Part shown: positions 1 to 64,000 of the stretch, piece by piece
Numbering within the stretch: position 1 is the stretch's first letter
Layout of the letters: each line of letters starts with the position of its first letter
Origin: Tagaea sp.
GTDB taxonomy: Bacteria > Pseudomonadota > Alphaproteobacteria > CACIAM-22H2
DNA: 64,000 bases
Reading direction: 5' to 3'
Assembly (NCBI GenBank): GCA_965228135.1
Contig: OZ245798.1
Coordinates: forward strand, 247,656-311,655
Made by a program: the position numbers and the translations under genes
Notes under the pieces: generated by a model
Databases searched by the model: none
Seen by the model: only the letters and a program-made list of their open reading frames with translations
Told to the model about the DNA's origin: nothing

Positions 1-2
1 CG

Positions 3-3000
3 ATCACGACCTCGGGCACGGCCACGTTCTTCGGGCCGGGCGACGTGACGGCGACGAACGCGGGCAACTCGTTCGGTACGCTGATCATTTCCAAATCCGG
101 TTCGAGCGCGAACGTCAATATCGCCACGCCGGGTTCCGGCTTCAATCTTGGCACCGTAAATATGGGGACGGGGACGCTGACCTTGTCCGCGGACAGGATA
201 ACGTTGACCGGTTCGTTGTCCACGTCGGGCGGCGCCGTCAGCCTGACGGCGGACCGGTACATCGCCATCGGGCAGAATATCGATACGCAAGGCGGCGATA
301 TCACGATGTCCGCCAACGCCGCCGGAACCGGCGGCGGCGACGATTTCGCCGGCGTTTTCATCAACGCCTCGGCCGTCCAATCGCATGGCGGCAACATCGA
401 TATCACCGGCAAGGGCAGCGCTTACGGCACGAGCGTCACCGGCCAGCACGGGATCTTTCTCTATAACGGCGGCATTATCAGCAGCTACACGGGCGGCGGC
501 GACGGGACGACCGGCACGATCACGCTTTCCGGTACGGGCGGCACTTTCGCAGGCACGGGCAATGGCGGTGTCGTCGTTTCGGGCGCGGGAAGTTCGATTT
601 CATCTTACAACGGCGCTATCGCGATTACCGCCACCGGCGGTACGGGCGGCATCGGCAATTCCGGACTTTGGATCGGCGGCGGCACGATTCAGACGACCGG
701 AACGGGCAACATCACCGTCACGGCGACGAGCGGTGCTGGCATCGCCGACGCCTCGCGCGGCATTGTGGTCACGGGCAGCGGCAGCGGCGTGTATGGCCGG
801 ATCGAGACGACCGGCGCCGGCGATATTACGCTGACAGGCAACGGCGTCGCGAACGGGGTTTCGTCGCACGGCGTCTATGTTTACGACGTGGTCGGCAACG
901 GTAGCAATTACGGCGTCGTCCGCGCGACCGGTACGGGCGGTGTTACCGTCACGGGTACGGGCGGTGCCGGGACCGGCAGCTCCGGCGTGACGCTTGAGAA
1001 TGCGGGTGCGAGCGCGATATCGACGGCCTCGGGCAATTTGAGCATTACGGGCACCGGCGTGGCCGCCACCAACGGCCATGGCATCTTCGTCGATAACGCA
1101 GCGTTCGGGACGACGGGCGGAAACGCGACCGTCATCGGCACAGCGACCGATGGCCTAGGAATTTATCTGTCTATCGCCACCGTCTCGACGGCCGGCGCCG
1201 GCTCGCTGTCGATCTCGGGCACATCGACGAACCAGCAGGGGTTCATTGCTTCTCCCCCAACGACGATCACGACGGCCAGCGGCGCGATGACGCTCGCGTC
1301 GAATAACGGCCTCGACTTCACCAATGCGGCCCTCGTCTCCGGCGGTGGCCTAACCTTGACCGGCGGTGCCGGCGCCATTGCCGCGACCAACGCGGGCAAC
1401 GACATCACCGGTACCATCACGTTCTCGAATTCGGCGGGCAATGTTGCGCTGGCCAATGGTGGGGGCAAGTCGATCAGTCTGGGGGCGTCCACGGCGGCAG
1501 GCGCTCTTACGGCCGTCGCGGATGCCGGAATATCCCAAACGGGTGCGCTGACGGTCGGTGGCAACGCCATTTTTGGGGCCTTGGGCGGCGGGATCGACCT
1601 TGCGACGAATGGAGCGGGCAACAGCTTCGGCGGGACCGTTTCGCTGACGAGCAGCGTCGGGAATGTCTCGGTAGCGGCGGCCGGCGACTTGACGCTGGCG
1701 TCCGTCGCGATGGACGGCAATTTCACCGCGACGGCATCGGGCATTATCACGCTGAGCGGCGGCCTGACGATGACGACGACGCCGGGGCGCAGCGTGACGA
1801 TGACCTCGACCGGTGTGTTGGCGGGGATCAATATCGAGGGCGCGATCACGCTCAACAACGGCAGCGTGACGCTCGCTTCCGACAACTGGATTTCGATCGA
1901 CCACGGTATCTCGACCGGCGGCGGCAATATTCTGATGGACGCCACGGGCATTTATAGCGGCACCTATGTCGGCGTCTCGATCGTCAACAATGCCGTCATC
2001 GACGCGGGCGGCGGCAATATTTCGATCGACGGCACCGGCGGCAACACGGGTGCGGGTCAGCACGGCGTGACGATGGACGGCAGCACGCTGACGACGTCGG
2101 GTGCCGGCACGATCTCCGTCACCGGCCAAGGCGGCCCGTCGACCGGCGGCGGCAGCCGCGGCATCTATCTTCAGGGCGGTGCCGATATCCAAACGGTCAA
2201 TGGCGCGTTGACTGTCAATGCGACGGGCAGCGCGGCCGGCGGATTCAGCAACGACGGCATCAAAGTCGCGGGATCGACAATCCGAACCACGGGAAGCGGC
2301 AGCATCGGCATTACCGGCAATGCCGGAGCCTATGGCGCGGGGTTCTATCTGGCGGGGACGAACGCGGCGGTCCGCACGGGCAACGGCAATCTCAGTGTCA
2401 CCGGCCATGGCATGCACGACCAATCCGGCGTTGTGATGATCAACGATTCGGGTACGGGCGTGATCGAATCCACCGGCACCGGCAACGTCAGCGTGACAGG
2501 CACGGGCGGTGCCAGCCCCGGATCGACCGTGTATGGCATTCGATTGGCCGACGCAGTGACCATCGCTTCGAATTCCGGCACGTTGACGCTGACGGGCACC
2601 GGCGGCTCTGGGGCGGGCGGCGGTGCCGACGGCATCAATGTCGGCAACAGCGCGACGGTGTCGTCGGGCGCCGGCTTGCTGACGCTGGACGGTACGGGCG
2701 GCACGAATGTCGGCGATGGCGTCAAAGTCGCCGCCGGCGGTATCGTCACGGCGAATGCCGGCAATATCGTGATGAACGGTGAATCGACCGGCGGTTACGG
2801 CATCGCGATCGCCGGCGATATCGGCGACGGCGGGATGAGCGGCAATATCACGCTCAATTCCGACACGTTCAACATCACCACCGCGACCGCGACGATGTGG
2901 ACGACGGGCGGCGTCACGATCAAGCCGCTGCTGGGCTCCGTCGGCATCGGCATCGGCGGCGGCACGGGCACGCTGCAACTGGGGAACGACTTCACCAATA

Positions 3001-4820
3001 TCTTGGCGAGCAGCCTGCATATCGGCAGCGCGACGACGCAGACGATCGACGTCGGCGCCGGCGGTTTGCTCGGCGCTTCGAACGTGCCCGTTTATCTCGA
3101 AGGCTCCGATATTGCACTGATCGGCACCGTCGACGTTCTGGGCGGCAAGGTGACGCTGCACGCCCATTCCGGCGGCGTCGCGCAAGCCAACGGGTCGAAC
3201 GTCATCGCGCAGAATCTGATCCTGCGCGGTACGGGCATTTTCGATCTGACGCGCGGCGGTGTGGGCTACAACGGCATCGCGCGGGTTTCCGCAAATGTCA
3301 CGGGCGATCTGCATTTGAGGATGACGGGCGGCGGCGGTTACGCCGACGCGGCCATCGCAAGCGACACCGCCGGCACGGTCACGGGCATCACCACCACGGG
3401 CGATCTGACGTGGCAGGCGCAGGATTCGATCGGCCAGCTGACGGGCGCCGTTTTGAACATCGGCGGCACGACGCAGCTGGAATCGGTGGCCGGCGGGATC
3501 ACGCTGTTCGAGGCGGGCAACAATCTGGGTACGTCGATCGACGCGATAAACGGCGTTGGCACGCTTTCCTTGCGCTCGGGGTCGATCGCCGTCGGCGCGC
3601 AAGGCGTGGCGTCTACGGGCGATCTGATCCTCTACGCGACCGCGGGGGGCATCACCCAGAACAGCGCCGTCGCCGCCGGCGGCAATTTCGTTGCTTCGGC
3701 AACGGGCGGCGGGATCGCCATGGGCGGATTCGGCAACTCGGTCGCGGGCAATACCTCGCTCACGACTTCGGGCGGCAAGGCCAATATCGCCTGGCTGCAA
3801 AACAACGCGATGATCGCGAGCAACATCTCCTCTACCGGCGCGTTGACGATTGACGTGACCGGCGGTTCGATCTCCCAGGTCGGCGCGATCAGTGCCGCCG
3901 ATCCGTCCTCGATCTCTGCGACCGGCAATATCGCGTTGACCCACGCGTCGAACGCGTTCGGCGGCGCGTTGATGTTGACGGCGACGTCCGGCTCGGTTGC
4001 GGTCACCAATTCGGGCAATTTGACCCTGAGCGGCGTGACGGCCGGGAACGGCCTGACGGTCACGGCCGGCGGCACGCTGTCCCAGTCGGGCACGATCGCG
4101 GTGACGGGCGGTTCGACGACATTGTCGGCCACCGGCACGATGACGCTGACGAACGGCGCCAATAATTTCGGCGGCGCGCTGGCGCTGACCGGCGTGGGCG
4201 GCGATATCCAGGGTACCGCGCCGGCGACCGCGTCGGTGACGGCGGTCGGCAACGGCTTCACCTTCAACAGCACGGCGATCGCGAATTCCAGCGGTGGCGG
4301 TGGCAGTGGAGGTGGCGACAGCCAAGGCACGACGACCAACACGGTCACGACCGAAACGTTGGCGCAGATCATCACCCAAATCCTGACCTCGACGACGACG
4401 CAGCCGTCGTCCTCGACTGGGCCGACCGACGCGACGACCGTCAATCCGGTGAGCCCGGCAGCGGTGCAGGCAATGCTGATCGCGATCCTCGCCGAAGCGG
4501 CCGCGCCCGCCGGCGGCGAGCCGGGCGGGGGCGAGAGCAACGGCAATCCGCAAATCGGCGGCGGCGTCGGCACCGGCGGCGCGCCGGCGGGCACGCCCGC
4601 CGTGGCGGCGAATGCCGGCACGTTCGGTGCGGGCACGACGATCACGATCAACACCTCGGGCGGTGCCGTTCAGTCGATCACCGTTACGCCGGTCGGCGGC
4701 GGCGCGCCGGTGACGATCCTGCCGGGCTTGCTCAACCTGACGCCGCCCGCGATCCCGACCGCGACCGCGACGGGCACGCCCGGCATCTCGGGCAATTTCC
4801 CGCTCAGCTGGCGCCAGTAG
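3..4820 (+). CDS. Large Gly/Thr/Ser-rich beta-helical exoprotein (filamentous haemagglutinin/adhesin-like), 5'-truncated
   Basis: The frame is open from base 3 (ITTSGTATFFGPGDVTATN...), so the true start lies outside the window. More than 1590 aa of G/T/S/A/N-rich short beta-strand repeats, a recurrent (T/A)NAxNxFGGxxxL motif, and a low-complexity S/T/P/G C-terminal tail. Confidence 0.8.
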   Translation: MTTSGTATFFGPGDVTATNAGNSFGTLIISKSGSSANVNIATPGSGFNLGTVNMGTGTLTLSADRITLTGSLSTSGGAVSLTADRYIAIGQNIDTQGGDITMSANAAGTGGGDDFAGVFINASAVQSHGGNIDITGKGSAYGTSVTGQHGIFLYNGGIISSYTGGGDGTTGTITLSGTGGTFAGTGNGGVVVSGAGSSISSYNGAIAITATGGTGGIGNSGLWIGGGTIQTTGTGNITVTATSGAGIADASRGIVVTGSGSGVYGRIETTGAGDITLTGNGVANGVSSHGVYVYDVVGNGSNYGVVRATGTGGVTVTGTGGAGTGSSGVTLENAGASAISTASGNLSITGTGVAATNGHGIFVDNAAFGTTGGNATVIGTATDGLGIYLSIATVSTAGAGSLSISGTSTNQQGFIASPPTTITTASGAMTLASNNGLDFTNAALVSGGGLTLTGGAGAIAATNAGNDITGTITFSNSAGNVALANGGGKSISLGASTAAGALTAVADAGISQTGALTVGGNAIFGALGGGIDLATNGAGNSFGGTVSLTSSVGNVSVAAAGDLTLASVAMDGNFTATASGIITLSGGLTMTTTPGRSVTMTSTGVLAGINIEGAITLNNGSVTLASDNWISIDHGISTGGGNILMDATGIYSGTYVGVSIVNNAVIDAGGGNISIDGTGGNTGAGQHGVTMDGSTLTTSGAGTISVTGQGGPSTGGGSRGIYLQGGADIQTVNGALTVNATGSAAGGFSNDGIKVAGSTIRTTGSGSIGITGNAGAYGAGFYLAGTNAAVRTGNGNLSVTGHGMHDQSGVVMINDSGTGVIESTGTGNVSVTGTGGASPGSTVYGIRLADAVTIASNSGTLTLTGTGGSGAGGGADGINVGNSATVSSGAGLLTLDGTGGTNVGDGVKVAAGGIVTANAGNIVMNGESTGGYGIAIAGDIGDGGMSGNITLNSDTFNITTATATMWTTGGVTIKPLLGSVGIGIGGGTGTLQLGNDFTNILASSLHIGSATTQTIDVGAGGLLGASNVPVYLEGSDIALIGTVDVLGGKVTLHAHSGGVAQANGSNVIAQNLILRGTGIFDLTRGGVGYNGIARVSANVTGDLHLRMTGGGGYADAAIASDTAGTVTGITTTGDLTWQAQDSIGQLTGAVLNIGGTTQLESVAGGITLFEAGNNLGTSIDAINGVGTLSLRSGSIAVGAQGVASTGDLILYATAGGITQNSAVAAGGNFVASATGGGIAMGGFGNSVAGNTSLTTSGGKANIAWLQNNAMIASNISSTGALTIDVTGGSISQVGAISAADPSSISATGNIALTHASNAFGGALMLTATSGSVAVTNSGNLTLSGVTAGNGLTVTAGGTLSQSGTIAVTGGSTTLSATGTMTLTNGANNFGGALALTGVGGDIQGTAPATASVTAVGNGFTFNSTAIANSSGGGGSGGGDSQGTTTNTVTTETLAQIITQILTSTTTQPSSSTGPTDATTVNPVSPAAVQAMLIAILAEAAAPAGGEPGGGESNGNPQIGGGVGTGGAPAGTPAVAANAGTFGAGTTITINTSGGAVQSITVTPVGGGAPVTILPGLLNLTPPAIPTATATGTPGISGNFPLSWRQ

Positions 4821-4873
4821 CGCCGCGCCAATTCGTCCACTATCGTGACGGCCGCTCGTGAACGAGGGAGTCG

Positions 4874-5533
4874 GTGTTGTCGCGCGTTCGGACGAAAACG
4901 AAAGCCACGAAGCCTCGCGCGCGGTTGAGCGCGGATGAATCGCGCGAATTGATCCGCGGCGTGGCGCGCGATCTCTATGTGCGCAACGGTTATGCGGGGT
5001 TCAGCTTCGCCGATATCGTCGCGGTGACGGGCACCACGCGCGCCAACGTCCATCACCATTTCGGCGGCAAGCACAAGCTGATGGCCGAATTGGTCGCGCA
5101 ATTCGCGACGGATGCAGAGGCGCGCATCCTGTCGCATTGGGCGCGGCCGGGCGAAAGCTTCGCCGTGCGCCTGCGCCGCCAGCTCGCCGATCTGCGCGCG
5201 TTCTACGACCGCTACAACCCGAAGCGCGGCGAGCGGAATGTGTGGAGCCCGCTGGCGCGTCTGCGCCTGGACTTGCCCGTGCTGGGGCCGCTGGCCGCGC
5301 AGGCGTTGGAGCGCGTCGATAAAGTCTATGAGAAGGCGCTGACCAAAGCGGTGCGCGAGGCGGTCGACGCGGGCGAATTCGCACCCGCAACGCCGGTCGC
5401 CGACGTGGCGCGGCTGGTGCGATTCGTCGTGCAAGCCTGCCCGCCGACGACCCAGGATACCGGCGGTTTCGAAAGCGTCGACGCCACGTTCCGCGCCCTC
5501 GAAAGGGCGATCGCCGCCGCCTGGCGGCGCTGA
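4874..5533 (+). CDS. TetR/AcrR family transcriptional regulator
   Basis: N-terminal HTH: LYVRNGYAGFSFADIVAVTGTTRANVHHHFGGK. GTG start preceded by GAGGGAG. Confidence 0.9.
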   Translation: MLSRVRTKTKATKPRARLSADESRELIRGVARDLYVRNGYAGFSFADIVAVTGTTRANVHHHFGGKHKLMAELVAQFATDAEARILSHWARPGESFAVRLRRQLADLRAFYDRYNPKRGERNVWSPLARLRLDLPVLGPLAAQALERVDKVYEKALTKAVREAVDAGEFAPATPVADVARLVRFVVQACPPTTQDTGGFESVDATFRALERAIAAAWRR

Positions 5534-5569
5534 ATTTCAGATTTTGCAATGCGGCATGACGGCGCGGGA

Positions 5570-5613
5570 TTGACACGTCCTGTCCATTCTCCGATACTTA
5601 CTTGCACGTAAGT
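5570..5613 (+). promoter_or_regulatory. sigma70-type promoter with overlapping palindromic operator candidate
   Basis: TTGACA (5570-5575), 17-nt spacer, GATACT (5593-5598). Inverted repeat ACTTAC-N6-GTAAGT (5596-5613) overlaps the -10/+1 region upstream of the TauD-family gene. Confidence 0.65.
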
Positions 5614-5651
5614 CAGCCGCGATGACGCGGCGGCGATCGGGGAGGAAGCGA

Positions 5652-6524
5652 ATGGCGCGCGAAACGAAGTTCGAGCGGTTCCAGGTCCGTCAGATGACCG
5701 GGACGATCGGTGCCGAGATCACGGGGCTCGACCTCGCCCGCGACCGCAGCCCGGAAACGATGGCCGACTTGAAGCGCGCGATCCATCGCTACCACGTGCT
5801 CGCGATCCGTGATCAGAAGATGGAACTCGAGGACGTGCATCAAGTGCGCGCGGCGCTGGGGCCGTTCAGCGGCAATCCGGTGCACGAGCCGATCGCCGGC
5901 TACGACGATTTGATGATCCTCAATCGCGAACCCGACGAAACCGGCAAGGTGATCGGCGAGGATTGGCATATGGATCTCGCCTGGCTCGCCAAGCCGCCGG
6001 GCATCACCATGCTTTACGGCCACGACGTGCCGCCCGTGGGCGGGGACACGTGCTTTACCAGCCTCGAATGGGCGTATCGTTCGCTGTCGCCCGCGATGAA
6101 GGCGATGATCGAGGATTTCGTCGTCGTCCATTCCGGCAAGGGCGTGCTGGGTCAGCAATACGGCAGCGTGAAGATGCGCGCCGATGTGCACAAGATCGCG
6201 AGCTTCGAGGTCGAGCATCCGCTGGTCTGCACGGACCCGGTAACGGGGGAACGCTATCTCTTCATCAGCTCGGTCATCGACCGCATCAAGGGCTTCACGC
6301 CGGCCGAGACGCGCCCGATCATCGATTATCTGTTCAAGGTCGCGACGCGGCCGGAATTCAATTGCCGTCTGCGCTGGGCGCCGGGCACGCTGGGCATGTG
6401 GCTCAACCCGTGCGTGATGCACACCGCGATCAACGATTATCCCGGCTATCGGCGCACGATGTATCGCTCGACCATCGAGGGCTGGACGCCGATCGCGGCG
6501 AGCGGCAAGCGCGAAGCGGCCTGA
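5652..6524 (+). CDS. TauD/TfdA family Fe(II)/2-oxoglutarate dioxygenase
   Basis: TIGAEITGLDL N-terminus, HxD motif (WHMD), distal His (VMHTA), C-terminal RTMYRST. GGAGG at 5641 supports the ATG at 5652. Confidence 0.9.
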   Translation: MARETKFERFQVRQMTGTIGAEITGLDLARDRSPETMADLKRAIHRYHVLAIRDQKMELEDVHQVRAALGPFSGNPVHEPIAGYDDLMILNREPDETGKVIGEDWHMDLAWLAKPPGITMLYGHDVPPVGGDTCFTSLEWAYRSLSPAMKAMIEDFVVVHSGKGVLGQQYGSVKMRADVHKIASFEVEHPLVCTDPVTGERYLFISSVIDRIKGFTPAETRPIIDYLFKVATRPEFNCRLRWAPGTLGMWLNPCVMHTAINDYPGYRRTMYRSTIEGWTPIAASGKREAA

Positions 6525-6538
6525 CGGATATCGGATCG

Positions 6539-7426
6539 ATGGGCTCGACGATCGCGAAACGGCAATTCGCCGCGGCTTTGCCGTGGATCACGCCGGCGCA
6601 CGGATTGCTTCTGACGGTGATCGTGATTCCGGCCATCTATGTGATTTGGCTCAGTATCACGAACTCGACCTTCGGCCGCGCGCCGAGCTTCGTGGGCCTC
6701 GTCAACTACGTGAAGGTATTGAACGACACGTATTTCTGGCGCGCCTTGTTCAACACGATCTTCATCGTCGCACTGGTCGTGCATCTGGAATTGCTGCTCG
6801 GCCTTGGCATGGCGCTTCTGTTCGCCTCGGGTTTGCCGTTCAGAGGGCTTCTTCTGGCGGCGGTGTTGGCGCCGTACGCGGTGTCGGAAGTCTCCGCCGC
6901 CGTCATTTGGCGCTATCTATTCGATCCCGATGTCGGACCGGTCAGCGTGGCGATGAAGGCGATCGGCCTGCCGATCCTGGAATGGTCGATCGAGCCGTCG
7001 CATGGCTTAGCGTTGATCTCGCTGCTGTCGATCTGGCTGCATCTGCCGTTCACCTTCCTGATCCTGTACGCCGCACGCCTGTCGATCCCGCGCGAGCTTT
7101 ACGAAGCCGCATTGATCGACCGCGCCACGCCGTTGCAGATGTTCCGCAAGGTGACGCTGCCGTTACTCGTACCCGCCCTCGTGGTCGCGGCGCTGTTCCG
7201 CTACATTTTCGTCTTTCGGATGTTCTCCGAAGTCTGGCTGATGACCCAGGGCGGCCCGGCACGCCAGACCGAGGTGCTCGCGGTCTATCTCTATCTCGAA
7301 GCCTTCCGCTTCAACGCTTTCGGCGAGGCGGCGGCGACCGGCTGGATCATGCTGGCGATCTCGCTCGTCCTCGGGGCGGGCTACCTGTTCGCGTTGCGCA
7401 AGGACATGACCTCCGATGCGCGCTAA
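6539..7426 (+). CDS. Carbohydrate ABC transporter permease (MalF-like)
   Basis: Hydrophobic TM segments and EAA loop (IPRELYEAALIDRA). Start set at ATG 6539 because the upstream part of ORF 5963-7426 shadows the TauD gene. Confidence 0.9.
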   Translation: MGSTIAKRQFAAALPWITPAHGLLLTVIVIPAIYVIWLSITNSTFGRAPSFVGLVNYVKVLNDTYFWRALFNTIFIVALVVHLELLLGLGMALLFASGLPFRGLLLAAVLAPYAVSEVSAAVIWRYLFDPDVGPVSVAMKAIGLPILEWSIEPSHGLALISLLSIWLHLPFTFLILYAARLSIPRELYEAALIDRATPLQMFRKVTLPLLVPALVVAALFRYIFVFRMFSEVWLMTQGGPARQTEVLAVYLYLEAFRFNAFGEAAATGWIMLAISLVLGAGYLFALRKDMTSDAR

Positions 7427-8249
7427 TCGCCTGGGCGTTGGGATCGGCAAGACCGCCGCCGTGGCGGTGATCCTGCTATGGTCGTTGTTCCCGATCGCCT
7501 TTATGGCGATGTCGTCGCTGAAGCCGGCGCGCGAGATTTTCGCGGTCCCGCCGACCTTCGCCTTCGTGCCGACGCTGGAGCATTACACGGCGCTGCTGGT
7601 CCGCTGGCCGGATTTCTTCCGCGGCCTGTGGAACAGCCTGATCGTCACCGTCGGTGCCACGCTGCTGACGGCGACCGTCGCGACGATGGCGGGTTACGCT
7701 TATTCGCGCTTCCGCTCGCCGATGCTGACGCGTTCGGCGTCGTTCCTGGTCGCGGTGCGTCTGCTGCCGCCGATCGTGCTGACGCTGCCGCTATTCCCGC
7801 TGATCAATTGGCTGGGCCTCAGCGACACGCATTTCACGCTGATCGTGCTTTACGCCACGTTCTTCGTGTCGCTGGGCACGCTGTTGATGCGCGCCTTCAT
7901 CGACAAGATTCCGGTCGAGCTCGACGAAGCCGCGTTGGTCGACGGGGCGGGGCGGGGCACGTTGATCGCGAAGATCATCGCCCCCCTGGCGCTGCCGGGC
8001 ATGCTGGCGCTATCGGTCTTCGTCATCGTGTTCGCGTGGAACGAATTCCTGTTCGCCTTCGTCTTCACCTCGACGCGCGCGAAGACGGCACCGCTGATCG
8101 TGTCGGAAATGCTCGGCTCGTTCGACGGGGTCGATTGGGGCGTGCTGTTCGCCGCCGCGACGATCCAGCTATTGCCGATCCTGATATTCGTTTGCGCCAT
8201 GCAACGCCATCTCGTGGCGGGGCTGACATCGGGCGCCACGAAAGGCTGA
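7416..8249 (+). CDS. Carbohydrate ABC transporter permease (MalG-like)
   Basis: EAA loop IPVELDEAALVDGA, FAWNEFLFA motif, overlaps the upstream permease. Confidence 0.9.
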   Translation: MRANRLGVGIGKTAAVAVILLWSLFPIAFMAMSSLKPAREIFAVPPTFAFVPTLEHYTALLVRWPDFFRGLWNSLIVTVGATLLTATVATMAGYAYSRFRSPMLTRSASFLVAVRLLPPIVLTLPLFPLINWLGLSDTHFTLIVLYATFFVSLGTLLMRAFIDKIPVELDEAALVDGAGRGTLIAKIIAPLALPGMLALSVFVIVFAWNEFLFAFVFTSTRAKTAPLIVSEMLGSFDGVDWGVLFAAATIQLLPILIFVCAMQRHLVAGLTSGATKG

Positions 8250-8283
8250 GACTTCAATAACAACCCCCGGGAGGAACCCAACG

Positions 8284-9576
8284 ATGACGATTTTCAAAAT
8301 GACGCGCCGTTCGGCTTTGGGCATGGGCGTGGGGGCTGCGGCTCTCGCGACGGGCATGGGGCGTGCGCGCGCCCAAGCCAAGACGCTCAACGTGCTCGCC
8401 CATCGCGTGCACCAGGTGAGCCTCACCCAAGGTCCCGCCGGCGATCTGACCAAGCCGTGGCGCGACGCCAATTCGACCGAGGTCAATTGGGCGACGTTCG
8501 ATTCCAATCCGTTGCAGGATCGCCTGTTCCGCGAAGCGAGCCTCAGCAGCACCGATTTCGGCGTCGGCTTCCTGGTCAATAGCCGTGCCACGCGCGACGC
8601 CGCCAAGCTGATGGCGCCGCTCGACGATTTGCAGCGCGCCAACCCGATCGAGGATTTCGCGGATATCGCGCCGGGCCTCGTCGAGGCGATGCGCTTCGAC
8701 GGCAAGCTCGTCTCCGTGCCGTTCCGCCATGCGACGATCGGCCTGTTCTACAACGAAGCGCTGCTCGAGGAGCGTGGCATCAAGGCGCCGCCGCAATCGC
8801 TGGAGGAACTCGTCGATCAGGCCAAGCGCCTCACCTTCACCTCGGCTTCGGGCACGCCCGTCACCGGTATGGTGCTGGCGAGCGATCTGTCGGTGTTCCC
8901 GGTGACCTTCGCGCGCGCTTTCGGCGGCGATTTCATCTCCGGCGATCTGAAGCTGGTGCCCGATCGCGGCGCGCTCGAAAAGGGCCTCGCCACGATGCAG
9001 GATCTGTTCAAGGCGGGTGCCTTGCCGCGCACTTTCGCCACCACGACGAACGACGATCAGGTGACGTGGATCCAACAGGGCCGCGCGGCCTTTACCGTGC
9101 TGCCCTTCGCGCGCTTCGCGCAGCTCAATAATCCGCAGCAATCGAAGTTCCCGGGCAAGATCAAGGCGATCGAATTCCCGATCTCCGAAGCGTTGCGCGG
9201 CAAGGTGCCCTTCGCCTCGGTCGTCGAGTTCTGGGCGATGAGCATTCTGGGCAACGCGCGGGACAAGGATCTCGCCTGGAACTTCATCCGCACGATGTCG
9301 TCGAAGGCGGTCACGATCGGGGCCGCGCGCAACGGCAACGGGCCGGTGCGCGTCTCGACCTACAAGGACCCCGGCTTCGCGGCCGATCAGCCCCTCGCGG
9401 CCGTGGAATCGAAGGCGCTGGCGGGGGCCCGCGTGCCGCTGCCGGCCTTCCCGGAAGCTGCGCGCGCGCAGACGATCTTCCTCGAGGAAGTTCAGCTCGC
9501 CGTGCTCGGCCGCAAGAACCCCAGCGAGGCGGTCGGGGCGATTATCGAACGCGTGAAGCCGCTGCTGCCGGCGTAA
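8284..9576 (+). CDS. Carbohydrate ABC substrate-binding protein, Tat-type signal
   Basis: TRRSALG twin-arginine signal ending AQA, SBP_bac_1-like LFYNEALL motif, GGAGG RBS. Confidence 0.85.
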   Translation: MTIFKMTRRSALGMGVGAAALATGMGRARAQAKTLNVLAHRVHQVSLTQGPAGDLTKPWRDANSTEVNWATFDSNPLQDRLFREASLSSTDFGVGFLVNSRATRDAAKLMAPLDDLQRANPIEDFADIAPGLVEAMRFDGKLVSVPFRHATIGLFYNEALLEERGIKAPPQSLEELVDQAKRLTFTSASGTPVTGMVLASDLSVFPVTFARAFGGDFISGDLKLVPDRGALEKGLATMQDLFKAGALPRTFATTTNDDQVTWIQQGRAAFTVLPFARFAQLNNPQQSKFPGKIKAIEFPISEALRGKVPFASVVEFWAMSILGNARDKDLAWNFIRTMSSKAVTIGAARNGNGPVRVSTYKDPGFAADQPLAAVESKALAGARVPLPAFPEAARAQTIFLEEVQLAVLGRKNPSEAVGAIIERVKPLLPA

Positions 9577-9585
9577 GCTTGCCGG

Positions 9586-11142
9586 ATGACGAAAGTTGAC
9601 CTGACGATCGGGGTGGATGTCGGCTCGACGAGCGCGCGGGCCGTCGTCTATTCGCGCGACGGAAAGGCGCTGGGCGGCGCGCAAACCGCCTTCGCCATCC
9701 GCCGCCCGGCACCGGATTTCGCGGAACACGATTCCGGCGAGATCTGGCGCGCGGTCGTGACATCGGTCAAAGCGGCGATGGCGGCGTCGGGGGCCAAACC
9801 CGGCGCCGTCGCCGCCATTGGCTTCGACGCGACATGCTCGCTCGCCATGTTCGACGCGGCGGGCGCGCCCGTGGGCGTGTCCGACGACGAAGATCGTTGG
9901 AACGTGATCATGTGGGCCGATCACCGCGCGATCGGTGAAGCGACGGAAATCACCGCCAAGCAGCATCGCGTGCTCGACTATGTCGGCGGCGTGATGTCGC
10001 CGGAGATGGAGACGCCGAAGCTCCTCTGGCTCAAGCGGAACTTGCCGGCGAAATGGCGGCGCTACGGCTTGGCGCTCGATCTCGCCGATTTCCTTGTCTG
10101 GCGCGCGACGGGCGAAGTGACCGGATCGGCCTGCACGCTGACCTGCAAATGGACCTATCTCAACCACGAGAACCCGGGCTGGCAGGCGGATTTCCTCGCC
10201 GCGATCGGCCTCGACGGCGCATGGGCGAAACTGCGCATCCCGGCGAAAGCAGCGCAGCTCGGCGATCGGGCGGGGCGTCTGTCGGCCGAAGCCGCCGCCG
10301 AGCTTGGCCTTGAACCCGGTATCGCCGTCGCGGTCGGCTTGATCGACGCGCATGCGGGCGGGCTGGGGCTATTGGCCGGAACGGCATCGGCGGAATTCGA
10401 TCGCGCGATCGCGCTGATCGCGGGCACGTCGAGCTGCCATATGGCGCTGTCGCCAAGCCCCCGCGCCATTCACGGCGTGTGGGGCCCGTATTTCGGCGCG
10501 ATGATGCCGGGGCTGTGGCTCAACGAAGGCGGGCAATCGGCGACCGGCGCGTTGCTCGACCATATTCTCGATTGGCATGCGGAAGGGCGCAAGCTCGGCT
10601 CCGATCGCCATGCGATCCTGGCGAAGCACATCGCGGCGCGGGCGCCGGATTACGCGGCCGATATGCTGGTCATACCGGATTTTCGCGGCAATCGCTCGCC
10701 GCTCGCGCGGCCCGAGTTGAAGGGGGCGATCTTCGGCCTCGAACTCGATTCATCGTTCGAAAGCTTGGCGCGGCTCTATCACGCGACGGCCGTGGGCATC
10801 GCCTATGGCACGCGCCATATCGTCGACGCGATGAACGCCAAGGGCTATGCGATCGATCGCTTGCATCTGACCGGCGGCCATTCGAAAGCGGATTACCTCA
10901 CCAAGCTTTACGCCGACGCGACCGGCTGCGACGTGATCCTGGCGGGCGAGCCCGATGCGGTGACGCTGGGCTCGGCCATCGCGGCGGCGTCGGCCGCGAA
11001 GCTCTATCCCGATCTTGCGGCGGCCGGGGCGGCGATGTGCCGGGAAGGGGCGCGCGTGCGGCCCGACGCGAAAGCCCGCACCATTCACGACAAGGGCTAT
11101 CGCCGCTTCCGCGCGGCGTTGGACGCGCGCGACAGGATCTAA
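9586..11142 (+). CDS. FGGY-family pentulose (ribulo)kinase
   Basis: GVDVGSTSARA, IGFDATCSL, IMWADHRA, MSPEMETPKLLW, NEGGQSATG, GNRSP motifs. Confidence 0.88.
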   Translation: MTKVDLTIGVDVGSTSARAVVYSRDGKALGGAQTAFAIRRPAPDFAEHDSGEIWRAVVTSVKAAMAASGAKPGAVAAIGFDATCSLAMFDAAGAPVGVSDDEDRWNVIMWADHRAIGEATEITAKQHRVLDYVGGVMSPEMETPKLLWLKRNLPAKWRRYGLALDLADFLVWRATGEVTGSACTLTCKWTYLNHENPGWQADFLAAIGLDGAWAKLRIPAKAAQLGDRAGRLSAEAAAELGLEPGIAVAVGLIDAHAGGLGLLAGTASAEFDRAIALIAGTSSCHMALSPSPRAIHGVWGPYFGAMMPGLWLNEGGQSATGALLDHILDWHAEGRKLGSDRHAILAKHIAARAPDYAADMLVIPDFRGNRSPLARPELKGAIFGLELDSSFESLARLYHATAVGIAYGTRHIVDAMNAKGYAIDRLHLTGGHSKADYLTKLYADATGCDVILAGEPDAVTLGSAIAAASAAKLYPDLAAAGAAMCREGARVRPDAKARTIHDKGYRRFRAALDARDRI

Positions 11143-11858
11143 GCGCGGGTCTTGGCCGTTTTCGGCGACAGCGCGGCCGTCAGATCGACGCGCTGGGGCG
11201 CTTCCTCGACGAAATGATGCGCGTGCATGTTGGTCTGCAGATGCGCCTTCATCAGCGCGATGCATTCCTTGGCCTTGCCGGCCGCAAGCAGATCGACCAT
11301 GCGCGTATGCTCGTCCACGACGCAGGCATGGCCGTCGGGCAGATACAGCGTGGTGATGATCGCCGCGCGCGCGACCAAGCCTTCCAGCAATTCCGCCAGC
11401 ATGCGGTTGCCGCCCAGCCGCGCGATCTGCAAATGGAAATCGCCCGAGAGATGGACGAATTCGCGCTTGTCGCGACGCTTGCGCGCGGCGGCCTGTAATT
11501 CGATATGCGCGCGCAGGGCGCGGATATCGTTGGCGGTGCAGTTCTTGGCGACGTCCTCGATGATCGCGGCTTCGATGACCCGGCGCGCGGCGTAAATATC
11601 GTCGGCGTCCTTCACCGTCGGCCGCGCCACGAAGGCGCCGCGCTGGGGCAGGATTTCGGCGATGCCGCGGAAGGAAAGCTCCTTCAGCGCGTCGCGCACG
11701 ATGGTGCGGCTGACTTCGAAGATGCGCGCCAGCTCGTCTTCGCCCAGCTTCGCGCCGGGCGGCAAGCGCCCGTCGCAGATCGCGTCCCACACCGCGGCGA
11801 CGATCGCTTCGCGGCGGTTTTCGCCGCTTCCGACACCCGGCATGTTGACGACGGCCAT
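11139..11858 (-). CDS. GntR family (FCD-type) transcriptional regulator
   Basis: wHTH LPPGAKLGEDELARIFEVSRTIVRDAL, FCD domain with FHLQIA...GN...EH. Start position uncertain. Confidence 0.9.
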   Translation of the reverse strand: MAVVNMPGVGSGENRREAIVAAVWDAICDGRLPPGAKLGEDELARIFEVSRTIVRDALKELSFRGIAEILPQRGAFVARPTVKDADDIYAARRVIEAAIIEDVAKNCTANDIRALRAHIELQAAARKRRDKREFVHLSGDFHLQIARLGGNRMLAELLEGLVARAAIITTLYLPDGHACVVDEHTRMVDLLAAGKAKECIALMKAHLQTNMHAHHFVEEAPQRVDLTAALSPKTAKTRA

Positions 11859-11946
11859 AGCGACTCTAAAGCTCCCCGAATTCGATACGCGTTATTGCCC
11901 CCGGGGGCTGGGCCCGTCAAGGCGCAGCAATGCCGCAGGCCGTCGT

Positions 11947-11974
11947 TGCACACAAATATTGCAATATGTATACA
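11947..11974. promoter_or_regulatory. Overlapping NtrC-like box and GntR-like palindromes
   Basis: TGCAC-N7-TTGCA (11947-11963; one mismatch to TGCAC-N7-GTGCA), ATATTGCAATAT (11956-11967) and TGTATACA (11967-11974). Confidence 0.55.
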
Positions 11975-12021
11975 AACGAGGCCTTTGCACGCCGCCTTGC
12001 GTGCCGGGAAGGGATTTTCCT

Positions 12022-12037
12022 TGGCATGGAACCTGCT
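12022..12037 (+). promoter_or_regulatory. Putative sigma54 (-24/-12) promoter
   Basis: TGGCATGGAACCTGCT, with GG (12023-24) and GC (12035-36) at canonical spacing, just upstream of the AtzD-family gene. Confidence 0.55.
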
Positions 12038-12049
12038 GATCGGACCGCC

Positions 12050-13102
12050 ATGAGTGCTTGCCACGTCTACCGTTTTCCGATGCGCGACCCCGACGATATG
12101 TCCGGTCTTGCCGGTTTGTTGGCCCAAGGGAAGATTGCCGCTTCCGACATCAAGGCGGTGTTCTGCAAGACCGAGGGCAACGGCCTCAACAACGACTGGA
12201 CACGGCTTTTCGTCGATCGCGCCGTGCGCATGACGATCGCGGCGGGGGGCGAGGCGGAAGCGGAGGCGTTGCGCCGTGCGATACTGGTCCTGATCTCGGG
12301 CGGCAGCGAGGGCGTCGTCTCGCCGCATATGCTGGTCTTCGCGGCGGCACCGCCCACGGGAACCGAACCGGGCTTGGCGCTGGGTATGGATATACGCGAT
12401 CTCGCCCCCGGCGATCTGGCGCGCAAATCACATGCGTCGATAACGGCCGACATGGTCCGCGCCGCGATGAAGGCGGCGGGTGCCGAGGATCCGTCGCAAG
12501 TCGGCTTCGTGATCGTGCGCGCGCCGTCCGATCCGACCAAGGGTGCCACGTCGCCGCGCGTGCGGGCCGCCGTGTCGCTGGGCGTGGCGCAAGCGCTGGG
12601 CGAGGTCGCCGGCGAAATCGACGAAGCCGCGTTCCTCAAGGATTTCTCGAAATTTTGCGGCCGCGTTTTCGTCGTCGCACGCGACGATACGACGACCCAG
12701 CAGGTGATCGTACTGGCGAACGCACCCGGCGGCACGAAGGGTTTGCGCGTCGCCGCGGGCACGCTGCGCGATCCGCTGGATTCGCCCGGTGTGGCCGCCG
12801 TTCTTGCCAAGCTTGGCATCGACGCGATGCCGCAGGCGTCGCCGGAAGCGAGCGCGCGGATCGTCGCCTCGCTGTCCAAGGGCGACCCGCCGGGCGACGG
12901 AAAAATCCGGGGCGCGCGCCACACGATGAACGGCGACGGCGATATCCATTCGCATCGCCACGGCCGTTCGGCCTATGGCGCGATGATCGCCTCGGTGATC
13001 GGCCATTCCTATTGCTTCGTCTCGGGCGGGGCGGAACATCACGGCCCCGACAATGGCGGCTTGATCGCGTTGATCGCGCGCGACGAAGGATTCTCGGTAT
13101 GA
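12050..13102 (+). CDS. Ring-opening amidohydrolase, cyanuric acid hydrolase/barbiturase (AtzD, Toblerone-fold) family, divergent
   Basis: KTEGNGLNNDWTR, SGGSEGVVSPH, RHTMNGDGDIHSHRHGR and C-terminal VSGGAEHHGPDNGG closely parallel AtzD motifs. Start could alternatively be 12026. Confidence 0.88.
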   Translation: MSACHVYRFPMRDPDDMSGLAGLLAQGKIAASDIKAVFCKTEGNGLNNDWTRLFVDRAVRMTIAAGGEAEAEALRRAILVLISGGSEGVVSPHMLVFAAAPPTGTEPGLALGMDIRDLAPGDLARKSHASITADMVRAAMKAAGAEDPSQVGFVIVRAPSDPTKGATSPRVRAAVSLGVAQALGEVAGEIDEAAFLKDFSKFCGRVFVVARDDTTTQQVIVLANAPGGTKGLRVAAGTLRDPLDSPGVAAVLAKLGIDAMPQASPEASARIVASLSKGDPPGDGKIRGARHTMNGDGDIHSHRHGRSAYGAMIASVIGHSYCFVSGGAEHHGPDNGGLIALIARDEGFSV

Positions 13103-14466
13103 CGACGACATTCCCCGAGGTGTGCGACCTCATCGTCGCGGGCGCCGTCATCGTGACCGGCGAGGACAAGGCGATCGGCGACGGCGCGGTCGCGGTGACG
13201 GGTACGCGCATCGTCGCGGTCGGCGAGACGAAGGCGATCGATGCCGCCTATACGGCGGCGCGCCGGATCGATGCGAGGGGCAAAATCCTGATGCCCGGCC
13301 TCGTCAATGTACACAATCATACGCCGCTGACGATCGTGCGCGGCATGGTCGAAGATCTCGGCTTCGCGCCCGCTTACACGCCGGGCATTCCGCAAGGCCA
13401 TTGGCTGTCGGACGAGGAAACCTATCTGTTCGCGCGGCTGGGGGCGTGGGAATTGCTGCGCATGGGCACGACCACGGCCGTCGATTACTACCGCAAACCC
13501 CAAGCCTGTGCGGCGGCGCTGGCGGAGACGGGCTTGCGCGGCTTCGTCGGCGGGCGCATTCACGACGCGGACACCGCCGCTTTGGCCGAAGGCGCTTGGA
13601 AGCATGACCGCAAGCTGGGCGAGGCCACGCTCGCCGAAAGCCAGGACATGATCGCCGCCTGGGACGGCAAGGCGGACGGCCGCATTCGCTGCTTCCATGC
13701 GCCGCATGCGCCCGATACGTGTTCGCGCGATCTGCTGCGCATCGTCGCCGATCTCGCCGCGAAGGACGGGCGCCAGGTGCATACGCATCTGGCGCAGTCA
13801 CCGATGGAGGTCGAGCGCGTCACCGCGCGCGAAGGCAAGGGGCCCGCGCAGTTGTTCGACGAAGTCGGTTTGCTGAACGGCGATCTGGTCGCCGCGCATT
13901 GCATCTTCCTGACGGACGACGATATCGCAATGGTCGGCAAAGCCGGCATTCGCGTGGCGCATGCGCCCGTGGGCAATGTGTCGGCGGGCATGATCGCGCC
14001 GATCGTAGCGCTCGAAAATGCCGGGGCAACGATCGCCATCTGCACCGACACCAAAACCGGCGACATGTTCGAATCGATGCGCACCGCCTTGGCCGTCGCG
14101 CGGGTGCGTGGGGCGGGTTACGCCTGCGATGCGCGCACGGTGTTCGGCTGGGCGACGCAAGGCGGGGCGAAGGCGCTGGCGATGGACGGCGAGATCGGCG
14201 TCTTGAAACCCGGCGCCAAAGCCGATTTCATTCTGCTGGATGCGGCCGCGCCGAATCTCCGCCCGATCGTCGACGGAATCGGTATCGTCGTGCATAGCGG
14301 CATCGGGCCGAACGTGTCGATATCGGTGATCGACGGCAAAGTGGTTATGGAAAACGGCAGACCGACTTTGCTCGACGCCGACGACGTGATCGCGGCGGCA
14401 CAGAAAGCCGCCGATCGTTTATGGGCGCGCGCGGGCCGGCCCGGCGTGATGATGGAGGCGGTTTGA
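13099..14466 (+). CDS. Metal-dependent amidohydrolase (MTA/SAH deaminase, AtzA/TrzN-like superfamily)
   Basis: MPGLVNVHNHT (HxH), HTHLAQS, AAHCI, CTDT. ATGA overlap with the upstream gene. Confidence 0.88.
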   Translation: MTTTFPEVCDLIVAGAVIVTGEDKAIGDGAVAVTGTRIVAVGETKAIDAAYTAARRIDARGKILMPGLVNVHNHTPLTIVRGMVEDLGFAPAYTPGIPQGHWLSDEETYLFARLGAWELLRMGTTTAVDYYRKPQACAAALAETGLRGFVGGRIHDADTAALAEGAWKHDRKLGEATLAESQDMIAAWDGKADGRIRCFHAPHAPDTCSRDLLRIVADLAAKDGRQVHTHLAQSPMEVERVTAREGKGPAQLFDEVGLLNGDLVAAHCIFLTDDDIAMVGKAGIRVAHAPVGNVSAGMIAPIVALENAGATIAICTDTKTGDMFESMRTALAVARVRGAGYACDARTVFGWATQGGAKALAMDGEIGVLKPGAKADFILLDAAAPNLRPIVDGIGIVVHSGIGPNVSISVIDGKVVMENGRPTLLDADDVIAAAQKAADRLWARAGRPGVMMEAV

Positions 14467-14468
14467 AC

Positions 14469-15362
14469 ATGACTCGCGATCTTCGCGGCTACGGTCCCAA
14501 TCCGCCTTTCGCCGACTGGCCGGGCAAGGCTCGCGTCGCCGTCACCTTCGTCGTGAATTTCGAGGAAGGGGCGGAGCTTTCCATCGCCGACGGCGACGAG
14601 CGCAACGAGAAGGTCTACGAGGTCGCCGACGAAGTGGTCGGCCGGCCCGATCCGTGCCTCGAATCCCATTTCGATTACGGCACGCGCGTCGCCTATTGGC
14701 GCATCGCCGAATTGTTCGATCGCTATGGCGTGAAGTTCACGCTGTCGTCTTGCGGGCGCGCCATCGAACGCTCGCCCGAAATCGCGATCGACGCGGCCAA
14801 GCGCGGTCACGAGATCGCCTGCCATGGCTGGCGCTGGGAAACCCATGCGACCATGCCGATCGAGCGCGAGCGCGAGGCGATCGCCAAGACGATCGCCGTG
14901 ATCGAGCGCACGACCGGTACGCGCCCCGTGGGCTGGCATACGCGCTCCGCGCCGTCGTCCAACACGCGCCAATTGTTGATCGAGGCGGGCGGATTCCTTT
15001 ACGACAGCGACGCCTATGGGGATGATCTGCCGTATTTCTTGGAAGTCGCGGGCAAGCGCCATCTGGTGATGCCTTATGCGTTCGACACGAACGATATGCA
15101 TTTCCATCAAGGTTTTCAGCGTTTCGCGCTCGGCTCGGATTTCTCGACCTACACGATCGACGCCTTCGACTGGCTGCACGACGAAGGTGCGAAGACCCCC
15201 CGCATCCTGCCGATCGGCCTGCATCTGCGCATGGTCGGAAGACCGGGGCGCATGGCGGGGCTGAAGCGCATCCTTGACCACGTCACGCGGCCCGAAGCGA
15301 AAGCCTGGTGCGCGACGCGCGCCGATGTGGCGCGGCATTGGATCGCGAAATTCGGCCGATGA
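14469..15362 (+). CDS. PuuE-like allantoinase / polysaccharide deacetylase (CE4) family hydrolase
   Basis: RDLRGYGPNPP..WPGKARVAVTFVVNFEEG, HEIACHGWRW, YDSDAYGDDLPY, LHLRMVGRPGR. Confidence 0.85.
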   Translation: MTRDLRGYGPNPPFADWPGKARVAVTFVVNFEEGAELSIADGDERNEKVYEVADEVVGRPDPCLESHFDYGTRVAYWRIAELFDRYGVKFTLSSCGRAIERSPEIAIDAAKRGHEIACHGWRWETHATMPIEREREAIAKTIAVIERTTGTRPVGWHTRSAPSSNTRQLLIEAGGFLYDSDAYGDDLPYFLEVAGKRHLVMPYAFDTNDMHFHQGFQRFALGSDFSTYTIDAFDWLHDEGAKTPRILPIGLHLRMVGRPGRMAGLKRILDHVTRPEAKAWCATRADVARHWIAKFGR

Positions 15363-16450
15363 CCGCCGCACTCGCCATCGCGCCGATCGGGCATCTCGAT
15401 ATTCGCGGCGTGTCGAAAGCCTATGGCGAAACTACGGTGCTCGATCGCCTCGACCTTGCCGTAGATCGCGGCGAGTTCGTGTCGCTGCTCGGCCCCTCCG
15501 GCTGCGGCAAGACGACGTTGCTGCGCTTGATCGCCGGATTGCAGAACGCCGATAGCGGTACGATTTCGGTCGATGGGCGCGAGATAACGCCGCTGCCCGC
15601 GCATAAACGGAATATCGGCGTCGTGTTCCAGAACTACGCGCTGTTTCCGCATCTGACGGTCGCGGAGAACGTCGCCTTCGGTCTCGACGCCAAGGGTGTG
15701 TCGAAAGCCGAAAGTGCGGAGATCGTGAAACGCACCCTAGAACTCGTGAAGCTCGCCGAAATGGCGCCGCGCACGATCTTCGCGCTGTCGGGCGGGCAGC
15801 AACAGCGCGTCGCCGTGGCGCGCGCATTGGCGATCCGGCCGAGCCTGCTGCTGCTGGACGAACCGTTCTCGGCGCTCGATCGCAAGCTGCGTGAATCGAT
15901 GCAGATCGATCTGCGCCGCTTGTTGCGCGAACTGGGTATCACCGCCGTGTTCGTGACGCATGATCAGGAAGAGGCGATGGTGATGTCCGATCGCATCGCC
16001 GTGATGAACCGCGGCGCCATCGAACAGCTTGCGCCGCCCAAGGCGATCTATGATCGCCCGGCGACGGCGTTCGCGTTGGAATTCCTCGGCGGTTCCACGC
16101 GGCTTCACGCGACGGTCGCCGCCGTCGATGGCGATTATGTGACGCTGGCGACGCCGCTGGGCCCCGTCATCGGCAAGGGGCATTTCCTGCGCGGTGTGGA
16201 CGTGCTCGCCGGGATTCGGCCGGAGAAGATCGCCGTCAATCGCCAGGCCGCCGCCGGGCGCAACGTCCTGCCCGCGCGCGTGATCGATCGCGTGTTCTTG
16301 GGCTCGAAGCTGATGGTGATATTCGAGGCGGGCGAGGGCGGCCAAGGTGTCGCCGAACTCAACGCCGCCGATATGCCCGATCTGCCGGCGGACGGGATCG
16401 TCGAATTTTCGTGGGCGATCGACGATACGCTGGTGTTTCCGCGCGCGTAA
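15359..16450 (+). CDS. ABC transporter ATP-binding protein (PotA-like)
   Basis: Walker A GPSGCGKT, LSGGQQQRVA, LLLDEP, VTHDQEEA, C-terminal TOBE-like region. Confidence 0.92.
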   Translation: MTAALAIAPIGHLDIRGVSKAYGETTVLDRLDLAVDRGEFVSLLGPSGCGKTTLLRLIAGLQNADSGTISVDGREITPLPAHKRNIGVVFQNYALFPHLTVAENVAFGLDAKGVSKAESAEIVKRTLELVKLAEMAPRTIFALSGGQQQRVAVARALAIRPSLLLLDEPFSALDRKLRESMQIDLRRLLRELGITAVFVTHDQEEAMVMSDRIAVMNRGAIEQLAPPKAIYDRPATAFALEFLGGSTRLHATVAAVDGDYVTLATPLGPVIGKGHFLRGVDVLAGIRPEKIAVNRQAAAGRNVLPARVIDRVFLGSKLMVIFEAGEGGQGVAELNAADMPDLPADGIVEFSWAIDDTLVFPRA

Positions 16451-16452
16451 AA

Positions 16453-16482
16453 GCGGCGGCGCCCCGGCCGGGACGCCGCCGT
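16453..16482. terminator. Putative bidirectional intrinsic terminator
   Basis: GGCGGCG-C-CCC-GGCC-GGG-A-CGCCGCC stem-loop flanked by AAAA (left) and TTCTT (right), between convergent genes. Confidence 0.6.
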
Positions 16483-16489
16483 TCTTGGA

Positions 16490-17128
16490 TTACTTCGCGC
16501 CGGGCTGTTTGACCATGCGCAGATAAGGCTTCAGCGTCTTCCAGCCATCGGGGAAGCGCGCCTTGGCGTCGACATCCGACAACGAGGGGACGATGATCAC
16601 GTCGTCGCCCTGTTTCCAATTCGCGGGCGTGGCCACTTTATGGCTGTCCGTGAGTTGCAGAGAGTCGACGACGCGCAGGATCTCCGCGAAGTTGCGGCCC
16701 GTCGCCGGCGGATAGGTGAGGGTGAGGCGCACTTTCTTATCCGGCGCGATCACGAACACCGAACGCACGGTCACGGTCGGATCCGATTTCGGATGGATCA
16801 TGCCGTAGAGCGTCGAGACCTTGCGGTCCGCATCGGCGATCAGCGGGAAGTTCAAGGCTTGGCCTTGCGTTTCCTTGATGTCCTCTGCCCATTTGCCATG
16901 GCTGTCCGGCGGATCGACCGACAGGCCGAGGATCTTGACGTTGCGCTTGTCGAATTCGGGCTTGAGGCGCGCGGCCTCGCCCAACTCGGTCGTGCAGACG
17001 GGCGTGAAATCCTTGGGGTGCGAAAACAGGATGCCCCAGCTCGATCCGAGATATTCGTGGAACTTGATCTTGCCTTGGGTGCTGTCCTGCTCGAAATCGG
17101 GGGCGATATCGCCGAGTTGAAGAGTCAT
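16490..17128 (-). CDS. 1-Cys peroxiredoxin (Prx6/LsfA-like)
   Basis: LQLGDIAPDF, FSHPKDFTPVCTTE, YPPATGRNFAEILRVVDSLQ, ATPANWKQGDDV. Confidence 0.95.
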   Translation of the reverse strand: MTLQLGDIAPDFEQDSTQGKIKFHEYLGSSWGILFSHPKDFTPVCTTELGEAARLKPEFDKRNVKILGLSVDPPDSHGKWAEDIKETQGQALNFPLIADADRKVSTLYGMIHPKSDPTVTVRSVFVIAPDKKVRLTLTYPPATGRNFAEILRVVDSLQLTDSHKVATPANWKQGDDVIIVPSLSDVDAKARFPDGWKTLKPYLRMVKQPGAK

Positions 17129-17267
17129 TTCGGTATTCTCCCGTACTGGACCGGCGTCCTTGTCGGGCGCTGCGGTCGTGGAGGGCAAGTATGTCCCGTT
17201 CGCGCGACCTGCGCACCAGCGAAACTTTCTTGATACCGCCGGTACTTTTTCGATAACCCTGCCGCGA

Positions 17268-18005
17268 TCAGGGAATCTCGAACAAGCGCCCCCAGCCTTG
17301 CACGCGCGATGGCTTCTCGCCGATCAGGCGCAATCCGGTCCAAACGGCGGTCGCGACCGTATCGAAAATCGGAATGCCGAGTTCGCGTTCGAGTTCGGCC
17401 GCGACCTTGCCGCCGCGCATATTGGTGCACAGGATGACGATCGCATCGGGCTTGGCGGCGGCGACGTCGCGGATCATGCGCGCGATCGTCGCTTCGTCGA
17501 TCTCGGCGAAGGCGTAGTTCACGCTTTCGCCCAGATGACGTTCGGCGGCGCAGGTTAGGCCTTCGCGCTCGAAATTCGCGACGATCCGGTCTTGTACGTC
17601 GTCGAGATAGGGCGAGACGAGTCCGTAGCGCTTAACGGCAAAGGTGCGGAACAATTCCATCAGCGCCAGGACCGAGGTGCCGGCTTTCGTGCCGGTGCGT
17701 TCTTCGATCCGCCGGCAAAGCTGGCGATCGGCTTCGAGACCCAGCCAGCTCGACGACGTCCCGTTCCACACGATGGCACCGGCGCGCGCATCGGCCAGCA
17801 ATTCGGCGGCGGCCAATATCGGCGCGTCGTCGAATTGCGCCAGCGCCTTTTCACCCAGCGAGATTTCCGTCACGCGGAAGCGGCCGAAATGGGCGGTCAC
17901 GTCGGGCAGGCCCGCCAGCATCGCGGCGGTGACGGGCTCGAGCACCGTGTTGGAGGACGGCGTGAGCATGCCGATATGCTTGTGCGGCGGCGGAACGGGG
18001 GGCAT
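17268..18005 (-). CDS. Asp/Glu racemase / maleate isomerase / arylmalonate decarboxylase-fold protein (single Cys)
   Basis: GMLTPSSNTVLEP, IVWNGTSSSW, VSPY, ILCTNM. Confidence 0.85.
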   Translation of the reverse strand: MPPVPPPHKHIGMLTPSSNTVLEPVTAAMLAGLPDVTAHFGRFRVTEISLGEKALAQFDDAPILAAAELLADARAGAIVWNGTSSSWLGLEADRQLCRRIEERTGTKAGTSVLALMELFRTFAVKRYGLVSPYLDDVQDRIVANFEREGLTCAAERHLGESVNYAFAEIDEATIARMIRDVAAAKPDAIVILCTNMRGGKVAAELERELGIPIFDTVATAVWTGLRLIGEKPSRVQGWGRLFEIP

Positions 18006-18039
18006 GGAATCGTCGTTCTATGTTAAAAGAGCGGCGACC

Positions 18040-19545
18040 ATGACCCACGATTTGCTGATCCGCAACGCCCGAATCGCGTCGCCCACGCGGCCGCGTTCGC
18101 TCGCCCCCGCCGACATCCTGATCCGCAACGGTAAGATCGCGGCGATCGGCAAAGTCACCGATCCGCCTGCCGGGGTGGAAGTGGTGATGGCCGAGGGCAA
18201 GCTGGCGCTGCCGGGGCTGATCAACGCGCATGTGCATTCGCCGGGCAATTTGATGCGCGGCTGTCTCGATTCCTATCCGCTCGAAGTTTTCATGCTCTAC
18301 GAGGTGCCGCCGCTGGCCGACGGCGCCACGGCCGGTCGGCTCGCCTATTTGCGCACGGCCTTGGGTGCCATCGAGATGCTGAAACTCGGCATCACAACGG
18401 TGCTCGACGACGCGTTTTTCGTGCCCACCGTACAGCCCGACGCGATCGACGCGGTGATGACCGCCTATCGCGATTCCGGCATGCGGGCGACGGTCGCGCT
18501 CGATCAGCCGAATATCGTCGAATACGAGAAGCAACCGTTTCTGGCCGAGTTGATCGACGACGCGACGCGCAAAGCGATGGATGCCGCCCCGCGCCAATCG
18601 GCCGACGAATTGATGGCGTGTTACGCGCATCTCGTCGGCAAATGGCATGGTGCGGCGCGCGGCCGTTTGGGGGCGGCCGTGTCGTGCTCGGCGCCGCATC
18701 GCGTGACGAAGGATTATTTCGCGCGATTGTCGGCGCTGTCGCGCGAACGCGACTTGCCGTTCTTCGTGCATATTCTGGAGACCAAAACGCAGCGCGTGTT
18801 CGGCGAAGAAAAGCTCGGCAAGTCGCTGGTCAAATATGTCGATGATCTCGGGTTCTTGGACGAGCGGATGCTCGTCATCCATGCGATCTGGATCGACGAT
18901 TCGGATATCGCCGTGCTGGCGAAATCGGGCTGCACCGTGGCGCATAACCCGATCTGCAATCTGCGCCTGGGCAGCGGCATCATGCCGTGGCGGCGTTTGC
19001 GCAATGCGGGCGTGCCCATCGCCATCGGTACGGACGAAGCGACGGTCGACGACACGCATAATCTGTGGCTGGCGGCCAAGGCGGCCGGCCTCGTCCACAA
19101 CATCGCGCGCGAGGATTGGCGCGAATGGCCGTCCGCGCCGGAAGTGCTTGATGCGCTGTTCGATGGCGGGGCGCGCGCCGCGCGGCGGCCTAAAAAGCTC
19201 GGCAAGCTGGAAGTCGGGGCGGCGGGCGACGTGATCTTGGTCGATCTCGAAACGCCGGCCTTCGTGCCGCTCAACGATATCGAACGCCAGCTCGTGTTTT
19301 GCGAAACCGGTTCGTCGGTGCGCGATGTGATCGTCGACGGCGAACTCGTCGTGCATAACGGCCGTTTGCTGACGCTCGACGAGAAGGCGATCTATGCCGA
19401 GATCGCCGAACTCACGCCCAAACTCGCGGCCGATATGGCGGCCTTGCGCGTGGAGGCGGCCAAGCTCGAACCCGCCTATCGCCAAATGTATCAGCGCGCG
19501 ATGGCGCGCGACGTCGGCCTTCAGCGGCGCGGCGGGCAAGGTTAG
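18040..19545 (+). CDS. Metal-dependent amidohydrolase (deaminase/chlorohydrolase-like)
   Basis: LPGLINAHVHSP, HILET, IHAIW, HNPICNLRLGSG, GTDE. Confidence 0.88.
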   Translation: MTHDLLIRNARIASPTRPRSLAPADILIRNGKIAAIGKVTDPPAGVEVVMAEGKLALPGLINAHVHSPGNLMRGCLDSYPLEVFMLYEVPPLADGATAGRLAYLRTALGAIEMLKLGITTVLDDAFFVPTVQPDAIDAVMTAYRDSGMRATVALDQPNIVEYEKQPFLAELIDDATRKAMDAAPRQSADELMACYAHLVGKWHGAARGRLGAAVSCSAPHRVTKDYFARLSALSRERDLPFFVHILETKTQRVFGEEKLGKSLVKYVDDLGFLDERMLVIHAIWIDDSDIAVLAKSGCTVAHNPICNLRLGSGIMPWRRLRNAGVPIAIGTDEATVDDTHNLWLAAKAAGLVHNIAREDWREWPSAPEVLDALFDGGARAARRPKKLGKLEVGAAGDVILVDLETPAFVPLNDIERQLVFCETGSSVRDVIVDGELVVHNGRLLTLDEKAIYAEIAELTPKLAADMAALRVEAAKLEPAYRQMYQRAMARDVGLQRRGGQG

Positions 19546-20285
19546 AGCTTGAAGACGCTGCCCCACGCGGCGGCGGCAGGCGACGGATCGACGCCGATCA
19601 TTTTGAGCGCCTTCCAAATCACGATCGATGTCGCGTCGTGGAAGGGGATGCCCGTCTCGGCCTCGATCTCCGCCGCCACGATCGCGGCGGGATAATTCGT
19701 GCACCAGCCGATCAGCACGTCGGGCTTTGCCTTGGCGGCGTCGCGCGCCTGCTCGCGGATCGTGTCGAGCGGCACGAAGGCGTAGCTGAGATTGTCGGTG
19801 AGGCGCAGATTGGAGCGCGACACGGTCTCGAAGCCCAAAGCGGCGAAATTGGCTTCGACCTTCGCCTGATAGGGATCGAGATAGGGGGTGACGAAGCCGA
19901 TGCGCTTGGCGCCCAGCGCGTTCAGCGCATCGATCTGTGCGAACAGCGATGTCGTCGCCGGGCAACCAGCCGTTTGGGATAGGCGCTGGACGAGCTCTTC
20001 CTCGACCTTATGGCCGACCGAGCCGCCCTTGCTGCCGTTCCACACGATCACGCCGGGCTTGGCGTGGCCGAGCAATTCGGCGGCGCGCGTCATCGATTGC
20101 CAATCGTAACTGCCGGGGAAGGGATCGCTGGTGCCGAACACCGGCGTGCGCGAATGCAGCGGCACGACGGCCGGGAAATGCGAGAGCACGCCGGCGGTCA
20201 CGCGTTCGACGACGTTGTTGCCCGACGGTGTCACCACCGCCAGATACTTGTTCTGGGCGAGAAAGCGTTCGGTCGGCGTGGGCAT
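19542..20285 (-). CDS. Asp/Glu racemase / maleate isomerase / arylmalonate decarboxylase-fold protein (single Cys), second copy
   Basis: VVTPSGNNVVE, IVWNGSKGG, VTPY, GWCTNY. TGATG overlap with the upstream permease. Confidence 0.85.
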   Translation of the reverse strand: MPTPTERFLAQNKYLAVVTPSGNNVVERVTAGVLSHFPAVVPLHSRTPVFGTSDPFPGSYDWQSMTRAAELLGHAKPGVIVWNGSKGGSVGHKVEEELVQRLSQTAGCPATTSLFAQIDALNALGAKRIGFVTPYLDPYQAKVEANFAALGFETVSRSNLRLTDNLSYAFVPLDTIREQARDAAKAKPDVLIGWCTNYPAAIVAAEIEAETGIPFHDATSIVIWKALKMIGVDPSPAAAAWGSVFKL

Positions 20286-21085
20286 CACATCTCCGCGATT
20301 TTGCGCAAGCCGACCATACGTTCGCACAGCAGCAGCAGCAACAGCACCAAGCCGATCAACAGGCTGGAAATGGCCGCGATCGTCGGATCGGGTTGTTCTT
20401 CGACCAGATTCAGCATCTGGATCGGCAGGGTCTTCGTCCACGCATTGGTGAAGAAGATCGACACCGCGTAATTGTCCATCGACGCCAGGAACGCGAAGAT
20501 TCCCGACGTGAGGAAGGCGGGGGCGAGATTGGGAATCAGCACGCGCGTCACGGCCTGCGGGGCCGAGCAGCCCAGCGTGCGCGCCGCGTCGATCAGCGAG
20601 AAGTCGAACAGCGTCAGCGCCGAATAAAGCGTGCGCGCGATATAGGGAATGGTGATGACCACATGGGCGAGGGCGAGGCTCAGCCACACGTCGCGAAGCC
20701 CCGCGAAGCGGAAGGCTTGCAGAAAGGCGATGCCGAGCACGAGGCCCGGCAGCATCAAGGGCGAGGTGAGGAACGCCGCGATCGCTTCGCGCCCCGCGAA
20801 GCGGCCGCGCGCCAGTGCCGTCGCCGCCATACCGCCGATCAACATCGACACCAGCGTGGCGACCGCCGCGATTTGCACCGAGACGAGCAGCGAGCTCGAC
20901 AATCCGCGCACATTCATCAGGCGCTGATACCAGCGCATCGACCAGCCGGGCGGCGGCAAAGTGAACAGATTGCTCGACCCGAAGGACACGACGACGGCGA
21001 CGACCAGCGGGGTCAGCAGGAAGATCACCGTCGCGACGGCGATGACCCAGACCGCGACATTGGCGCTACGTTCGGTCAGGGTCAT
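20285..21085 (-). CDS. ABC transporter permease (PotC-like)
   Basis: TM-rich, DFSLIDAARTLG loop, FLASMDNY. Confidence 0.9.
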   Translation of the reverse strand: MTLTERSANVAVWVIAVATVIFLLTPLVVAVVVSFGSSNLFTLPPPGWSMRWYQRLMNVRGLSSSLLVSVQIAAVATLVSMLIGGMAATALARGRFAGREAIAAFLTSPLMLPGLVLGIAFLQAFRFAGLRDVWLSLALAHVVITIPYIARTLYSALTLFDFSLIDAARTLGCSAPQAVTRVLIPNLAPAFLTSGIFAFLASMDNYAVSIFFTNAWTKTLPIQMLNLVEEQPDPTIAAISSLLIGLVLLLLLLCERMVGLRKIAEM

Positions 21086-21918
21086 CGCGAATCTCCCTTG
21101 CCGCGCGACAGCAGCGCGCTGCACGCGACGATGGCGACGGCGAGGAACAGCAGGACCGTCGCGGTCGTAGCGCCCAAAGCTTCGTTGCGCATCAGCAGGA
21201 ACGCGCGGCCCGTGAGTGTGGCGAGCGTTTGGAAGCGGTCGCCGATCAACAGGCTGGGGATCACATACATCGACGTGGCGAGCGAGAACACGATCGACAC
21301 GCCGCCGACGATACCGGGCATGGCGAGCGGCAGTGCGACGTTGAAGAAGCGGAACACGGGCGGGGCGCCGAGCGTCGCCGCCGCGTCCTGCAAATTCGGA
21401 TCGGCGAGTTTCAGCACCGAATAGATCGGCAGGATCATGAAAGGCAGGAACACGTTCGCCGCGCCCATGACGAGGCCGTGTTCGGTGAACAGCAGCAGCT
21501 TGGGTTCGTCCCACACGCCGGTCGCGACGAGCAGGGCCGCGACGATCCCGTCGCGACGCAGCACGATCTGCCAGGCGAAGGTCTTGACGACCACGCCGAC
21601 CGACAGCGGCAGGATGATCGCGATCAGCATCGCGACTTGCACCGCACCTTTCGAGCGCGCCAGGGCGAGCGCCGTCGGATAGCCGAGAACGAGGCAAACG
21701 ACGGTCGTCCAGAACGCGACGCGCAGCGTGTTGCCGATGACGACCCAGTTGAACGGCTCGGACAGGAAGGTCGTATAGTTCGACAGCGTGAACCCGTCCG
21801 CCCCCATGAAGCCGCGCGCGACCAGCACGATCACGGGGATCGCGAACACGATCACCATGTAGATCGCCGCCGGTAGGGCCAACAGCAACACCGGATCGAA
21901 GCGGAGCCTCGTCGTCAT
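21082..21918 (-). CDS. ABC transporter permease (PotB-like)
   Basis: TM-rich, DPNLQDAAATLGA loop, ATGA overlaps with neighbours. Confidence 0.9.
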   Translation of the reverse strand: MTTRLRFDPVLLLALPAAIYMVIVFAIPVIVLVARGFMGADGFTLSNYTTFLSEPFNWVVIGNTLRVAFWTTVVCLVLGYPTALALARSKGAVQVAMLIAIILPLSVGVVVKTFAWQIVLRRDGIVAALLVATGVWDEPKLLLFTEHGLVMGAANVFLPFMILPIYSVLKLADPNLQDAAATLGAPPVFRFFNVALPLAMPGIVGGVSIVFSLATSMYVIPSLLIGDRFQTLATLTGRAFLLMRNEALGATTATVLLFLAVAIVACSALLSRGKGDSR

Positions 21919-23003
21919 GCGGCTTGGGCCTCGGCGGGATAGATCAGCGTGTCTTCCAGGCGCCACCACAAGGTCGTTGGGGTGCCGATGGCAAGACCCG
22001 GCGGCAGCGCGCTGGTTTCGACCATGGCACTCGCCCCGTTCGGGCCGGCGAGCAGCACATGGATGCGCGAGCCTTGGAAAATGATCTCCTTCACTTCGGC
22101 GTCGATGTAATTGACCGCTTCGCCCGGCGGCGGCGCGCCCAGCGCGATACGTTCGGGCCGCACGGCGAGGGTGACGGCGGAGCCGCGCGTATAACCGGCC
22201 TGGGCGAAGATCCGGCCGAAGGCGGTATCGACCGCCAGAATGTCGCCCTCGGCGGGGCCCGCCGTGCCGGCGATGCGCGTCGAATGGCCGACGAATTCGA
22301 GCACGAAGCCGGTCTTGGGCTTGTGATAGATGTCGAGCGGCGTCGCAAACTGTTCGATCGCGCCGCGGCTCATCACGGCGACGCGATCGGACATGACCAA
22401 CGCTTCCTCCTGGTCATGCGTGACCAGAACGGTCGTGATGCCGAGCGAGCGCAGGAGCCCCTTGAGCTCGATCTGCATATTTTCGCGCAGCTTGCGATCG
22501 AGGGCCGAGAACGGCTCGTCCAGCAGCATCAATTTCGGCGCGACGGCGAGCGCACGGGCGACCGCCACGCGCTGCTGCTGGCCGCCGGACAGGCCGCGCA
22601 CCGGACGATCGGCGAAGGCCGACATATGGACGAGGCCGAGAAACTTATCGATGGTCGCTTGGTGCTGGTCCTTCGGCACTTTGCGCGCGCGCAAGCCGAA
22701 GCGCACATTTTCTGCGACCGAGAGATGCGGGAACAGCGCGTAGTTCTGGAACACGACGCCGACGTCGCGCAGATGCGGCGGCGTGTTGGTGATGTCCTTG
22801 CCGTCGAGTTTGACGCGCCCCTGATCGGGGTTCATAAGCCCCGAGACGATGCGCAGCAAGGTGGTCTTGCCGCAGCCCGAAGGCCCGAGGAGAGAGACGA
22901 ACTCCCCTCGGGCGATCTTGATATCCACGCCGTTGAGCACGCGATGGCCGGCGAAGGATTTCTCCGCGCCGCCGACATCGAGAAATCCTTCGTTTCCGGT
23001 CAT
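21915..23003 (-). CDS. ABC transporter ATP-binding protein (PotA-like)
   Basis: GPSGCGKT, LSGGQQQRVA, LLDEP, VTHDQEEA. Start at ATG 23003 because the upstream part of the 843-aa ORF shadows the SBP gene. Confidence 0.92.
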   Translation of the reverse strand: MTGNEGFLDVGGAEKSFAGHRVLNGVDIKIARGEFVSLLGPSGCGKTTLLRIVSGLMNPDQGRVKLDGKDITNTPPHLRDVGVVFQNYALFPHLSVAENVRFGLRARKVPKDQHQATIDKFLGLVHMSAFADRPVRGLSGGQQQRVAVARALAVAPKLMLLDEPFSALDRKLRENMQIELKGLLRSLGITTVLVTHDQEEALVMSDRVAVMSRGAIEQFATPLDIYHKPKTGFVLEFVGHSTRIAGTAGPAEGDILAVDTAFGRIFAQAGYTRGSAVTLAVRPERIALGAPPPGEAVNYIDAEVKEIIFQGSRIHVLLAGPNGASAMVETSALPPGLAIGTPTTLWWRLEDTLIYPAEAQAA

Positions 23004-23029
23004 CGTATGCTTCTTCGCCGTGGGTGCGA

Positions 23030-24073
23030 TCAGAGCGACATTTCCTTGTCCCAGCGGGAGACCCAGCTGGCACGGTTGGTCGACACGTTCGCCCAATCGA
23101 TCGGGTGGATGACCAGCTTGTCGAGACCGGCGGGGGCGGGCACCTTGCCGTTGGTCGGCAACGCGTAGGTCGCAGCGGCGAGCTGCGCCTGGATTTCCGG
23201 GCTCAGCATCAGGTCGATATAGGCGGCCGCCATTTCGGGCATCGGGCCGTCCTTGACCAGCGCCACGCCCGACGGCATCGAGAACGTGCCTTCCTTGGGG
23301 GCGGCCAATTCGATCGGCGCGCCCTTCGCCTTGCGCGCCAGCGCCAGCGTCGAGATCGAGCCGTAGACCATGAACGCCTCGCCCTGTTCGAGCAGGTTGT
23401 AGGCTTGGCCTTCCTGCGTATAGGCCATCAGGATGTTCGGCTTCATTTCCTTCAGCTTGTCGAAGGCCGCGTCCATATCCTTCTGCGCTTCGGCCATCGG
23501 CTTGCCGGTCTTGAGGAACGAGGCGAGGAACAGGTTCATCACGCCTTCGGTGTTCTGCAGACCCGGCAGAATGACGCGGCCCTTGTACTTGGGATCGTAG
23601 GCTTCGGCCCACGACGTCGGTGCGGCCATGCGGTTCGTGTTGTAGGCGATGCCGACCCAGGGCTGCAGGTAGTTGACCCACATGCCGTCCATATGCGTCA
23701 CACCCGGCTTCAGCGAGGCGGCGTTCGGCACGACCTTGGGCAGCGGCGTCAACAGGCCTTCGGCGACGGCGGTGATCATCACCGGATCGTCCATCTGGAC
23801 GAGCGAGAGATACTGGCTGCCCTTGTTCTTCTGCATCTTCTCGAGATTCACGAGCGAGCGCGTGCCCTCGTAGACGACCTTGATGTTGTACTTCTTTTCG
23901 AAGGCCGGGATCATGATCTCGTTGGTCCAGGTCTGCTGGCTGGAAGCACCACCGACGACGAGTTCCTTGGGCTGGGCGCGGACGATCGCCGGGGCGGCGA
24001 GAATGCCGGCGCCGGCGAGCGACGCGGCAAGAAAACCACGGCGGCGCATGGCAAGGCGGGTCGGTTCGGTCAT
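23030..24073 (-). CDS. ABC substrate-binding protein (PotD/PotF-like), Tat-type signal
   Basis: MRRRGFLAASLAG...PAIVRAQ signal, GIAYNT, PTSWAEAYDPKYKGR, PKEG motifs. Confidence 0.9.
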   Translation of the reverse strand: MTEPTRLAMRRRGFLAASLAGAGILAAPAIVRAQPKELVVGGASSQQTWTNEIMIPAFEKKYNIKVVYEGTRSLVNLEKMQKNKGSQYLSLVQMDDPVMITAVAEGLLTPLPKVVPNAASLKPGVTHMDGMWVNYLQPWVGIAYNTNRMAAPTSWAEAYDPKYKGRVILPGLQNTEGVMNLFLASFLKTGKPMAEAQKDMDAAFDKLKEMKPNILMAYTQEGQAYNLLEQGEAFMVYGSISTLALARKAKGAPIELAAPKEGTFSMPSGVALVKDGPMPEMAAAYIDLMLSPEIQAQLAAATYALPTNGKVPAPAGLDKLVIHPIDWANVSTNRASWVSRWDKEMSL

Positions 24074-24152
24074 GAAGCTCTCCTGGTTTGGATGGGCGCC
24101 CGTGGGCGGGCGGCTCGGGATGGGGAAATTCGTGCTGATGTCGGGAGAGTTC

Positions 24153-24168
24153 AGCAATGCCCGTGCCA
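24153..24168 (-). promoter_or_regulatory. sigma54 (-24/-12) promoter for the ABC/racemase operon
   Basis: Minus strand reads TGGCACGGGCATTGCT, an exact match to TGGCACG-N4-TTGCW. Predicted +1 is near 24142, about 70 nt upstream of ATG 24073. Confidence 0.8.
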
Positions 24169-24216
24169 CAAGCCGAACCGCGCCAATTTGCGGGCGTTCC
24201 GGCCGCATCCGCGCTA

Positions 24217-24241
24217 GATTGGATACAATCATGTGTCCAAT
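24217..24241. promoter_or_regulatory. GntR-like operator candidates
   Basis: GATTG-GATA-CAATC palindrome (core TTGGATACAA), followed by an inverted related half (TGTGTCCAAT). Resembles the TGTATACA site next to the other GntR. Confidence 0.5.
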
Positions 24242-24342
24242 TCTCGCGCGTAATCGCGATTGGCGCCGAACGTGCAAAGGGTGGCGGGAGAGGCGCACGC
24301 ATCGCGCCGTCCGGAAACGCGAAACGACGGAAATCGAACGGT

Positions 24343-25149
24343 ATGCCGAATTCGAAGGCGTTTGCCGCCCGCCCGGCGGGCACTCGGCGGAAAAAAGCGA
24401 CGCAGCCGCCGAAAACGGGGGCGCGCGGACGGCGCGCGGGTGCCACGGCGGAAATCGTGTTCGAGCGCGTGGTCGAGGCGATTCAGTCCCATCGCCTGGC
24501 GCCCGGCACGCGCCTGATCGAGGAAAAGCTGGGTGCTTATTTCGGCGTCAGTCGCACGATCGTGCGCCAGGGGCTGGCGAAACTCGCGCAGGCGGGCTTG
24601 GTCGAATTGTCGCCGAACCAGGGGGCCCGGATCACCTGGCCCGACGCCAAGCGCACGGCCGACGTGTTCGACGCGCGCCGCCTGATCGAGATCGAGTTGG
24701 TCGCGCGCGTCGCTTCCAACGCCACGCCGGGGGATATCGCCAAGCTGCGCGCGCATTTGCGCACCGAGGATGGGGCCCGCAAGCGCGGCGACCGGATCGG
24801 CTTGGTGCGATTGACCGGCGAGTTCCATTTGAAACTCGCCGAGATGGCCGGGAACGCCATCATGGCGCGCACGCTGGCCGAATACGAAACGATCACATGT
24901 CTTGCGATCCTCGCGCATGACCGTACCGGGGAATCCGCGTGCCCGCCCGACGAGCACGCGTCGATCGTCGATGCGATCGAAGCGCATGACCCGCGCGCGG
25001 CGGCCGCGTTGATGCGCCGCCATCTCGACCATGTTCTCGCGGGCCTCGATCTCGATGCCGCCCCGCGCGACACCGATCCGCTGGGGGCGGCCTTGTCGCC
25101 GCGCCCGGCGGTGCCTCACCGCAGACGTCAAGGAAGGAGTCCGATATGA
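24343..25149 (+). CDS. GntR family (FCD-type) transcriptional regulator
   Basis: LAPGTRLIEEKLGAYFGVSRTIVRQGL wHTH, FHLKLAEMAGN...EH. ATGA overlap with dctP. Confidence 0.9.
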   Translation: MPNSKAFAARPAGTRRKKATQPPKTGARGRRAGATAEIVFERVVEAIQSHRLAPGTRLIEEKLGAYFGVSRTIVRQGLAKLAQAGLVELSPNQGARITWPDAKRTADVFDARRLIEIELVARVASNATPGDIAKLRAHLRTEDGARKRGDRIGLVRLTGEFHLKLAEMAGNAIMARTLAEYETITCLAILAHDRTGESACPPDEHASIVDAIEAHDPRAAAALMRRHLDHVLAGLDLDAAPRDTDPLGAALSPRPAVPHRRRQGRSPI

Positions 25150-26198
25150 AACTCGCATTCGCTGCCGGCCTTTTGGCCGCGTGCCTGGCGGCCGTTCCGG
25201 CCGTCCAGGCGCAGCAGAATCCCAACACCATGCGCATCGCCGGGAATTTCTCCTCGAATACCAAGCATGTCGACAACATCGAGAAGCCGTTCTTTCTGAA
25301 TCTGTCGACCTCCCTCGGCATCCCCATGACCGTCAACTACAACCCGATGGATGTGGTGAACGTGCAGGCGGCGGACGCGCTGCGCCTGCTGCGCTCGGGC
25401 ACGTTCGACGTGATGTCGGTGCAGATCGGCATGGCCTCGCGCGACGACCCCTTCTTCGAAGGCATCGACCTGATCGGCGTGTCGACCGACATGAAGCAGC
25501 TGCGCGCGGCGGTCGACGCCTATCGCGAGGCTTTCGACCAGCGTCTCCAGACCAAGTTCAACGCCAAGGTCATGACGCTGTGGCCGTTCGGCCCGCAGGT
25601 CTTCTATTGCAGCAAGGAGATCAAAACGGTCGATGACGTGAAGGGCCTGAAGGTCCGCAGCTTCACGCCGTCGATGGCCGCGTTGATCCAAAATCTCGGC
25701 GCCACGCCGATAACGCTGCAATTCTCGGAAGTCTATCCGGCGCTGCAACGCGGCGTGGCCGATTGCGGCGTGACCTCGCCGACCTCGGGCAATTCGGGCA
25801 AGTGGCCGGAAGTCACCTCGTACTTCCTGCCGCTGTCGGTCTCGGGTTCGGTCCAGGGCCACTTCATGAATCTCGACCATTGGAAGCGCTATACGCCCGC
25901 GATGCAGGCGAAGGTGCTGGCCGAGTTCAAGAAGATGGAGGATCAGATGTGGGATCTGGCCGATCGCGCGAACGGCGATGCGGTCAATTGCAATATCGGC
26001 AAGGATCCTTGCGTCGAAGGCACCAAGTACAACATGAAGCTCGTCGAGGTTTCGGCCGCCGACGAAAAGAAGATCAACACGGCGGTCACGGCCGTCGTTC
26101 TGCCGATCTGGAAGGAGACCTGCAACAAGGTCGATCCGACCTGCACGGCGACGTGGAACGCGACCGTCGGTCGTGTTCGCGGCTTCAAGATCGACTGA
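25146..26198 (+). CDS. dctP: TRAP transporter substrate-binding protein
   Basis: Signal peptide ending AQA, KGLKVR, FSEVYPALQRGVAD motifs, followed by dctQ and dctM. Confidence 0.9.
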   Translation: MKLAFAAGLLAACLAAVPAVQAQQNPNTMRIAGNFSSNTKHVDNIEKPFFLNLSTSLGIPMTVNYNPMDVVNVQAADALRLLRSGTFDVMSVQIGMASRDDPFFEGIDLIGVSTDMKQLRAAVDAYREAFDQRLQTKFNAKVMTLWPFGPQVFYCSKEIKTVDDVKGLKVRSFTPSMAALIQNLGATPITLQFSEVYPALQRGVADCGVTSPTSGNSGKWPEVTSYFLPLSVSGSVQGHFMNLDHWKRYTPAMQAKVLAEFKKMEDQMWDLADRANGDAVNCNIGKDPCVEGTKYNMKLVEVSAADEKKINTAVTAVVLPIWKETCNKVDPTCTATWNATVGRVRGFKID

Positions 26199-26214
26199 AC
26201 AAGCGTTAAGGAGA

Positions 26215-26239
26215 GGGGCGGCCCGGTCCAGGCCGCCCC
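26215..26239. other. Intercistronic stem-loop between dctP and dctQ
   Basis: GGGGCGGCC-CGGTCCA-GGCCGCCCC, a 9-bp perfect stem. Confidence 0.6.
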
Positions 26240-26258
26240 GATTCCTTCGAGGATAATC

Positions 26259-26840
26259 ATGGAAAATCCCGTCGGCAAAATCGCCGTGCCCGTCGCGCGC
26301 TTCGTCGCGATCCTTTGCGGTTACGGCGTATTGATTCTCTCCTTCGCGATCACGGTCGAAGTCGTGGGGCGGAAATTCTTCGGATTCTCCCTGCAAGGGA
26401 TCGACGATATCGGGGGCTATGCGCTCGCCATCGTCGCGGCCGTCGGCGCGTCCTACACGATGGCCATGCGCGGCCATACGCGCATCGACGTATTTTTGAT
26501 CCGCATGCCGGCGTTCTGGCAGGCCGTGCTGAACGCCGTCGCGATGGTCACGCTCGCCGGCTTCGCGATTTTCGCGCTTTACCGCGGCGAGGACGTATTG
26601 TCCGAAAGCATCGAATTCAGGTCCGTCGCGACCAATCCGCTGCAAACGCCGTTGTGGATCCCGCAGGCGACATGGCTGTTCGGCGTGGGCCTGTTCGCGC
26701 TTTTCGCGTCGGCTTATGCCGCGCACTCGCTTTATCTGCTCTTCGTGGATCGTCGCCGCCTTAATAACTTTTACGGCCCGGCGACCGCCAAGGACGAAGT
26801 CGATGCCGAACTCGAAGCGCGCAAGGAGGAAGGGCGATGA
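26259..26840 (+). CDS. dctQ: TRAP transporter small permease
   Basis: 4 TM segments, GHTRID motif, located between dctP and dctM. Confidence 0.88.
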   Translation: MENPVGKIAVPVARFVAILCGYGVLILSFAITVEVVGRKFFGFSLQGIDDIGGYALAIVAAVGASYTMAMRGHTRIDVFLIRMPAFWQAVLNAVAMVTLAGFAIFALYRGEDVLSESIEFRSVATNPLQTPLWIPQATWLFGVGLFALFASAYAAHSLYLLFVDRRRLNNFYGPATAKDEVDAELEARKEEGR

Positions 26841-28141
26841 TCGATCCGTCGACCGCTTTGATTGGTTTCGCATTGCTGATCGGCCTGATGGCGATCGGTC
26901 TGCACATCGCCTTCGTGATGTTCGCGATCAGCATGATCGGCGCCGTGATGTTCTTGGGCACACCGGCCGTGATGAATTTCGGCAACCAATTCTGGGGGGC
27001 CACGAACAATTTCGTGCTCGTCGCGATCCCGTTGTTCGTGCTGCTGGGCGAAATCCTGGTGCGCGGCGGCTTCACCGATCGCATGTATAAGGCGTTGTCC
27101 GATTGGCTGAACCCGCTGCCCGGCGGCTTGCTGCACACGAATATCGGTGCCTCGGCGATGTTCGCGGCCGTATCGGGTTCGTCCGTCGCCACGGCGGCGA
27201 CGATCGGCACGGTTGCGCTGCCGGCGTTCCGCAATCGCGGCTACGACGAACGCTTGGTGCTCGGCACCGTCGCGGCGGGCGCCACGCTCGGCATCCTGAT
27301 TCCGCCCAGCATCAACATGATCATCTACGGTGCCATGACCAACACGTCCGTCGGGCGGCTTTACGCCGCCGGCGTGCTGCCCGGCCTCGTGCTGACGGGC
27401 TTGTTCATGTTGGTCGTGATCGTGCTGTGCAAATGGCGCCCCGCCTTCGCGGGACCCGTGGAAGCGCGCGATCCGTTCCTGGTGCGTGTTGCGCGTTTGG
27501 TCGATCTACTGCCGCCGGCGGCGATCTTCGTCGCGGTGATGGGCACGATCTATGCGGGCTGGGCGACGCCCACGGAGTCCGCGGCGATCGGCGTCGTCGT
27601 CGCACTGGCGCTGGCGGCGTGCTACGGCAAACTCAATTTCCGCATGCTGCATGAAAGCTTCGTGTCGACCGTGTCGATCACGGCGATGATCATGCTGATC
27701 GCGGCGGCGGCGTTCTATTTGAACTTCGTCCTTGGCCTGATGGGTGTGCCGCAGGCCTTGGCGAACTACGTCAAGTCGATCGGCGCGTCCCCCGGGCAGA
27801 TGATCGCGATCCTGACCGTGTTCTATCTCATCCTCGGCTGCTTCCTCGATGCGTTGGCGATGGTCATCGGCACGATCCCGATCGTGTTCCCGCTGGTCGT
27901 GGCGATCGGCATCGATCCCGTGTGGTTCGGCATCTTCTTGGTGGTGATGGCCGAACTCGCGCTGATCACGCCGCCGGTCGGTATGAATCTCTACGTCGTG
28001 CAGGGTATTCGCGGCACCGGTACGATCACCGAAGTGATCGTCGGTACGCTGCCGTTCCTGTTGATGATGCTGTTGTTGGTTTGGTTGTTGTGGGTTTGGC
28101 CTGACATGGCGTTGTTGCTGCCGCGTCTGTCGTTCGGGTGA
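26837..28141 (+). CDS. dctM: TRAP transporter large permease
   Basis: AIPLFVLLGEIL, SGSSVATAATIG, GILIPPSI, ITPPVGMNL motifs. Confidence 0.93.
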   Translation: MIDPSTALIGFALLIGLMAIGLHIAFVMFAISMIGAVMFLGTPAVMNFGNQFWGATNNFVLVAIPLFVLLGEILVRGGFTDRMYKALSDWLNPLPGGLLHTNIGASAMFAAVSGSSVATAATIGTVALPAFRNRGYDERLVLGTVAAGATLGILIPPSINMIIYGAMTNTSVGRLYAAGVLPGLVLTGLFMLVVIVLCKWRPAFAGPVEARDPFLVRVARLVDLLPPAAIFVAVMGTIYAGWATPTESAAIGVVVALALAACYGKLNFRMLHESFVSTVSITAMIMLIAAAAFYLNFVLGLMGVPQALANYVKSIGASPGQMIAILTVFYLILGCFLDALAMVIGTIPIVFPLVVAIGIDPVWFGIFLVVMAELALITPPVGMNLYVVQGIRGTGTITEVIVGTLPFLLMMLLLVWLLWVWPDMALLLPRLSFG

Positions 28142-28145
28142 TGCG

Positions 28146-29021
28146 ATGAAGACACTGGCGCATCCGGGCCGGTTCGACAACACGCCGCTGCCCCATCGTT
28201 CCGTCCGCACTTGGCCGGGTGGGGCGAAGCTCGCGGTCTATGTGGCGCTCAATCTCGAAAGCTATGCGTTTGGCGAGGGGTTGAGCGAGGATATCGTGCC
28301 GGGCTCCGGTCAGCCCGACGTGCTGAACTGGTCGTGGCGCGAATACGGCAACCGTGTGGGCGCGTGGCGGTTACTCGACCTATTCAAGGAGTGTGAGTTG
28401 CCGCCGTCGTTGCTGGTCAATTCAACGATCTACGATCGCCACGCGCCGCTTGTCGCCGCCTATCGCGCGGCGGGTGCGGCGATCGTGGCGCATGGGCGCA
28501 CCAATAGCGAGAGCCAGGCGGGGCTCGACGTAGCGGGCGAACGCGCCTTGATCGTCGAGGCCCGCGACGCCATCGCCGCGCACGAGGGCAAAGCGCCGCA
28601 AGGCTGGCTGGGCCCTTGGATCGCCGAGACCGCGCGCACGCCCGATCTGCTGCGCGAGGCGGGGTTCGGCTATTCGCTCGATTGGTGCATGGACGATCAG
28701 CCCGTCGCGTTGAGAACGCGCACGGGCGATTTGCTGGCCGTGCCTTATCCGCAGGAGCTCAACGATTCGAACGCGATCGTCGCGCGTCGCCATTCCGCGG
28801 CCGAGTTCGCGGATATGATCGTGGCGCAGTTCGACGAAATGCGCGCCCAAGCGGCCTCGGGCCCTTGCTTGGTCATGGGGGTCGCACTCCACGCCTACGT
28901 CGCGGGGCAGCCCTTCAGGTTGCGCGCGTTGCGCAACGCGCTGCGCCATATCGCAGCGCCCCATGCCGACGTTTGGCGCACGACGACGGATGCGATCGCG
29001 CAGGCCTGGTCGAACGGTTAA
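28146..29021 (+). CDS. Polysaccharide deacetylase (CE4) / PuuE-like hydrolase, second copy
   Basis: WPGGAKLAVYVALNLE, REYGNRVGAWR, AHG, GWLGPW, DWCMDDQP, LHAYVAGQPFR. Confidence 0.82.
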   Translation: MKTLAHPGRFDNTPLPHRSVRTWPGGAKLAVYVALNLESYAFGEGLSEDIVPGSGQPDVLNWSWREYGNRVGAWRLLDLFKECELPPSLLVNSTIYDRHAPLVAAYRAAGAAIVAHGRTNSESQAGLDVAGERALIVEARDAIAAHEGKAPQGWLGPWIAETARTPDLLREAGFGYSLDWCMDDQPVALRTRTGDLLAVPYPQELNDSNAIVARRHSAAEFADMIVAQFDEMRAQAASGPCLVMGVALHAYVAGQPFRLRALRNALRHIAAPHADVWRTTTDAIAQAWSNG

Positions 29022-29027
29022 GCGCCG

Positions 29028-29549
29028 TTAGAATTCCGCGAGCGCCGCTTCGGCGGTTTTGCCCATCGGCGCGAATTCCGCCGCGCCGATGATCGACGCG
29101 ATGCGGCCGCTGTCGTCGACCAGCGGGCATAGCGCTTGTTCCACGTCGCGCATCCAATTCGGCGGCCGGAACAATGTCTCGCCTTTGTAATATTGCGGCA
29201 TGCCGGTCGCGGCGATGCGCTGAACCAAGCGATACAAGGCCGTGCGCGTGCTGCCGGGGATTTCCGTCTCGTTCACGCGCCGGCCGGTGAAGTCGCCGCC
29301 CGAGGATTCGACGAGATAGGTGCCGTGCACGCGGACAACGAACTCTCGCGATGTCGGACACAGATCCAGCAGGAACAGATTTTTCCAGCCGCGCGGGGGC
29401 AGGTCGAGCGGCGTGAAGCGTTCGCGCAACGGCGCTTGGCCGTTCTTGGCCAATGTCGACCAATGTGCGGCGAGCGCTTGCACGGGTTCGCTGGCGATCG
29501 TTGGCCAGGCGAAACGGTGATTCGTCGAATCATAAACAACGTCGGTCAT
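29028..29549 (-). CDS. Stand-alone PAS-fold protein (PAS_5/DUF1457-like)
   Basis: LAAHWSTL...PLRERFTPLDLP...FLLD...FVVRVHGT...G.DFTG...LCPL pattern typical of these alphaproteobacterial proteins. Confidence 0.65.
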   Translation of the reverse strand: MTDVVYDSTNHRFAWPTIASEPVQALAAHWSTLAKNGQAPLRERFTPLDLPPRGWKNLFLLDLCPTSREFVVRVHGTYLVESSGGDFTGRRVNETEIPGSTRTALYRLVQRIAATGMPQYYKGETLFRPPNWMRDVEQALCPLVDDSGRIASIIGAAEFAPMGKTAEAALAEF

Positions 29550-29704
29550 GCGACGCTCAATTGGCGGGCGTGCCGTCCACCGTCAAGGCGCACCGGTGCC
29601 GCGACACCCCATCCAGTCGCAAGAATACATGCGGCAGGGGTGCCGATTTCGGGTCCGCGAAGGAACGAAATCGGGAAGGTCGAAACATTCGACGGAACTA
29701 GCTA

Positions 29705-30700
29705 ATGCCGCAGGAAATATTTCCGGATATGATTGCAGCCATGCTTTTCGATCGGTTCAAGCGTTGCGTATTGATCATGGCTGCCTGCGCGGCGTTGCTA
29801 TCGCAGGGTGTCGCGCGCGCACAAGGCAGCGGCGAATTGTCGCTCTATGGCGGCGCTGCGGGCGGCGCATTCCTGCCTTACGCGCAAGGCTTGGCGGCGT
29901 ATCTCAGCCGCGATCCCGCGTTGCGCACGCGCGCCGTGGAATCGGGCGGATCGATCGCCAATTTGACAGCCGTTCAACGTGAAAAGAATGCGATCGGTCT
30001 CGCCTTTTTGCCGACGGTGCAGGAAGCGGCGACGTCCACCGGATTCGCGCAAGGGCGGAACTACGGCAATATCCGCGCATTGCTGCCGGCGTTCCGCAGC
30101 ACCTATCAAGTCGCCGTGCGCGGCGATTCGGATATCGGGCGCATCCTCGATCTCGATCGCAAGCGCGTCGGCGTGGGCCCCGCCGGCGGCACCGACGAAT
30201 TGCTGTTCGCGGTCGCCGCGAAGCATCTTTTTCTGAAACCGCAATTCGTCAACGGCTCGATCGCCGATCTGGGCGATGCGCTGCTGACCGGGGGAATCGA
30301 CGCGCTATGGGTGGGCGCGCGCAGTCCCATTCCCGCCATCGCCGACGTGACCGAAAAGGGCGGGGCCCGCGTGCTCGGGTTGTCCGCCTGGGATCTTGCG
30401 GGGTTGACCGCGCGCTATCCCTATCTCACGCCCGCGATCGTGCCGGCGAACACCTATCGCGGCCAAACGCGCCCCTTCGCGACCGTGGCGTCGTGGAATC
30501 TGGTGGTCGTCAACAAGGATCTGCCGGAGGAAACGGCGCTGGCGATCGTCAAGGCGATCCTGGATACGCCCGATCCCGCCAAGGAGATCCATCCTTTCGC
30601 CAGCGAGACGCGCGCGGAGTTTTTGAACGAGAACCGCGTCGTGGATTATCACCCGGGCTTGCTGCGCTATTTGCGCGAGCGCCCGGCGAAGCCGCACTGA
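29705..30700 (+). CDS. TAXI family TRAP solute-binding protein
   Basis: GGAAGGAFLPYAQG, ESGGSIANL, KRVGVGPAGG, GGIDALW, PAIVPANTYRGQ, YHPG. Start uncertain. Confidence 0.85.
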   Translation: MPQEIFPDMIAAMLFDRFKRCVLIMAACAALLSQGVARAQGSGELSLYGGAAGGAFLPYAQGLAAYLSRDPALRTRAVESGGSIANLTAVQREKNAIGLAFLPTVQEAATSTGFAQGRNYGNIRALLPAFRSTYQVAVRGDSDIGRILDLDRKRVGVGPAGGTDELLFAVAAKHLFLKPQFVNGSIADLGDALLTGGIDALWVGARSPIPAIADVTEKGGARVLGLSAWDLAGLTARYPYLTPAIVPANTYRGQTRPFATVASWNLVVVNKDLPEETALAIVKAILDTPDPAKEIHPFASETRAEFLNENRVVDYHPGLLRYLRERPAKPH

Positions 30701-30703
30701 GCT

Positions 30704-31987
30704 TTACTCCAGCGTGAAATCCGCGCGCTCGGCGTCGTAGGCGAACAACTCCGCAAAGCGACCCCAGGCGATGACGGCGTCGAGTGTCGCCTCGGACTCG
30801 TCCGTTTCCAGAAAATCCTCCAGCTCCGCCAGGAACCGCGCGCGCGGCGCCGTATGGCTGTGCCGTTCCTCCAGCACGCGGCGGATATGCGCGGCCAGCG
30901 GCACGTTGCGCGCCAGATGCGTGGCGAAGATTTCCTTGCGGCGCAGCAGATCGGTATCGAAATAGACGCGGCCTTCGGGCGTGAGCAGCACGTCGCCGTC
31001 GCGCAAATGCGCGAAGCCGAGAAGTTCCGTCGCTTCGATCGTCGGCAGCAGCATGTCGAGCGTCAGGCCCAGCGCGTCGGCGAGTTCGGGCAGATCGGCC
31101 TTGCCCGCGCGTTGGGGTTCGGCCAGCGCTTCGATCAGGCCCGCGATCTCGTTGGCGGAAACGCGCGGCAATTTCTCGCCCAAGGTCGCGGGCGGGCGCG
31201 TGCTGCCGGGACCGGCATCGCCGCGCTTGGTCATCGCAGCGTAGATGCGATCGACCAGATCGCGGAAGGGTTGCGATTGGCGGTCGCGCGGATGTTTGAG
31301 CGGGATCGCGACTTCCGACGCGACGCGGCCGGGATTGGCGGAAAGGATCACCACGCGGTCGCAGAAGGCGACGGCTTCCTCGATATTATGGGTGACGAGC
31401 AGCACGGCTTCGGTCGTCGCCTTGCCTTCCTGCCACAAATCGATGAAGTCGGTGCGCAGGGTTTCGGCGGTGAGCACGTCGAGGGCGCTGAAGGCTTCGT
31501 CCATCAGCAACAGGCGCGGATGGACGACCAAGGCGCGTGCGATCCCCACGCGCTGGCGCATGCCGCCCGACAGCTCCTTCGGGAAGGCGCGCTCGTAACC
31601 GTCGAGGCCGACCATGTCGATCGCGGCAAGCGCCTTCGAGCGCCGATCCGCCTCGGCCACGCCGCGCGCTTCGAGGCCGAGCTCGACGTTCTGCTGCACG
31701 GTCAGCCACGGGAACAGCGCGAAACTTTGGAACACCATCGCGATGCCGGGCTGCGGCCCATCGACGGTGTGGCCGGCGAAGCGGATCTCGCCGCCGGTCA
31801 CGGCGTCAAGGCCGGCGATCAAACGCAGCAGCGTCGATTTCCCGCAGCCCGAGCGGCCGAGCAAGCCGACGATCTCGCGCGTTCCCAGCGCGAACTCGAC
31901 GCCGTCGAGCACGGGCTCGGCGTCGGGTTCGCTCGAATAGGTCTTCACGACCTTGCGCACGTCCAATAGCGGTTCCATGGCGATCAT
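30704..31987 (-). CDS. NitT/TauT-type ABC ATP-binding protein with C-terminal AAA-associated domain
   Basis: [30 protein letters not shown]-terminal extension (LPELADALG...VIAWGRFAELFAYD). Confidence 0.88.
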   Translation of the reverse strand: MIAMEPLLDVRKVVKTYSSEPDAEPVLDGVEFALGTREIVGLLGRSGCGKSTLLRLIAGLDAVTGGEIRFAGHTVDGPQPGIAMVFQSFALFPWLTVQQNVELGLEARGVAEADRRSKALAAIDMVGLDGYERAFPKELSGGMRQRVGIARALVVHPRLLLMDEAFSALDVLTAETLRTDFIDLWQEGKATTEAVLLVTHNIEEAVAFCDRVVILSANPGRVASEVAIPLKHPRDRQSQPFRDLVDRIYAAMTKRGDAGPGSTRPPATLGEKLPRVSANEIAGLIEALAEPQRAGKADLPELADALGLTLDMLLPTIEATELLGFAHLRDGDVLLTPEGRVYFDTDLLRRKEIFATHLARNVPLAAHIRRVLEERHSHTAPRARFLAELEDFLETDESEATLDAVIAWGRFAELFAYDAERADFTLE

Positions 31988-33684
31988 CCCAAGCGATAGC
32001 GCCGCACGGCGAGTTTGTAGAGCGGGTCCCACAGCACGCGGTTGAGCGCCACGACGAACAGCGACATCAGCGCGATGCCCAAGGCCAAACGCGGAAAGTC
32101 GCCGCTGTCGGTCGCGGCGGCGATGTAGCTGCCAAGGCCCGTCGCCTCGAATTTGCGATCGCCCCAGGAGACCACTTCCGCGACGACGGTCGCGTTCCAC
32201 GCACCTCCGGCGGCGGTGACGAGACCCGTGACGAGATAGGGATAGACGCAAGGCAGCGCGACGCGCCGCCACCAGAGCAGGCCGCGCAGTTGCAGGTTAT
32301 CCGACGCCACGCGAAGTTCCGCCGGCATCGCCGCCGCACCCGCGACGACGTTGAACAGGATGTACCACTGGGTTCCCAGGACCACGAGCGGCGCCAAGAA
32401 ATATTCGGGGTTCAAGCCCCAGCGCGCGATCGCGATGACGAAGACGGGATAGAGCAGATTGGCGGGGAAGGCCGCGAAGAATTGCGCGATCGGCTGGATC
32501 GCGCGCGTCCAGCGCGGGCGCAAGCCGATCCAGATGCCGATCGGCGTCCAGATCGCGGCGGCGAGCAGGATCATCGTGGTGACGCGCAAGGCCGTGGCGC
32601 CGCCCGCGAGCATGGCCGTGACGATTTCGTCCGGCGGCAATTTGCCGAGCACGAAGACGGTCGCGGCGAGCGCGCCGCCGCCGCCGCCGATCAGCGCGAT
32701 CGTGTTCCACAGCGCGTTGCGCGGCTTGACGGCGCGTTCGACGCGCCGGCCGTCGATCGGCGTCAGGCGGCGCAGCAAGGCGCGACCCAGCACGCGGCCC
32801 ACGCGCGCGCGGCGGAACAGCGTCAGCACGATCGAGCGCGGCGGCTTGTCGCCGGGCTCGGTCTCCAGGCGAAAGCGCTCCGACCACGCGACCAGCGGGC
32901 GGAACAGCAGGAAATCGACGCCCAGGATCAGCACCGCCATCGTTCCGATCGCGTAGAACACGGCGTCGATGCGCCGCGCGTCGATCGCGGCGGCGATGTA
33001 GGAACCGATGCCGGGCAGGGCGACGGTCTCGCCGCCAACCGAAATCGCTTCGGCCGCGACGACGAAGAACCAGCCGCCGGCGACCGACATCATCGCGTTC
33101 CAGACGAGGCCGGGCATCGCAAACGGCACTTCCAGGCGCCAGAACCGCGCGCGCGCCGATAGCCCGAAGGCGCGCGACGCTTCGGCCAGTTCCGTCGGCA
33201 CGGTCTTCAGCGATTGATAGAAGCTGAAGGTGAGGTTCCAGGCTTGCGAGGTGAACAGCGCGAAGATCGCCGCCGCCTCGTAGCCCAAGACCCAGCCGGG
33301 CAGGGCGACCGATACGCCCGCGACCAGCAGCGACACGTAGCCGAGGATCGGCACGGATTGCAGCACGTCGAGCAGCGGGATCAACACGCGCTCGGCCGCC
33401 GGATCGCGCGCGGCGGCGGGCGCATAGATCAACGTGAAGATCAGCGACAGCGTCAACGCCGCGCCCATCCGCGCCAGCGTGCGCAGCGCGTAATAGGGCA
33501 ACAGCGTGGGATCAAGATCGACCGGCGGCAGGCCCGAATGGCCGATGCGCGTGCCCATCGCCGCGAGTTGCCAGCCCGCCAACGCCACCACACCCAGCAC
33601 AAGGCCGATCGCGGCCAGATCGGCCGGGCCCAAAGGCGGCGGAAAATGCCGCAGCGAGTTGCGGAAGAGACGCGTCGTGGTCAT
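31984..33684 (-). CDS. NitT/TauT-type ABC permease with two fused TM domains
   Basis: Duplicated BPD_transp-like halves: DVLQSVPILG...WNLTFSFYQSL and QFFAAFPANL...WYILFNV. Confidence 0.85.
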   Translation of the reverse strand: MTTTRLFRNSLRHFPPPLGPADLAAIGLVLGVVALAGWQLAAMGTRIGHSGLPPVDLDPTLLPYYALRTLARMGAALTLSLIFTLIYAPAAARDPAAERVLIPLLDVLQSVPILGYVSLLVAGVSVALPGWVLGYEAAAIFALFTSQAWNLTFSFYQSLKTVPTELAEASRAFGLSARARFWRLEVPFAMPGLVWNAMMSVAGGWFFVVAAEAISVGGETVALPGIGSYIAAAIDARRIDAVFYAIGTMAVLILGVDFLLFRPLVAWSERFRLETEPGDKPPRSIVLTLFRRARVGRVLGRALLRRLTPIDGRRVERAVKPRNALWNTIALIGGGGGALAATVFVLGKLPPDEIVTAMLAGGATALRVTTMILLAAAIWTPIGIWIGLRPRWTRAIQPIAQFFAAFPANLLYPVFVIAIARWGLNPEYFLAPLVVLGTQWYILFNVVAGAAAMPAELRVASDNLQLRGLLWWRRVALPCVYPYLVTGLVTAAGGAWNATVVAEVVSWGDRKFEATGLGSYIAAATDSGDFPRLALGIALMSLFVVALNRVLWDPLYKLAVRRYRLG

Positions 33685-33721
33685 CGAGGATTTCCCGGGA
33701 ACGCGCCTTCATACGCCCGAA

Positions 33722-34243
33722 CTATGACGAATGCGATGGCGCCGTATCGCGCGGCGGGACCGTGGTTCGCAGCGCATGGCCGATCGCCGCCCCCAGAAGC
33801 GCGCCGCTGGCGACGTCGAGGGGGAAATGCGCACCGAGATAGATCCGGGCCCACATCGTCGCCGCGACGAAGACGACGCCCATAACCGCATCGAGCTTTC
33901 GGCGCGCGACGAGCATCCAACACGCGGCGGCCAGCGTCGCATGGGCCGAGGGCAGGCCATAGGTCGCGGCGTGATGCGCGAGATTGCCGCCGAGCCCCAG
34001 CATGAAAGGGCGCGGGCTGGCGAAAAGATGCTGGAACGCGACCACGGCGGCGGTTGCCAGCGCGGCCGCGACGGCAAGGTGCTGGATTTCACGTATCCGG
34101 TTTTCGGCCCAGAGCCGCAATAGGGGCAAAGCGAGCAGCAGCGGCCAGAACGACAGCATCTGCGCGATCGCGAGCAAGGCAGTCGCGGGATCGTCGTTGG
34201 CGGTTAGCCACAGGAACAGGGCGGTATTGGCGTGGTTCAGCAT
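33722..34243 (-). CDS. PAP2 family phosphatase (BcrC/YbjG-like undecaprenyl-diphosphatase-like)
   Basis: SPRPF, LPSAH and ARIYLGAHFPLD catalytic motifs, hydrophobic. Confidence 0.82.
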   Translation of the reverse strand: MLNHANTALFLWLTANDDPATALLAIAQMLSFWPLLLALPLLRLWAENRIREIQHLAVAAALATAAVVAFQHLFASPRPFMLGLGGNLAHHAATYGLPSAHATLAAACWMLVARRKLDAVMGVVFVAATMWARIYLGAHFPLDVASGALLGAAIGHALRTTVPPRDTAPSHSS

Positions 34244-34412
34244 GGGGATGTCGATTCCGTCACAAAGCGGCGGCGTAGGGCTGTGTGGAGAATGAAGGCG
34301 GCGTCGGCAGGATCTTGTTTTTCGACATTATGAAAACTCGATAAACGCCGGAAAAATATAGATATGTGATGAATTGTAACGGCGCTGGGGCGAAATCTTA
34401 TCGATCGGCGCA

Positions 34413-34443
34413 TTGACATGAAATTGATATCCGTCATATGGAA
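34413..34443 (+). promoter_or_regulatory. sigma70-type promoter with imperfect palindrome (IclR operator candidate)
   Basis: TTGACA (34413-18), 16-nt spacer, CATATG. ATCCGTCATATGGAA (34429-43) is an imperfect 15-bp inverted repeat over the -10, in an AT-rich intergenic region. Confidence 0.5.
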
Positions 34444-34478
34444 CTCATGCGGCGGACACAAGCCGCGATGGGAGAGAA

Positions 34479-36203
34479 ATGTCCGGTCGTACGCTCAGCG
34501 TCGTCGAAAGCGGTGAAGGCGAAGCCACACGGGAAATTCCGGGCGCGCAGGCGTTGCGCCGGGGGCTGTCGCTGCTCGACATCGTCGCCGAAAGCGACAA
34601 GCCGCTGCGCTTCGTCGAGATCGCCGAACAATCGGGCCTGTCCAAGCCGACCGCCCATCGCATGCTGGCGACGTTGGTCGAAGCGGGCTTGCTGCGGGTC
34701 GACGAGCGCGACCAGACCTATCGTCTGGGCTTCCGCCTGTTCCGCATGGCGCATCGGGTGTGGAACGAATTCGATCTGCGCGGCGCCGCGTCGCCCGAAC
34801 TCGCAAGGCTCGCGGATCTGACCGGGGAGGCGGTGCGCCTCGCGGTCCTCGACGATACCTCCGTCCTTTATATCGACCAGCGCGACAGCGCCCAGGCCGT
34901 GCGTTTGGGGCTGGGCGTGGGGGCCCGCGTTGCCGCCCATGCCAGCGGGGCGGGCAAGGCGATCGTCGCGCATCTCGATCCCCAGCATCGTCAAACGATG
35001 GTGAGCCGCCTGTCGCTGGAACGCTTCACGCCGAACACGATCGTCGATCCGGTCGAATTCGCGCGCGAGCTCGAACTCACCAAGGGGCGCGGCTACGCCG
35101 TTTCGTTCGGCGAGCAGCATGCCGATATCAGCTCGGTCGCCGCCCCGATTTTCGATCACCGCGCGATCGCCATCGGCGCGATCGCGATCGTCGGACCGTC
35201 CTATCGCATGGGCGTGGACCGGCTTCACGCCTTGGGCCGCGACGCGATCGAAGCCGCGCGCCGCGTCTCGGGCAATGTCGGCCAGCTCGCCATGTCGATC
35301 TCCATCAATCCCCGCCCGCTGGGCCCCGCGCGCGACGATCTGCGCTGCGCCGTGCCGTCGGCCTGTTTCCTGGGCGAAGGCCCGGTGTGGTCGGCCGCCG
35401 ACAAGCGCCTGCTGTTCGTCGATATCCTCGCCCCCTCGGTGATCCTCGCGGACCCGGAAACCGGGCAGTTCGTGTCGAAGCCGATGCCCGAATTGATCGG
35501 CGCGGCCGTGCCGCGCGCGCGCGGCGGCTATCTCGCGGCGACGCAGACCGGCTTCAAGACGTTCGACTGGTCGTCGGACACGATCACGTCCGTCGCCAAT
35601 CCCGAAGCGGGCAAGCCCGGCAATCGCTTCAACGACGGCAAATGCGACCGGCGCGGACGCTTTTGGGCCGGCACGCTGGCGATCACGACCTCGCCCGGCG
35701 AAGGGGCGCTGTATCGCCTCGACCCGGACGGGTCGGTCGCGACGATGGGGAGGGGCTTCCACATCTCCAACGGTCTGGGCTGGAGCCCGGACGACAAGCG
35801 CTTCTACTTCGCCGATTCAGGCACGCGGCGCATTTACGTCTACGATTTCGATATCGACAGCGGCGATATCGCCAATCGCCGCGTCTTCGTGCAATTGCCG
35901 GAGAATGCGGGCATTCCCGACGGGCTGACGGTCGATGCCGAAGGCTTCGTGTGGAGTGCGCATTGGGACGGCTGGTGCGTCACGCGCTACGACCCGGACG
36001 GCAAGGTCGACCGCGTGGTGACGCTGCCGGTTCCGCGCCCCACGAGCTGCTGCTTCGGCGGGCCCGATCTTTCGACGCTTTACATTACGACGGCGCGTAT
36101 CCGCATGTCGCAACGCCAGCTCGCGGAGGCGCCGCTTTCCGGCGGTGTCTTCGCATTGCGTGCCGGCGTGCGCGGCCAAGCCGATACGCCGTTCGCAGGG
36201 TGA
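34479..36203 (+). CDS. IclR-family regulator fused to SMP-30/gluconolactonase domain
   Basis: N-terminal IclR HTH ([10 protein letters not shown]...[12 protein letters not shown]) and effector domain (HASGAGKAI...RGYAVS). C-terminal SMP-30 motifs LGEGP, RFNDG, ISNG, PDG. One uninterrupted 574-aa frame. Confidence 0.9.
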
Positions 36204-36210
36204 TCCATCA

Positions 36211-37214
<1,004 letters not shown>

Positions 37215-37218
<4 letters not shown>

Positions 37219-37982
37219 GCGCCATCTATCCCGATCTCGAAAACCTACCCGTGCTGATCACGGGGGCTGCGTCGGGGATCGGCGCGTCGCTGACGGCACA
37301 TTTCGCGCGCCAAAAAGCGAAGCTGGGTCTGATCGACATCAACGAATCCGGCCTTGCGCAGATTTCCGCCGATGCGAAACGCGACGGTGCGGCCGATGTT
37401 TCGACGTTGAAGATCGATCTGCGCGACGTCGCGGCCTTGCGCAAGGGCATTGCCAATCTCGCCGCCAAGCTCGGCGCGTTCCGCGTGCTGATCAACAACG
37501 CGGGCGACGATGCGCGCTTGGCGGCCGACAAGGTCGAGCCCGATTATTGGGACGACCGCATGGCGGTCAATCTGCGCCACCAGTTCTTCGCGGCGCAAGC
37601 CGTGGCGCCGGGCATGCGAGAAGCGGGCGGGGGATCGATCGTCAATCTCGGCTCGATCTCCTGGATGTTCGGGGCACCCGGTTTGATCGCCTACACGACC
37701 GCCAAATCGGCGGTGATGGGCATGACCAAATCGCTGGCGCGCGAATTTGGGCCGATGGGTATTCGCGTCAACTCGATCGCCCCCGGCATGATCTGGACCG
37801 AGAAGCAAACCGCGCGGGCGAACGCCGACGACCCGGCCAAGCTCGCGCGTTATCTGGAACGGCAGTGCATCAAGGAACCGCTGGAGCCTGCGGACGTATC
37901 GCGGCTCGCACTTTGGCTTGCGTCGGCGGAAGCTCGCCGCGCGTCGGGCCAGACTTACGTGATCGACGGCGGCGTCGTCTAA
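37215..37982 (+). CDS. SDR oxidoreductase resembling Caulobacter-type D-xylose 1-dehydrogenase (XylB-like aldose dehydrogenase)
   Basis: [41 protein letters not shown]. Confidence 0.8.
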
Positions 37983-38022
37983 CCGCCGAACCAATACCAA
38001 AACCCCACAAGGGAGAGGAAAC

Positions 38023-39303
38023 ATGAAGATCAATCGCAGAAACTTCGTCGCGTTGGGTGCCGCCGGTGCCGCCTCGCTCGCCATGCCGTCGATCGTTCGC
38101 GCGCAAGGTGCGGCACCCAGCTTTATGAGCTTCACCTACGCGGAAGATCCGAACCGTCCGTTCGTCCAGGAGGTGCTCGACGGTTTCAAGGCGTCGAGCG
38201 GCATTTCCGTCGAAGTGATCGGCTCGGCCTGGGGCGATACGCAACGCAACATTCTGCTGCGCCAGCGTTCGCGCACGCTGCCGACCACGGCGCAGATTCA
38301 GGACCGTTGGCTGCCCGCGATGGCGTCGATGCCCGAGATCGTCGATCTCGAAAAAGTCTTCGGGAAGGCCGGGCTCGACGCGATGGTCGATCCGGCGGTG
38401 GCTGGAATGGGCCGCATCGACGGCAAGATGATCGGTCTGCCGATCATTTCGGGCTCCATCGGCATGTTCGCGAACATGGAAGTTCTCGCCAAGGCCGGCG
38501 TTTCGTCGATCCCGACGACGCTCGCGGAATTCCGTACGGCGTTGCTCGCGGTGCGCGACAAGGTTCCCAACTCGGTGCCTTACGGCATGGCGACGAAGAA
38601 TCCCGGCTCGGTGCCGCTCGATGTGCTTCTGCTCGTCTGGGCGCATGGCGGTCGGATGATCGACGAGAGCGGCAAAGTGCTCGTCAAATCCGATTCCGGC
38701 CGTGCGTCGATGGAGTTCATGGCCGGATTGATGCGCGACCGCTTGGTGGCGCCGGAAATCGACCGTCCCGACGCGCGCCGTCTGTTCGGACAAGGGAATT
38801 GCGCGTTCTATATCGACGCGCCGCAGGCGCGCAGCTTCGCCCGCAATTTTTCGGGGCGCGGCGAAGCGTTCGACCCGGTCGTGATGCCGATGAAGATGCC
38901 GGTCGCCAACGCCGGCATCAAGCCGGCCTCGATCGAATGGGGCCATCTCGTGTCGATGTTCGCGACCGGCCCGGTCGCGAAGGATTCGCCCGGCGCGCGC
39001 TGGGTCGAATACCTGATGTCGGACGCGGTGCAGACGTCGTTCCCGTTGAAGCTCTCCGCGCTGCCCGGATCGAAGGCCGGTCGCGCGGCGCCCGCGGTGC
39101 AAAGCGACGCGTATCTGCGCAATCTCGTCGCGTCGGCCGGTACGGGCATGAAACACGAGATCGGCGTCTGGTCGAACTCGCCCGAACTCTCGACGATCCT
39201 GACCGAAGAAACGCAAGCGGCGTTGCTCGGCCAGAAGAACGCTTCGGCGGCCGTCGACGCCATGCAGTCGCGCATGGAACAGTCGATGTCGCGCCGGGGT
39301 TGA
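38023..39303 (+). CDS. Carbohydrate ABC substrate-binding protein, Tat-type signal
   Basis: NRRNFVALG...PSIVRAQ signal, SBP_bac_1-like body. Confidence 0.85.
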   Translation: MKINRRNFVALGAAGAASLAMPSIVRAQGAAPSFMSFTYAEDPNRPFVQEVLDGFKASSGISVEVIGSAWGDTQRNILLRQRSRTLPTTAQIQDRWLPAMASMPEIVDLEKVFGKAGLDAMVDPAVAGMGRIDGKMIGLPIISGSIGMFANMEVLAKAGVSSIPTTLAEFRTALLAVRDKVPNSVPYGMATKNPGSVPLDVLLLVWAHGGRMIDESGKVLVKSDSGRASMEFMAGLMRDRLVAPEIDRPDARRLFGQGNCAFYIDAPQARSFARNFSGRGEAFDPVVMPMKMPVANAGIKPASIEWGHLVSMFATGPVAKDSPGARWVEYLMSDAVQTSFPLKLSALPGSKAGRAAPAVQSDAYLRNLVASAGTGMKHEIGVWSNSPELSTILTEETQAALLGQKNASAAVDAMQSRMEQSMSRRG

Positions 39304-39310
39304 GGTGGGC

Positions 39311-40264
39311 ATGACGCAAGTCACGGGAAACGCGGCGGCGGGCGGCGCGATGCCGGCGCCGCCGCGCATCTCGTCCGCCGCGCGTTGGGGCGGGCTGAAA
39401 GCGGGGGAGCGGCGCGTCGGGCTGCTGTTCCTCGCGCCCGCCCTGATCGCGTTCGCGACCGTGATCGCGTGGCCCTTCTTGCGGGCGCTGGGCTACGCGT
39501 TCACGCGCTACGATCTGCAAACGCCCGTACCGCGTTTCGTCGGCCTCGACAATTTCCGGATGATCGTGTCGACGCCGGAAATTCTCGGCAGCTTCGTCAC
39601 GACGGGGATCTATGTCGGCTTGGCGACGGGCTTCACCGTTTTGCTCGGCTTCGCTTGGGCGATGATCCTGAACCAGCCTTTCCGGGGACGCGGCGCCGTC
39701 CGGGCGATGTCGCTGATTCCCTGGGTGCTGCCGTCGACCGTCACGGCTTTTGTTTGGGGTTGGATCTTCAACAGCCGTTTCGGTGTGCTGAACGCGCTGC
39801 TCTTGGAAATCGGCGCGATCGAGTTTCCGGCGGCTTGGCTGTCCACGTCGCAAGGCGCGATGGCGGCGGTCGTCGTCACCAAAGTGTGGCTGTCGATCCC
39901 GCTCTTCATGACCTTCTTTCTGGCGGGTCTGCAAAGCCTCGACCGCGAACAGATCGAAGCCGCGCGCGTGGATGGCGCGGGCAACTGGCCCGTCTTGCGC
40001 GACCACGTGCTGCCGCATTTGCGGCCCGTGCTGCTGGTCGTGATCGTGCTGGGCGTGATCGGCAATCTGCAGCATTTCGACACGATCTACGCGCTGACCG
40101 GCGGTGGCCCTGTGCGCGCCACGGCGGTTCTGTCGATCGAGGTCTATCGCCGCGCCTTCGACCAGTGGGACACGGGCCTTGCCTCGGCGATCGGTCTGCT
40201 CTGGGTCGCGACGATCCTGCCGGCCGCCGCCTATTATCTGCGTCATCTGTTGCGGGGCGTGTGA
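39311..40264 (+). CDS. Carbohydrate ABC permease (MalF-like)
   Basis: FVGLDNF, LAGLQSLDREQIEAARVDGA, LTGGGP. Confidence 0.9.
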   Translation: MTQVTGNAAAGGAMPAPPRISSAARWGGLKAGERRVGLLFLAPALIAFATVIAWPFLRALGYAFTRYDLQTPVPRFVGLDNFRMIVSTPEILGSFVTTGIYVGLATGFTVLLGFAWAMILNQPFRGRGAVRAMSLIPWVLPSTVTAFVWGWIFNSRFGVLNALLLEIGAIEFPAAWLSTSQGAMAAVVVTKVWLSIPLFMTFFLAGLQSLDREQIEAARVDGAGNWPVLRDHVLPHLRPVLLVVIVLGVIGNLQHFDTIYALTGGGPVRATAVLSIEVYRRAFDQWDTGLASAIGLLWVATILPAAAYYLRHLLRGV

Positions 40265-41100
40265 TGCTCGATCTTTCTTCGCCCAGTGCACGGGTCGTAT
40301 TCACGCTGGTACTCGGCGCGATCGCGCTGTTTCTGTTCTTCCCGATCTATTGGCTGACGATCTCGGCCTTCAAGGGCAACGCCGAGCTTTACCGGATCAT
40401 CCCGACCTTGTGGCCGAATGCGCCGGTACTCGACCATTTCGCGACGGCGTTCGGGCGCGGCCGCTTGCTCGACCAGCTGCGCAATAGCTTGGTCGTGTCG
40501 GGCTCGGCGGCGGCCCTCAACACGATGCTGGCGATGTATGCGGGCTATTCCTTCGCCAAGTTCCGCTATGCCGGCCGGCGCTGGACGATGTTGCTGCTGC
40601 TATCGGCCCAGGTCTTTCCGTTCGGCTTGCTGCTGATCAGCCTTTACCCGTTGGTCACGGAGCTTGGCCTCATCGACACGCATCTGGGCCTCACGCTGTC
40701 CTACATCGTGTTCGCGCTGCCGGTGTCGACCTACATGCTCTACAGCTACTTCACCCAAGTGCCGAGCGAGCTCATCGAAGCCGCGCGCGCCGACGGGGCG
40801 GGGGAGCTGCGCATCTTCCACACGATCGTGCTGCCGGTCTCCGTACCCGCCCTCGTCACCGTGTTCCTCTACGGCTTCATGTGGTCGTGGAACGATCTGC
40901 TCTATTCGCTGACGCTGATCGTGTCGGAGGACAAGCGCACGATCGGGCCGGGCCTGCTGCTGTCCTATCTCAACGAAGTCAACGCGGATTGGGGCGGGGC
41001 GATGGCCGCGTCGCTGGTCGCGTCGTCCCCTATCGTCGTCGCGTTCGCATTTCTGCAACGCTGGTTCATCCAAGGCGTGACCGCCGGAGCCGTGAAATGA
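40264..41100 (+). CDS. Carbohydrate ABC permease (MalG-like)
   Basis: VPSELIEAARADGA, WSWNDLL. Confidence 0.9.
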   Translation: MLDLSSPSARVVFTLVLGAIALFLFFPIYWLTISAFKGNAELYRIIPTLWPNAPVLDHFATAFGRGRLLDQLRNSLVVSGSAAALNTMLAMYAGYSFAKFRYAGRRWTMLLLLSAQVFPFGLLLISLYPLVTELGLIDTHLGLTLSYIVFALPVSTYMLYSYFTQVPSELIEAARADGAGELRIFHTIVLPVSVPALVTVFLYGFMWSWNDLLYSLTLIVSEDKRTIGPGLLLSYLNEVNADWGGAMAASLVASSPIVVAFAFLQRWFIQGVTAGAVK

Positions 41101-42017
41101 GCAAACTGAAAGGCGTCTTCCCCGTTCTTCCCACGCCGTTCGACCGACAAGGCGCTGTCGACGAGGCCTCGCTGCTGCGCTTGCTGGAGTTCGCCGTGGA
41201 ATCCGGCGCCGACGGTTTCGTCTATCCCGGCATGGCGAGCGAGGTCGAAACATTGACCCCGGCCGAACGCAAAGCTGCCGTCACCGCGCTGGGCAAGGCG
41301 CTGCGCGGGCGGATCAAGTTCGTCGTCGGGGCGAGTGCGGCCGATCCCGACGAAGCCGCCGCGCGTGCGCGCGAAGGGGCCGAAGCCGGCGCCTCGGCCG
41401 CGATGATCATGGCGCCCGCCAAAGCGGGCCAAGACGTCGCCGCCCATATCGCGTTCTATAGCCAAGTCGCCAAGAACTGCCCAATCCCGATCATGTTGCA
41501 GAACGCGCCGGCCCCCAACGGGGCGGGGCTCAAGCCCGAGGCGGTGGTGCAAGTGGCGCTGGCCGTGCCGACCGTGCGCTACGTGAAGGAAGAAACGCTG
41601 CCTTGCGGCCAGCATGTGACCAAGATCCTGGCGGCGGCGGGCGGCAAGCTCGACGGCGTATTCGGCGGGGCGGGTGCACGCTACTTGATCGACGAACTTG
41701 TGCGCGGGGCGTCGGGCACGATGCCCGCGACCGAGATGGCCGACGTGCATGTCGATATCGTGCGTGCCTTCGAAGCCGGCGACGCGAAGAAGGCGCGTTA
41801 CCTTTATTCGCGCACGCTGCCGCTGCTGTTGTTCCAGCAAACCTTCCGCGTGCGCATGACCAAGACCGTGCTGCAAGCGCGCGGCTTGGTCGGGTCCAAC
41901 GCGTCGCGCGCCGCCGGGCCCGTGCCCGACGCCGGCGACAATGTGGAACTTGCCGCGTTGATCGCGGAAGCCGCCGATCTTTTCACCCGCCATCCGGTTC
42001 GCGAGGCCGCGCAATGA
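41097..42017 (+). CDS. DHDPS/NAL-family lyase (Tyr-to-Gln type)
   Basis: GVFPVLPTPF, PGMASE, PIMLQNAP, Schiff-base Lys in YVKEE. Confidence 0.85.
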   Translation: MSKLKGVFPVLPTPFDRQGAVDEASLLRLLEFAVESGADGFVYPGMASEVETLTPAERKAAVTALGKALRGRIKFVVGASAADPDEAAARAREGAEAGASAAMIMAPAKAGQDVAAHIAFYSQVAKNCPIPIMLQNAPAPNGAGLKPEAVVQVALAVPTVRYVKEETLPCGQHVTKILAAAGGKLDGVFGGAGARYLIDELVRGASGTMPATEMADVHVDIVRAFEAGDAKKARYLYSRTLPLLLFQQTFRVRMTKTVLQARGLVGSNASRAAGPVPDAGDNVELAALIAEAADLFTRHPVREAAQ

Positions 42018-43183
42018 GCTTCGATGCGATCAAGAAGGTCGAGACCTTCATCATCTCCATTCCGCGCGACGTGCCCTATCTCGGGCCGTTGCGCGAGGGC
42101 GAGAAGATCAACGAGAAGGGCTATCTGATCCGCAAGGGCAATCGCTCGATCTATCCCAGCAGCGACATGTCGATGCTGATCAAGATCACGTCCGAAAGCG
42201 GCAAGATCGGCTGGGGCGAAACTTACGGCATCGTCGCCCCGCATGCGGTGAAGGCGATCATCGACGACGTGCTCGGCCCCGTGATGGTCGGGCGCAATCC
42301 GGCCGAACCCGTGGTGCTGCACGAAGACCTGTACGATCTGATGCGCGTGCGCGGCTTCTTCGGCGGCTATTACGTCGACAGCCTTGCGGGCGTGGATATC
42401 GCCGTGTGGGATCTTTACGGCAAGCAGACCGGCTTGCCGGTTTCCGCGCTGCTTGGCGGACGTCGCCATGCGTCGCTGCCCGCTTACGTCTCGGGCCTGC
42501 CCAAGGCGACGCTGAAGGAACGCTGCGACCTTGCGGTCGAATGGGTGCGCAAGGGCTACAAGGCGATCAAATTCGCCGCCGCCGTGTCCGACGAAGGCAT
42601 CGTCGCCGAGATGGCCGCGTTGCGCGAAGCGGTCGGGCCCGGGATCGATCTGATGGTCGATCTGCATTGGAAATTCACGTCCGCCGAGGCGATCCGCCTC
42701 ATCCGGCGTCTCGAAGCGCATAACCTCTATTTCGCCGAAGCGCCGTGCGAGCCCGAAGACCTCGAAGGCCAGACGATCGTCGCGCGGGGCATCGGCTGCC
42801 CGCTGGCGCTGGGCGAAGAACTGCGCACGGTGTTCGAATATCGCCCGCGTTTCGAAAAACGCACGATGACGATCATCCAGCCCGAAATGGGCCATACCGG
42901 CATCACCGAGTTCCTGCATATCGGGCGCTTGGCGCATGCGTTCCATGTCGACACGATCCCGCATGCGTCGATCGGCATCGGCGTGTTCATGGCCGCGAGC
43001 TTGCAGGCGACATCGGCGCTGAAGCGCGTGCCGTATCACGAATATCAGCACTCGATCTTCGACAAGAACCTGAAATTCGTGACCGGCAGAATGGCCTGCG
43101 AGAAGGGCCATTACATCCTGCCGGAAGGCCCCGGCATCGGCGTCGAGCCGCATGCCTCCGTATTCGATTACGTGATCGGCTAG
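42014..43183 (+). CDS. Mandelate racemase/muconate lactonising enzyme (enolase superfamily) acid-sugar dehydratase-like
   Basis: GWGE, LAGVDIAVWDL, KAIKF, metal ligands DLHW/EAP/GEE, QPEMGH, PHAS, PEGPGIGVE. Confidence 0.88.
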   Translation: MSFDAIKKVETFIISIPRDVPYLGPLREGEKINEKGYLIRKGNRSIYPSSDMSMLIKITSESGKIGWGETYGIVAPHAVKAIIDDVLGPVMVGRNPAEPVVLHEDLYDLMRVRGFFGGYYVDSLAGVDIAVWDLYGKQTGLPVSALLGGRRHASLPAYVSGLPKATLKERCDLAVEWVRKGYKAIKFAAAVSDEGIVAEMAALREAVGPGIDLMVDLHWKFTSAEAIRLIRRLEAHNLYFAEAPCEPEDLEGQTIVARGIGCPLALGEELRTVFEYRPRFEKRTMTIIQPEMGHTGITEFLHIGRLAHAFHVDTIPHASIGIGVFMAASLQATSALKRVPYHEYQHSIFDKNLKFVTGRMACEKGHYILPEGPGIGVEPHASVFDYVIG

Positions 43184-43187
43184 GGCG

Positions 43188-44108
43188 ATGCGCTTTTCCG
43201 GCATCTATCCCGTCCTCTACGCGTTCTTCCGCGAAGACGGCACGCTCGACGATGCGGCGATGGAAGCCCAAGTCGAACATTGCCTCGACGCGGGCGCGCA
43301 CGGGATCACGGTGCTGGGCCTCGTCACCGAAGTGAACAAGATGACGACCGCCGAACGGCTGCATCTCGTGCGCGTCGTCGGCAAGAAGATCGCCAAGCGT
43401 GTCCCCTATGCCGTGACGATCGCCGAGCCCGACGTCGCGGGGCAGGTGCAATTCGCCAAGGATGCGAAGGAAACCGGCGCCGATTGGGTCATCCTGCAAC
43501 CGCCGCCGGGACCCAAGGTGCCGGAACCCGATCTGCAACGCCATTTCGGCGGCATCGCCGACAAGGTCGATCTGCCGGTCGCGATCCAGAATAATCCTGT
43601 CAATCTGCCGTCCTTCCTGTCGCCCGACGCATTGGTCGAGGTGTGCAAGGCGCATCCGAATATCCGTCTGCTGAAAGCCGAAGGCTGGTCGGTCGAGATC
43701 GCGCGCGTGCTGGATGCGTTGGGCGGCTCGGTCGATGCGTTCGGCGGCCATGGCGGGATCGAATTCTTGTCGCTGTTGCGCAGCGGCGGGGCGGGGCTGA
43801 TCCCGGCCCCCGATTGCGTCGCCTTGCAGGTCGCGTTGTTCGAGGATTTCCAAAGCGGCGATTCCGCGCGCATCGAAAACGCCAAGCGCCTCCACGCGAC
43901 CGCCTTGCCGTTGATCGTGTTCATGACGCGCTCGCTGCCCGGCCTTGTCGCTTACGGCAAGCGTTTGATGGCGCAGCGCTTGGGTCTGTCGCGCACCTAT
44001 GAACGTGCGCCCTTCCATACGCCCACGCAGTTCGGGCTCGACGAATCCGATCGCCTGATCGCCGATATCAAAAACATCGAAAAAACACTCAAACGGAGGA
44101 AACCATGA
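43188..44108 (+). CDS. DHDPS/NAL-family lyase (Tyr-to-Gln type), second copy
   Basis: GIYPVLYAFF, LGLVTE, VAIQNNP, Lys in LLKAE. Confidence 0.85.
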   Translation: MRFSGIYPVLYAFFREDGTLDDAAMEAQVEHCLDAGAHGITVLGLVTEVNKMTTAERLHLVRVVGKKIAKRVPYAVTIAEPDVAGQVQFAKDAKETGADWVILQPPPGPKVPEPDLQRHFGGIADKVDLPVAIQNNPVNLPSFLSPDALVEVCKAHPNIRLLKAEGWSVEIARVLDALGGSVDAFGGHGGIEFLSLLRSGGAGLIPAPDCVALQVALFEDFQSGDSARIENAKRLHATALPLIVFMTRSLPGLVAYGKRLMAQRLGLSRTYERAPFHTPTQFGLDESDRLIADIKNIEKTLKRRKP

Positions 44109-45349
44109 AACGTCGTACTTTGCTTGCGGCCGGTACCGCCGCCGCCACGCTCGCGGCCTTGCCGCGCGCCCATGCGCAAGCGCCGATCACGCTCGATTTC
44201 CCGTCCTGGCAGGCCGAAGAACCCGGCGTGTCGGCGTGGTGGAAGGCGCTGATCGCCGAGTTCGAAGGCGCCAATCCGGGCGTGAAGATCAATCTCTATT
44301 CGATCCCCTTCGCGCAATACGTCCAGCAGCAGACGGTGCGCTTCGCGGGCAACAACCCGCCGGACATCGTCCATCTGCCGACGCGCAACTTCGCCGCCTT
44401 CGCGTCGCAAGGCTGGCTGGCGCCGATCGACGATCGTATCGCCAAGACGGACATTCTGCAGAATTGGACGCCGTTGCAGGGCGACATGCGCTGGGACGGC
44501 AAGACCCAGGGCGTGCTGTTGATGGGCTACGGCTCGGTCCTCTATTACAACGAAAAGCTCCTGGCGGAAGCGGGCGTGGACGTGCCCAAGACGCCGGACG
44601 AATGGCTCAACGCGATCGAGAAAACGACCAAACGCGATCAAGGCCAGTTCGGGCTTGTCGCCACGTCGGTCGAGCATCCGAATCTGGTGGTCGAGACGGG
44701 GACGTGGCTGATGGGCCAAGGCCTCGATTGGGTGAAGGGCGGCAAATACGTCTTCACCGATCCGCAGGTCGTCGTCGTGGTCGAGCAATATCGCCGCGCG
44801 ATGCGCAACGCGCCCCCGGGCATGGATTCGGCGAAGGGCCGTCAGCTGTTCATCGACGGCAAGGCCGCGTTCCTGCGCGACGGGCCGTGGATCTGGGCGT
44901 TCGTCGAGCGTGCGCCCGAAGCGGTGCGCGCGTCGCTGAAGGTCGCGCGCGTGCCCTTCCCGAAGGAAACCGGCGGCACGTCCAACTCGATCCACATGCC
45001 GGCCAATCTCGCGGCCAACAAGAAGGATCTCGTCTGGAAGTTCATCGAACTTGCCGCCTCGCCGAAATGGCAGTCGGAATACATCTTGAAGGCGGCGTCG
45101 CCGGCCCCGCGCCGTGGCGCCTTGCCGGCCGATGCGGCGGCGCGCTTGCCGCATCTCAAGATCGTGATGGACGCGGCGGCGACGGCGTCGTCGGTGTTCC
45201 CGACGAACCCGGCCTTGCAGGAAGGCTATAACGAGTACGCGTCGATCTTCGGCCGCGCGATGATGCGGTTGATCTCGACCGACGAAACCACGGCCACGGT
45301 GCTCGCCAATCTCCAGCGCGAGCTGGAACGCGCGTTGCCGCTGGCTTGA
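44105..45349 (+). CDS. Carbohydrate ABC substrate-binding protein, second
   Basis: KRRTLL signal ending AHAQ, LYYNEKLL, PKTPDE. Confidence 0.87.
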   Translation: MKRRTLLAAGTAAATLAALPRAHAQAPITLDFPSWQAEEPGVSAWWKALIAEFEGANPGVKINLYSIPFAQYVQQQTVRFAGNNPPDIVHLPTRNFAAFASQGWLAPIDDRIAKTDILQNWTPLQGDMRWDGKTQGVLLMGYGSVLYYNEKLLAEAGVDVPKTPDEWLNAIEKTTKRDQGQFGLVATSVEHPNLVVETGTWLMGQGLDWVKGGKYVFTDPQVVVVVEQYRRAMRNAPPGMDSAKGRQLFIDGKAAFLRDGPWIWAFVERAPEAVRASLKVARVPFPKETGGTSNSIHMPANLAANKKDLVWKFIELAASPKWQSEYILKAASPAPRRGALPADAAARLPHLKIVMDAAATASSVFPTNPALQEGYNEYASIFGRAMMRLISTDETTATVLANLQRELERALPLA

Positions 45350-45360
45350 GGATCGCAGGC

Positions 45361-46245
45361 ATGGGCGCGCGGCGTCAGACCTATATCGCGTACGGGCTTC
45401 TGGCGCCCGCGTTCCTGCTCGTGGCGGGGTTGATCGTCTACCCGCTTTATATGGTGCTGGAGACGAGCTTGCGGGTGGGGCGTGCACCAAATGTCGCGCG
45501 CCTCGACCGCTTGCCGCTCGGCTTCGGCAATTACTGGCGCGCATTGACCGACGACGTGGTCTGGCATTCGGCCGGCGTCACGGTCGTCTACGCCGTCGGC
45601 ACGATCGCGCCGGCGTTTCTGATCGGCTTGCTGCTGGCGCTGTTGCTCAACCGCGACTTTCCCGGCCGGCGCTGGCTGCGCAGTTTGATGCTGCTGCCTT
45701 GGGCCGTGCCCGGCGTCGTCGCGGCGATCGCGTTCCTGTGGATGTTCGACTCCTCCTACGGCGTGGTGAACGCGCAATTGCGCAAGCTGGGTCTCGCCGC
45801 GACGGATATCGCCTGGTTCGTCCACGGCGATACGGCGTTGTTCGCGGTGATTCTGCCGACGATCTGGAAATGCTTCCCGTTCTTCGCGCTGACGCTGCTG
45901 GCGGCCCTTCAATCAGTGCCGCAAACGCTGTACGAGGCCGCGCGCGTCGATGGCGCGAGTCCGTTCCAGATTTTCCGTAACGTCACTTGGCCCGGCATTC
46001 GCGGGGCGGCCGCACTTGCCATCGTGCTGCAAGGCCTGTGGGTGGTGAAGGATTTCGACCTCGTCTTCGCCACGACCGGCGGCGGGCCGTCGCGCGCGAC
46101 GCAAACGCTGTCGCTGCTGGTCTACGAAGAAGCCTTCCAATTCTTCCGCATGGGGCAAGCGTCCGCGATCGGCGTGTTGATGCTGATCCTGTGCGCGTGC
46201 CTCGCGTATCTCGCGATGCGCTGGGGCCGAAAGGATTTCCACTGA
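45361..46245 (+). CDS. Carbohydrate ABC permease (MalF-like)
   Basis: LAALQSVPQTLYEAARVDGA, TGGGP. Confidence 0.9.
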   Translation: MGARRQTYIAYGLLAPAFLLVAGLIVYPLYMVLETSLRVGRAPNVARLDRLPLGFGNYWRALTDDVVWHSAGVTVVYAVGTIAPAFLIGLLLALLLNRDFPGRRWLRSLMLLPWAVPGVVAAIAFLWMFDSSYGVVNAQLRKLGLAATDIAWFVHGDTALFAVILPTIWKCFPFFALTLLAALQSVPQTLYEAARVDGASPFQIFRNVTWPGIRGAAALAIVLQGLWVVKDFDLVFATTGGGPSRATQTLSLLVYEEAFQFFRMGQASAIGVLMLILCACLAYLAMRWGRKDFH

Positions 46246-47081
46246 TGCCCGTTCCGGTCTGGCGCCCTTATCTGCTGCTGGCGACGGCGCTGATCTGCCT
46301 CGTCGTCGTGCTGTTCCCGTTCTATTGGATCATCATCACGTCGATTCTGCCGACCGAGATCCTGCTATCGCGCAATCCGCCGCTATTGCCGCCTTTGGGC
46401 GAGGTGACGTTCGCGGCGTATTTCGAGGTGTTCGCGCGCAAGCCCTTGCTCACCTGGATCTCGAACTCGATGATGATCACGGCGGGCACGCTGGCGATCA
46501 CGATCTCGACGGGGGCGATGGCGGGCTATTCGCTGTCGCGCTTTCGTACCAAGGCGCAGCAGGCGATGGGCTTCGGTCTGCTCGCCAGCAAGATGCTGCC
46601 GGGTTCGCTGATCATCATCCCGTTCTTCATCCTGTTCTCGAAGGCGGGGCTGATCGAATCGAAGCTCGGCGTCATCCTGGCGAACTCGGCGACCGCCGTG
46701 CCGTTCGCCACGTGGCTGCTGAAAGGCTTTTTCGATGCGATCCCGCGCGAATTGGAACAGGCGGCGATGATCGACGGCTGCAACGAATGGCAAGCCTTCC
46801 GCCATATCGTGCTGCCGCTCGCCGCCCCGGGCCTTGCCGCCGCGTCGGCCTATATCGCGATCGTCACCTGGGCCGATCTCGTCTTCGCGCGCACGCTGAA
46901 TTCGAAGCCCGAGAATTGGGTCGTGACCGTCGGCTTGCAATCCTTCACAGGCGAATATCTGGTCGAGTGGGGCGCGCTCATGGCGGCGTCGGCCGTGTCG
47001 CTGTTGCCGATGTTGGTGCTGTTCCTGCTGCTTGAACCCTTCCTGGTGAAGGGCAGCACGCAAGGCTCGCTCGCCAATTAG
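46245..47081 (+). CDS. Carbohydrate ABC permease (MalG-like)
   Basis: IPRELEQAAMIDGC, TWADLVFA. Confidence 0.9.
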   Translation: MPVPVWRPYLLLATALICLVVVLFPFYWIIITSILPTEILLSRNPPLLPPLGEVTFAAYFEVFARKPLLTWISNSMMITAGTLAITISTGAMAGYSLSRFRTKAQQAMGFGLLASKMLPGSLIIIPFFILFSKAGLIESKLGVILANSATAVPFATWLLKGFFDAIPRELEQAAMIDGCNEWQAFRHIVLPLAAPGLAAASAYIAIVTWADLVFARTLNSKPENWVVTVGLQSFTGEYLVEWGALMAASAVSLLPMLVLFLLLEPFLVKGSTQGSLAN

Positions 47082-47275
47082 TCGCGCGATTTAAAAGAAG
47101 TATTTCCGACGGACGGGCCGCAAATATTGCCGTTAGTCCCGTTGGCGTGCGGCGCCTGTCCGCCCTTAACGAATTGTTTTCCTAGTCGTGACCAATCTCG
47201 TTGCGCTATGTGTCGCCGCCGCTGGCGCGGTCGAAGACCGAGTCACACGGTTGGAGCGGCGCTTATGGGACGACA

Positions 47276-47647
47276 ATGGCCAGGATCTATTTGATCGATG
47301 ACGACGATCTTGTTCGAGAAACGCTTCGTTTGGCGCTCGAATCGGCCGCGCACGATGTTTACGCCGTGTCGAACGGGTCGAATATCGCGGAAGATATGGC
47401 GCGACTGCGGCCTGAATTCGTCGTTACCGATATTTTGATGCCCCAGACCGACGGATTGGAGACGATCCGTCGGATCCGCAAAACGGACGCAAACACGAAA
47501 TTGATCGCGATTTCGGGCGGCGGACGGACCCGAAATCTGGATTTTTTGGCGCACGCGAAGGCGTTCGGCGCGAACGCGACGCTCGCCAAGCCTTTTTTGC
47601 CGCGCGTACTCGTCGAGTTGGTCGCGCGGCTCGAAGCCGATGCGTAA
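47276..47647 (+). CDS. Single-domain response regulator (receiver only)
   Basis: LIDDD, VTDILMPQTDG (phospho-Asp), ISGG, LAKPF. Confidence 0.9.
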   Translation: MARIYLIDDDDLVRETLRLALESAAHDVYAVSNGSNIAEDMARLRPEFVVTDILMPQTDGLETIRRIRKTDANTKLIAISGGGRTRNLDFLAHAKAFGANATLAKPFLPRVLVELVARLEADA

Positions 47648-49052
47648 CGTGGCTGCCCGGCAGCCCGGCTTCGTCGATCGGCTCAAGCGGATGATCGGCG
47701 TTTCGGATGCGGATGTGGAGGCGGAGCCCACCGGCCGCCCGCCGGCCGTCGATCGCGATTTCCCGAGCGCCGACAATCCGGAGAAACTGGCCGGCGATTT
47801 CATCGCCCGCCTATCGCGCGTGCTGGGCGAGCGCCGCTCGGTTCTGTCGGGCAATATCAACCTCGTCGGCCTGGGCGCGGTTCGCGAGAAGCTCGGCGTG
47901 GAGTGGCCGCGCTACGCCGCGCGCGCGCAGAAGGTCGCGGACCATTGCATCCGGAACGCCATCGGTTCCGAGGATATTCATTTTCGCTACGACGAGCTTC
48001 GCTTCCTGATCGTGTTTGGGACGTTGAATCGGGATCAAGCGCAAGCGCGGTGCCTGAAAATCGCCGAAGAGATCGCGCGCAGGCTTCTCGGCGAAAAATT
48101 CGAGGAGTCCGCCACGCAAGTCGAGACATGTGTCGTCGAAGCGGACGGGACGCTCGTCTTCTCCGCGCTGACAAAGGAAGACCTGCTGCAACGTCTGACC
48201 GGCGGCGAAGCCGCGACGCGGGAAACATCCGATGCGGATGCGCCGGCATCCGGCGGCGGCGAGGGCGGCGAGAACGGCATGCCGGATTTCTCGTTCGCCA
48301 AGATCGACAAGGCGAAAGCGTTGTCGTTGATTCGGATCGTCTACCGGCCGGTTTGGAGCCTGAAGCAAAAGGCGATCACGACGTATTTCGCGGCACCGAC
48401 GGCGATGAATGTCTTCGGGCGGTTGCTCGAAGACACCGAGCTTCGGCACGAATACGCCAAGACGGTCAGTTCCGTCGAATTCGACATTTTTCTGGCACGC
48501 GCCGCGTTGACCGGTTTGGCGGGGCTGGTCGGCAAGGGGCATCGCGTCTTGCTGTGCTGGCCGGTCGACTTCGAGACGATCGCCACGCGGCAGAGCCGGG
48601 AGACGTATCTCGCGCAGTGCCGCGAAATTCCCGAAGCCGTCCGCCAGCTTCTCGTATTGGAGGTCGATCGGCTGCCGCGCGGCGCGCCGCAGAGCCGCAT
48701 CGTCGAATGCGTTTCGGCGTTGCGCCCGTTTTGCCGTTCGGTGTTCGTGCGAATTCAGCCCGAGATTCGCCGTTTGGCGCCGGTCGCGGGCGCGGGGGCT
48801 GGCGCCGTCGGTTTCGCCTCGCCGCGGCAAATGGACGACGCGCAATGCATGCGCTTGATGAATGAGTTCGCGGAGCAATCCGCGAAACTCGGATTGCGGA
48901 GCTATGTCCGCGGTCTTATCGGCCGCCCCCAGGTCCTTGGCGCGATCGCGGCGGGGATCGATTACATCGACGGGCCGATCGTATATCACGAAGGGGATTT
49001 GCCCGGGCCGATGCGCCGCTTCGACATCGACGAGATCTATCGCGACGTCTGA
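47640..49052 (+). CDS. Hypothetical protein with degenerate GGDEF-like and EAL-like regions
   Basis: DIHFRYDELRFLIVF where GG(D/E)EF is expected. IVYRPVWSLK...TYFAAP, LVLEV and GIDYIDG occupy EAL-domain positions without the catalytic motifs. Confidence 0.55.
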   Translation: MRNVAARQPGFVDRLKRMIGVSDADVEAEPTGRPPAVDRDFPSADNPEKLAGDFIARLSRVLGERRSVLSGNINLVGLGAVREKLGVEWPRYAARAQKVADHCIRNAIGSEDIHFRYDELRFLIVFGTLNRDQAQARCLKIAEEIARRLLGEKFEESATQVETCVVEADGTLVFSALTKEDLLQRLTGGEAATRETSDADAPASGGGEGGENGMPDFSFAKIDKAKALSLIRIVYRPVWSLKQKAITTYFAAPTAMNVFGRLLEDTELRHEYAKTVSSVEFDIFLARAALTGLAGLVGKGHRVLLCWPVDFETIATRQSRETYLAQCREIPEAVRQLLVLEVDRLPRGAPQSRIVECVSALRPFCRSVFVRIQPEIRRLAPVAGAGAGAVGFASPRQMDDAQCMRLMNEFAEQSAKLGLRSYVRGLIGRPQVLGAIAAGIDYIDGPIVYHEGDLPGPMRRFDIDEIYRDV

Positions 49053-51664
49053 ACGGCGTCGGATTTCGCGGGCAGGAAGAGTTTCACCGTCGTGCCGTGG
49101 CCGGCTTCGCTTTCGATCTTCACGTGCCCCCGGGACTGCCGCATGAATCCGTACACCATGCTCAGCCCCAATCCGGTGCCTTTGCCGATCTCTTTGGTCG
49201 TGAAAAACGGATCGAAGGCGCTGGCGAGGACGTCGGGCGTCATGCCGGTGCCGGTGTCGCTGACGGACACCACGACATATTCGCCCGAAGCGGCATGATC
49301 GCCATCCATGGCTTGGGGGGCGTCGAGCGTTTCGTTGCGCGCTTCGATCGATACTTGGCCGCCGCGCGGGGTCGCGTCGCGGGAATTGACCACGAGATTC
49401 AGCACCGCGGTTTCGAATTGAACGGGATCGATCACGACGGGGCTCGGCTCGCCGTGGATTTTCATGTCCACGCGGATGTCGTCGCCGAGCGTCCGCTGAA
49501 GGAGCGGGCGCAGCGCCGTCAATTTCTTCTGCACGCGGATCGTTCGCGGATTCAGCGGCTGGCGTCGCGCGAAAGCCAGAAGCCGCTGGGTGATTTCGGC
49601 GGCGGTCATGCCCGCCGCGCGGATCATCTCGGCGAGTCTCCGCTGCTGGGGGTCGGCGATACGCGCCGCGAGCTGATCGGCGTTGCCCAAGATGACGGTC
49701 AGCAGATTGTTGAAATCATGCGCGACGCCGCCGGTCAGCTTGCCGATCGCCTCCAATTGTTGCGCGTGCCGCAGGCGGGATTCGATGCGCACAAGCTCGC
49801 TGACGTCGCGGAAGAAGATCGATATTCCGCCGATATCGGCGTCGCGGCCTTTATGGCGGTAGGCGCGGACGTCCAGCCAAACGCCGAGCGGCTCGAAATT
49901 GACGCGGGCTTCCATCGGCGCGCCGGTGACCATGACGTTGCGCAATGCCGCGCCGAGAGGCGTGTCGAGTTCCGGAAACACGGCCCACAATTCGCGTTCG
50001 GCAAGCTCGCGCGCGTTCCGCCGGAACAGGATTTCCGCGTTTTCGTTCATCTTCGAGACTCGCCATTCGGCGTCGATCCAAATGACGGCGTCGGACATCG
50101 CGTTGAAGACGCGTTGAAACTCGTCGGTCGCGGATTCCGCGCGCGCGCGCGCCGTCTCGAGCATCGACAGCAAGCGGACATTGTCGACCGCGACGGAGAC
50201 GACCCGCGCGAGCTGCTCCGCCACCGATTCGTCGGTCGCGTCGAAATCGCCGCGCGCGCAATCGGAGAGGAGGATGACGCCCTGCGGCGTGCCTTCCCGG
50301 CTGCGCAGCGGCACGGCGAGCAATCCCGAAATCGGCGGGTGAGCCGCGGCATTGGGACCGAAGCCTTTGCGGTCTGGATGATTCTCGAATGCGCTGCGGG
50401 ACAAGCGCAACGGCTTGGCGTTTCGGAACACCAAGCCGTAGATGCCGCTGCCGTCGGGCAGCCCTTGAAAACCACGCCATTTTGCGTGGATATCGTGCAT
50501 CGAGACCGCGTGGTTGGCCGGAACGAGCGAGCCTTCTTTCATCAAAATGCTTGTGCACAGGCGCGCGTCGGTCAGGTCGCGGGCGAGGGTCGTCGCCGCG
50601 TCCAGCAAGGCGGGAATTTCGCGGATCGCCAGCAAATCGGCCGACGCAGCCGAAAGCGCGCGCAGACGTTCAAGCGTCACCGCATTGGCGCGTTCGCGTT
50701 CGCGTAGGGCGCGGATCACGAGCGCGGCGAGGATCAGCGTCGTCGCGCAAAGAACGATCGCGAAGGCGGCGGTGAGGATCGAACGGTCGTGCCACGCCGA
50801 CAGGACGGCATCTTCGTCCAGCGCCACGACGACGATGAAAGAGTCGTTTTGTCCGACGACTTCGAAACTCGTGATGCGGCGAACCCCGTCGAAGGCGTAT
50901 TTCCACGTCGCGACGCCTTGCTTCCGGTGCGGCAGATGTTCGCGAAGCAGAGGCGAGTTGACGATGTTCGCGTTTCGCCGGCCGGGTGGCAGCGGCGGCG
51001 CGCGCGCGATGATCGATCCGTCGGTCAGATAGAGCGCGACGAGCCCCAGCCCGCCGACGTTGAACGCTTCGAACGACCGCTGAAGACGGCTGACATTGAT
51101 CTCGGCACCGATGACGCCTTGGAACACGCCATGTTCGTCGACGATGCGGCGTGCGACATGGAATGTGACCTTCGGCGGCCCGTCCGGTTCGTGCGTCGTC
51201 GACGGTTTGCCGACGATCAAGCCGTCCATGCCGCCGGCCTTGGCGAGGTCGTAGATCGCGAGCTGAGGCGCGGAAGGGCCGTCGTCGGATGCATCTTCCG
51301 AGCTTCCGATCGGATTTCCCCAGGCGTCCAGAATATAGAACGAACTCGTGTAGGGCAGATCCTTGGAGCGTTGACGCAGGAGGCGCCGCCGGATATCGGG
51401 GGATGCGAGGTCGTTCGGCTGATCCATCCGTAAATCGGTGACCAATCCGGCGAGGATCAGATTCATTCCGTCGACCAGCTGTCTGGTGTTCTGACCGATC
51501 GAACTGGTGAGATTTTCCGCCGTGACGCTCGCTTGATCCAGGGTCCCGCGGCGATCGCGAACGATCTGCAGTGCGGCCGCCCCGATGATCGCGGCGATAA
51601 GCACTATTGTGCCGTAGCGAACAACCGTCGCGACTTTTCCGATATTCAAATCGACCTCTCCCAA
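49037..51664 (-). CDS. Membrane sensor histidine kinase (Cache-like, GAF, PAS, HisKA, HATPase), no receiver domain
   Basis: Two TM segments flank a Cache-like region. GAF (GLLAVPL...GVILL), PAS, H-box LTGGVAHDFNNLL, N-box, DTGTGM, FDPFFTTK, GKGTGLGL. TTG start uncertain. Confidence 0.88.
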   Translation of the reverse strand: MGEVDLNIGKVATVVRYGTIVLIAAIIGAAALQIVRDRRGTLDQASVTAENLTSSIGQNTRQLVDGMNLILAGLVTDLRMDQPNDLASPDIRRRLLRQRSKDLPYTSSFYILDAWGNPIGSSEDASDDGPSAPQLAIYDLAKAGGMDGLIVGKPSTTHEPDGPPKVTFHVARRIVDEHGVFQGVIGAEINVSRLQRSFEAFNVGGLGLVALYLTDGSIIARAPPLPPGRRNANIVNSPLLREHLPHRKQGVATWKYAFDGVRRITSFEVVGQNDSFIVVVALDEDAVLSAWHDRSILTAAFAIVLCATTLILAALVIRALRERERANAVTLERLRALSAASADLLAIREIPALLDAATTLARDLTDARLCTSILMKEGSLVPANHAVSMHDIHAKWRGFQGLPDGSGIYGLVFRNAKPLRLSRSAFENHPDRKGFGPNAAAHPPISGLLAVPLRSREGTPQGVILLSDCARGDFDATDESVAEQLARVVSVAVDNVRLLSMLETARARAESATDEFQRVFNAMSDAVIWIDAEWRVSKMNENAEILFRRNARELAERELWAVFPELDTPLGAALRNVMVTGAPMEARVNFEPLGVWLDVRAYRHKGRDADIGGISIFFRDVSELVRIESRLRHAQQLEAIGKLTGGVAHDFNNLLTVILGNADQLAARIADPQQRRLAEMIRAAGMTAAEITQRLLAFARRQPLNPRTIRVQKKLTALRPLLQRTLGDDIRVDMKIHGEPSPVVIDPVQFETAVLNLVVNSRDATPRGGQVSIEARNETLDAPQAMDGDHAASGEYVVVSVSDTGTGMTPDVLASAFDPFFTTKEIGKGTGLGLSMVYGFMRQSRGHVKIESEAGHGTTVKLFLPAKSDAVQTSR

Positions 51665-51731
51665 GCGCGCCGCTCGCGCGGCGAAAGGAGGGCGATCCTA
51701 TGCGGAAATCGTTAACGACAAGACAGCGCGC

Positions 51732-52475
51732 TTAGGCTTCCAGTCCGCGATGAATGTCCTGGGCGAGGTCGGACGATGCGATCGCGTCGCGCGCGCGTGG
51801 ATGGGCGGCGTCGATCCGGCGATCGAGGCGCGCGCGGGCGGGCGAACCGGCCAGCAGCACGACGCGATCGGCGAGATAGAGCGCTTCGTCCACATCATGC
51901 GTGACGAACAGGATCGTCTTGCCCGTGGCGGCGCGGATGCGCAGCAATTCGTCCTGCAGAAAGCGCCGCGTGATCGCGTCCAGCGCCGCGAAGGGCTCGT
52001 CCATCAGCAGCAGATCGGGATCGACCGCGAGGGCGCGGGCAAGCGCCACGCGTTGACGCTGGCCGCCCGAGAGCTGATGCGGCCATTTGCCCGCTTGATC
52101 GGCGAGGCCGACAAGCGAAAGCGCATCTTCCGCACGCTGGCGGCGTTCGGGCTTCGTCAAGCCGAGACCTTCAAGCCCGAGTTCGACATTCGCGAGGATG
52201 CGCCGCCACGGCAGCAGACGCGAATCCTGGAACACCAGCGCGATCGGCCGCGTTCCCTTCTTGTCGGACAGTGCCAGATCGAAGCTGCCGGCGCTCGGTT
52301 TGGCGAGGCCCGCGAGGATGCGCAGCAATGTCGACTTGCCCACGCCCGAGCGGCCGACGATGGCGACGAACTCGCCGCGCGAAACGCGCAGATCGAATGC
52401 CTCGAAAATCGGCGTGACGCGGTCGGCGCCCGCGAAGGACAGGCCCAGACGATCGAGAGTGATGGCGGCGGTCAT
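51732..52475 (-). CDS. NitT/TauT/SsuB-type ABC ATP-binding protein
   Basis: [39 protein letters not shown]. Confidence 0.92.
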   Translation of the reverse strand: MTAAITLDRLGLSFAGADRVTPIFEAFDLRVSRGEFVAIVGRSGVGKSTLLRILAGLAKPSAGSFDLALSDKKGTRPIALVFQDSRLLPWRRILANVELGLEGLGLTKPERRQRAEDALSLVGLADQAGKWPHQLSGGQRQRVALARALAVDPDLLLMDEPFAALDAITRRFLQDELLRIRAATGKTILFVTHDVDEALYLADRVVLLAGSPARARLDRRIDAAHPRARDAIASSDLAQDIHRGLEA

Positions 52476-53284
52476 GGCTTCCACTTCAACAGCGCGTCGC
52501 GCCACAGCACGAACAGGTAGTCGCACAGACCGTAAAGGGCGGCGATGGTGAGCATGTAGACGACGACGATCTCGGTCGCGAGCAGGCTGGAAGCCTGCAT
52601 CATGCGCTGGCCCAAGCCCGGCACGCCGAACAGCTCGGCCGCAACCACGGCCATCCAGGCTTGGCCCAAGCCGGTGCGCAAGCCGCCCAGAATGCCGGGG
52701 GCGGCGGCGGGCAAGATGATCTTGGCGAGCTTGGCGCCGATCGACCGATGGCCGAAGGCGTCGGCGACTTCGATCAGATCGCGATCGACCGCCTGCACGG
52801 CGGCGATCGCGGCGAAGAAATTGATCCAGAATACGCCGACCGCGACGATGAACGTGGCGCCGCCCGTGCTGACGCCGAACCAGATGATCGCGAACGGGAC
52901 CCAGGCGAGGCCGGGGATCGGACGCAGGACGCGCACGATATAGGACGTCGCGGCCTCGAAACGCGGCGACACGCCCGCCCACACGCCAAGCCCGACGCCA
53001 AGGCCCGAGCCGAGGAGGAGGCCGAGCAAATAATGCGACAGGCTGTTAAGAATCGCCTCGTGCCAAGCGCCGCTTTGCACGTCGCGCCAGAAGGCGCCGG
53101 GCAGCGACGAAGGCGGCGGCAGCAGCAGCGTGGAGATCAAACCGAAACGCGGCGCCGCTTCCCACAGCAGCAGGAAGACGGCCAGACCGCCGAGACCGAG
53201 CGCGGTCTTGCCCTTGAACCAATGCGTCATGACGCGTTTGGGAATACGCGTTTGCGCCGGCGAGGGCAAGACCACGTCGGTCAT
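52472..53284 (-). CDS. NitT/TauT/SsuC-type ABC permease
   Basis: LLPPPS, LRPIPGLAWVP, GGLRTGLGQAWMAVVAAE. Confidence 0.9.
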   Translation of the reverse strand: MTDVVLPSPAQTRIPKRVMTHWFKGKTALGLGGLAVFLLLWEAAPRFGLISTLLLPPPSSLPGAFWRDVQSGAWHEAILNSLSHYLLGLLLGSGLGVGLGVWAGVSPRFEAATSYIVRVLRPIPGLAWVPFAIIWFGVSTGGATFIVAVGVFWINFFAAIAAVQAVDRDLIEVADAFGHRSIGAKLAKIILPAAAPGILGGLRTGLGQAWMAVVAAELFGVPGLGQRMMQASSLLATEIVVVYMLTIAALYGLCDYLFVLWRDALLKWKP

Positions 53285-53289
53285 CGTCT

Positions 53290-54324
53290 TCAGCCCGTGA
53301 CGCGCGCGGCTTTGCGGAAATAGCTGTCGTCGAACAGCCCATCCAGCGGCGGGACGCGGTCGTTGGCGCCGATCTTCACCTGGTATTCGAGCAAAGCTTG
53401 CGTCGATTTGACGATCTTGTTCGGATCGGCGGTGAATTTCGAACCGGGCGAACGCAACGCGCGCAGGACGGTCGCGTCGTCGACGATGCCACGGCCAAGC
53501 ACGGCCAGGATGGCCGGTACGGCGCGTTCGGGCTGGTTGATCAGCAGATCGGTCGCGCGAAGGGTGAGGTCGACGAGCTTTTGCACCGCCGCTTCGTTCG
53601 ACTTCACGAACGCGCCGGTCACGGCGAACACGCCGCCGGGCTGGTCGGTCAGCATCTGGCCGCCCGAGGCGATCAGCTTGGCGCCTTTGTCGCGGTCGAG
53701 GATGATGGTGAGGGCGGGTTCGCGCACCGTGGCGCCGTCCACGGCCTTGGCGAGCAGGGCTTGCTGGGTGGCGTCGATGCCCATCGGCACGATTTCGACA
53801 TGCGCGCGGTCGATCTTCGCGACTTCCCACAGCCAATGCTGAAGCGTGACGTTCGGCACGGAACCGGCGGGCTGCGTGGCGACGCGCGCGGCTTTCTTGG
53901 TCGCTTCGAAGAAGCGCTTGAAGCCCTGGGCGGCGTCGCCGTTCGCGGCGTCGATATCTTCGCGCAGACGGCCGCCGGCGACGAAGGCGAGTTCTTCGGT
54001 CGCGGTCGCGGCGACGACGCGGATATCGAGGCCCTTGGCGCGCGCGACGGCCAGCGGGGCGACACCCGCCCAATAGGTTTCGAGCGTGCCCGACGCGACC
54101 GCCTGGATCATGTTGGGGCCGCTGTCGAATTGCACGAGGCGCAGATCGATGCCGGCATCGCGCGCCCAGCCGTCCTTATCGATGACGAAAAGCTGGGAAG
54201 CGCCGAGCACGGGGATGTAGCCCGCGCGCACGACGATGCGGCTTTGTGCGATCGCCGGGGCGGCGAGCGCGGCGGCACCGGCGGCGATGCCGCCCAGCAG
54301 GGCGCGGCGATTGAACTTCGGCAT
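53290..54324 (-). CDS. NitT/TauT/SsuA-type ABC substrate-binding protein, Tat-type signal
   Basis: FNRRALL...PAIAQ signal, VRAGYIP, FDSGP...AVASG. Strong SD GGAGGT 6 nt upstream. Confidence 0.88.
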   Translation of the reverse strand: MPKFNRRALLGGIAAGAAALAAPAIAQSRIVVRAGYIPVLGASQLFVIDKDGWARDAGIDLRLVQFDSGPNMIQAVASGTLETYWAGVAPLAVARAKGLDIRVVAATATEELAFVAGGRLREDIDAANGDAAQGFKRFFEATKKAARVATQPAGSVPNVTLQHWLWEVAKIDRAHVEIVPMGIDATQQALLAKAVDGATVREPALTIILDRDKGAKLIASGGQMLTDQPGGVFAVTGAFVKSNEAAVQKLVDLTLRATDLLINQPERAVPAILAVLGRGIVDDATVLRALRSPGSKFTADPNKIVKSTQALLEYQVKIGANDRVPPLDGLFDDSYFRKAARVTG

Positions 54325-54336
54325 ATTCGGACCTCC

Positions 54337-54367
54337 AAAAAGGACAGGCGGGTGTAGCCCCGCCTGT
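54337..54367 (-). terminator. Intrinsic terminator-like hairpin directly upstream of the SBP ribosome-binding site
   Basis: Minus strand: ACAGGCGGG-GCTACA-CCCGCCTGT-CC-TTTTT, followed immediately by GGAGGT. Confidence 0.6.
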
Positions 54368-54421
54368 TGCATTGCGGAATTGAAGTCTTCTAACGGCGGG
54401 GTTGAGGAATATTTGCGACCG

Positions 54422-54526
54422 CTAAGCCGCAAGGCCGATCCAGCGGACCAGTCCGATGGCGAGCGCCACGAAAATCCCGGATTTGACGGCGAGCCCGAGC
54501 AATTCGCGCGTGGCGATGTCAAACAT
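54422..54526 (-). CDS. Small hydrophobic peptide, 34 aa (below the ORF track cutoff)
   Basis: MFDIATRELLGLAVKSGIFVALAIGLVRWIGLAA*. GAGG about 8 nt upstream. Start overlaps the end of the upstream small ORF. One predicted TM helix. Confidence 0.5.
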   Translation of the reverse strand: MFDIATRELLGLAVKSGIFVALAIGLVRWIGLAA

Positions 54527-54719
54527 GGCCGGCCTCGGTCGCTGCCGGTCGCAGGCCCAGAAAGGCCCGAACCTGCTGCCAGCCCGGAAAGCGGAAATCG
54601 GCCGCCACGCCGGGGAAACCGGGTTCGGCGCACAGACACAGCTCCAGCGCGATCCCTTCCAGGGTCGGCGCGAAGCGGGGGCTGGCGTCGTGGGCCGGTG
54701 TCGTGGCGGCGTCGGTCAT
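54519..54719 (-). CDS. Small hypothetical protein, 66 aa
   Basis: MTDAATTPAHD...ELCLCAEPGFPG...GHV*. GGAGG SD 5 nt upstream of the ATG. Sits divergent from the LysR gene. Confidence 0.55.
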   Translation of the reverse strand: MTDAATTPAHDASPRFAPTLEGIALELCLCAEPGFPGVAADFRFPGWQQVRAFLGLRPAATEAGHV

Positions 54720-54884
54720 GTCGATCCTCCGATGGTGGACGAAATGTCGGCGCCGCGCCGCGCGGTTTCAATCCAGTTTGCTTGTGCCGGCCGTTCGGTT
54801 TTTCTAAACGCGACAGGAAAACTTGAGCGGCCGTTTCGTATTTCTCCCGAACGTTTTCGCCGCATCGCGAATATGTTCGCGAGC

Positions 54885-55802
54885 ATGCGTCGTCGTTTGC
54901 CACCCCTTAACGCGTTGCGCGCTTTCGAAGCCGTGGCGCGCCATATGAGCGTCACCAAAGCCGCGGATGATCTGAGCGTCACGCCGGCGGCGGTAAGCCA
55001 TCATTTGAAATCGCTGGAGGACCAGCTGCAGATCGCGCTGTTCTTGCGCACCAAGAACGGCATTCTGCTGACCGATGCGGGGCAGGCGATCTTGCCCGGT
55101 ATTCGCGACGGGTTCGAGCGCTTCGCCGCCGCGATCGAGCAGATCGACAATCTGGGCGATTCGGGCGTGCTGACCGTTTCGGTCGCGCCATCGTTCGCGG
55201 CGAAATGGCTGTTGCCGCGCCTCGAAACCTTCCAAGCCGCCAATCCCGGCATCGATGTGCGCGTCGGCGCTTCGATGTCGCTCAGCGATTTTCACGGCGA
55301 CGGCGTCGATCTTGCCATCCGCTATGGCTCGGGCGGTTATCCGAACGTCAATAGCGAGCGCTTGTTGGAGGAAGCCGTATTCCCCGTGTGCAGCCCGAAG
55401 CTGCTGAACGGGGCCGCGCCGCTTTCCGGCGTGGACGATCTGCGTCACCATACGCTGCTGCACGACGACGGGCCGGACGAAGATCCGTCCTGCCCCAATT
55501 GGGCGATGTGGCTGAAGGCGGCGGGGGCGAAGGACATCGACGCCACGCGCGGGCCCAAGTTCAATCAATCGAGCATGGTCATCGAAGCGGCGGTGCTGGG
55601 GCGCGGCGTGGCGCTGGCCAAGGCGTCGCTTGCGGCGGCCGATCTCGACGCCGGACGCTTGGTGAAGCCCTTCGGCGAGGCGATCCCGATCGATTTCGCC
55701 TATTGGCTGGTATGCCCGGCGTCGAAGTTAGGGTTGCGAAAAGTCGATTTGTTCCGAAATTGGCTGAAATCCGAAGCCGCCGAGTTCGCCGTCGCCGCTT
55801 GA
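54885..55802 (+). CDS. LysR-family regulator, GcvA/AmpR-like
   Basis: RRLPPLNALRAFEAVARHMSVTKAADDL, FAAKWLLPRL, DLAIRYG, GRGVALA. Confidence 0.92.
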   Translation: MRRRLPPLNALRAFEAVARHMSVTKAADDLSVTPAAVSHHLKSLEDQLQIALFLRTKNGILLTDAGQAILPGIRDGFERFAAAIEQIDNLGDSGVLTVSVAPSFAAKWLLPRLETFQAANPGIDVRVGASMSLSDFHGDGVDLAIRYGSGGYPNVNSERLLEEAVFPVCSPKLLNGAAPLSGVDDLRHHTLLHDDGPDEDPSCPNWAMWLKAAGAKDIDATRGPKFNQSSMVIEAAVLGRGVALAKASLAAADLDAGRLVKPFGEAIPIDFAYWLVCPASKLGLRKVDLFRNWLKSEAAEFAVAA

Positions 55803-55872
55803 TTCTCGTTGTCGCGGGCACCGTCCGGGGGGTCTAATAGGCTCCGGTTTATTGGACGGCGGAGCGTATACG

Positions 55873-58134
55873 ATGGTACGGCGCGGGCGGATCGAAGACG
55901 ACAGGCTGTTGCTGGGTAAAGGGCGTTACACCGCCGACAATCTTCCCGAAGGGTGCTTGCACGCGGGCTTTCTGCGCAGCCCCTATGCGCACGCGAAACT
56001 GACGCGGCTGTCGGCCGAGGCCGCCAAGGCCATGCCGGGTGTGGCCGCAATCTTCACCGCCGCCGATCTCGGCCCCTTGCGCACCGGCGGCAAGATTGCG
56101 CTGAAACGCACGGGCGGGGCGGACGCGCCCTTCACGCCGCGCCAAGTGCTGATCGACGGCGTTTCGCGCCATGTCGGCGAGCCCGTCGCGATCGTCATCG
56201 CGGCCACGCAAGCGCAAGCGCAGGATGCGATCGAAGCGATCGAGGCGGAGTACGAAGAACTTCCCGCGATCGTCGATCCGCGCGATGCGCTCGCCGGCGG
56301 TGCTGCCCCGATTTGGGGCGAGGCGCCCGACAATATCGCCTTCATTTGGCGCCATGGCGCCGTGGGCGAGGTCGATTCGTATTTGAAATCGGCGGCGCAT
56401 GTCGTGCGGCTGCGTTGCCCGATCACGCGCGTGTCGGCGGCCCCGATGGAGGGCCGCGCCGTGTTGGCCATACCGGCGGGCGAACGCTTGGAAGCGATCG
56501 CCGCGACGCAATCGCCCTTCGGCTGGCGCGATAGCGTGGCCGCCGCGTTGGGGATCGCGAAGGAAGCGATTCACTTACGCGCCGAGGATGTCGGCGGCGG
56601 TTTCGGGTTGAAAGCTGAAGCGACGCGCGAGGAAGTCGCGACATGCTGGGCCGCGCGTAAACTCGGCAAGCCGGTTCGCTGGATCGCCGACCGTGCCGAA
56701 TCGCTGGTCGCCGACGATCACGGCCGCGACGTCGATGCCGAGACCGCCTTGGCGCTCGACGCCGACGGCAATTTCCTCGCCTTCCGCGTCGACTATATCG
56801 TCGATATCGGCGCTTATGTTTCGGGCCGCTCGACCGGACCGATCAACAATATCGGCGGCATCGCGGGCGTCTATCGCACCAAGGCGATCGCGGCCGAAGT
56901 GCGCGGCGTGTTCACCCATTCCGTGCCGACCGTGCCCTATCGCGGGGCGGGGCGGCCCGACGCCACCTATGTTCTGGAACGCACGATCGATCTGGCGGCG
57001 GCCAAGCTGGGCGTCGATCCGTTCGAATTGCGCCGACGCAATCTGGTGCAGCCCGACGCGATGCCCTATCGCACGCCGTTCCTGTTCGAATACGACAGCG
57101 GCGACTTCCCGGCGGTGATGGAAACCGCACGCGGCTTTGCGGACCTTGCTGGGTTCGCCGCGCGCAAAGCGGCCAGCGCCAAGAACGGCAAGCTGCGCGG
57201 CATCGGTTTCTGCAACCCGATCGAGGTCGCGGGCGGGCCGTTCACCAAGCCGGGCGCCGACGGGTCGCGGATCGAAATCGATGCGCAAGGCCGCGCGCAT
57301 ATCTTCACCGGGGCGATGTCGGTCGGCCAAGGTCTCGAAACCGTGTGGCAGGACATGCTGATGGATCGCATGGGCATTGCCGCCGATAAAATCGTCTATC
57401 GCCAGGGCGATACCGATTTGATGGCGAGCGGCAAGGGCAGTGGCGGTTCGGGCGGGCTCAGCGTCAGCGGCGCTTCCGTGGCGCTGGCGATGGACAAGGC
57501 GATCGAGGACGGCAAGAAGCGCGCGGCCGAGAAGCTCGAAGCGGCTTTGGCCGATATCGAATTCGGCGACGGCGTGTTCCGCATCGTCGGCACCGATCGC
57601 GCGGCGAGCTGGGCGGAGATCGCCGGGCCCGAAGGCCTGAAGGCCGATGTGCATTTCCAGCCGCCGGCGGTGACGTTCCCGAACGGCTGCCATGTCTGCG
57701 AGGTCGAGGTCGATCCGGAAACCGGTGCGGTCGAAGTCGTGTCCTATGCGGCGGTCGAGGATATCGGCAACGTGATGAATCGCCAGATCGCCGAAGGGCA
57801 GATCCATGGCGGCGTGGCGCAAGGGCTGGGCCAAGCGCTGATCGAGGAAGTCGTCCACGATCCGGCGACCGGCCAGGTGCTGACCGGGTCGTTCATGGAT
57901 TACGCGATGCCGCGCGCGACCGACATGCCGATGATCCGCATCGCCACGCATGCGGTGCCCACGAAGGTCAATTTGCTCGGCGCCAAGGGCGTGGGCGAGG
58001 CGGGGACGGTCGGCGCGCTGACGGCGGTGATCAATGCCGCGTGTTCGGCGTTGGCCCCGTTGGGTGTGACGCATATCGACATGCCGCTCACGCCCTATCG
58101 CGTGTGGGCCGCGATCGAAGCCGCCAAGCGCTGA
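55873..58134 (+). CDS. Xanthine dehydrogenase-family molybdopterin-binding (large) subunit
   Basis: RIEDDRLLLGKGRY, LRSPYAHA, VGGGFG, PYRGAGRP, GQIHGGVAQG, KGVGEAG. GGAG RBS at 55861. Confidence 0.9.
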   Translation: MVRRGRIEDDRLLLGKGRYTADNLPEGCLHAGFLRSPYAHAKLTRLSAEAAKAMPGVAAIFTAADLGPLRTGGKIALKRTGGADAPFTPRQVLIDGVSRHVGEPVAIVIAATQAQAQDAIEAIEAEYEELPAIVDPRDALAGGAAPIWGEAPDNIAFIWRHGAVGEVDSYLKSAAHVVRLRCPITRVSAAPMEGRAVLAIPAGERLEAIAATQSPFGWRDSVAAALGIAKEAIHLRAEDVGGGFGLKAEATREEVATCWAARKLGKPVRWIADRAESLVADDHGRDVDAETALALDADGNFLAFRVDYIVDIGAYVSGRSTGPINNIGGIAGVYRTKAIAAEVRGVFTHSVPTVPYRGAGRPDATYVLERTIDLAAAKLGVDPFELRRRNLVQPDAMPYRTPFLFEYDSGDFPAVMETARGFADLAGFAARKAASAKNGKLRGIGFCNPIEVAGGPFTKPGADGSRIEIDAQGRAHIFTGAMSVGQGLETVWQDMLMDRMGIAADKIVYRQGDTDLMASGKGSGGSGGLSVSGASVALAMDKAIEDGKKRAAEKLEAALADIEFGDGVFRIVGTDRAASWAEIAGPEGLKADVHFQPPAVTFPNGCHVCEVEVDPETGAVEVVSYAAVEDIGNVMNRQIAEGQIHGGVAQGLGQALIEEVVHDPATGQVLTGSFMDYAMPRATDMPMIRIATHAVPTKVNLLGAKGVGEAGTVGALTAVINAACSALAPLGVTHIDMPLTPYRVWAAIEAAKR

Positions 58135-59436
58135 TCACATCATCGCGGGCAGATACATGATGAAGCCCGGGAAGGCGATCGCGAAGGCGACGACCAGCAG
58201 ATCGGCAAGGAAGAACGGCGTCACGCCCTTGAAGATCTGCGCGGTCGTCGCGTAGTCGGACGCGACGTTGCGTATGACGAAGACGTTGAGCCCGACCGGC
58301 GGCGTGATCATGCCGATCTCCAAGAGCTTGACGACCAGCACGCCGAACCAGACGAAGTCGATCCCCTGCACGCGCAGGATGGGCAGCAGCACGGGCAGGG
58401 TGATCAGCATGGCGCCGAACGGCTCCATGAACATGCCCAGGATCAGATAGATTACGACGATCAGCAGCATCAGCTGGACGTAGGAAAGATCGGCGCCGGA
58501 AACGATGCCGGTGAGGAACCCGGTCAAGCCGGTCATGCCCACGAAGCGCGTGAACATCGCCGCCCCGATGCCGATGATGAACAGCGAGGCCGACGTCGTC
58601 AGCGTTTCGATCAGCGAGGTCTTGAAGCTGTCGAAGGTCAGGCGGCGCGTGGCGAGTGCGATGCCGATCGAACCGATGGCGCCGACCGCACCGCCTTCCG
58701 TCGCGGTGAAAGCGCCCGAGAACAAGCCGCCGAACACGATCGCCATCAACAGCAAAGCGGGCCAAATCTTCGCCAGCGCTTCGCGCGGCGAAATGCCTTC
58801 CGCGTCGAGCGGGCGGGGCGGACAGATATCCGGCCGGACATACGAAATGATCAGCACGACGGCGGCGTAGGAAACGGCGGTCAGCAATCCGATGCTGACC
58901 CCGCCGACGAAGACCTTGAGCACCGAGGTTTCGGCGAACACGCCGTAGACGATCATCAGGATGGATGGCGGGATCAGCGCGCCGATCGTCCCGCCCGCGG
59001 CGATGGCGCCGCAAGCGAAGCTGGGCGAATAGCCCGAGCGCACCATTTCGGGGATCGCGATACGTCCCATCGCGGCGGCCGTGGCGAGCGACGAGCCGCA
59101 GATCGTGGCGAAGCCCGAACAGGCGAAGATCGCCGAAATCGCCAGCGCGCCGGGAATGCGGCGCAAGACCGCTTTCGCCGCTTCGAATAAGCCCGTCGTC
59201 AACCCCGCGTGATAGGCGACGAAGCCCATCATCAGGAACATCGGCACGGAGGACAGCGTCCAATTGTCGACGAAGGAATAGGGCGTATTGGCGATGACGC
59301 CCAGTGCGGGTTCCAAGCCGATCAGCCACGTGACACCGCTGAACGACACGACGATCATCGCCAAGGCGACCGGAACGCGCAGTATCAGAAGCACGAGCAG
59401 CAGCAAGACGCCCGCGAAACCCGTTTCGACGCTCAT
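58135..59436 (-). CDS. dctM: TRAP transporter large permease
   Basis: SVPMFLMMG, GSSLATAAAMG, GALIPPSI, ITPPVGLNV. Confidence 0.93.
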   Translation of the reverse strand: MSVETGFAGVLLLLVLLILRVPVALAMIVVSFSGVTWLIGLEPALGVIANTPYSFVDNWTLSSVPMFLMMGFVAYHAGLTTGLFEAAKAVLRRIPGALAISAIFACSGFATICGSSLATAAAMGRIAIPEMVRSGYSPSFACGAIAAGGTIGALIPPSILMIVYGVFAETSVLKVFVGGVSIGLLTAVSYAAVVLIISYVRPDICPPRPLDAEGISPREALAKIWPALLLMAIVFGGLFSGAFTATEGGAVGAIGSIGIALATRRLTFDSFKTSLIETLTTSASLFIIGIGAAMFTRFVGMTGLTGFLTGIVSGADLSYVQLMLLIVVIYLILGMFMEPFGAMLITLPVLLPILRVQGIDFVWFGVLVVKLLEIGMITPPVGLNVFVIRNVASDYATTAQIFKGVTPFFLADLLVVAFAIAFPGFIMYLPAMM

Positions 59437-59927
59437 GGCGTTTCGGCCTTTCGGGGTTGAACGATGCGGAGTGCGACAGCCACGGCGGCCAACGCGAAAC
59501 CGAGCGGCGGCAGGAAGAAGCCGGGCCAGACCGGCAGACGGTAGGTCTGCGCCATGACGAAGGCGCCGGTCGCGAAGGCGTCGAGCGCATTTACGAACGT
59601 CACCCAGGCGAGTGTCGCGTAAACGGCGGCGGACAACGCGGCGACCAGCCGTTCCAGCGCGTCGCGTGCGCCGGGCGAAATGAACGGATCGATGACCTCG
59701 ACCTGCACCATGCCGCCGCGTCCTTCGACGAAGGCGAGCGGCACGAAGGCGAGCGCTATCATGTAGTACTTGGTCACGATCTCGTAGGTCGCGGGGATCG
59801 GCGTGTTGCTGACGTTGCGCAGGATCACGTCGACGATCACATGCAGCATCATCGCGACGATCGCGAGCGCGCCGATCAGGACGAGCGCATCGAGCAGATA
59901 CGAATGAAGGCGGGCGAGGGTGCGCAT
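59433..59927 (-). CDS. dctQ: TRAP transporter small permease
   Basis: 4 TM segments, located between dctP and dctM, ATGA overlap. Confidence 0.87.
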   Translation of the reverse strand: MRTLARLHSYLLDALVLIGALAIVAMMLHVIVDVILRNVSNTPIPATYEIVTKYYMIALAFVPLAFVEGRGGMVQVEVIDPFISPGARDALERLVAALSAAVYATLAWVTFVNALDAFATGAFVMAQTYRLPVWPGFFLPPLGFALAAVAVALRIVQPRKAETP

Positions 59928-59946
59928 CTTTCCTCCGAAAACGTCG

Positions 59947-59975
59947 GCGGGAGCCGGAGGATTTCCGGCTCCCGC
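59947..59975. other. Intercistronic stem-loop between dctP and dctQ
   Basis: GCGGGAGCCGGA-GGATT-TCCGGCTCCCGC, a 12-bp perfect stem. Confidence 0.65.
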
Positions 59976-59985
59976 GCGTTCGGGT

Positions 59986-61110
59986 TCACATGCCGTATTT
60001 GGAATAGTCGACCTTCGACCAGACTTCTTCCTGAAGCTTGATCGCCATCTGCTTGGGATCGCTTTTCACCGATTCCGCGATCGCCGTCCATTTCTCGGTC
60101 AAGGCCAGGAAGCGCTTGATGCGCTCGCCCGAATCCTGGATGCCGAAATTCTTGGCGCTGAGGGCTGCGACCGTTTCGGGTTCCGTCTTGGCGAAGGAAT
60201 TGAAGCTGGCGACGAACGCGGCGTCGGGCTGGATCATTTCGATGCCTTTGGCCTTGGCGGCGGCTTCCGCCTCCTTCTCCATCTCCGTGCCCCAGCGATG
60301 GGTGAAGTCGGTGTTGGCGCGGTTGGCGGCGCGGGCCATCGCGGCGCGATCCTCGACCGACAGACTGTCCCAGGTCGCGGTCGCCGTCGCGAAGTTCGAC
60401 GTCGATTGATAGAGCCCGATCGGCAGGAAGGTGATGTATTTGACCGTTTCGATCAGCCGGAACGAGAGCAGGTCGGCGATCGAGGCCATCGTGCCGTCGA
60501 TCACGCCCTGATTCATCGCTTCGAATTGATCGAAGACGGACATCTGCACCGGCGTCGCGCCGTAATGCTGGGCCATCCGCGCCCACGGCGCCCCACCCGA
60601 CCGCAAGCGCAGCCCCTTCAGGTCTTCGGCCTTGCGCACCGGCTTGCTGGTCATGATCTCGTAGCCGTCCGACGCGCCCGAGCCGAGGAACACGACGCCG
60701 AAGCGGCGCATTTCGCGCTGGCAGGGTTCGCAGGTGACGACGAATTCCGTCACGGCGGCGGCGGTGCCTTGCGGGCTGGTGCCGAGCAGGGACAATTCGC
60801 CGGCCAGCGCCATGTTCGGCAGATCGGCGGGGAAGTAGAGCGGCAAAAGATTGCCGACTTCGGTGATGCGGCTGCGCAGCGCATCCTTCATCTGACTGAG
60901 ATTGACGACTTCGGGTCCGAGGATTTTGCCGGTCAGGCGGCCTTGCGATTCTTCGGGCAGGTACTTCGCGAAATTGGTGTAGAGCACGCCGTTGGCGGGG
61001 TGGGCCGGCGGCGCCGCCGGCGCCACGCGTAATTCTCGTGCGTTGACGGCGGAGCCGAGAGTGAGCGACCCCGCTACGGCGAGGACCGCAAGCTTGACGA
61101 GCGTTCGCAT
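59986..61110 (-). CDS. dctP: TRAP transporter substrate-binding protein
   Basis: Signal peptide, DLKGLRLRSGG, EAMNQGVIDG motifs. Confidence 0.87.
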   Translation of the reverse strand: MRTLVKLAVLAVAGSLTLGSAVNARELRVAPAAPPAHPANGVLYTNFAKYLPEESQGRLTGKILGPEVVNLSQMKDALRSRITEVGNLLPLYFPADLPNMALAGELSLLGTSPQGTAAAVTEFVVTCEPCQREMRRFGVVFLGSGASDGYEIMTSKPVRKAEDLKGLRLRSGGAPWARMAQHYGATPVQMSVFDQFEAMNQGVIDGTMASIADLLSFRLIETVKYITFLPIGLYQSTSNFATATATWDSLSVEDRAAMARAANRANTDFTHRWGTEMEKEAEAAAKAKGIEMIQPDAAFVASFNSFAKTEPETVAALSAKNFGIQDSGERIKRFLALTEKWTAIAESVKSDPKQMAIKLQEEVWSKVDYSKYGM

Positions 61111-61129
61111 GATAACCTCCCTGTGCGCC

Positions 61130-62011
61130 TCATTTGAGGTTCAAAAGCCTCGTTGCGTTTTCCTTCAGGATGAGGGGGCGCACCTCGTCCTTGAACGGCA
61201 TTTGGGCGAAATCGGCGAGCCATGTGTCTGGCGTTATCGCCGGCCAATCCGACCCGAAGAGCATTTTCTTTTTGAGCAGCGAGTTGGCGTACTTCACCAG
61301 AATTTCGGGGAAGTATTTCGGACGCCAGCCGCTGAGATCGATATAGACGTTCGGCTTGTGCTGGCATACGGCGAGCGCTTCCTCCTGCCAGGGGAACGAC
61401 GGATGGGCCATCACGATGGGCATATCCGGAAAATCAGCCGCCACGTCGTCGAGATGGATGGGGTTCGAGTATTTGAGGCGCATGCCCATGCCGCCGCGCA
61501 TGCCCGAACCGACGCCGGTCTGTCCGGTATGGAACAGCGAGATCGCGCCTTCGGCGGCGATCGCCTCGTAAAGCGGATAGGCCATGCGATCGTTCGGGAA
61601 GAAGCCTTGCATGGTCGGATGGAACTTGAAGCCGCGCACGCCGAAATCGCGCACCAGGCGGCGCGCTTCGCGCGCACCGACGCGACCTTTGGCGGGATCG
61701 ATCGAGGCGAACGGGATCAGAATGTCGGCGTTCTCCGCGCAGATGCGCGCGACTTCCTCGTTCGCATAGCGTTTGAACCCCGTCTCGCGTTCGGCATCGA
61801 CCGGGAAAATCACCGCGGCGATTTTTCGCTCGCGATAATACGCGGCCGTGCGCTCGACGCTCGGCAGCATGCCGTTCGCACCGGCGGGATTGCAGAAATA
61901 CCGGGCCATGCCGGCTTGGAATTCGTTGTAGCCGTCGTCGCGCGCGCAATCGCACGGTTCTTCCGCGTGGGTGTGGATATCGATCGCGACGATGGTCGAA
62001 AGATCGATCAT
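61130..62011 (-). CDS. Amidohydrolase_2 family; 4-hydroxyphenyl-beta-ketoacyl-CoA hydrolase (CouO/Atu1421-like)
   Basis: IDIHTHAE, GFKFHP, FHTGQTG, MAHPSFPW, DLSGW.PKYF, FGSDWP. Clustered with crotonase, MarR and CoA ligase genes. Confidence 0.8.
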   Translation of the reverse strand: MIDLSTIVAIDIHTHAEEPCDCARDDGYNEFQAGMARYFCNPAGANGMLPSVERTAAYYRERKIAAVIFPVDAERETGFKRYANEEVARICAENADILIPFASIDPAKGRVGAREARRLVRDFGVRGFKFHPTMQGFFPNDRMAYPLYEAIAAEGAISLFHTGQTGVGSGMRGGMGMRLKYSNPIHLDDVAADFPDMPIVMAHPSFPWQEEALAVCQHKPNVYIDLSGWRPKYFPEILVKYANSLLKKKMLFGSDWPAITPDTWLADFAQMPFKDEVRPLILKENATRLLNLK

Positions 62012-62478
62012 CCATTCGCTCCGATGCCCGCGAATTTGCGCAGCAATGCGACGAAGTCGCCGTATTCCCGATCGCTCAACGACGCGCGCTCGGCGCGATG
62101 GATCGCGCGCATTTCGACGCGGCTGCGATCGTAGGCGGCCTTGCCCGCTTTGGTCAGCGACAGACGGACCGAGCGCCGGTCGTTGGGCGGCACGTAACGG
62201 TCGATCAAGCCGTCATCGACCATCCCGCGCACCAGCTTGGTCATGTGCGCGGGCTTGATCATCAAGCGGCGCGCGATGGCGCCTTGGCGCAAGCCGGGAT
62301 TGAGGGCGATGACCCACAGCACGGTCAGCGCGCCGGGCTTCAAGCCGACCTGCGACACGCGGAAGAAATGCGCGAAGGCGCGCAACTGCGCCATGCGCAG
62401 CAGGAAACCGAGCGTGGTTTCGATCTCGCCCAGATCGACGCGCTCGGCCTCGATCTCCTCGCGGGTGAATTGATTCAT
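62008..62478 (-). CDS. MarR family transcriptional regulator
   Basis: LGFLLRMAQ, NPGLRQGAIARRL, PNDRRSVRLSLTKAG. Confidence 0.9.
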   Translation of the reverse strand: MNQFTREEIEAERVDLGEIETTLGFLLRMAQLRAFAHFFRVSQVGLKPGALTVLWVIALNPGLRQGAIARRLMIKPAHMTKLVRGMVDDGLIDRYVPPNDRRSVRLSLTKAGKAAYDRSRVEMRAIHRAERASLSDREYGDFVALLRKFAGIGANG

Positions 62479-63254
62479 TCGCCGCCGCCGGGGGCCGCGA
62501 CCTTCGCCGCGCGCTTTTCGAGGAACGCTTTGAGCCGGGCTTCCGCCTCGGGGCTCGTCGCCGTCAACGCCGAGACGAAGCTTTCCATCAGCAAGCCGTC
62601 GTCGCTGGACATATCTTGGATGCGCGGCAACGCGTTGATGATCGCGTAGTTGGAGAATTCCGCGTTGCCCGCGGCGCGCGCGGCGAGTTCGACCGCTTTG
62701 TCGAGCGCTTTGCCGGCGGGCACGACGTATTGAACGATGTTCCAGCGTTCCGCCGTGGCGGCATCGACGCTGCGGCCGGTCAGCATCATGTCCATGACCC
62801 GCGCCGTGCCGATCAGCCGCGCGGTTTTGACCGATCCGCCGCCGCCAAGAAAGATGCCGCGTTGACCTTCCGGAAGCGCGAAGAACGCGGTTTCGTCGGC
62901 GACGCGCACATGGGTGGAGGAGGCGAGTTCGAAACCGCCGCCGACCACCGCGCCGTGCAACGCCGAGAACCAGGGAATCCGGCCGCGATGCAGGCGATCG
63001 AACACGCGATGCCAGCGCCGCGAGCCGTGCATGCCGTCGATCGGCGATTTGCCGAGATGCTCGACGAGATCGAGGCCCGCGCAAAAATGCGGGCCGATGC
63101 CGTATACGACGCCGGCTTTCGCCACGCGTTCGGCCCGATCGACCGCCGCTTCGATTTCATCGATCACCGCATCCGAAATCGCGTTGCGCTTGTCCGGGCG
63201 GTTGAGCCCGATGAGCGCCACGTCGCCGCGAATTTCGGTCACTAGAAACGGCAT
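62475..63254 (-). CDS. Enoyl-CoA hydratase/crotonase family
   Basis: LNRPDKRNA, FCAGLDL, GAVVGGGFELA, FALPEGQRG. Confidence 0.92.
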   Translation of the reverse strand: MPFLVTEIRGDVALIGLNRPDKRNAISDAVIDEIEAAVDRAERVAKAGVVYGIGPHFCAGLDLVEHLGKSPIDGMHGSRRWHRVFDRLHRGRIPWFSALHGAVVGGGFELASSTHVRVADETAFFALPEGQRGIFLGGGGSVKTARLIGTARVMDMMLTGRSVDAATAERWNIVQYVVPAGKALDKAVELAARAAGNAEFSNYAIINALPRIQDMSSDDGLLMESFVSALTATSPEAEARLKAFLEKRAAKVAAPGGGE

Positions 63255-63294
63255 GGAGCGGTGATCCTCCCGGTACTGAACGTCTTCTTGGTTG

Positions 63295-63327
63295 AGATAC
63301 TATCTTCGGAGATTGTTTCCATGTAAA
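63295..63327. promoter_or_regulatory. MarR operator candidates in the divergent promoter
   Basis: AGATA-C-TATCT (63295-63305) and TTTCCATGTAAA (63316-63327), short inverted repeats in an AT-rich gap. Confidence 0.35.
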
Positions 63328-63350
63328 GTATTTTAAGGGAGAGGCGCCGA

Positions 63351-64000
63351 ATGGCCGGAATAGGCTTTCGCGAAGTCGAATTATGGCGGGCGGAGATCGC
63401 TTGGGAACGCCGGGCGGACGGGTCGATTCTCGTCCGGCAGACCGGCGCATTGCCCGCTTATCCCGATCGCCTGTCCGATCGCATCGCGCATTGGGCGGGC
63501 GTGGCGCCGGATCGAACATGGATGGCCGAGCGCGGGCCCGATGGCGCATGGCAACGCGTTTCCTATGCCGAGCTCTGGGCGTCGATCCGTACGATCGGGC
63601 AACGCTTGCTCGAACTGGGATTGGGGCCGGAGCGGCCCTTGGCGATCCTGTCCGACAATTCGATCGCGCATGCGCTGATGGCGCTGGGCGCGCAATATGT
63701 CGGCATTCCGTCGGCGGCGATATCGATCGGCTATTCGCTGGCGGGCGACGGTTTCGGACGCTTGCGGGAAGTCGCCGCACAGACCACGCCGGGTGCCGTG
63801 TTTGCCGACGATACGGATCGCTACGCCGCGGCATTGCGCGCGGTCTTTCCGGATCTGCCGCATTTGGGCTTGCGTGGGCCTGGAAGGCGGCTGGAATGGC
63901 GCGATCTTCTGGGCGCAAGCGATACGGCGCAAGCCGACGCGGCCTATCGCGCGACCGGGCCCGATACCGTGGCGAAATTCATGTTCACCTCGGGCACCAC
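63351..64000 (+). CDS. fcs: Feruloyl/hydroxycinnamoyl-CoA synthetase, 3'-truncated
   Basis: Manually translated open frame: MAGIGFREV...ERRADGSILVR..LPAYPDRL..R..HWA..APDRTWMAER...ILSDNSI.HAL...DTVAKFMFTSGT (AMP-binding motif at the window end). Confidence 0.85.
   Translation, partial: MAGIGFREVELWRAEIAWERRADGSILVRQTGALPAYPDRLSDRIAHWAGVAPDRTWMAERGPDGAWQRVSYAELWASIRTIGQRLLELGLGPERPLAILSDNSIAHALMALGAQYVGIPSAAISIGYSLAGDGFGRLREVAAQTTPGAVFADDTDRYAAALRAVFPDLPHLGLRGPGRRLEWRDLLGASDTAQADAAYRATGPDTVAKFMFTSGT

Follow-up and report, generated by a model that had tools for sequence, protein, structure and literature searches.

The island at positions 11139–29021 of the window (the whole 64-kb stretch of Tagaea sp. 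DNA that was analyzed) corresponds to no known pathway and is not a single ancestral unit, but has three parts: two gene sets, A' and B, and an AtzD-family protein. Set A' comprises a PotD-type ABC importer (G10–G13), an amidohydrolase with an HxxQ motif (G3), a PuuE paralogue (G4) and a GntR regulator (G1). Set B comprises an HxxE amidohydrolase (G8), two single-Cys AMDase-like proteins (G7 and G9), a PuuE-like protein (G18), a second GntR regulator (G14) and a TRAP transporter (G15–G17). A' and B are uncharacterized, independently conserved gene sets. In the Tagaea genus they are interleaved, and the rare AtzD-family gene (G2) stands at the head of the A' enzyme operon. Since two unstudied sets are interleaved here and joined to an AtzD relative that lacks a supposedly invariant catalytic pair, the island probably encodes a new nitrogen-scavenging route; no paper describing it or its substrate was found in the literature. 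We give an even chance to the reading that it is a composite, sigma54-controlled system for the import and hydrolytic breakdown of small nitrogen-rich ring compounds, likely substituted cyclic ureides, with release of ammonia.

Eighteen genes were called in this interval by frame and GC3 analysis together with Pfam, NCBIfam and PDB searches, and all the gene families named in the original prediction were recovered. Two further genes of the interval, for an orphan ABC ATPase and for a peroxiredoxin of variable occurrence, had not been listed before. The features are as follows:

11139–11858, minus strand: G1, GntR/FCD regulator (Pfam GntR and FCD), divergent from the AtzD-like operon
12022–12037, plus strand: sigma54-type -24/-12 promoter TGGCATGGAACCTGCT, 13 nt 5' of the G2 start codon
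12050–13102, plus strand: G2, AtzD/TrzD-family (AtzD/barbiturase) protein, Toblerone fold (PF09663, E=3e-80)
13099–14466, plus strand: G3 (Amh1), TRZ/ATZ-type amidohydrolase with HxxQ, not HxxE (Pfam, NCBIfam)
14469–15362, plus strand: G4 (PuuE1), close paralogue of PuuE allantoinase (3cl6, E=1e-82; motifs conserved)
15359–16450, plus strand: G5, orphan PotA-like ABC ATPase (Pfam ABC_tran and TOBE_2)
16490–17188, minus strand: G6, 1-Cys peroxiredoxin in the middle of the island (Pfam, NCBIfam)
17268–18005, minus strand: G7, AMDase/EutA-like single-Cys protein (PF17645; comparison with AMDase 3dtv)
18040–19545, plus strand: G8 (Amh2), TRZ/ATZ-type amidohydrolase with full HxH/HxxE (Pfam, NCBIfam, PDB, sequence)
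19542–20285, minus strand: G9, second AMDase-like single-Cys protein (PF17645, sequence)
20285–24073, minus strand: G10–G13 (ABC#2), two permeases, an ATPase and a PotD/PhnS-like binding protein (Pfam, NCBIfam)
24154–24168, minus strand: consensus sigma54 promoter TGGCACGGGCATTGC of the G13–G9 operon (pattern match)
24343–25149, plus strand: G14, second GntR/FCD regulator (Pfam)
25146–28141, plus strand: G15–G17, DctPQM TRAP transporter (Pfam; orthologues in L042–L045)
28146–29021, plus strand: G18 (PuuE2), distant PuuE-like hydrolase of the polysaccharide-deacetylase fold (TIGR03212, 107 bits; 3cl6, E=7e-26)

The division into sets follows from other genomes. Set B recurs without A' or G2 in six unrelated proteobacterial contigs (L042–L047; those with a named source come from Uliginosibacterium, a 'Rhizobiales bacterium' MAG and a 'Proteobacteria bacterium' MAG). 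The G8 neighborhood is conserved in all six, each with an orthologue of G18 (57–78% identical), and four (L043, L044, L045 and L047) hold a homologue of G14 (38–47%) within the set. G9 orthologues lie immediately upstream of the Amh2 gene, with an overlap in L043 and L047 and a 26-nt gap in L046, and G7 orthologues (52–71%) lie beside it in L042–L045; more than 120 clusters share at least 58% identity with G8. Set A' recurs in Reyranella and Affinirhizobium, where orthologues of G3 and G4 (the latter 62% and 52% identical, respectively) are grouped with those of G10–G13 (50–68%), as one operon in Reyranella and as one locus with a divergent Amh1 gene in Affinirhizobium. By orthology, A' occurs in L050 and L051 without the Amh2, AMDase-like and PuuE2 genes of set B; both loci do have genes of the Asp/Glu-racemase fold, and a second amidohydrolase is present in L051. 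No locus examined outside the Tagaea genus contained A' and B together. Of the co-occurrence expected in the original prediction, the part that stood is that subsets of the genes are found together in unrelated genera; the full 18 kb was found only in Tagaea-like genomes. Its idea of one pathway, seeded on the protein encoded at 12050, found no support in this form: with two independently conserved sets elsewhere and the AtzD-like gene a rare add-on, a single-pathway reading is too simple. Because the full island is confined to one genus, its synteny could reflect inheritance and not selection, and A' and B, each found alone elsewhere, may serve different compounds.

The alternative that survives best, possible although less probable than a composite system, is that the genes are only neighbors: two or three independent catabolic systems for different compounds, with the AtzD-like gene working only in its own small operon. 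This would agree with the separate occurrence of the two sets, with a sister clade of G2 whose loci, found at other places in the same genomes, lack set B (L033 versus L020, from one assembly), and with the structurally variable middle of the island, where G6, present in the window, L003 and L020 and absent from L002, L004, L023 and L024, is probably a passenger and not part of the pathway. The architecture argues otherwise. The start of the B-set gene G9 overlaps the stop codon of the A' permease gene G10, which couples the two sets translationally; overlaps also occur at G2/G3, where the G3 start overlaps the G2 stop codon, and at G4/G5. The A' enzymes and the A' transporter are separated by set B genes, and this order is retained in all nine relatives as far as their contigs extend. 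Furthermore, G7-type genes in other genera partner both amidohydrolase families, one being paired with a G3 orthologue (Amh1) in Azorhizobium (L048).

Promoters also tie the two operons together. A search of the whole 64-kb window with the pattern TGGCAY-N5-YTGC gave only two matches, at 12022–12036 (plus strand) and 24154–24168 (minus strand), each directly upstream of a main operon and adjoining a divergent GntR gene, which bears out the sigma54 promoters predicted originally. The -24 GG/-12 GC element, its spacing, its position upstream of an operon and its conservation are those of sigma54-dependent operons; the promoter at 12022 is invariant (100%) across nine orthologous intergenic regions whose flanking sequence varies. 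No enhancer-binding protein was found among the scanned genes of the island and its immediate flanks, so an unlinked activator such as NtrC must be involved. Control by sigma54 fits the nitrogen scavenging suggested at the outset. A divergent GntR gene, 40–51% identical to G1, is also located beside many, not all, of the sister-clade AtzD-like genes.

The PotABCD-like transporter of the original prediction is complete in G10–G13, for which the longest-ORF start of the binding protein was replaced by 24073, preceded by an AGGAGA ribosome-binding site; the first ATPase, G5, is an orphan. At its position, L003, L004, L022 and L024 have a full binding protein–ATPase–permease–permease set and L020 has none; judged by these loci, G5 is a remnant of a second, paralogous importer counted with set A' (ABC#1, binding protein 50% identical to G13). 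This importer has been lost part by part among the relatives, the pattern that redundancy with ABC#2 would predict. For the PotD/PhnS-type binding protein a cationic or zwitterionic ligand is suggested, and for the TRAP system an anion, the LKVR motif of the TRAP binding protein being read as a carboxylate-binding arginine; this hints at more than one substrate.

Both amidohydrolases had been predicted to be of the deaminase type. G8 agrees with this, having HVH, HILE, the His in VAHNP and the Asp in GTDE, as in COG0402 deaminases, whereas G3 and all its relatives examined have HxxQ (H-L-[AHS]-Q) and depart from that motif. G3 stays below the cut-offs of all specific NCBIfam models. A triazine-ring amidohydrolase, AtzC, can likewise lack the HxxE Glu (PMC4577212). 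The absence of this usual catalytic Glu from G3 counts against the main reading.

A variant of purine or allantoin catabolism, in which G4 would be an allantoinase, the amidohydrolases guanine/8-oxoguanine-type deaminases or allantoate-amidohydrolase analogues, and the racemase-fold proteins analogues of allantoin racemase, is unlikely. G4 is very near PuuE and keeps its motifs, but it scores 321 bits on TIGR03212, below the PuuE equivalog cut-off of 424.6, as does G18, and no purine genes accompany it in the window (uraD or an HIU hydrolase would be expected near a PuuE allantoinase). Purine genes do occur near relatives of the island: sister-clade G2 genes adjoin PuuD urate oxidase and HIU hydrolase genes in Roseococcus and Sediminicoccus, with an M20 allantoate-amidohydrolase-like gene added in Roseococcus L006, and in L044 set B has an M20 gene and a gene of the transthyretin family nearby. 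In the region itself, family scans found no uricase, HIU hydrolase, OHCU decarboxylase, allantoicase, AllC or ureidoglycolate enzyme. The allantoin racemase and PuuE/HpxB systems (Pseudomonas; Klebsiella hpxAB) resemble the island in their PuuE-fold and Asp/Glu-racemase-fold proteins, GntR-type regulator and transporter; however, G7 and G9 are AMDase-like and have one Cys where racemases have two, and the known route has no place for an AtzD-family ring opener.

G7 and G9 had been described as single-Cys racemase/decarboxylase-fold proteins, and both indeed carry the Gly74/Cys188 pattern (GTS...Y...CTN in G7 and GSK...Y...CTN in G9) of AMDase from Bordetella bronchiseptica and of EutA of ectoine utilization, which share their fold. 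The dioxyanion-hole Thr/Ser of AMDase is kept in G7 (only Ser in G9), together with the Tyr. Their scores lie far below the cut-offs of both families (71.8 and 48.8 bits for the pair on the AMDase equivalog NF052327, cut-off 225), and their partners here are amidohydrolases, in place of the mandelate-racemase-type enzymes that accompany AMDases. AMDase neighborhoods are rich in TRAP and ABC transporters (PMC4996985), as is the island.

G2 has a predicted Toblerone fold, its AF2 model (pTM 0.77) reaching TM scores of 0.76–0.83 (E about 1e-33) to cyanuric acid hydrolase structures and 0.77–0.82 to barbiturase and class V entries. Among the AtzD models, it passes only the subfamily model TIGR02714 and scores 274.8 bits on the equivalog NF052395, for which the cut-off is 360. 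Like AtzD/TrzD, it keeps the Ser-Lys dyads of domains 1 and 3, three Arg residues and the metal loop. Unlike them, it has Arg for Lys (VRAP) and Val for Ser (FVVARDD) in the domain-2 dyad, a Gly-to-Arg change and a deletion of ~15 residues. In AtzD, K162R and S233A each singly abolish activity (PMC3758960), and the Lys162/Ser233 dyad has been termed strictly conserved (PMC6557486); a 2013 survey reported it throughout the Toblerone-fold family, including barbiturase. G2 is under purifying selection (dN/dS 0.10–0.18) and belongs to a monophyletic clade (100/100 support), which is rare in metagenomes from soil, water and sludge and is not disseminated on catabolic plasmids. Groups disagree over which Ser-Lys dyad provides the nucleophile, and since one of them favors the dyad absent from G2, the protein may not be a hydrolase at all.

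One of the closest known arrangements is AtzC–AtzD of Pseudomonas sp. ADP, in which an amidohydrolase-superfamily gene likewise adjoins that of a Toblerone-fold ring opener and the partner also lacks the HxxE Glu; the partner in the island is COG0402-type and not CodA-type, however, and the island genes are chromosomal and sigma54-driven. Scans of the 18 genes and of flanking genes detected neither biuret hydrolase nor AtzEFGH/allophanate genes, and family scans of the 18 revealed no amidase-signature, isochorismatase-type, biotin-carboxylase or urease domains. An s-triazine route (melamine, ammeline and ammelide to cyanurate) with TriA/AtzC-like amidohydrolases and G2 as cyanuric acid hydrolase is very improbable, since all such family scores, including the best family names of G3 and G8 (N-ethylammeline chlorohydrolase, TRZ/ATZ), lie far below cut-offs, the region has no BiuH, AtzE/F/G/H or TrtA, and the clade is rare and off catabolic plasmids with two substitutions of types that inactivate AtzD, even though AtzA and TrzN structures are among the PDB matches of the amidohydrolases and cyanuric acid hydrolases are the best solved relatives of G2.

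Barbiturase, from the oxidative pyrimidine pathway of Rhodococcus, and the class V cyclic amide hydrolase of Frankia (PDB 5hy0, titled 'orotic acid hydrolase') belong to the same family and offer the idea of a pyrimidine-type ring opening. A barbiturase identity for G2 was rejected: it is closer to cyanuric acid hydrolases (183 bits) than to barbiturase 5hwe (151) or 5hy0 (125), and the scan of the 18 genes turned up neither a uracil dehydrogenase nor a ureidomalonase. With the shortfall on the AtzD equivalog, the altered dyad and the missing downstream genes, the view that the island differs from the canonical cyanurate and barbiturate routes holds. A pointer to pyrimidines comes from the sister clade, where a 2OG oxygenase gene lies directly 3' of the G2-like gene in every locus that extends past it; this oxygenase is similar to thymine 7-hydroxylase, and thymine dioxygenase is the best match to it among solved structures (E=3e-46). 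It is conceivable, at low probability, that the dyad-less clade opens carboxylated or 5/6-substituted uracil-type rings (for example orotate or iso-orotate from the paired oxygenase), the Arg-rich domain-2 corner binding the substituent, and that the AMDase-like proteins decarboxylate a ureido-substituted malonate. The 5-substituted barbiturate or purine-oxidation product proposed originally is a guess compatible with the findings.

For the composite nitrogen-scavenging system, the most likely candidate substrates would be cyclic ureides that bear amino or carboxy substituents and are related to oxidation products of pyrimidines or purines. These would be imported by the ABC and TRAP systems; G8 and/or G3 would then remove an exocyclic amino or imino group or hydrolyze an amidine, by analogy with AtzC acting ahead of AtzD. 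G2 would open a six-membered ring having an imide (-CO-NH-CO-) edge, using one of its two remaining Ser-Lys dyads, while the remodeled domain-2 corner (Arg, Val, Arg, Asp) may hold the substituent that replaces the third carbonyl of cyanurate. The PuuE-like enzymes might open a five-membered ureide or hydrolyze a ureido or formyl product, and the AMDase-like proteins might decarboxylate or epimerize a malonate-like or alpha-substituted acid. The steps down to central metabolism are not encoded in the island. The GntR proteins are putative local repressors, and the unlinked sigma54 activator would impose nitrogen control.

To our knowledge, only two activities have been assigned to the Toblerone-fold family. 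A natural, selected clade without the domain-2 dyad bears directly on the nucleophile dispute and points to a third substrate class. The natural function of AMDase-like proteins has been open for decades, and here, as in several other genera, they share defined catabolic operons with amidohydrolases and transporters. If the uracil-ring reading is true, it would mean a fourth, fully hydrolytic route of pyrimidine catabolism and would give the AMDase fold its first natural role. Both A' and B occur widely among Proteobacteria of soil and water, and their assignment would fill a gap in the recycling of organic ring nitrogen.

The island at 11139-29021 contains 18 genes (G1-G18, numbered from left to right), which were called from codon-position G+C and start-codon inspection, and identified by Pfam, NCBIfam and PDB sequence searches. 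Raw open reading frame lists were noisy because the window has a G+C content of about 65%. Checks with Pfam and tblastn showed that two apparent families of related loci (F5 and F18) were antisense artefacts of GC3-based calling, and they were dropped. The racemases, the binding proteins, the oxygenase of related loci and the GntR proteins received no specific NCBIfam name.

Genes of the island (window positions, strand, identity by Pfam, NCBIfam and PDB searches)
11139-11858, minus strand: G1, GntR/FCD
12050-13102, plus strand: G2, AtzD/TrzD family
13099-14466, plus strand: G3, TRZ/ATZ amidohydrolase
14469-15362, plus strand: G4, PuuE-like
15359-16450, plus strand: G5, PotA-like ATPase
16490-17188, minus strand: G6, 1-Cys peroxiredoxin
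17268-18005, minus strand: G7, AMDase/EutA-like
18040-19545, plus strand: G8, TRZ/ATZ amidohydrolase
19542-20285, minus strand: G9, AMDase-like
20285-24073, minus strand: G10-G13, two permeases, ATPase and PotD/PhnS-like binding protein
24343-25149, plus strand: G14, GntR/FCD
25146-28141, plus strand: G15-G17, DctPQM
28146-29021, plus strand: G18, distant PuuE-like

Stop and start codons overlap at G2/G3, G4/G5 and G10/G9. Both flanks are unrelated to the island: on the left lie TetR, TauD, a sugar-type ABC system and an FGGY kinase, and on the right a PAS protein, a TAXI binding protein and a NitT/TauT ABC system. The gene inventory and boundaries of the original prediction are therefore correct. 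In the left flank, the gene at 4874-5533 has only weak, sub-threshold matches to TetR-type regulator models (ScbR, MtrR) and does not match TauD; the gene after it, at 5622-6524, is the TauD-family member.

The AtzD-like protein G2 is real but atypical. It passes the NCBIfam ring-opening amidohydrolase subfamily model but fails the AtzD equivalog (275 versus 360 bits). Alignment to solved cyanuric acid hydrolases and homologues shows that the Lys/Arg/Ser sets of domains 1 and 3 and the metal loop are kept. In domain 2, Lys162 is replaced by Arg (VRAP), Ser233 by Val and the following Gly by Arg, so that the motif reads FVVARDD instead of SxSSGVE, and about 15 residues are deleted. The AtzD variants K162R and S233A each folded yet were inactive, and a 2013 survey of 68 proteins found Lys162 and Ser233 conserved family-wide (PMC3758960). 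Shi et al. proposed the domain-2 dyad as the nucleophile and termed it strictly conserved (PMC6557486); Peat et al. prefer Ser85-Lys42, a dyad that is retained in G2. A G2 model built from a shallow alignment (pLDDT 68, pTM 0.77) superposes on cyanuric acid hydrolases with TM scores of 0.76-0.83. The dN/dS of G2 is 0.10-0.18, and that of most neighbouring genes 0.02-0.07; purifying selection acts on G2. Decay of the gene was rejected because of this low ratio, the intact frame in all relatives and the conserved promoter.

Relatives of G2 are few: among 5.8 billion proteins, six clusters share 75-96% identity, nine about 49%, and the rest at most about 43%, while the whole family has 56 members at E<=1e-30 among 1.84 billion representatives. 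In a maximum-likelihood tree, all sequences without the domain-2 dyad group together on a long branch (support 100/100), and the window's lineage splits off early within this clade. AtzD-like loci were collected by genome and metagenome scans and mapped by tblastn, with a reach of 10 kb for the compared loci. The window's arrangement was seen in nine Tagaea-like genomes or metagenome-assembled genomes (MAGs) at 86-96% identity. A Tagaea-type island with 89-100% protein identity is carried by a contig of the cyanobacterial assembly Halotia wernerae UHCC 0503 (locus L002); this contig probably derives from a heterotroph associated with the cyanobacterium, not from the cyanobacterium itself.

The centre of the island differs among these relatives. 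In some, a complete second ABC importer, whose binding protein is 50% identical to G13, sits between G4 and G7 (related locus L003, 13542-17264). In the window and two others it is down to its ATPase (G5, 15359-16450), and in the closest relative it is wholly gone (locus L020, 12420-14048). A redundant transporter seems to have decayed in steps here, and its piecemeal loss fits redundancy with the G10-G13 importer. Some relatives have the peroxiredoxin G6 and others do not, which is why it was not counted as part of the pathway.

The sister clade of AtzD-like proteins, 41-49% identical to G2, was found in Roseococcus, Sediminicoccus, Acetobacteraceae MAGs and soil metagenomes. In every locus that reaches past the gene, a DIOX_N/2OG-Fe(II) oxygenase lies directly 3' of it, mostly with an overlapping or near-abutting stop and start (for example L006, 10001-12024, and L008, 10001-11994; 20 other loci show the pair), and the same Tagaea genomes also have such a pair as a second copy. 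The best solved relative of this oxygenase is the fungal thymine dioxygenase (thymine 7-hydroxylase, T7H; E=3e-46). Frequent companions of sister-clade genes are a divergent GntR, a G3 homologue and a PotD-type ABC system. Moreover, PuuD urate oxidase, HIU hydrolase and DUF1501/DUF1800 genes adjoin the pair in Roseococcus (L006, 3487-8544) and Sediminicoccus (L011, 5783-9929), with an additional allantoate-amidohydrolase-like M20 gene in the Roseococcus locus.

The remaining genes fall into two sets, each of which occurs alone in other taxa. The first comprises the G10-G13 importer, G3, G4 and G1. The G3 family is widespread (52-64% identity), and in every member examined H-L-[AHS]-Q replaces the deaminase HxxE (residues 230-233 of G3). 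Source annotations call these proteins MTA/SAH deaminase or plain amidohydrolase family protein. AtzC provides a precedent for a ring-amine hydrolase without the HxxE glutamate (PMC4577212). Reyranella has a single operon in the order binding protein, ATPase, permease, permease, G3 orthologue, racemase and G4 orthologue, with transporter subunits 62-68% identical to G13-G10. Affinirhizobium carries the same set together with an amidase, two racemases and another amidohydrolase. The G3 orthologue is adjoined by a G7-type AMDase-like gene in Azorhizobium and by a T7H-like oxygenase fusion in Desertibaculum.

The second set consists of G8, G7, G9, G18, G14 and the TRAP transporter G15-G17. The G8 family is large and well conserved: over 120 clusters reach 58% identity or more. 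Neighbourhoods were compared on six unrelated contigs, the named sources being Uliginosibacterium, a 'Rhizobiales bacterium' MAG and a 'Proteobacteria bacterium' MAG. All six combine orthologues of G8, G9 and G18 with a TRAP or MFS transporter; four contigs have a G7 orthologue, four a G14 homologue and five an additional Asp/Glu racemase.

A relaxed sigma54 pattern has just two matches in the 64 kb, upstream of G2 and of G13, each beside a divergent GntR gene. The match at G2 is invariant in the nine relatives while the surrounding intergenic sequence varies; that at G13 fits the consensus perfectly and precedes a good ribosome-binding site and the corrected start of G13. Within 12022-12052, the conserved promoter ends only 13 nt 5' of the G2 ATG, so that the transcript would be nearly leaderless or the start would lie farther downstream; Met11 of G2 does not vary within the family. 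The intervals that separate the divergent GntR genes from the operons contain palindromes, at 11940-11975 (ATATTGCAATAT and TGTATACA, a pair conserved in relatives) and 24219-24243 (ATTGGATACA-N4-TGTGTCCAAT). Both sites share a TGTATNCAA-like half-site, and the palindromes may be GntR operators.

The transporter that partners G3 and G4 in other genera sits here beyond G7-G9, and G9, a member of the second set, is translationally coupled to it. This placement and coupling, the pair of sigma54 promoters and the piecemeal loss of the second importer favour functional integration of the two sets in the Tagaea-like genus. A common substrate for both sets is not proven by these points. Each set is found on its own in other taxa, and the ABC and TRAP systems point to ligands of differing charge.

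The island represents neither cyanurate, barbiturate, melamine nor plain allantoin catabolism. The data establish which families the proteins belong to, the state of their motifs, their conservation and synteny, and the promoters; the order of steps is an inference. After uptake, G8 and/or G3 would deaminate the compound or hydrolyse an amidine. G2 would then open a six-membered ring with an imide edge through a remaining dyad, its remodelled Arg-rich corner accommodating a substituent where the third carbonyl would be. The PuuE-like enzymes would open or trim the ureide products, and the single-Cys AMDase-like proteins would carry out a decarboxylation or epimerisation. Uracil, barbiturate or triazine rings with a carboxy or amino substituent are candidate substrates, as are hydantoin-type oxidation products of purines or pyrimidines.

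PDB sequence searches with the island's two binding proteins gave remote matches only, from which no ligand could be inferred; the closest solved TRAP binding proteins, 2pfy and 2pfz, have pyroglutamate bound. This ligand, the T7H-like partner of the sister clade and PDB entry 5hy0 are weak hints of carboxylated pyrimidines and cyclic amide acids. The last is a class V cyclic amide hydrolase of the family, titled 'orotic acid hydrolase', whose chains are named only ring-opening amidohydrolase.

A literature search found no paper on the gene cluster, the dyad-less clade or the HxxQ amidohydrolases, and AMDases are still described as having an unknown natural substrate (PMC4996985). We class the island as a putative hydrolytic N-heterocycle catabolic cluster assembled from three uncharacterised enzyme subfamilies; it offers good prospects of finding new enzymes and bears directly on two open questions.

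Follow-up and report, generated by a model that had tools for sequence, protein, structure and literature searches.

A clade of Toblerone-fold ring-opening amidohydrolases with an apparently rebuilt repeat-B active-site corner, represented at a Tagaea sp. locus

Can a ring-opening amidohydrolase that has lost the Ser-Lys pair of its second repeat still open a ring and, if so, with which serine and on which substrate? This question was raised by a gene located at positions 12,050-13,102 (+ strand) of the 64-kb stretch of Tagaea sp. DNA analysed here (the window). In the cyanuric acid hydrolase AtzD, the Ser85-Lys42 pair of repeat A has been proposed as the nucleophile (Peat et al., 2013), whereas the Ser-Lys pair of repeat B has been described as the only one that is "absolutely" conserved, and this was taken as evidence for the nucleophile of the family (Cho et al., 2014; Shi et al., 2019). 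Geometry and mutagenesis of the Moorella and Azorhizobium enzymes likewise favour the repeat-B serine. In the Moorella structure, carboxylates occupy sites A and B. The original prediction described this dispute as it stands in the literature. If a repeat-B nucleophile were family-wide, the clade studied here, named VAR, would need to have moved its nucleophile or lost its activity.

The gene runs from an ATG at 12,050 to a stop codon at 13,100-13,102 and encodes a protein of 350 amino acids (P0001), with a GC3 of 0.80, similar to that of genes nearby. Profile PF09663 was matched over its whole length (positions 1-358 of 358) with 271.1 bits (cut-off 25; E 1.9e-80), and the ring-opening amidohydrolase model TIGR02714 gave 227.5 bits (cut-off 153.1); no second PF09663 gene occurs within the window. 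The AF2 model (pLDDT 87.3, pTM 0.90), with low confidence in loops 44-48 and 294-298, both adjoining the active site, was matched by Foldseek to 4bvq, 6bum, 6dhj, 5t13, 4nq3, 5hwe and 5hy0 with probability 1.00 and TM-scores of 0.83-0.90. With three YjgF-like repeats, the protein belongs to the cyclic amide hydrolases of the Toblerone fold (AtzD/TrzD/barbiturase), and its earlier assignment to the AtzD family is borne out by the PF09663 score and the predicted fold. Relatives are publicly annotated as "cyanuric acid amidohydrolase".

The residue register was established by phmmer against 4bvq, 6bum, 4nq3 and 5t13, by MAFFT and by hhalign profile-profile comparison, with four methods in concordance. 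All of them agreed with the earlier reading that repeat B has Arg in place of Lys, has lost its Ser and keeps only its Arg. The AtzD motif FVQVKCP reads FVIVRAP, and the repeat-B lysine (AtzD Lys162, Azorhizobium Lys156) is replaced by Arg157 (12,518-12,520). This position holds Lys in 149/149 surveyed sequences keeping all three pairs and Arg in 19/20 clade members (Lys in P0122 and in the L011 protein). AtzD Ser233 corresponds to Val209, within a strand F207-V-V209-A210-R211-D-D213 (12,668-12,688) that stands in place of S-x-S-A-G-x-E and in which the adjacent Ala is kept as A210; strands were predicted at residues 151-159 and 206-211 of the AF2 model. Two further changes, additional to those first noticed, are the replacement of AtzD Gly235 by Arg211 and that of the glutamate partnering the repeat-B lysine by Asp213. 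Position 211 is the pseudo-symmetric counterpart of AtzD Gly346, a specificity determinant that is Arg in class IV enzymes (Peat et al., 2013). The repeat-B arginine is retained as Arg172 (12,563-12,565), where RGASALG of AtzD reads RAAVSLG; recognised from the alignments, it is invariant in A1, A2 and A3, and its AtzD equivalent, first given as residue 194, is numbered 195 by Peat et al.

The loop joining strand 2 of repeat B to the Arg helix (12,524-12,562) is shortened relative to AtzD, Moorella, Azorhizobium and TrzD enzymes throughout the clade. The deletion originally proposed is real, but it spans about 17 residues, by gap count against AtzD and the Moorella enzyme, rather than about 20. 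The equivalents of AtzD Tyr188 and Met191, which together with Thr321 are substrate-channel residues (PMC3758960), fall within it; their loss is a third change beyond those first noticed. No Ser, Thr or Lys conserved in the clade was found in the alignments close in sequence to the repeat-B positions, and the Ser-Lys pair, restored in none of them, appears truly lost.

Repeats A and C are intact in all alignments, as had been claimed. The repeat-A set (12,167-12,298, + strand), aligned to AtzD K42/R54/S85, comprises Lys40 (KTEGNG; 12,167-12,169), Arg52 (DWTR; 12,203-12,205) and Ser83 (SGG; 12,296-12,298); K40 and S83 do not vary among clade members, and R52 hardly does. The repeat-C set (12,878-13,036, + strand) comprises Lys277 (SKGD), Arg306 (RHGR) and Ser325-Gly326-Gly327 (SGGAEH), with Asp279, His302 and Glu329, the equivalent of AtzD Glu348; K277 and R306 are clade-invariant, and His302, which takes the place of AtzD Thr321 close to this repeat, is specific to the clade. 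In AtzD, repeat C holds a structural metal site formed by the Glu298 side chain and backbone carbonyls of the SGGAEHQGPxGG loop (PMC3758960). The metal-loop sequence SGGAEHHGPDNGG is conserved and the sole side-chain ligand, Glu298, aligns with a clade-invariant Asp279.

The VAR clade comprises 20 sequences with identity down to 42% and is monophyletic with an SH-like support of 100. F207, V209, R211 and D213 are invariant in it and R157 is 95% conserved, these residues being rare or absent (at most ~3%) among the 149 sequences with all three pairs. Pairwise dN/dS for the hydrolase was 0.14-0.23 in five comparisons; the neighbouring genes all evolve more slowly (0.02-0.13). The protein is folded, selectively maintained and under purifying selection. 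A pseudogene is ruled out, as is relaxed selection, which the original prediction had named, together with inactivity, as a possible refuting outcome, since the clade shows little or no variation at the changed repeat-B positions and dN/dS is 0.14-0.23. Members occur in aquatic Alphaproteobacteria (Tagaea-like) and in bacteria of peat and soil.

In the wider family, all three Ser-Lys pairs were present in 148/203 sequences of a survey skewed to query-like sequences; they describe the characterised members and are not universal. The tree separates P0001 from all characterised cyanuric acid hydrolases and the barbiturase proxy P0155, which share its other half; on their side, a small clade keeps repeat B only. 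One VAR member, P0123, carries Gly at the repeat-C serine position, and a sister V/L-R-T-A-G clade lacks the repeat-B lysine and has Gly throughout at the repeat-C serine, with repeat A intact in both cases; consequently, the half of the tree that holds P0001 has only the repeat-A pair in common. In the literature on variant clades, ring-opening amidohydrolases and the oxidative pyrimidine pathway, we found no clade described without the pair. By its sequence, VAR is a previously uncharacterised clade whose three-fold active site appears to have had its repeat-B corner rebuilt.

The gene neighbourhood offers further indications of function. A sigma-54-type -24/-12 element, TGGCAT-N5-CTGCT (12,022-12,037, + strand), lies 13 nt upstream of the start codon and is conserved in seven related loci, including one of 75% identity (L003); it is a putative promoter. 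A palindrome-rich block, TTGCACACAAATATTGCAATATGTATACA (11,946-11,974), nearly invariant in seven aligned intergenic regions, is likely the operator of a divergently transcribed GntR/FCD regulator (11,139-11,858, - strand; Pfam), which would bind there. Both main sub-clades retain this regulator alongside the hydrolase, at 92-99% identity among close loci and at 49-52% for the distant sub-clade (L004, L005, L019, L023). On its other side, TauD, sugar-ABC and FGGY pentulose kinase genes (5,622-11,142) were rejected as part of the core, not being beside the regulator in L003 and being absent from the distant sub-clade.

Downstream, the hydrolase stop codon shares a 4-nt overlap with the ATG (13,099) of a metal-dependent amidohydrolase of TRZ/ATZ or COG0402 type (Pfam, NCBIfam; 13,099-14,466, + strand; 455 amino acids), and the pair is translationally coupled. 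The two genes are adjacent in six loci from both sub-clades (L002, L004, L010, L012, L018, L023). PDB alignments place Gln233 (13,795-13,797) at the Glu of the HxxE motif in the partner (HTHLAQ vs HxHxxE), and this Gln is found in all its orthologues, down to 44% identity; for this reason, a plain deaminase role for the partner was set aside. Next come a PuuE-like (allantoinase-type) hydrolase of the polysaccharide-deacetylase fold (14,469-15,362, + strand; TIGR03212 321 bits vs a cut-off of 424.6; E 8e-82 to PuuE 3cl6) and, overlapping it by 4 nt, a PotA-like ABC ATPase (15,359-16,450, + strand), both genes also being traced by synteny. The PuuE-like gene is confined to the Tagaea-like sub-clade and was discarded as a universal partner. 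Elsewhere, 2-oxoglutarate oxygenases are the immediate downstream genes (L002, L004, L005, L018, L021), and the L011 homologue has a ureidoglycolate lyase and a cytidine-type deaminase beside it. Since the partner enzymes vary by sub-clade, one shared substrate is not assured.

Taken with the remodelled site, this context would fit an asymmetric, non-cyanurate substrate, as first proposed, and we consider it somewhat probable that P0001 actively opens the ring of an asymmetric cyclic ureide by means of Ser83-Lys40, with a rebuilt repeat-B corner. Because the "invariant" catalytic pair is replaced, the ring opened is probably another nitrogen ring. In the mechanism that we envisage, a cyclic amide would be opened through an acyl-enzyme, with Ser83 as the nucleophile activated by Lys40 of repeat A, and with the ring oriented by Ser325, Lys277 and Arg306 of repeat C, together with Arg52. 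Repeat B would stand outside the chemistry: Arg157, probably salt-bridged to Asp213, may form with Arg172 and Arg211 a cationic pocket next to a channel that has become wider. This pocket would hold the symmetry-breaking part of the substrate, for example a bulkier substituent or a position that is anionic, hydroxylated or carboxylated. The substrate would not be cyanuric acid, and most likely would be an oxidised pyrimidine, a triazine or a hydantoin-type ureide, handled jointly with the Glu-to-Gln amidohydrolase and, depending on lineage, with the PuuE-like hydrolase, 2-oxoglutarate oxygenases or ureidoglycolate lyase. Nitrogen scavenging may be what the operon serves, under the GntR/FCD repressor and the sigma-54-type promoter. 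For P0001, activity, the acting serine, the roles of the arginines and the substrate class are all what we infer from these combined lines of evidence.

Within an active enzyme, Ser325-Lys277 of repeat C might be the nucleophilic pair instead of Ser83-Lys40, its set being intact, with K277 and R306 invariant in the clade, and repeat C bordering the rebuilt B corner, with the clade-specific H302 nearby. We regard this as unlikely, given that Gly occupies that serine position in P0123 and in the whole sister clade while repeat A is intact in all of them, and that Ser347 of the Moorella enzyme has the least favourable attack geometry.

That P0001 is still a cyanuric (or barbituric) acid hydrolase, working with two pairs, perhaps slowly, as the first step of triazine or pyrimidine breakdown, is improbable. 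Its top PDB matches are cyanuric acid hydrolases (35% identity, TM-score up to 0.90), as the annotation of its relatives would have it, and four of the five positions of the AtzD signature (Arg195, Thr321, Arg325, Gly345, Gly346; Peat et al., 2013) are AtzD-like (R172, R306, G326 and G327, with H302 the exception). However, the score against the cyanuric acid hydrolase equivalog NF052395 was 275.5 bits, below the cut-off of 360, and the published repeat-B mutants are dead or crippled: AtzD K162R and S233A are inactive (Peat et al., 2013), and on cyanuric acid the Azorhizobium enzyme is ~10^9-fold down as S226A and ~10^4-fold down as K156A. The low score and the inactive AtzD mutants make an ordinary cyanuric acid hydrolase, another outcome that would have overturned the original prediction, unlikely. 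Furthermore, channel residues are deleted or altered in P0001, the protein is placed across the tree from the characterised enzymes and the barbiturase proxy, and no biuret or allophanate hydrolase homologue was found among annotated genes of 1-30 kb. The public label "cyanuric acid amidohydrolase" on clade proteins is probably wrong.

Equally little credence is given to a pseudoenzyme, in which catalysis would have been lost and the protein would bind a ligand or act as a scaffold, perhaps handing a ring compound to the amidohydrolase coupled to it. The pair held to be catalytic by two groups is gone, the gene is coupled to and always adjoins that of the amidohydrolase, and its dN/dS is above those of its neighbours; yet two Ser-Lys-Arg sets, the metal-loop residues and the Gly-rich oxyanion motifs are invariant or nearly so down to 42% identity, which is hard to explain without chemistry. 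Moreover, the partner amidohydrolase lacks the usual catalytic Glu and, as a result, is not an obvious sole catalyst.

Returning to an active enzyme using Ser83-Lys40, what does the clade say about the family? The original prediction held that this natural variant tests which serine is catalytic. By itself it is not decisive for true cyanuric acid hydrolases, and cannot name their catalytic serine, because its substrate probably differs; nevertheless, a selected clade without the repeat-B pair removes the conservation argument (Cho et al., 2014; Shi et al., 2019), which fails family-wide. As a natural two-pair enzyme, it leaves the remaining serines open to one-by-one study. More tentatively, since different clades keep different Ser-Lys pairs and no pair is universal, the nucleophile may have moved between pseudo-symmetric corners, the vacated corner being turned to substrate recognition, and the VAR clade may represent a new activity. 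If this were true, the clade would open a cyclic ureide bearing a negative charge or a hydroxyl group, for instance dialurate or an alloxan-derived, oxonate- or orotate-like compound, within an oxygenase-dependent nitrogen-heterocycle pathway not yet described that includes the Glu-to-Gln TRZ/ATZ amidohydrolase. The clade also points to a possible module for nitrogen-heterocycle breakdown, consisting of a ring-opener, the Glu-to-Gln amidohydrolase, and oxygenases or ureide enzymes.

Among known systems, P0001 shares Pfam family and fold with the cyanuric acid hydrolases (AtzD, 4BVQ; TrzD, 5T13; Moorella thermoacetica, 6BUM; Azorhizobium caulinodans, 4NQ3; EC 3.5.2.15), at 31-36% identity and TM-scores of 0.83-0.90. 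Shared with them are the Ser-Lys-Arg sets of repeats A and C, the repeat-B Arg, the oxyanion motifs (SGG) and SGGAEHxGP. P0001 differs from these enzymes in the repeat-B replacements (Lys to Arg, Ser to Val, Gly to Arg, Glu to Asp), in the loss of about 17 residues that include Tyr188 and Met191, in an equivalog score under the cut-off, in its place in the other half of the tree, and in its operon partners; from AtzD it also differs in His302 for Thr321 and in Asp279 for the metal ligand Glu298.

The barbiturase Bar of Rhodococcus erythropolis (5HWE, class VI, EC 3.5.2.1; same fold, TM-score 0.86-0.88) is an example of broken three-fold symmetry matched to an asymmetric substrate (Peat et al., 2013). 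Both proteins have His at the AtzD-321 position, the only match of P0001 to the barbiturase signature (Asn195, His321, Lys325, Val345, Ser/Ala346). Unlike P0001, Bar has all three Ser-Lys pairs, and its asymmetry is achieved through Asn195, Lys325, Val345 and Ser346, where P0001 has Arg, Arg, Gly and Gly.

Like P0001, the uncharacterised classes IV and V (Peat et al., 2013) have active-site signatures that are neither AtzD- nor Bar-like; both are reported with the repeat-B Ser-Lys pair, which P0001 lacks. In class IV, Arg is found at 346, the pseudo-symmetric counterpart of Arg211, and Lys at 235. Class V, as described by Peat et al. (2013) and in PDB titles, includes Frankia 5HY0, the weakest PDB sequence match to P0001 (125 bits), and Azorhizobium AZC_3203, for which neither cyanuric nor barbituric acid is a substrate; this class lacks an Arg195 equivalent and varies at positions 321, 325 and 345, whereas Arg172 of P0001 is present and invariant. 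The nearest relative is the metagenomic sister clade (support 94), with K-R-T-A-G/A sequences and V/L-R-T-A-G sequences carrying Gly at the repeat-C serine. It has Thr at the repeat-B serine position, keeps Gly235 and has an undeleted loop, in contrast to P0001, but shares with it a non-canonical repeat-B pair and an intact repeat A.

The 350-codon ORF on the plus strand at 12050-13102 has a GC3 of 0.80 and codon usage like that of neighbouring genes, and its start codon is correctly assigned to the ATG at 12050, since residue 3 already opens the N-terminal strand that can be aligned with solved enzymes. Its product, hereafter the hydrolase, matched PF09663 (Amido_AtzD_TrzD) end to end in Pfam (271 bits) and passed the NCBIfam subfamily model TIGR02714 (227.5 vs. 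a cut-off of 153.1), whereas it failed the cyanuric acid hydrolase (CAH) equivalog NF052395 (275.5 vs. 360). The nearest solved protein was Moorella CAH (E 1e-52), further relatives being Azorhizobium CAH, TrzD, AtzD, and barbiturase, with the Frankia class V protein 5hy0 as the weakest. An AlphaFold2 model from 25 sequences (pLDDT 87, pTM 0.90) gave a predicted structure with TM-scores of 0.83-0.90 to solved family structures, including barbiturase and 5hy0. In the Foldseek output, 5HY0 is titled "orotic acid hydrolase", with "ring-opening amidohydrolase" as molecule name, which hints at earlier interest in carboxylated pyrimidines as substrates for the AtzD/TrzD family. The abstract of the 5HY0 paper reportedly does not identify the substrate of the Frankia protein.

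Loss of the repeat-B Ser-Lys pair, as originally predicted, was confirmed by four alignment methods in one register (phmmer against four PDB sequences, two MAFFT alignments, and hhalign of a clade profile against a canonical profile). Repeats A (AtzD K42, R54, S85; hydrolase K40, R52, S83) and C (K296, R325, S344; K277, R306, S325) are intact. In repeat B, the lysine K162 is R157, the serine strand S233, A234, G235 is V209, A210, R211, and the lysine-pairing Glu (E230 in the Azorhizobium enzyme) is D213; three repeat-B changes went beyond those first listed. The repeat-B arginine is indeed kept (R172), its AtzD counterpart being Arg195 and not Arg194, and the predicted deletion is present, with 17 residues rather than about 20 absent between strand 2 and the Arg helix. 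These include Tyr188 and Met191, which with Thr321 (His302 in the hydrolase) form substrate-channel walls in AtzD (Peat et al.; PMC3758960).

Among 5.8 billion proteins searched, similarity to the hydrolase fell in a step: six clusters had identities of 75-96%, nine of about 49% (all 337-351 aa), and the remainder, which are longer, of 43% or less. When 1.84 billion representatives were scanned in full with HMMER, four more diverged full-length members (P0122, P0123, P0124, and P0130) were recovered. In a FastTree tree of 111 sequences, the 20 sequences with V-[A/S]-R around the repeat-B serine position (VAR clade) formed a single clade (support 100), whose sister (support 94) carries Thr at the repeat-B serine position. 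The half of the tree holding both is devoid of characterised enzymes, and it is in the opposite half that AtzD, TrzD, the Moorella and Azorhizobium enzymes, and a 93%-identical barbiturase proxy are placed. Close relatives came from Tagaea MAGs and from sludge or algal-culture samples, and the 49% sub-clade was found in metagenomes of peat and soil, one source being a Candidatus Sulfotelmatobacter MAG.

The loop deletion is common to all 20 VAR-clade sequences, as is V-[A/S]-R in place of the serine, and 19 have Arg at the repeat-B lysine position. Lysine is retained in P0122 and its relative L011 from a Telmatospirillum MAG, the most basal member, where V-V-A-R is already present, which suggests that the serine strand changed before the lysine. 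F207, V209, R211, and D213 are invariant, as are K40, S83, R172, K277, and R306. Six of the 21 clade-specific positions lie on the repeat-B strand, where S-x-S-x-G-x-E-x3-N-E has become F-x-V-x-R-x-D-x3-Q-Q. The hydrolase is clearly under purifying selection (Nei-Gojobori dN/dS 0.14-0.23 against five related loci; 0.02-0.13 for neighbouring genes). It is the fastest-evolving gene of the operon, at about 1.5-6 times the dN/dS of its neighbours, being 86-90% identical to its counterparts where neighbouring genes are 91-98%.

The hydrolase stop overlaps the next gene by ATGA. This partner (13099-14466, 455 aa) is a TRZ/ATZ-type metal amidohydrolase (COG0402) resembling MTA/SAH deaminase and 8-oxoguanine deaminase (E about 1e-43), and it adjoins the hydrolase in both main sub-clades (loci L001, L003, L006-L009, L013-L017; L002, L004, L010, L012, L018, L023). 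Its metal ligands are kept, and the catalytic Glu is Gln233 (13795-13797; HTHLAQ vs. HxHxxE of COG0402 deaminases). Since all orthologues that adjoin hydrolases of the VAR clade have this Gln, even at 44% identity, the partner is probably not a standard deaminase; it is as unorthodox as the hydrolase to which it is coupled.

A divergent GntR/FCD regulator is likewise conserved with the hydrolase. In Tagaea-like loci, a PuuE-like hydrolase and then a PotA-like ATPase follow. The PuuE-like gene (14469-15362) starts at ATG 14469, 2 nt past the amidohydrolase stop, and not at 14421 or 14466; its product shares about 50% identity with PuuE, a Pseudomonas allantoinase, and may not be a true allantoinase, as it scored 321 bits against an equivalog cut-off of 424.6. 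L008, L009, L015, and L017 have about 1.2 kb between this gene and the ABC ATPase that is absent from the window (L008 about 13310-14570), and L013 has no ATPase at that position. All five loci of the soil sub-clade with enough flank have a DIOX_N/2OG-Fe(II) oxygenase immediately downstream. The Telmatospirillum locus holds two 2-oxoglutarate oxygenases, a TauD-family oxygenase, a cytidine-type deaminase, a ureidoglycolate lyase, and two further amidohydrolases; at L011 8898-14702, the hydrolase is flanked by the deaminase and lyase on one side and a 2-oxoglutarate oxygenase and amidohydrolase on the other, with TauD-family and DIOX_N oxygenases upstream. Upstream of the hydrolase gene, a palindrome-rich block (TTGCACACAAATATTGCAATATGTATACA, 11946-11974) and a sigma-54-type element (TGGCAT-N5-CTGCT, 12022-12037) are both kept across seven related loci, one of which shares 75% protein identity. 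This context points to a nitrogen-regulated, repressor-gated module converting an oxidised nitrogen heterocycle to ureides.

A second nitrogen-compound cluster (17268-24157) contains two minus-strand Amdase/Asp-Glu-racemase-family genes (17268-18005 and 19542-20288), a second amidohydrolase (18004-19545, 513 aa) 5 kb from the partner with canonical HILET kept, and an ABC importer of PotA/PotD type. Beyond this cluster come another GntR/FCD regulator (24457-25149), a TRAP transporter (25173-28141), and another PuuE-like gene (28146-29021), which has no Pfam hit and shares 28% identity with the first.

In AtzD, three Ser-Lys pairs have been described, with Ser85-Lys42 favoured as nucleophile; K162A/R, S233A, and the other pair mutants were inactive, and all nine residues were conserved across 68 homologues (Peat et al., 2013). 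Among 203 full-length sequences, a sample biased towards the query, no pair was universal: all three were intact in 148, A and C only in 35, A only in 12, B only in four, A and B only in two, and C only in two. No description of a family without a universal Ser-Lys pair was found in the literature searched. Other uncharacterised clades (within P0125-P0262) also break the three-pair rule: the repeat-B serine is Thr in one, another (V/L-R-T-A-G) is without the repeat-B lysine and has its repeat-C serine replaced by Gly, another has K-R-F-S-G, and a small one (P0198, P0207, P0244, and P0261) keeps the repeat-B pair alone.

The hydrolase would be active with Ser83-Lys40 as nucleophile, because the repeat-A pair alone is shared by all VAR-clade and sister members: the repeat-C serine is missing from P0123, and both this serine and the repeat-B lysine are missing from the sister V/L-R-T-A-G clade. 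A nucleophile in repeat C, also intact in the hydrolase, is possible but unlikely, as it fits P0123 and the sister clade less well. That the protein is an ordinary cyanuric or barbituric acid hydrolase is improbable, being opposed by the mutagenesis data, HMM cut-off, tree position, and gene context. It is equally doubtful that it is a non-catalytic binding subunit, a role that would hardly account for the invariant residues of catalytic type in two repeats.

In repeat B, the paired changes of Lys to Arg and Glu to Asp suggest that a salt bridge, and not a general base, has been preserved. Arg211 is the pseudo-symmetric counterpart of AtzD Gly346, a position described as a specificity determinant and occupied by Arg in class IV (Peat et al.). 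Three arginines at the repeat-B corner and the lost channel wall would be in keeping with a substrate whose asymmetric position is anionic or bulkier. Given the oxygenase and ureide neighbours, candidates would be hydroxylated or carboxylated barbiturate-, uracil-, or triazine-dione-type rings, such as dialurate, whose ring-opened product might, speculatively, lead to ureidoglycolate.

The original prediction of an asymmetric, non-cyanurate substrate and a natural test of the catalytic serine is partly supported. The VAR clade does not settle the nucleophile of true CAHs. It does remove the conservation argument for a repeat-B nucleophile and offers a clean experimental system for the question. 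S226A was the most damaging mutation (about 10^9-fold) for Cho et al. (2014), who on this basis proposed the repeat-B pair as nucleophile, as did Shi et al. (2019) from attack geometry and "strict conservation of Ser231-Lys161". VAR-clade proteins are conserved Toblerone-fold hydrolases without the pair held invariant and catalytic in the literature; compared with the CAHs of Cho et al. and Shi et al., they lack exactly the repeat-B pair and its Glu.

Follow-up and report, generated by a model that had tools for sequence, protein, structure and literature searches.

A fused IclR regulator and SMP-30-type lactonase with a predicted operator at the head of a putative sugar oxidation operon in Tagaea sp.

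IclR regulators are usually treated as two-domain proteins. Canonical members, such as E. coli KdgR and IclR, Haloferax XacR and Thermotoga IclR (PDB 1mkm), comprise a winged helix-turn-helix domain followed by an IclR_C domain and stop there, at about 250-280 residues. Their operators consist of short, inverted half-sites located at the promoter of the controlled operon, as predicted for the locus described here, and XacR controls an oxidative sugar pathway, as the protein considered below would do. In turn, sugar lactonases of the SMP-30 type, namely, SMP30/regucalcin (PDB 3g4e and 4gnb) and Caulobacter XylC (7plb and 7plc), are free-standing proteins of about 290-300 residues without a DNA-binding part. 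In a 64,000-nt stretch of Tagaea sp. DNA (OZ245798.1:247656-311655; hereafter, the window), a single gene on the + strand (34479-36203) was found to join the two. Its product contains the same winged helix-turn-helix and IclR_C module as canonical IclR regulators but adds an enzyme domain of 290 residues. That domain shares 40% identity with SMP30, including the same metal ligands and the same substrate-contacting Arg and Asn, and 37-38% identity with XylC, such that it is about as close to the bacterial enzyme as to its mammalian counterpart. As with XylC, the enzyme presumed to act alongside the fused lactonase is a XylB-like dehydrogenase, encoded by a neighboring gene.

A first-pass annotation of the window had described one continuous frame in which a full IclR protein is joined to an SMP-30 domain. 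Examination of the 574-residue product of this open frame bore out that description, with three Pfam domains being detected far above their cut-offs. HTH_IclR (PF09339; residues 25-75, positions 34551-34703) scored 63.9 bits against a cut-off of 22, the IclR_C effector/oligomerization domain (PF01614; residues 95-264, positions 34761-35270) scored 135.9 bits against 24, and SGL (PF08450) scored 306.7 bits against 26.3, with the SGL match spanning residues 298-540 and the entire profile (1-246 of 246). A Shine-Dalgarno-like sequence, GGGAGAG (34470-34476), lies ahead of the ATG at 34479. Within HTH_IclR, T58, H60 and R61 are invariant across 118 homologues. When sequences of solved structures in the PDB were searched, residues 25-267 aligned with Thermotoga IclR 1mkm (E = 9e-28) and the IclR_C domain also matched 5whm and 1tf1; residues 288-574 aligned over their whole length with human SMP30/regucalcin 4gnb (E = 2e-61) and also matched the xylonolactonase XylC 7plb (E = 7e-52). 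No solved chain spanning both halves of the fused protein was returned by this search. As to the kind of IclR regulator involved, none of the NCBIfam equivalog cut-offs was reached, with BhcR giving the best score (188.6 of 350 bits), followed by PcaR/PcaU (150 of 284.75), IclR (138 of 380), AllR (111.6 of 406) and KdgR (110 of 275).

The Pfam and PDB matches, together with a structural model, define residues 288-574 (35340-36200) as a six-bladed propeller of the SMP-30/gluconolactonase type. The model, generated by AlphaFold2 from the 118 homologues, presented a mean pLDDT of 88.5 and a pTM of 0.78, and its propeller superposed on those of SMP30 (3g4e) and XylC (7plc) with TM scores of 0.94-0.95 and an rmsd of 1.5 Å. 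Upon alignment with 4gnb, E300, N431 and D481 correspond to the SMP30 metal ligands E18, N154 and D204, respectively, and R383 and N385 correspond to the substrate contacts R101 and N103. As such, the Glu/Asn/Asn/Asp motifs earlier thought to be kept at the metal site are indeed present, as E300, N385, N431 and D481. Conservation of these positions in the fused homologues is high, with R383, N385 and N431 being retained in all 118, E300 in 117 and D481 in 102.

The fused gene was next considered in its genomic setting. Upstream lies a PAP2 gene (33722-34243) on the opposite strand, separated from the fused gene by a 235-nt intergenic region, and the downstream gene begins 7 nt past the fused-gene stop codon, confirming the fused gene as the first of an operon. 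This operon (34479-47081) comprises 12 genes on the + strand, with adjacent genes either overlapping or being separated by gaps of at most about 40 nt. According to Pfam, the fused gene is followed by genes encoding the ATPase of an ABC transporter (MalK/UgpC type, with a TOBE domain; 36211-37218), a short-chain dehydrogenase/reductase (SDR; adh_short; 37215-37982), the solute-binding protein and two permeases of a first importer (38023-41100), a first DHDPS-family enzyme (41097-42017), an enolase-superfamily (MR_MLE) acid-sugar dehydratase (42014-43183), a second DHDPS-family enzyme (43188-44108), and a second solute-binding protein with two permeases (importer 2; 44105-47081), which end the operon. 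The SDR is a XylB-like sugar 1-dehydrogenase and the presumed source of lactone, with its score against the NCBIfam D-xylose 1-dehydrogenase model (274 bits) lying below the 400-bit cut-off. The closest solved relative of the first DHDPS-family enzyme is L-2-keto-3-deoxyarabonate dehydratase (3fkk, E = 1e-26). PDB matches placed the MR_MLE dehydratase near the structural genomics targets 2ppg/4h1z (E = 7e-141) and 2nql/4dn1, the PDB names of which carry no function. Judging by this gene content, the operon is predicted to encode a non-phosphorylative route of sugar oxidation. The earlier remark that the cluster holds no second lactonase also held true, with the nine other PF08450 matches in the genome all lying well outside the window and with no match to other lactonase families appearing within the cluster.

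The same arrangement was sought at 25 loci from other genomes carrying fused genes of 58-97% identity. At 22 of these, the fused gene is followed by genes encoding the ATPase, the SDR, the binding protein and the permeases, as far as the contigs reach, and most of the 22 continue with DHDPS and MR_MLE genes. A second SGL gene was seen at none of the 25 loci, and the set of five active-site residues (E/R/N/N/D) is complete in all 25. Three loci (L044, L055 and L119) lack the SDR and the first importer, and there the fusion remains beside the DHDPS, MR_MLE and importer 2 genes. Since these loci retain the dehydratase and DHDPS-like enzyme, those two enzymes are the constant partners of the fused protein; likewise, because three operons lack the dehydrogenase, not all carriers need generate the lactone intracellularly. 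Finally, Sinorhizobium and Agrobacterium contain a fused paralogue of 44-47% identity with intact active-site residues, the gene for which lies toward the end of the same set of genes in rearranged order and adjoins a divergent gene encoding a 2-dehydro-3-deoxygalactonokinase.

Reading of the region upstream of the fused gene revealed a perfect -35 hexamer, TTGACA (34413-34418, + strand), directly followed by a predicted IclR operator of 26 nt (34419-34444) made up of three half-sites, namely, TGAAAT (34419-34424), ATCCG (34429-34433) and TGGAAC (34439-34444). The order in the window is thus TTGACA, TGAAAT, tgat, ATCCG, tcata and TGGAAC. When the upstream regions of fused orthologues from many genera were aligned, a family consensus of TGGAAC-N4-TTCCA-N5-TGGAA, placed directly after TTGAC(A/T), emerged, and TTGAC(A/T/G) abuts the first half-site in 13 orthologous promoters. 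The imperfect palindrome previously spotted at 34429-34443 is accordingly real but incomplete, in that it includes only the second and third of the three half-sites. The predicted operator overlaps both the promoter spacer and the likely -10 element (CATATG/TCATAT, 34434-34440), a position that would be the geometry of a repressor. Because the likely -10 is weak (3-4 of 6 positions), a simple sigma-70 scan called no promoter, and the assignment of the promoter hence relies on the perfect -35 hexamer and the conserved arrangement.

Several comparisons addressed the specificity of this motif. For 31 of the 32 fused genes, the best upstream match reached at least 11 of the 16 specified bases, a level attained by only 11% of 620 random windows taken from the same loci as control. 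In a scan of the genome using a weight matrix built from 15 promoters, all from other genera, the window site ranked first of 10,687,074 positions, scoring 26.6 bits, with the next site scoring 22.8. At loci that had not contributed to the matrix, of which 14-22 kb were scanned, the top site again fell just upstream of the fused gene, with scores of 28.1 bits at L118 (about 58 nt upstream), 22.8 at L119 and 17.7 at L033, where the fused gene is only 30% identical. Weaker additional sites were found ahead of neighboring pathway operons at L118 and L044. Since the regulator half of the protein thus has a conserved predicted operator on its own promoter, autoregulation, as proposed in the first-pass annotation, appears to be well supported. 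A second candidate operator type, GTT-N11-AAC, occurred in the upstream regions of just 3 of the 30 loci and is absent from the window, such that the TGGAAC-type motif was preferred. In the operons of the Sinorhizobium and Agrobacterium paralogues, matches to the matrix were weak (11-14 bits), and these paralogues probably read a different site.

Taken together, we regard it as probable, if well short of certain, that the fused protein is an autorepressor that doubles as the lactonase of its operon and that is released by a pathway metabolite. Residues 1-264 would serve as an ordinary IclR module that binds the predicted operator at 34419-34444. We infer that such binding, extending from just after the -35 hexamer across the -10 element, represses rather than activates the promoter of the fused gene and thereby all 12 genes of the operon. 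Residues 288-574 would form a metal-dependent propeller of the SMP30/XylC type, predicted to hydrolyze an aldonolactone supplied by the XylB-like dehydrogenase, whose gene lies two positions downstream, and would provide the pathway with its sole lactonase. The inducer, putatively the lactone, the aldonate or the 2-keto-3-deoxy acid of the pathway, would free the protein from the DNA. With the fused gene heading the operon, induction would raise levels of enzyme and repressor together, creating built-in negative feedback, as in PutA.

A stricter version of this scheme, in line with the trigger enzyme suggested in the first-pass annotation, would have the catalytic state of the propeller, through occupancy by substrate or through product being handed to the IclR pocket, control DNA binding, such that expression of the operon would track lactone flux. 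Such communication between the active site and the DNA-binding module is plausible, yet we consider it less likely than not, given that the IclR_C domain seems to be intact and could bind effector by itself; were it to do all of the sensing, the fusion could exist with no coupling of the two activities. Nonetheless, several observations point toward coupling. The segment between the two modules (residues 265-287, positions 35271-35339) reads GNxGQxAMSIxINPRPLG..., and residues 264-282 (SGNxGQxAMSIxINPRPLG), which include the linker (residues 265-282) as delimited in the first-pass annotation, are among the best-conserved parts of the protein. Across the 118 homologues, P280 is kept in all, G265, N266 and G268 in 117 each, M272 in 115, S273 in 114 and R279 in 104. 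The start of this stretch corresponds to the usual end of IclR_C, with AMSIxINPRPLG representing the true linker, modeled by AlphaFold2 as coil with a pLDDT of about 71-84. As a mere spacer would not be expected to be so conserved, these residues hint at a docking or allosteric role, unlike a floppy tether. The pTM of the model is likewise relatively favorable to coupling for a protein of two modules. Moreover, the fusion has been kept over long distances, with an exhaustive search of representatives at 50% identity yielding, within its 150 best matches, 34 distinct clusters of fused proteins, down to about 32% identity. In a tree of propeller domains, the fused members cluster, requiring 8 changes of label versus 37 under shuffling, in a sample biased toward fused proteins and with at least 4 of the changes being forced by well-supported branches. 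A single ancient fusion, or a small number of them, would be consistent with this clustering. An internal start at M272, which would release a free lactonase, was also considered and lacked support at this locus, in that no Shine-Dalgarno-like sequence precedes M272 in the window or in most orthologues of 67-72% identity; where such a sequence does occur, its source is Gly-Glu codons.

At the other extreme, the propeller could be a sensor only, binding lactone or sugar as an extra module with little or no catalysis, and with opening of the lactone being spontaneous or performed elsewhere. Relatives of the fused protein lend this idea some weight. In a homologue of 43% identity (G110), the changes N385S and D481A are seen, a more distant one (G386, the protein of locus L033; about 30-32% identity) presents E300D and D481S, and a Tagaea paralogue (L072; 45% identity) presents E300D and D481G. 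In addition, D481 is replaced by Asn or Gly in 16 of the 118 close homologues, and the fusion is also present in operons without the SDR. With distant relatives having lost metal ligands, part of the fused family looks to be sensor-only. Immediately upstream of the decayed L072 fusion, which has lost two ligands, lies an intact gene for a stand-alone lactonase, an arrangement that implies that intact fused propellers would themselves perform the lactone hydrolysis, being working lactonases. By contrast, inspection of two loci with D481N (P0091 and P0073) revealed no replacement lactonase nearby, such that a general rule whereby loss of the Asp is accompanied by a separate lactonase is true for L072 but false for these copies. 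Asn at this position may still bind metal; alternatively, the existence of D481N/G homologues with no replacement lactonase may mean that the propeller does not need catalysis. Still, for the protein considered here, a purely sensory propeller seems improbable, since the window copy, like all 25 syntenic orthologues, keeps the complete E/R/N/N/D set, since no other lactonase is encoded in the operon, and since the one copy with two lost ligands that was found beside a lactonase gene adjoins an intact one.

That a frameshift, misassembly or read-through merged two separate genes can be dismissed, notwithstanding three representatives of 59-62% identity (P0147, P0150 and P0142) that are IclR-only or SGL-only and may be split genes or fragments from contig ends, since the best 120 of 912 matches in a word-indexed homologue search are all full length (about 540-600 residues) with the same three domains, since many copies were obtained from complete genomes and plasmids of independent origin, since no stop codon was seen in any fused copy examined, and since near-identical copies (96-99%) in Tagaea metagenome-assembled genomes, which also assign the window to this genus, present the same open frame.

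The favored reading, namely that of an autorepressor with lactonase activity, hence concerns a genuine protein, and one that is widespread at the level of domain architecture, with orthologues being fused rather than split. Those best 120 matches include proteins from Microvirga, Bosea, Devosia, Neorhizobium and Prosthecomicrobium, as well as from Rhizobium sullae and Inquilinaceae. Matches in PLSDB amount to 138 plasmid or chromid records, of which 126 span at least 80% of the protein, with carriers including Sinorhizobium (58 records), Agrobacterium (46) and Roseibium/Labrenzia; the plasmid copies include those on Sinorhizobium meliloti 1021 pSymA, at NC_003037.1:389265-390974, and on Agrobacterium pAt. 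Among Alphaproteobacteria of soil and water, laboratory rhizobia included, the fusion is common. Its distribution is patchy, with a full-length fused match being found in only 4 of 401 Alphaproteobacteria genomes sampled evenly across families; another 84 of these genomes match in part (E ≤ 1e-40), nearly always through the lactonase half. The genome containing the window encodes exactly one IclR-SGL fusion, its other nine SGL genes being stand-alone. Two of the latter fall in frames of 518 and 520 residues and were rejected as further fusions, as they correspond to lactonases of about 300 residues behind GC-rich nonsense frames. Nor was a split form beside an IclR gene found when the closest stand-alone lactonase in a genome of the same family (G167; 53% identity) was considered, with no IclR match seen within 10 kb. 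Lastly, metatranscriptome contigs from biofilm, leaf litter and soil, belonging to relatives of 90-95% identity, cross the domain junction, one such piece of 728 nt covering 35148-35872. As these contigs cross the junction, the fused message would seem to be expressed in nature, with contaminating DNA in the libraries being a possible source.

The domain architecture itself can already be found in databases. The JGI label reads 'sugar lactone lactonase YvrE/DNA-binding IclR family transcriptional regulator', and the NCBI label mentions SMP-30 family proteins only. In agreement with the doubt voiced in the first-pass annotation as to any earlier biochemical characterization, a search of full-text literature, covering few papers from subscription journals, returned no study of an IclR-SGL fusion, and the one candidate paper on the topic dealt only with an iclR-like gene with D-xylose phenotypes. 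Naming these proteins as lactonases alone, as at NCBI, hides a regulator, an annotation that would be corrected. The predicted operator and the regulator would, moreover, supply a pair for biosensors of aldonolactones or aldonates, and copies exist in genetically tractable hosts, namely on S. meliloti 1021 pSymA and Agrobacterium fabrum pAt. Once solved, the substrate of the operon would also give function to the orphan structures 2ppg/4h1z and 2nql/4dn1.

Looking beyond the window, it may be speculated, tentatively, that IclR-SGL proteins constitute a family of flux-sensing regulators in which turnover by the propeller sets affinity for DNA via the conserved connector, and in which different lineages span the range from enzyme to receptor. 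If true, the family would offer a series leading from a working enzyme (the window copy and those of Sinorhizobium and Agrobacterium) to a non-hydrolyzing receptor (G110, G386 and the Tagaea paralogue), that is, a natural series of an enzyme turning into a sensor domain.

Two groups of known systems invite comparison with the fused protein. The first consists of DNA-binding trigger enzymes, a concept reportedly due to Commichau and Stuelke, in which an enzyme and a repressor of the genes of its own pathway are found in one polypeptide, as in PutA, BirA and NadR. To our knowledge, few such enzyme-repressor hybrids are known. Against this background, IclR-SGL would represent a widespread three-domain form, in which a catabolic enzyme is carried on the repressor of its own operon, and so a new case of gene control coupled to metabolism. 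The gene encoding PutA is autoregulated, as is likewise predicted for the fused gene. Coupling between catalysis and DNA binding has been experimentally demonstrated for PutA and BirA, whereas for IclR-SGL it is conjecture, and PutA, BirA and NadR differ from IclR-SGL in the folds of both their DNA-binding and their enzyme parts. The second group includes the MocR/GabR fusions of a GntR domain to an aminotransferase, the ROK repressors and the RpiR-SIS proteins, in each of which the fold of a metabolic enzyme was recruited to a transcription factor. There, the enzyme-like domain takes the place of an effector domain, whereas in IclR-SGL it is added to a complete one. Furthermore, unlike in those families, the enzyme domain of the window copy looks catalytically intact, as judged from its sequence. 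At the same time, some members of the IclR-SGL family have lost catalytic residues, as in families of the MocR/GabR type.

Comparison with loci from other genomes that contain fused IclR-SGL genes (L044, L055 and L119) revealed the operon at 34479-47081 to be modular. The block comprising the SDR, ATPase and importer 1 genes is absent from some genera, and where this block is missing, the genes encoding the fusion protein, DHDPS, the MR_MLE dehydratase and importer 2 are kept together. Such block-wise loss and retention suggests separate branches for uptake, with one importing the sugar and the other an acid or lactone.

Searches with the weight matrix of the three-half-site IclR operator returned secondary predicted sites at L118:8938-8972 (Devosiaceae) and L044:5781-5825 (Bosea), each preceding neighboring divergent or transporter operons. 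As judged from these sequence matches, the regulon may exceed a single operon in some genomes. In the genome containing the window, the same search found no second strong operator site.

Additional fused genes were also seen. In Faunimonas pinastri (L063), two IclR-SGL fusions (10001-11689 and 17007-18680), sharing 60 and 48% identity with the query (34479-36203), are convergently oriented within a span of less than 9 kb, each adjoined by its own ABC transporter genes. In laboratory rhizobia, an intact fused paralogue, 44-47% identical to the query, is found on Sinorhizobium meliloti 1021 pSymA (NC_003037.1:389265-390974) and Agrobacterium fabrum pAt (NZ_CP048560.1:257435-259117). Within a rearranged operon, this paralogue occupies the penultimate position, adjoined by a divergent 2-dehydro-3-deoxygalactonokinase gene; in many RefSeq gene tables examined, no feature is entered at this position. 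A second fused gene in another Tagaea sp. MAG (OZ245864.1; L072:8991-11659), 45% identical, has two of three metal ligands substituted (E300D and D481G) and lies directly downstream of an intact stand-alone SGL lactonase gene. The genome containing the window is without a counterpart of this paralogue.

A gap of ~1.9 kb (47082-49036) separates the end of the operon from a gene for a Cache-GAF-PAS histidine kinase (49037-51664, minus strand) and contains long ORFs on both strands (e.g., 47640-49052, plus strand, 470 aa), for which Pfam and NCBIfam returned no match.

Finally, the enolase-superfamily dehydratase encoded at 42014-43183 is close kin (E 7e-141 and 4e-128) of proteins solved by structural genomics, namely 2ppg/4h1z from S. 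meliloti (Q92ZS5) and 2nql/4dn1 from A. tumefaciens. Because their PDB names carry no function, identifying the sugar handled by the operon would annotate these structures as well.
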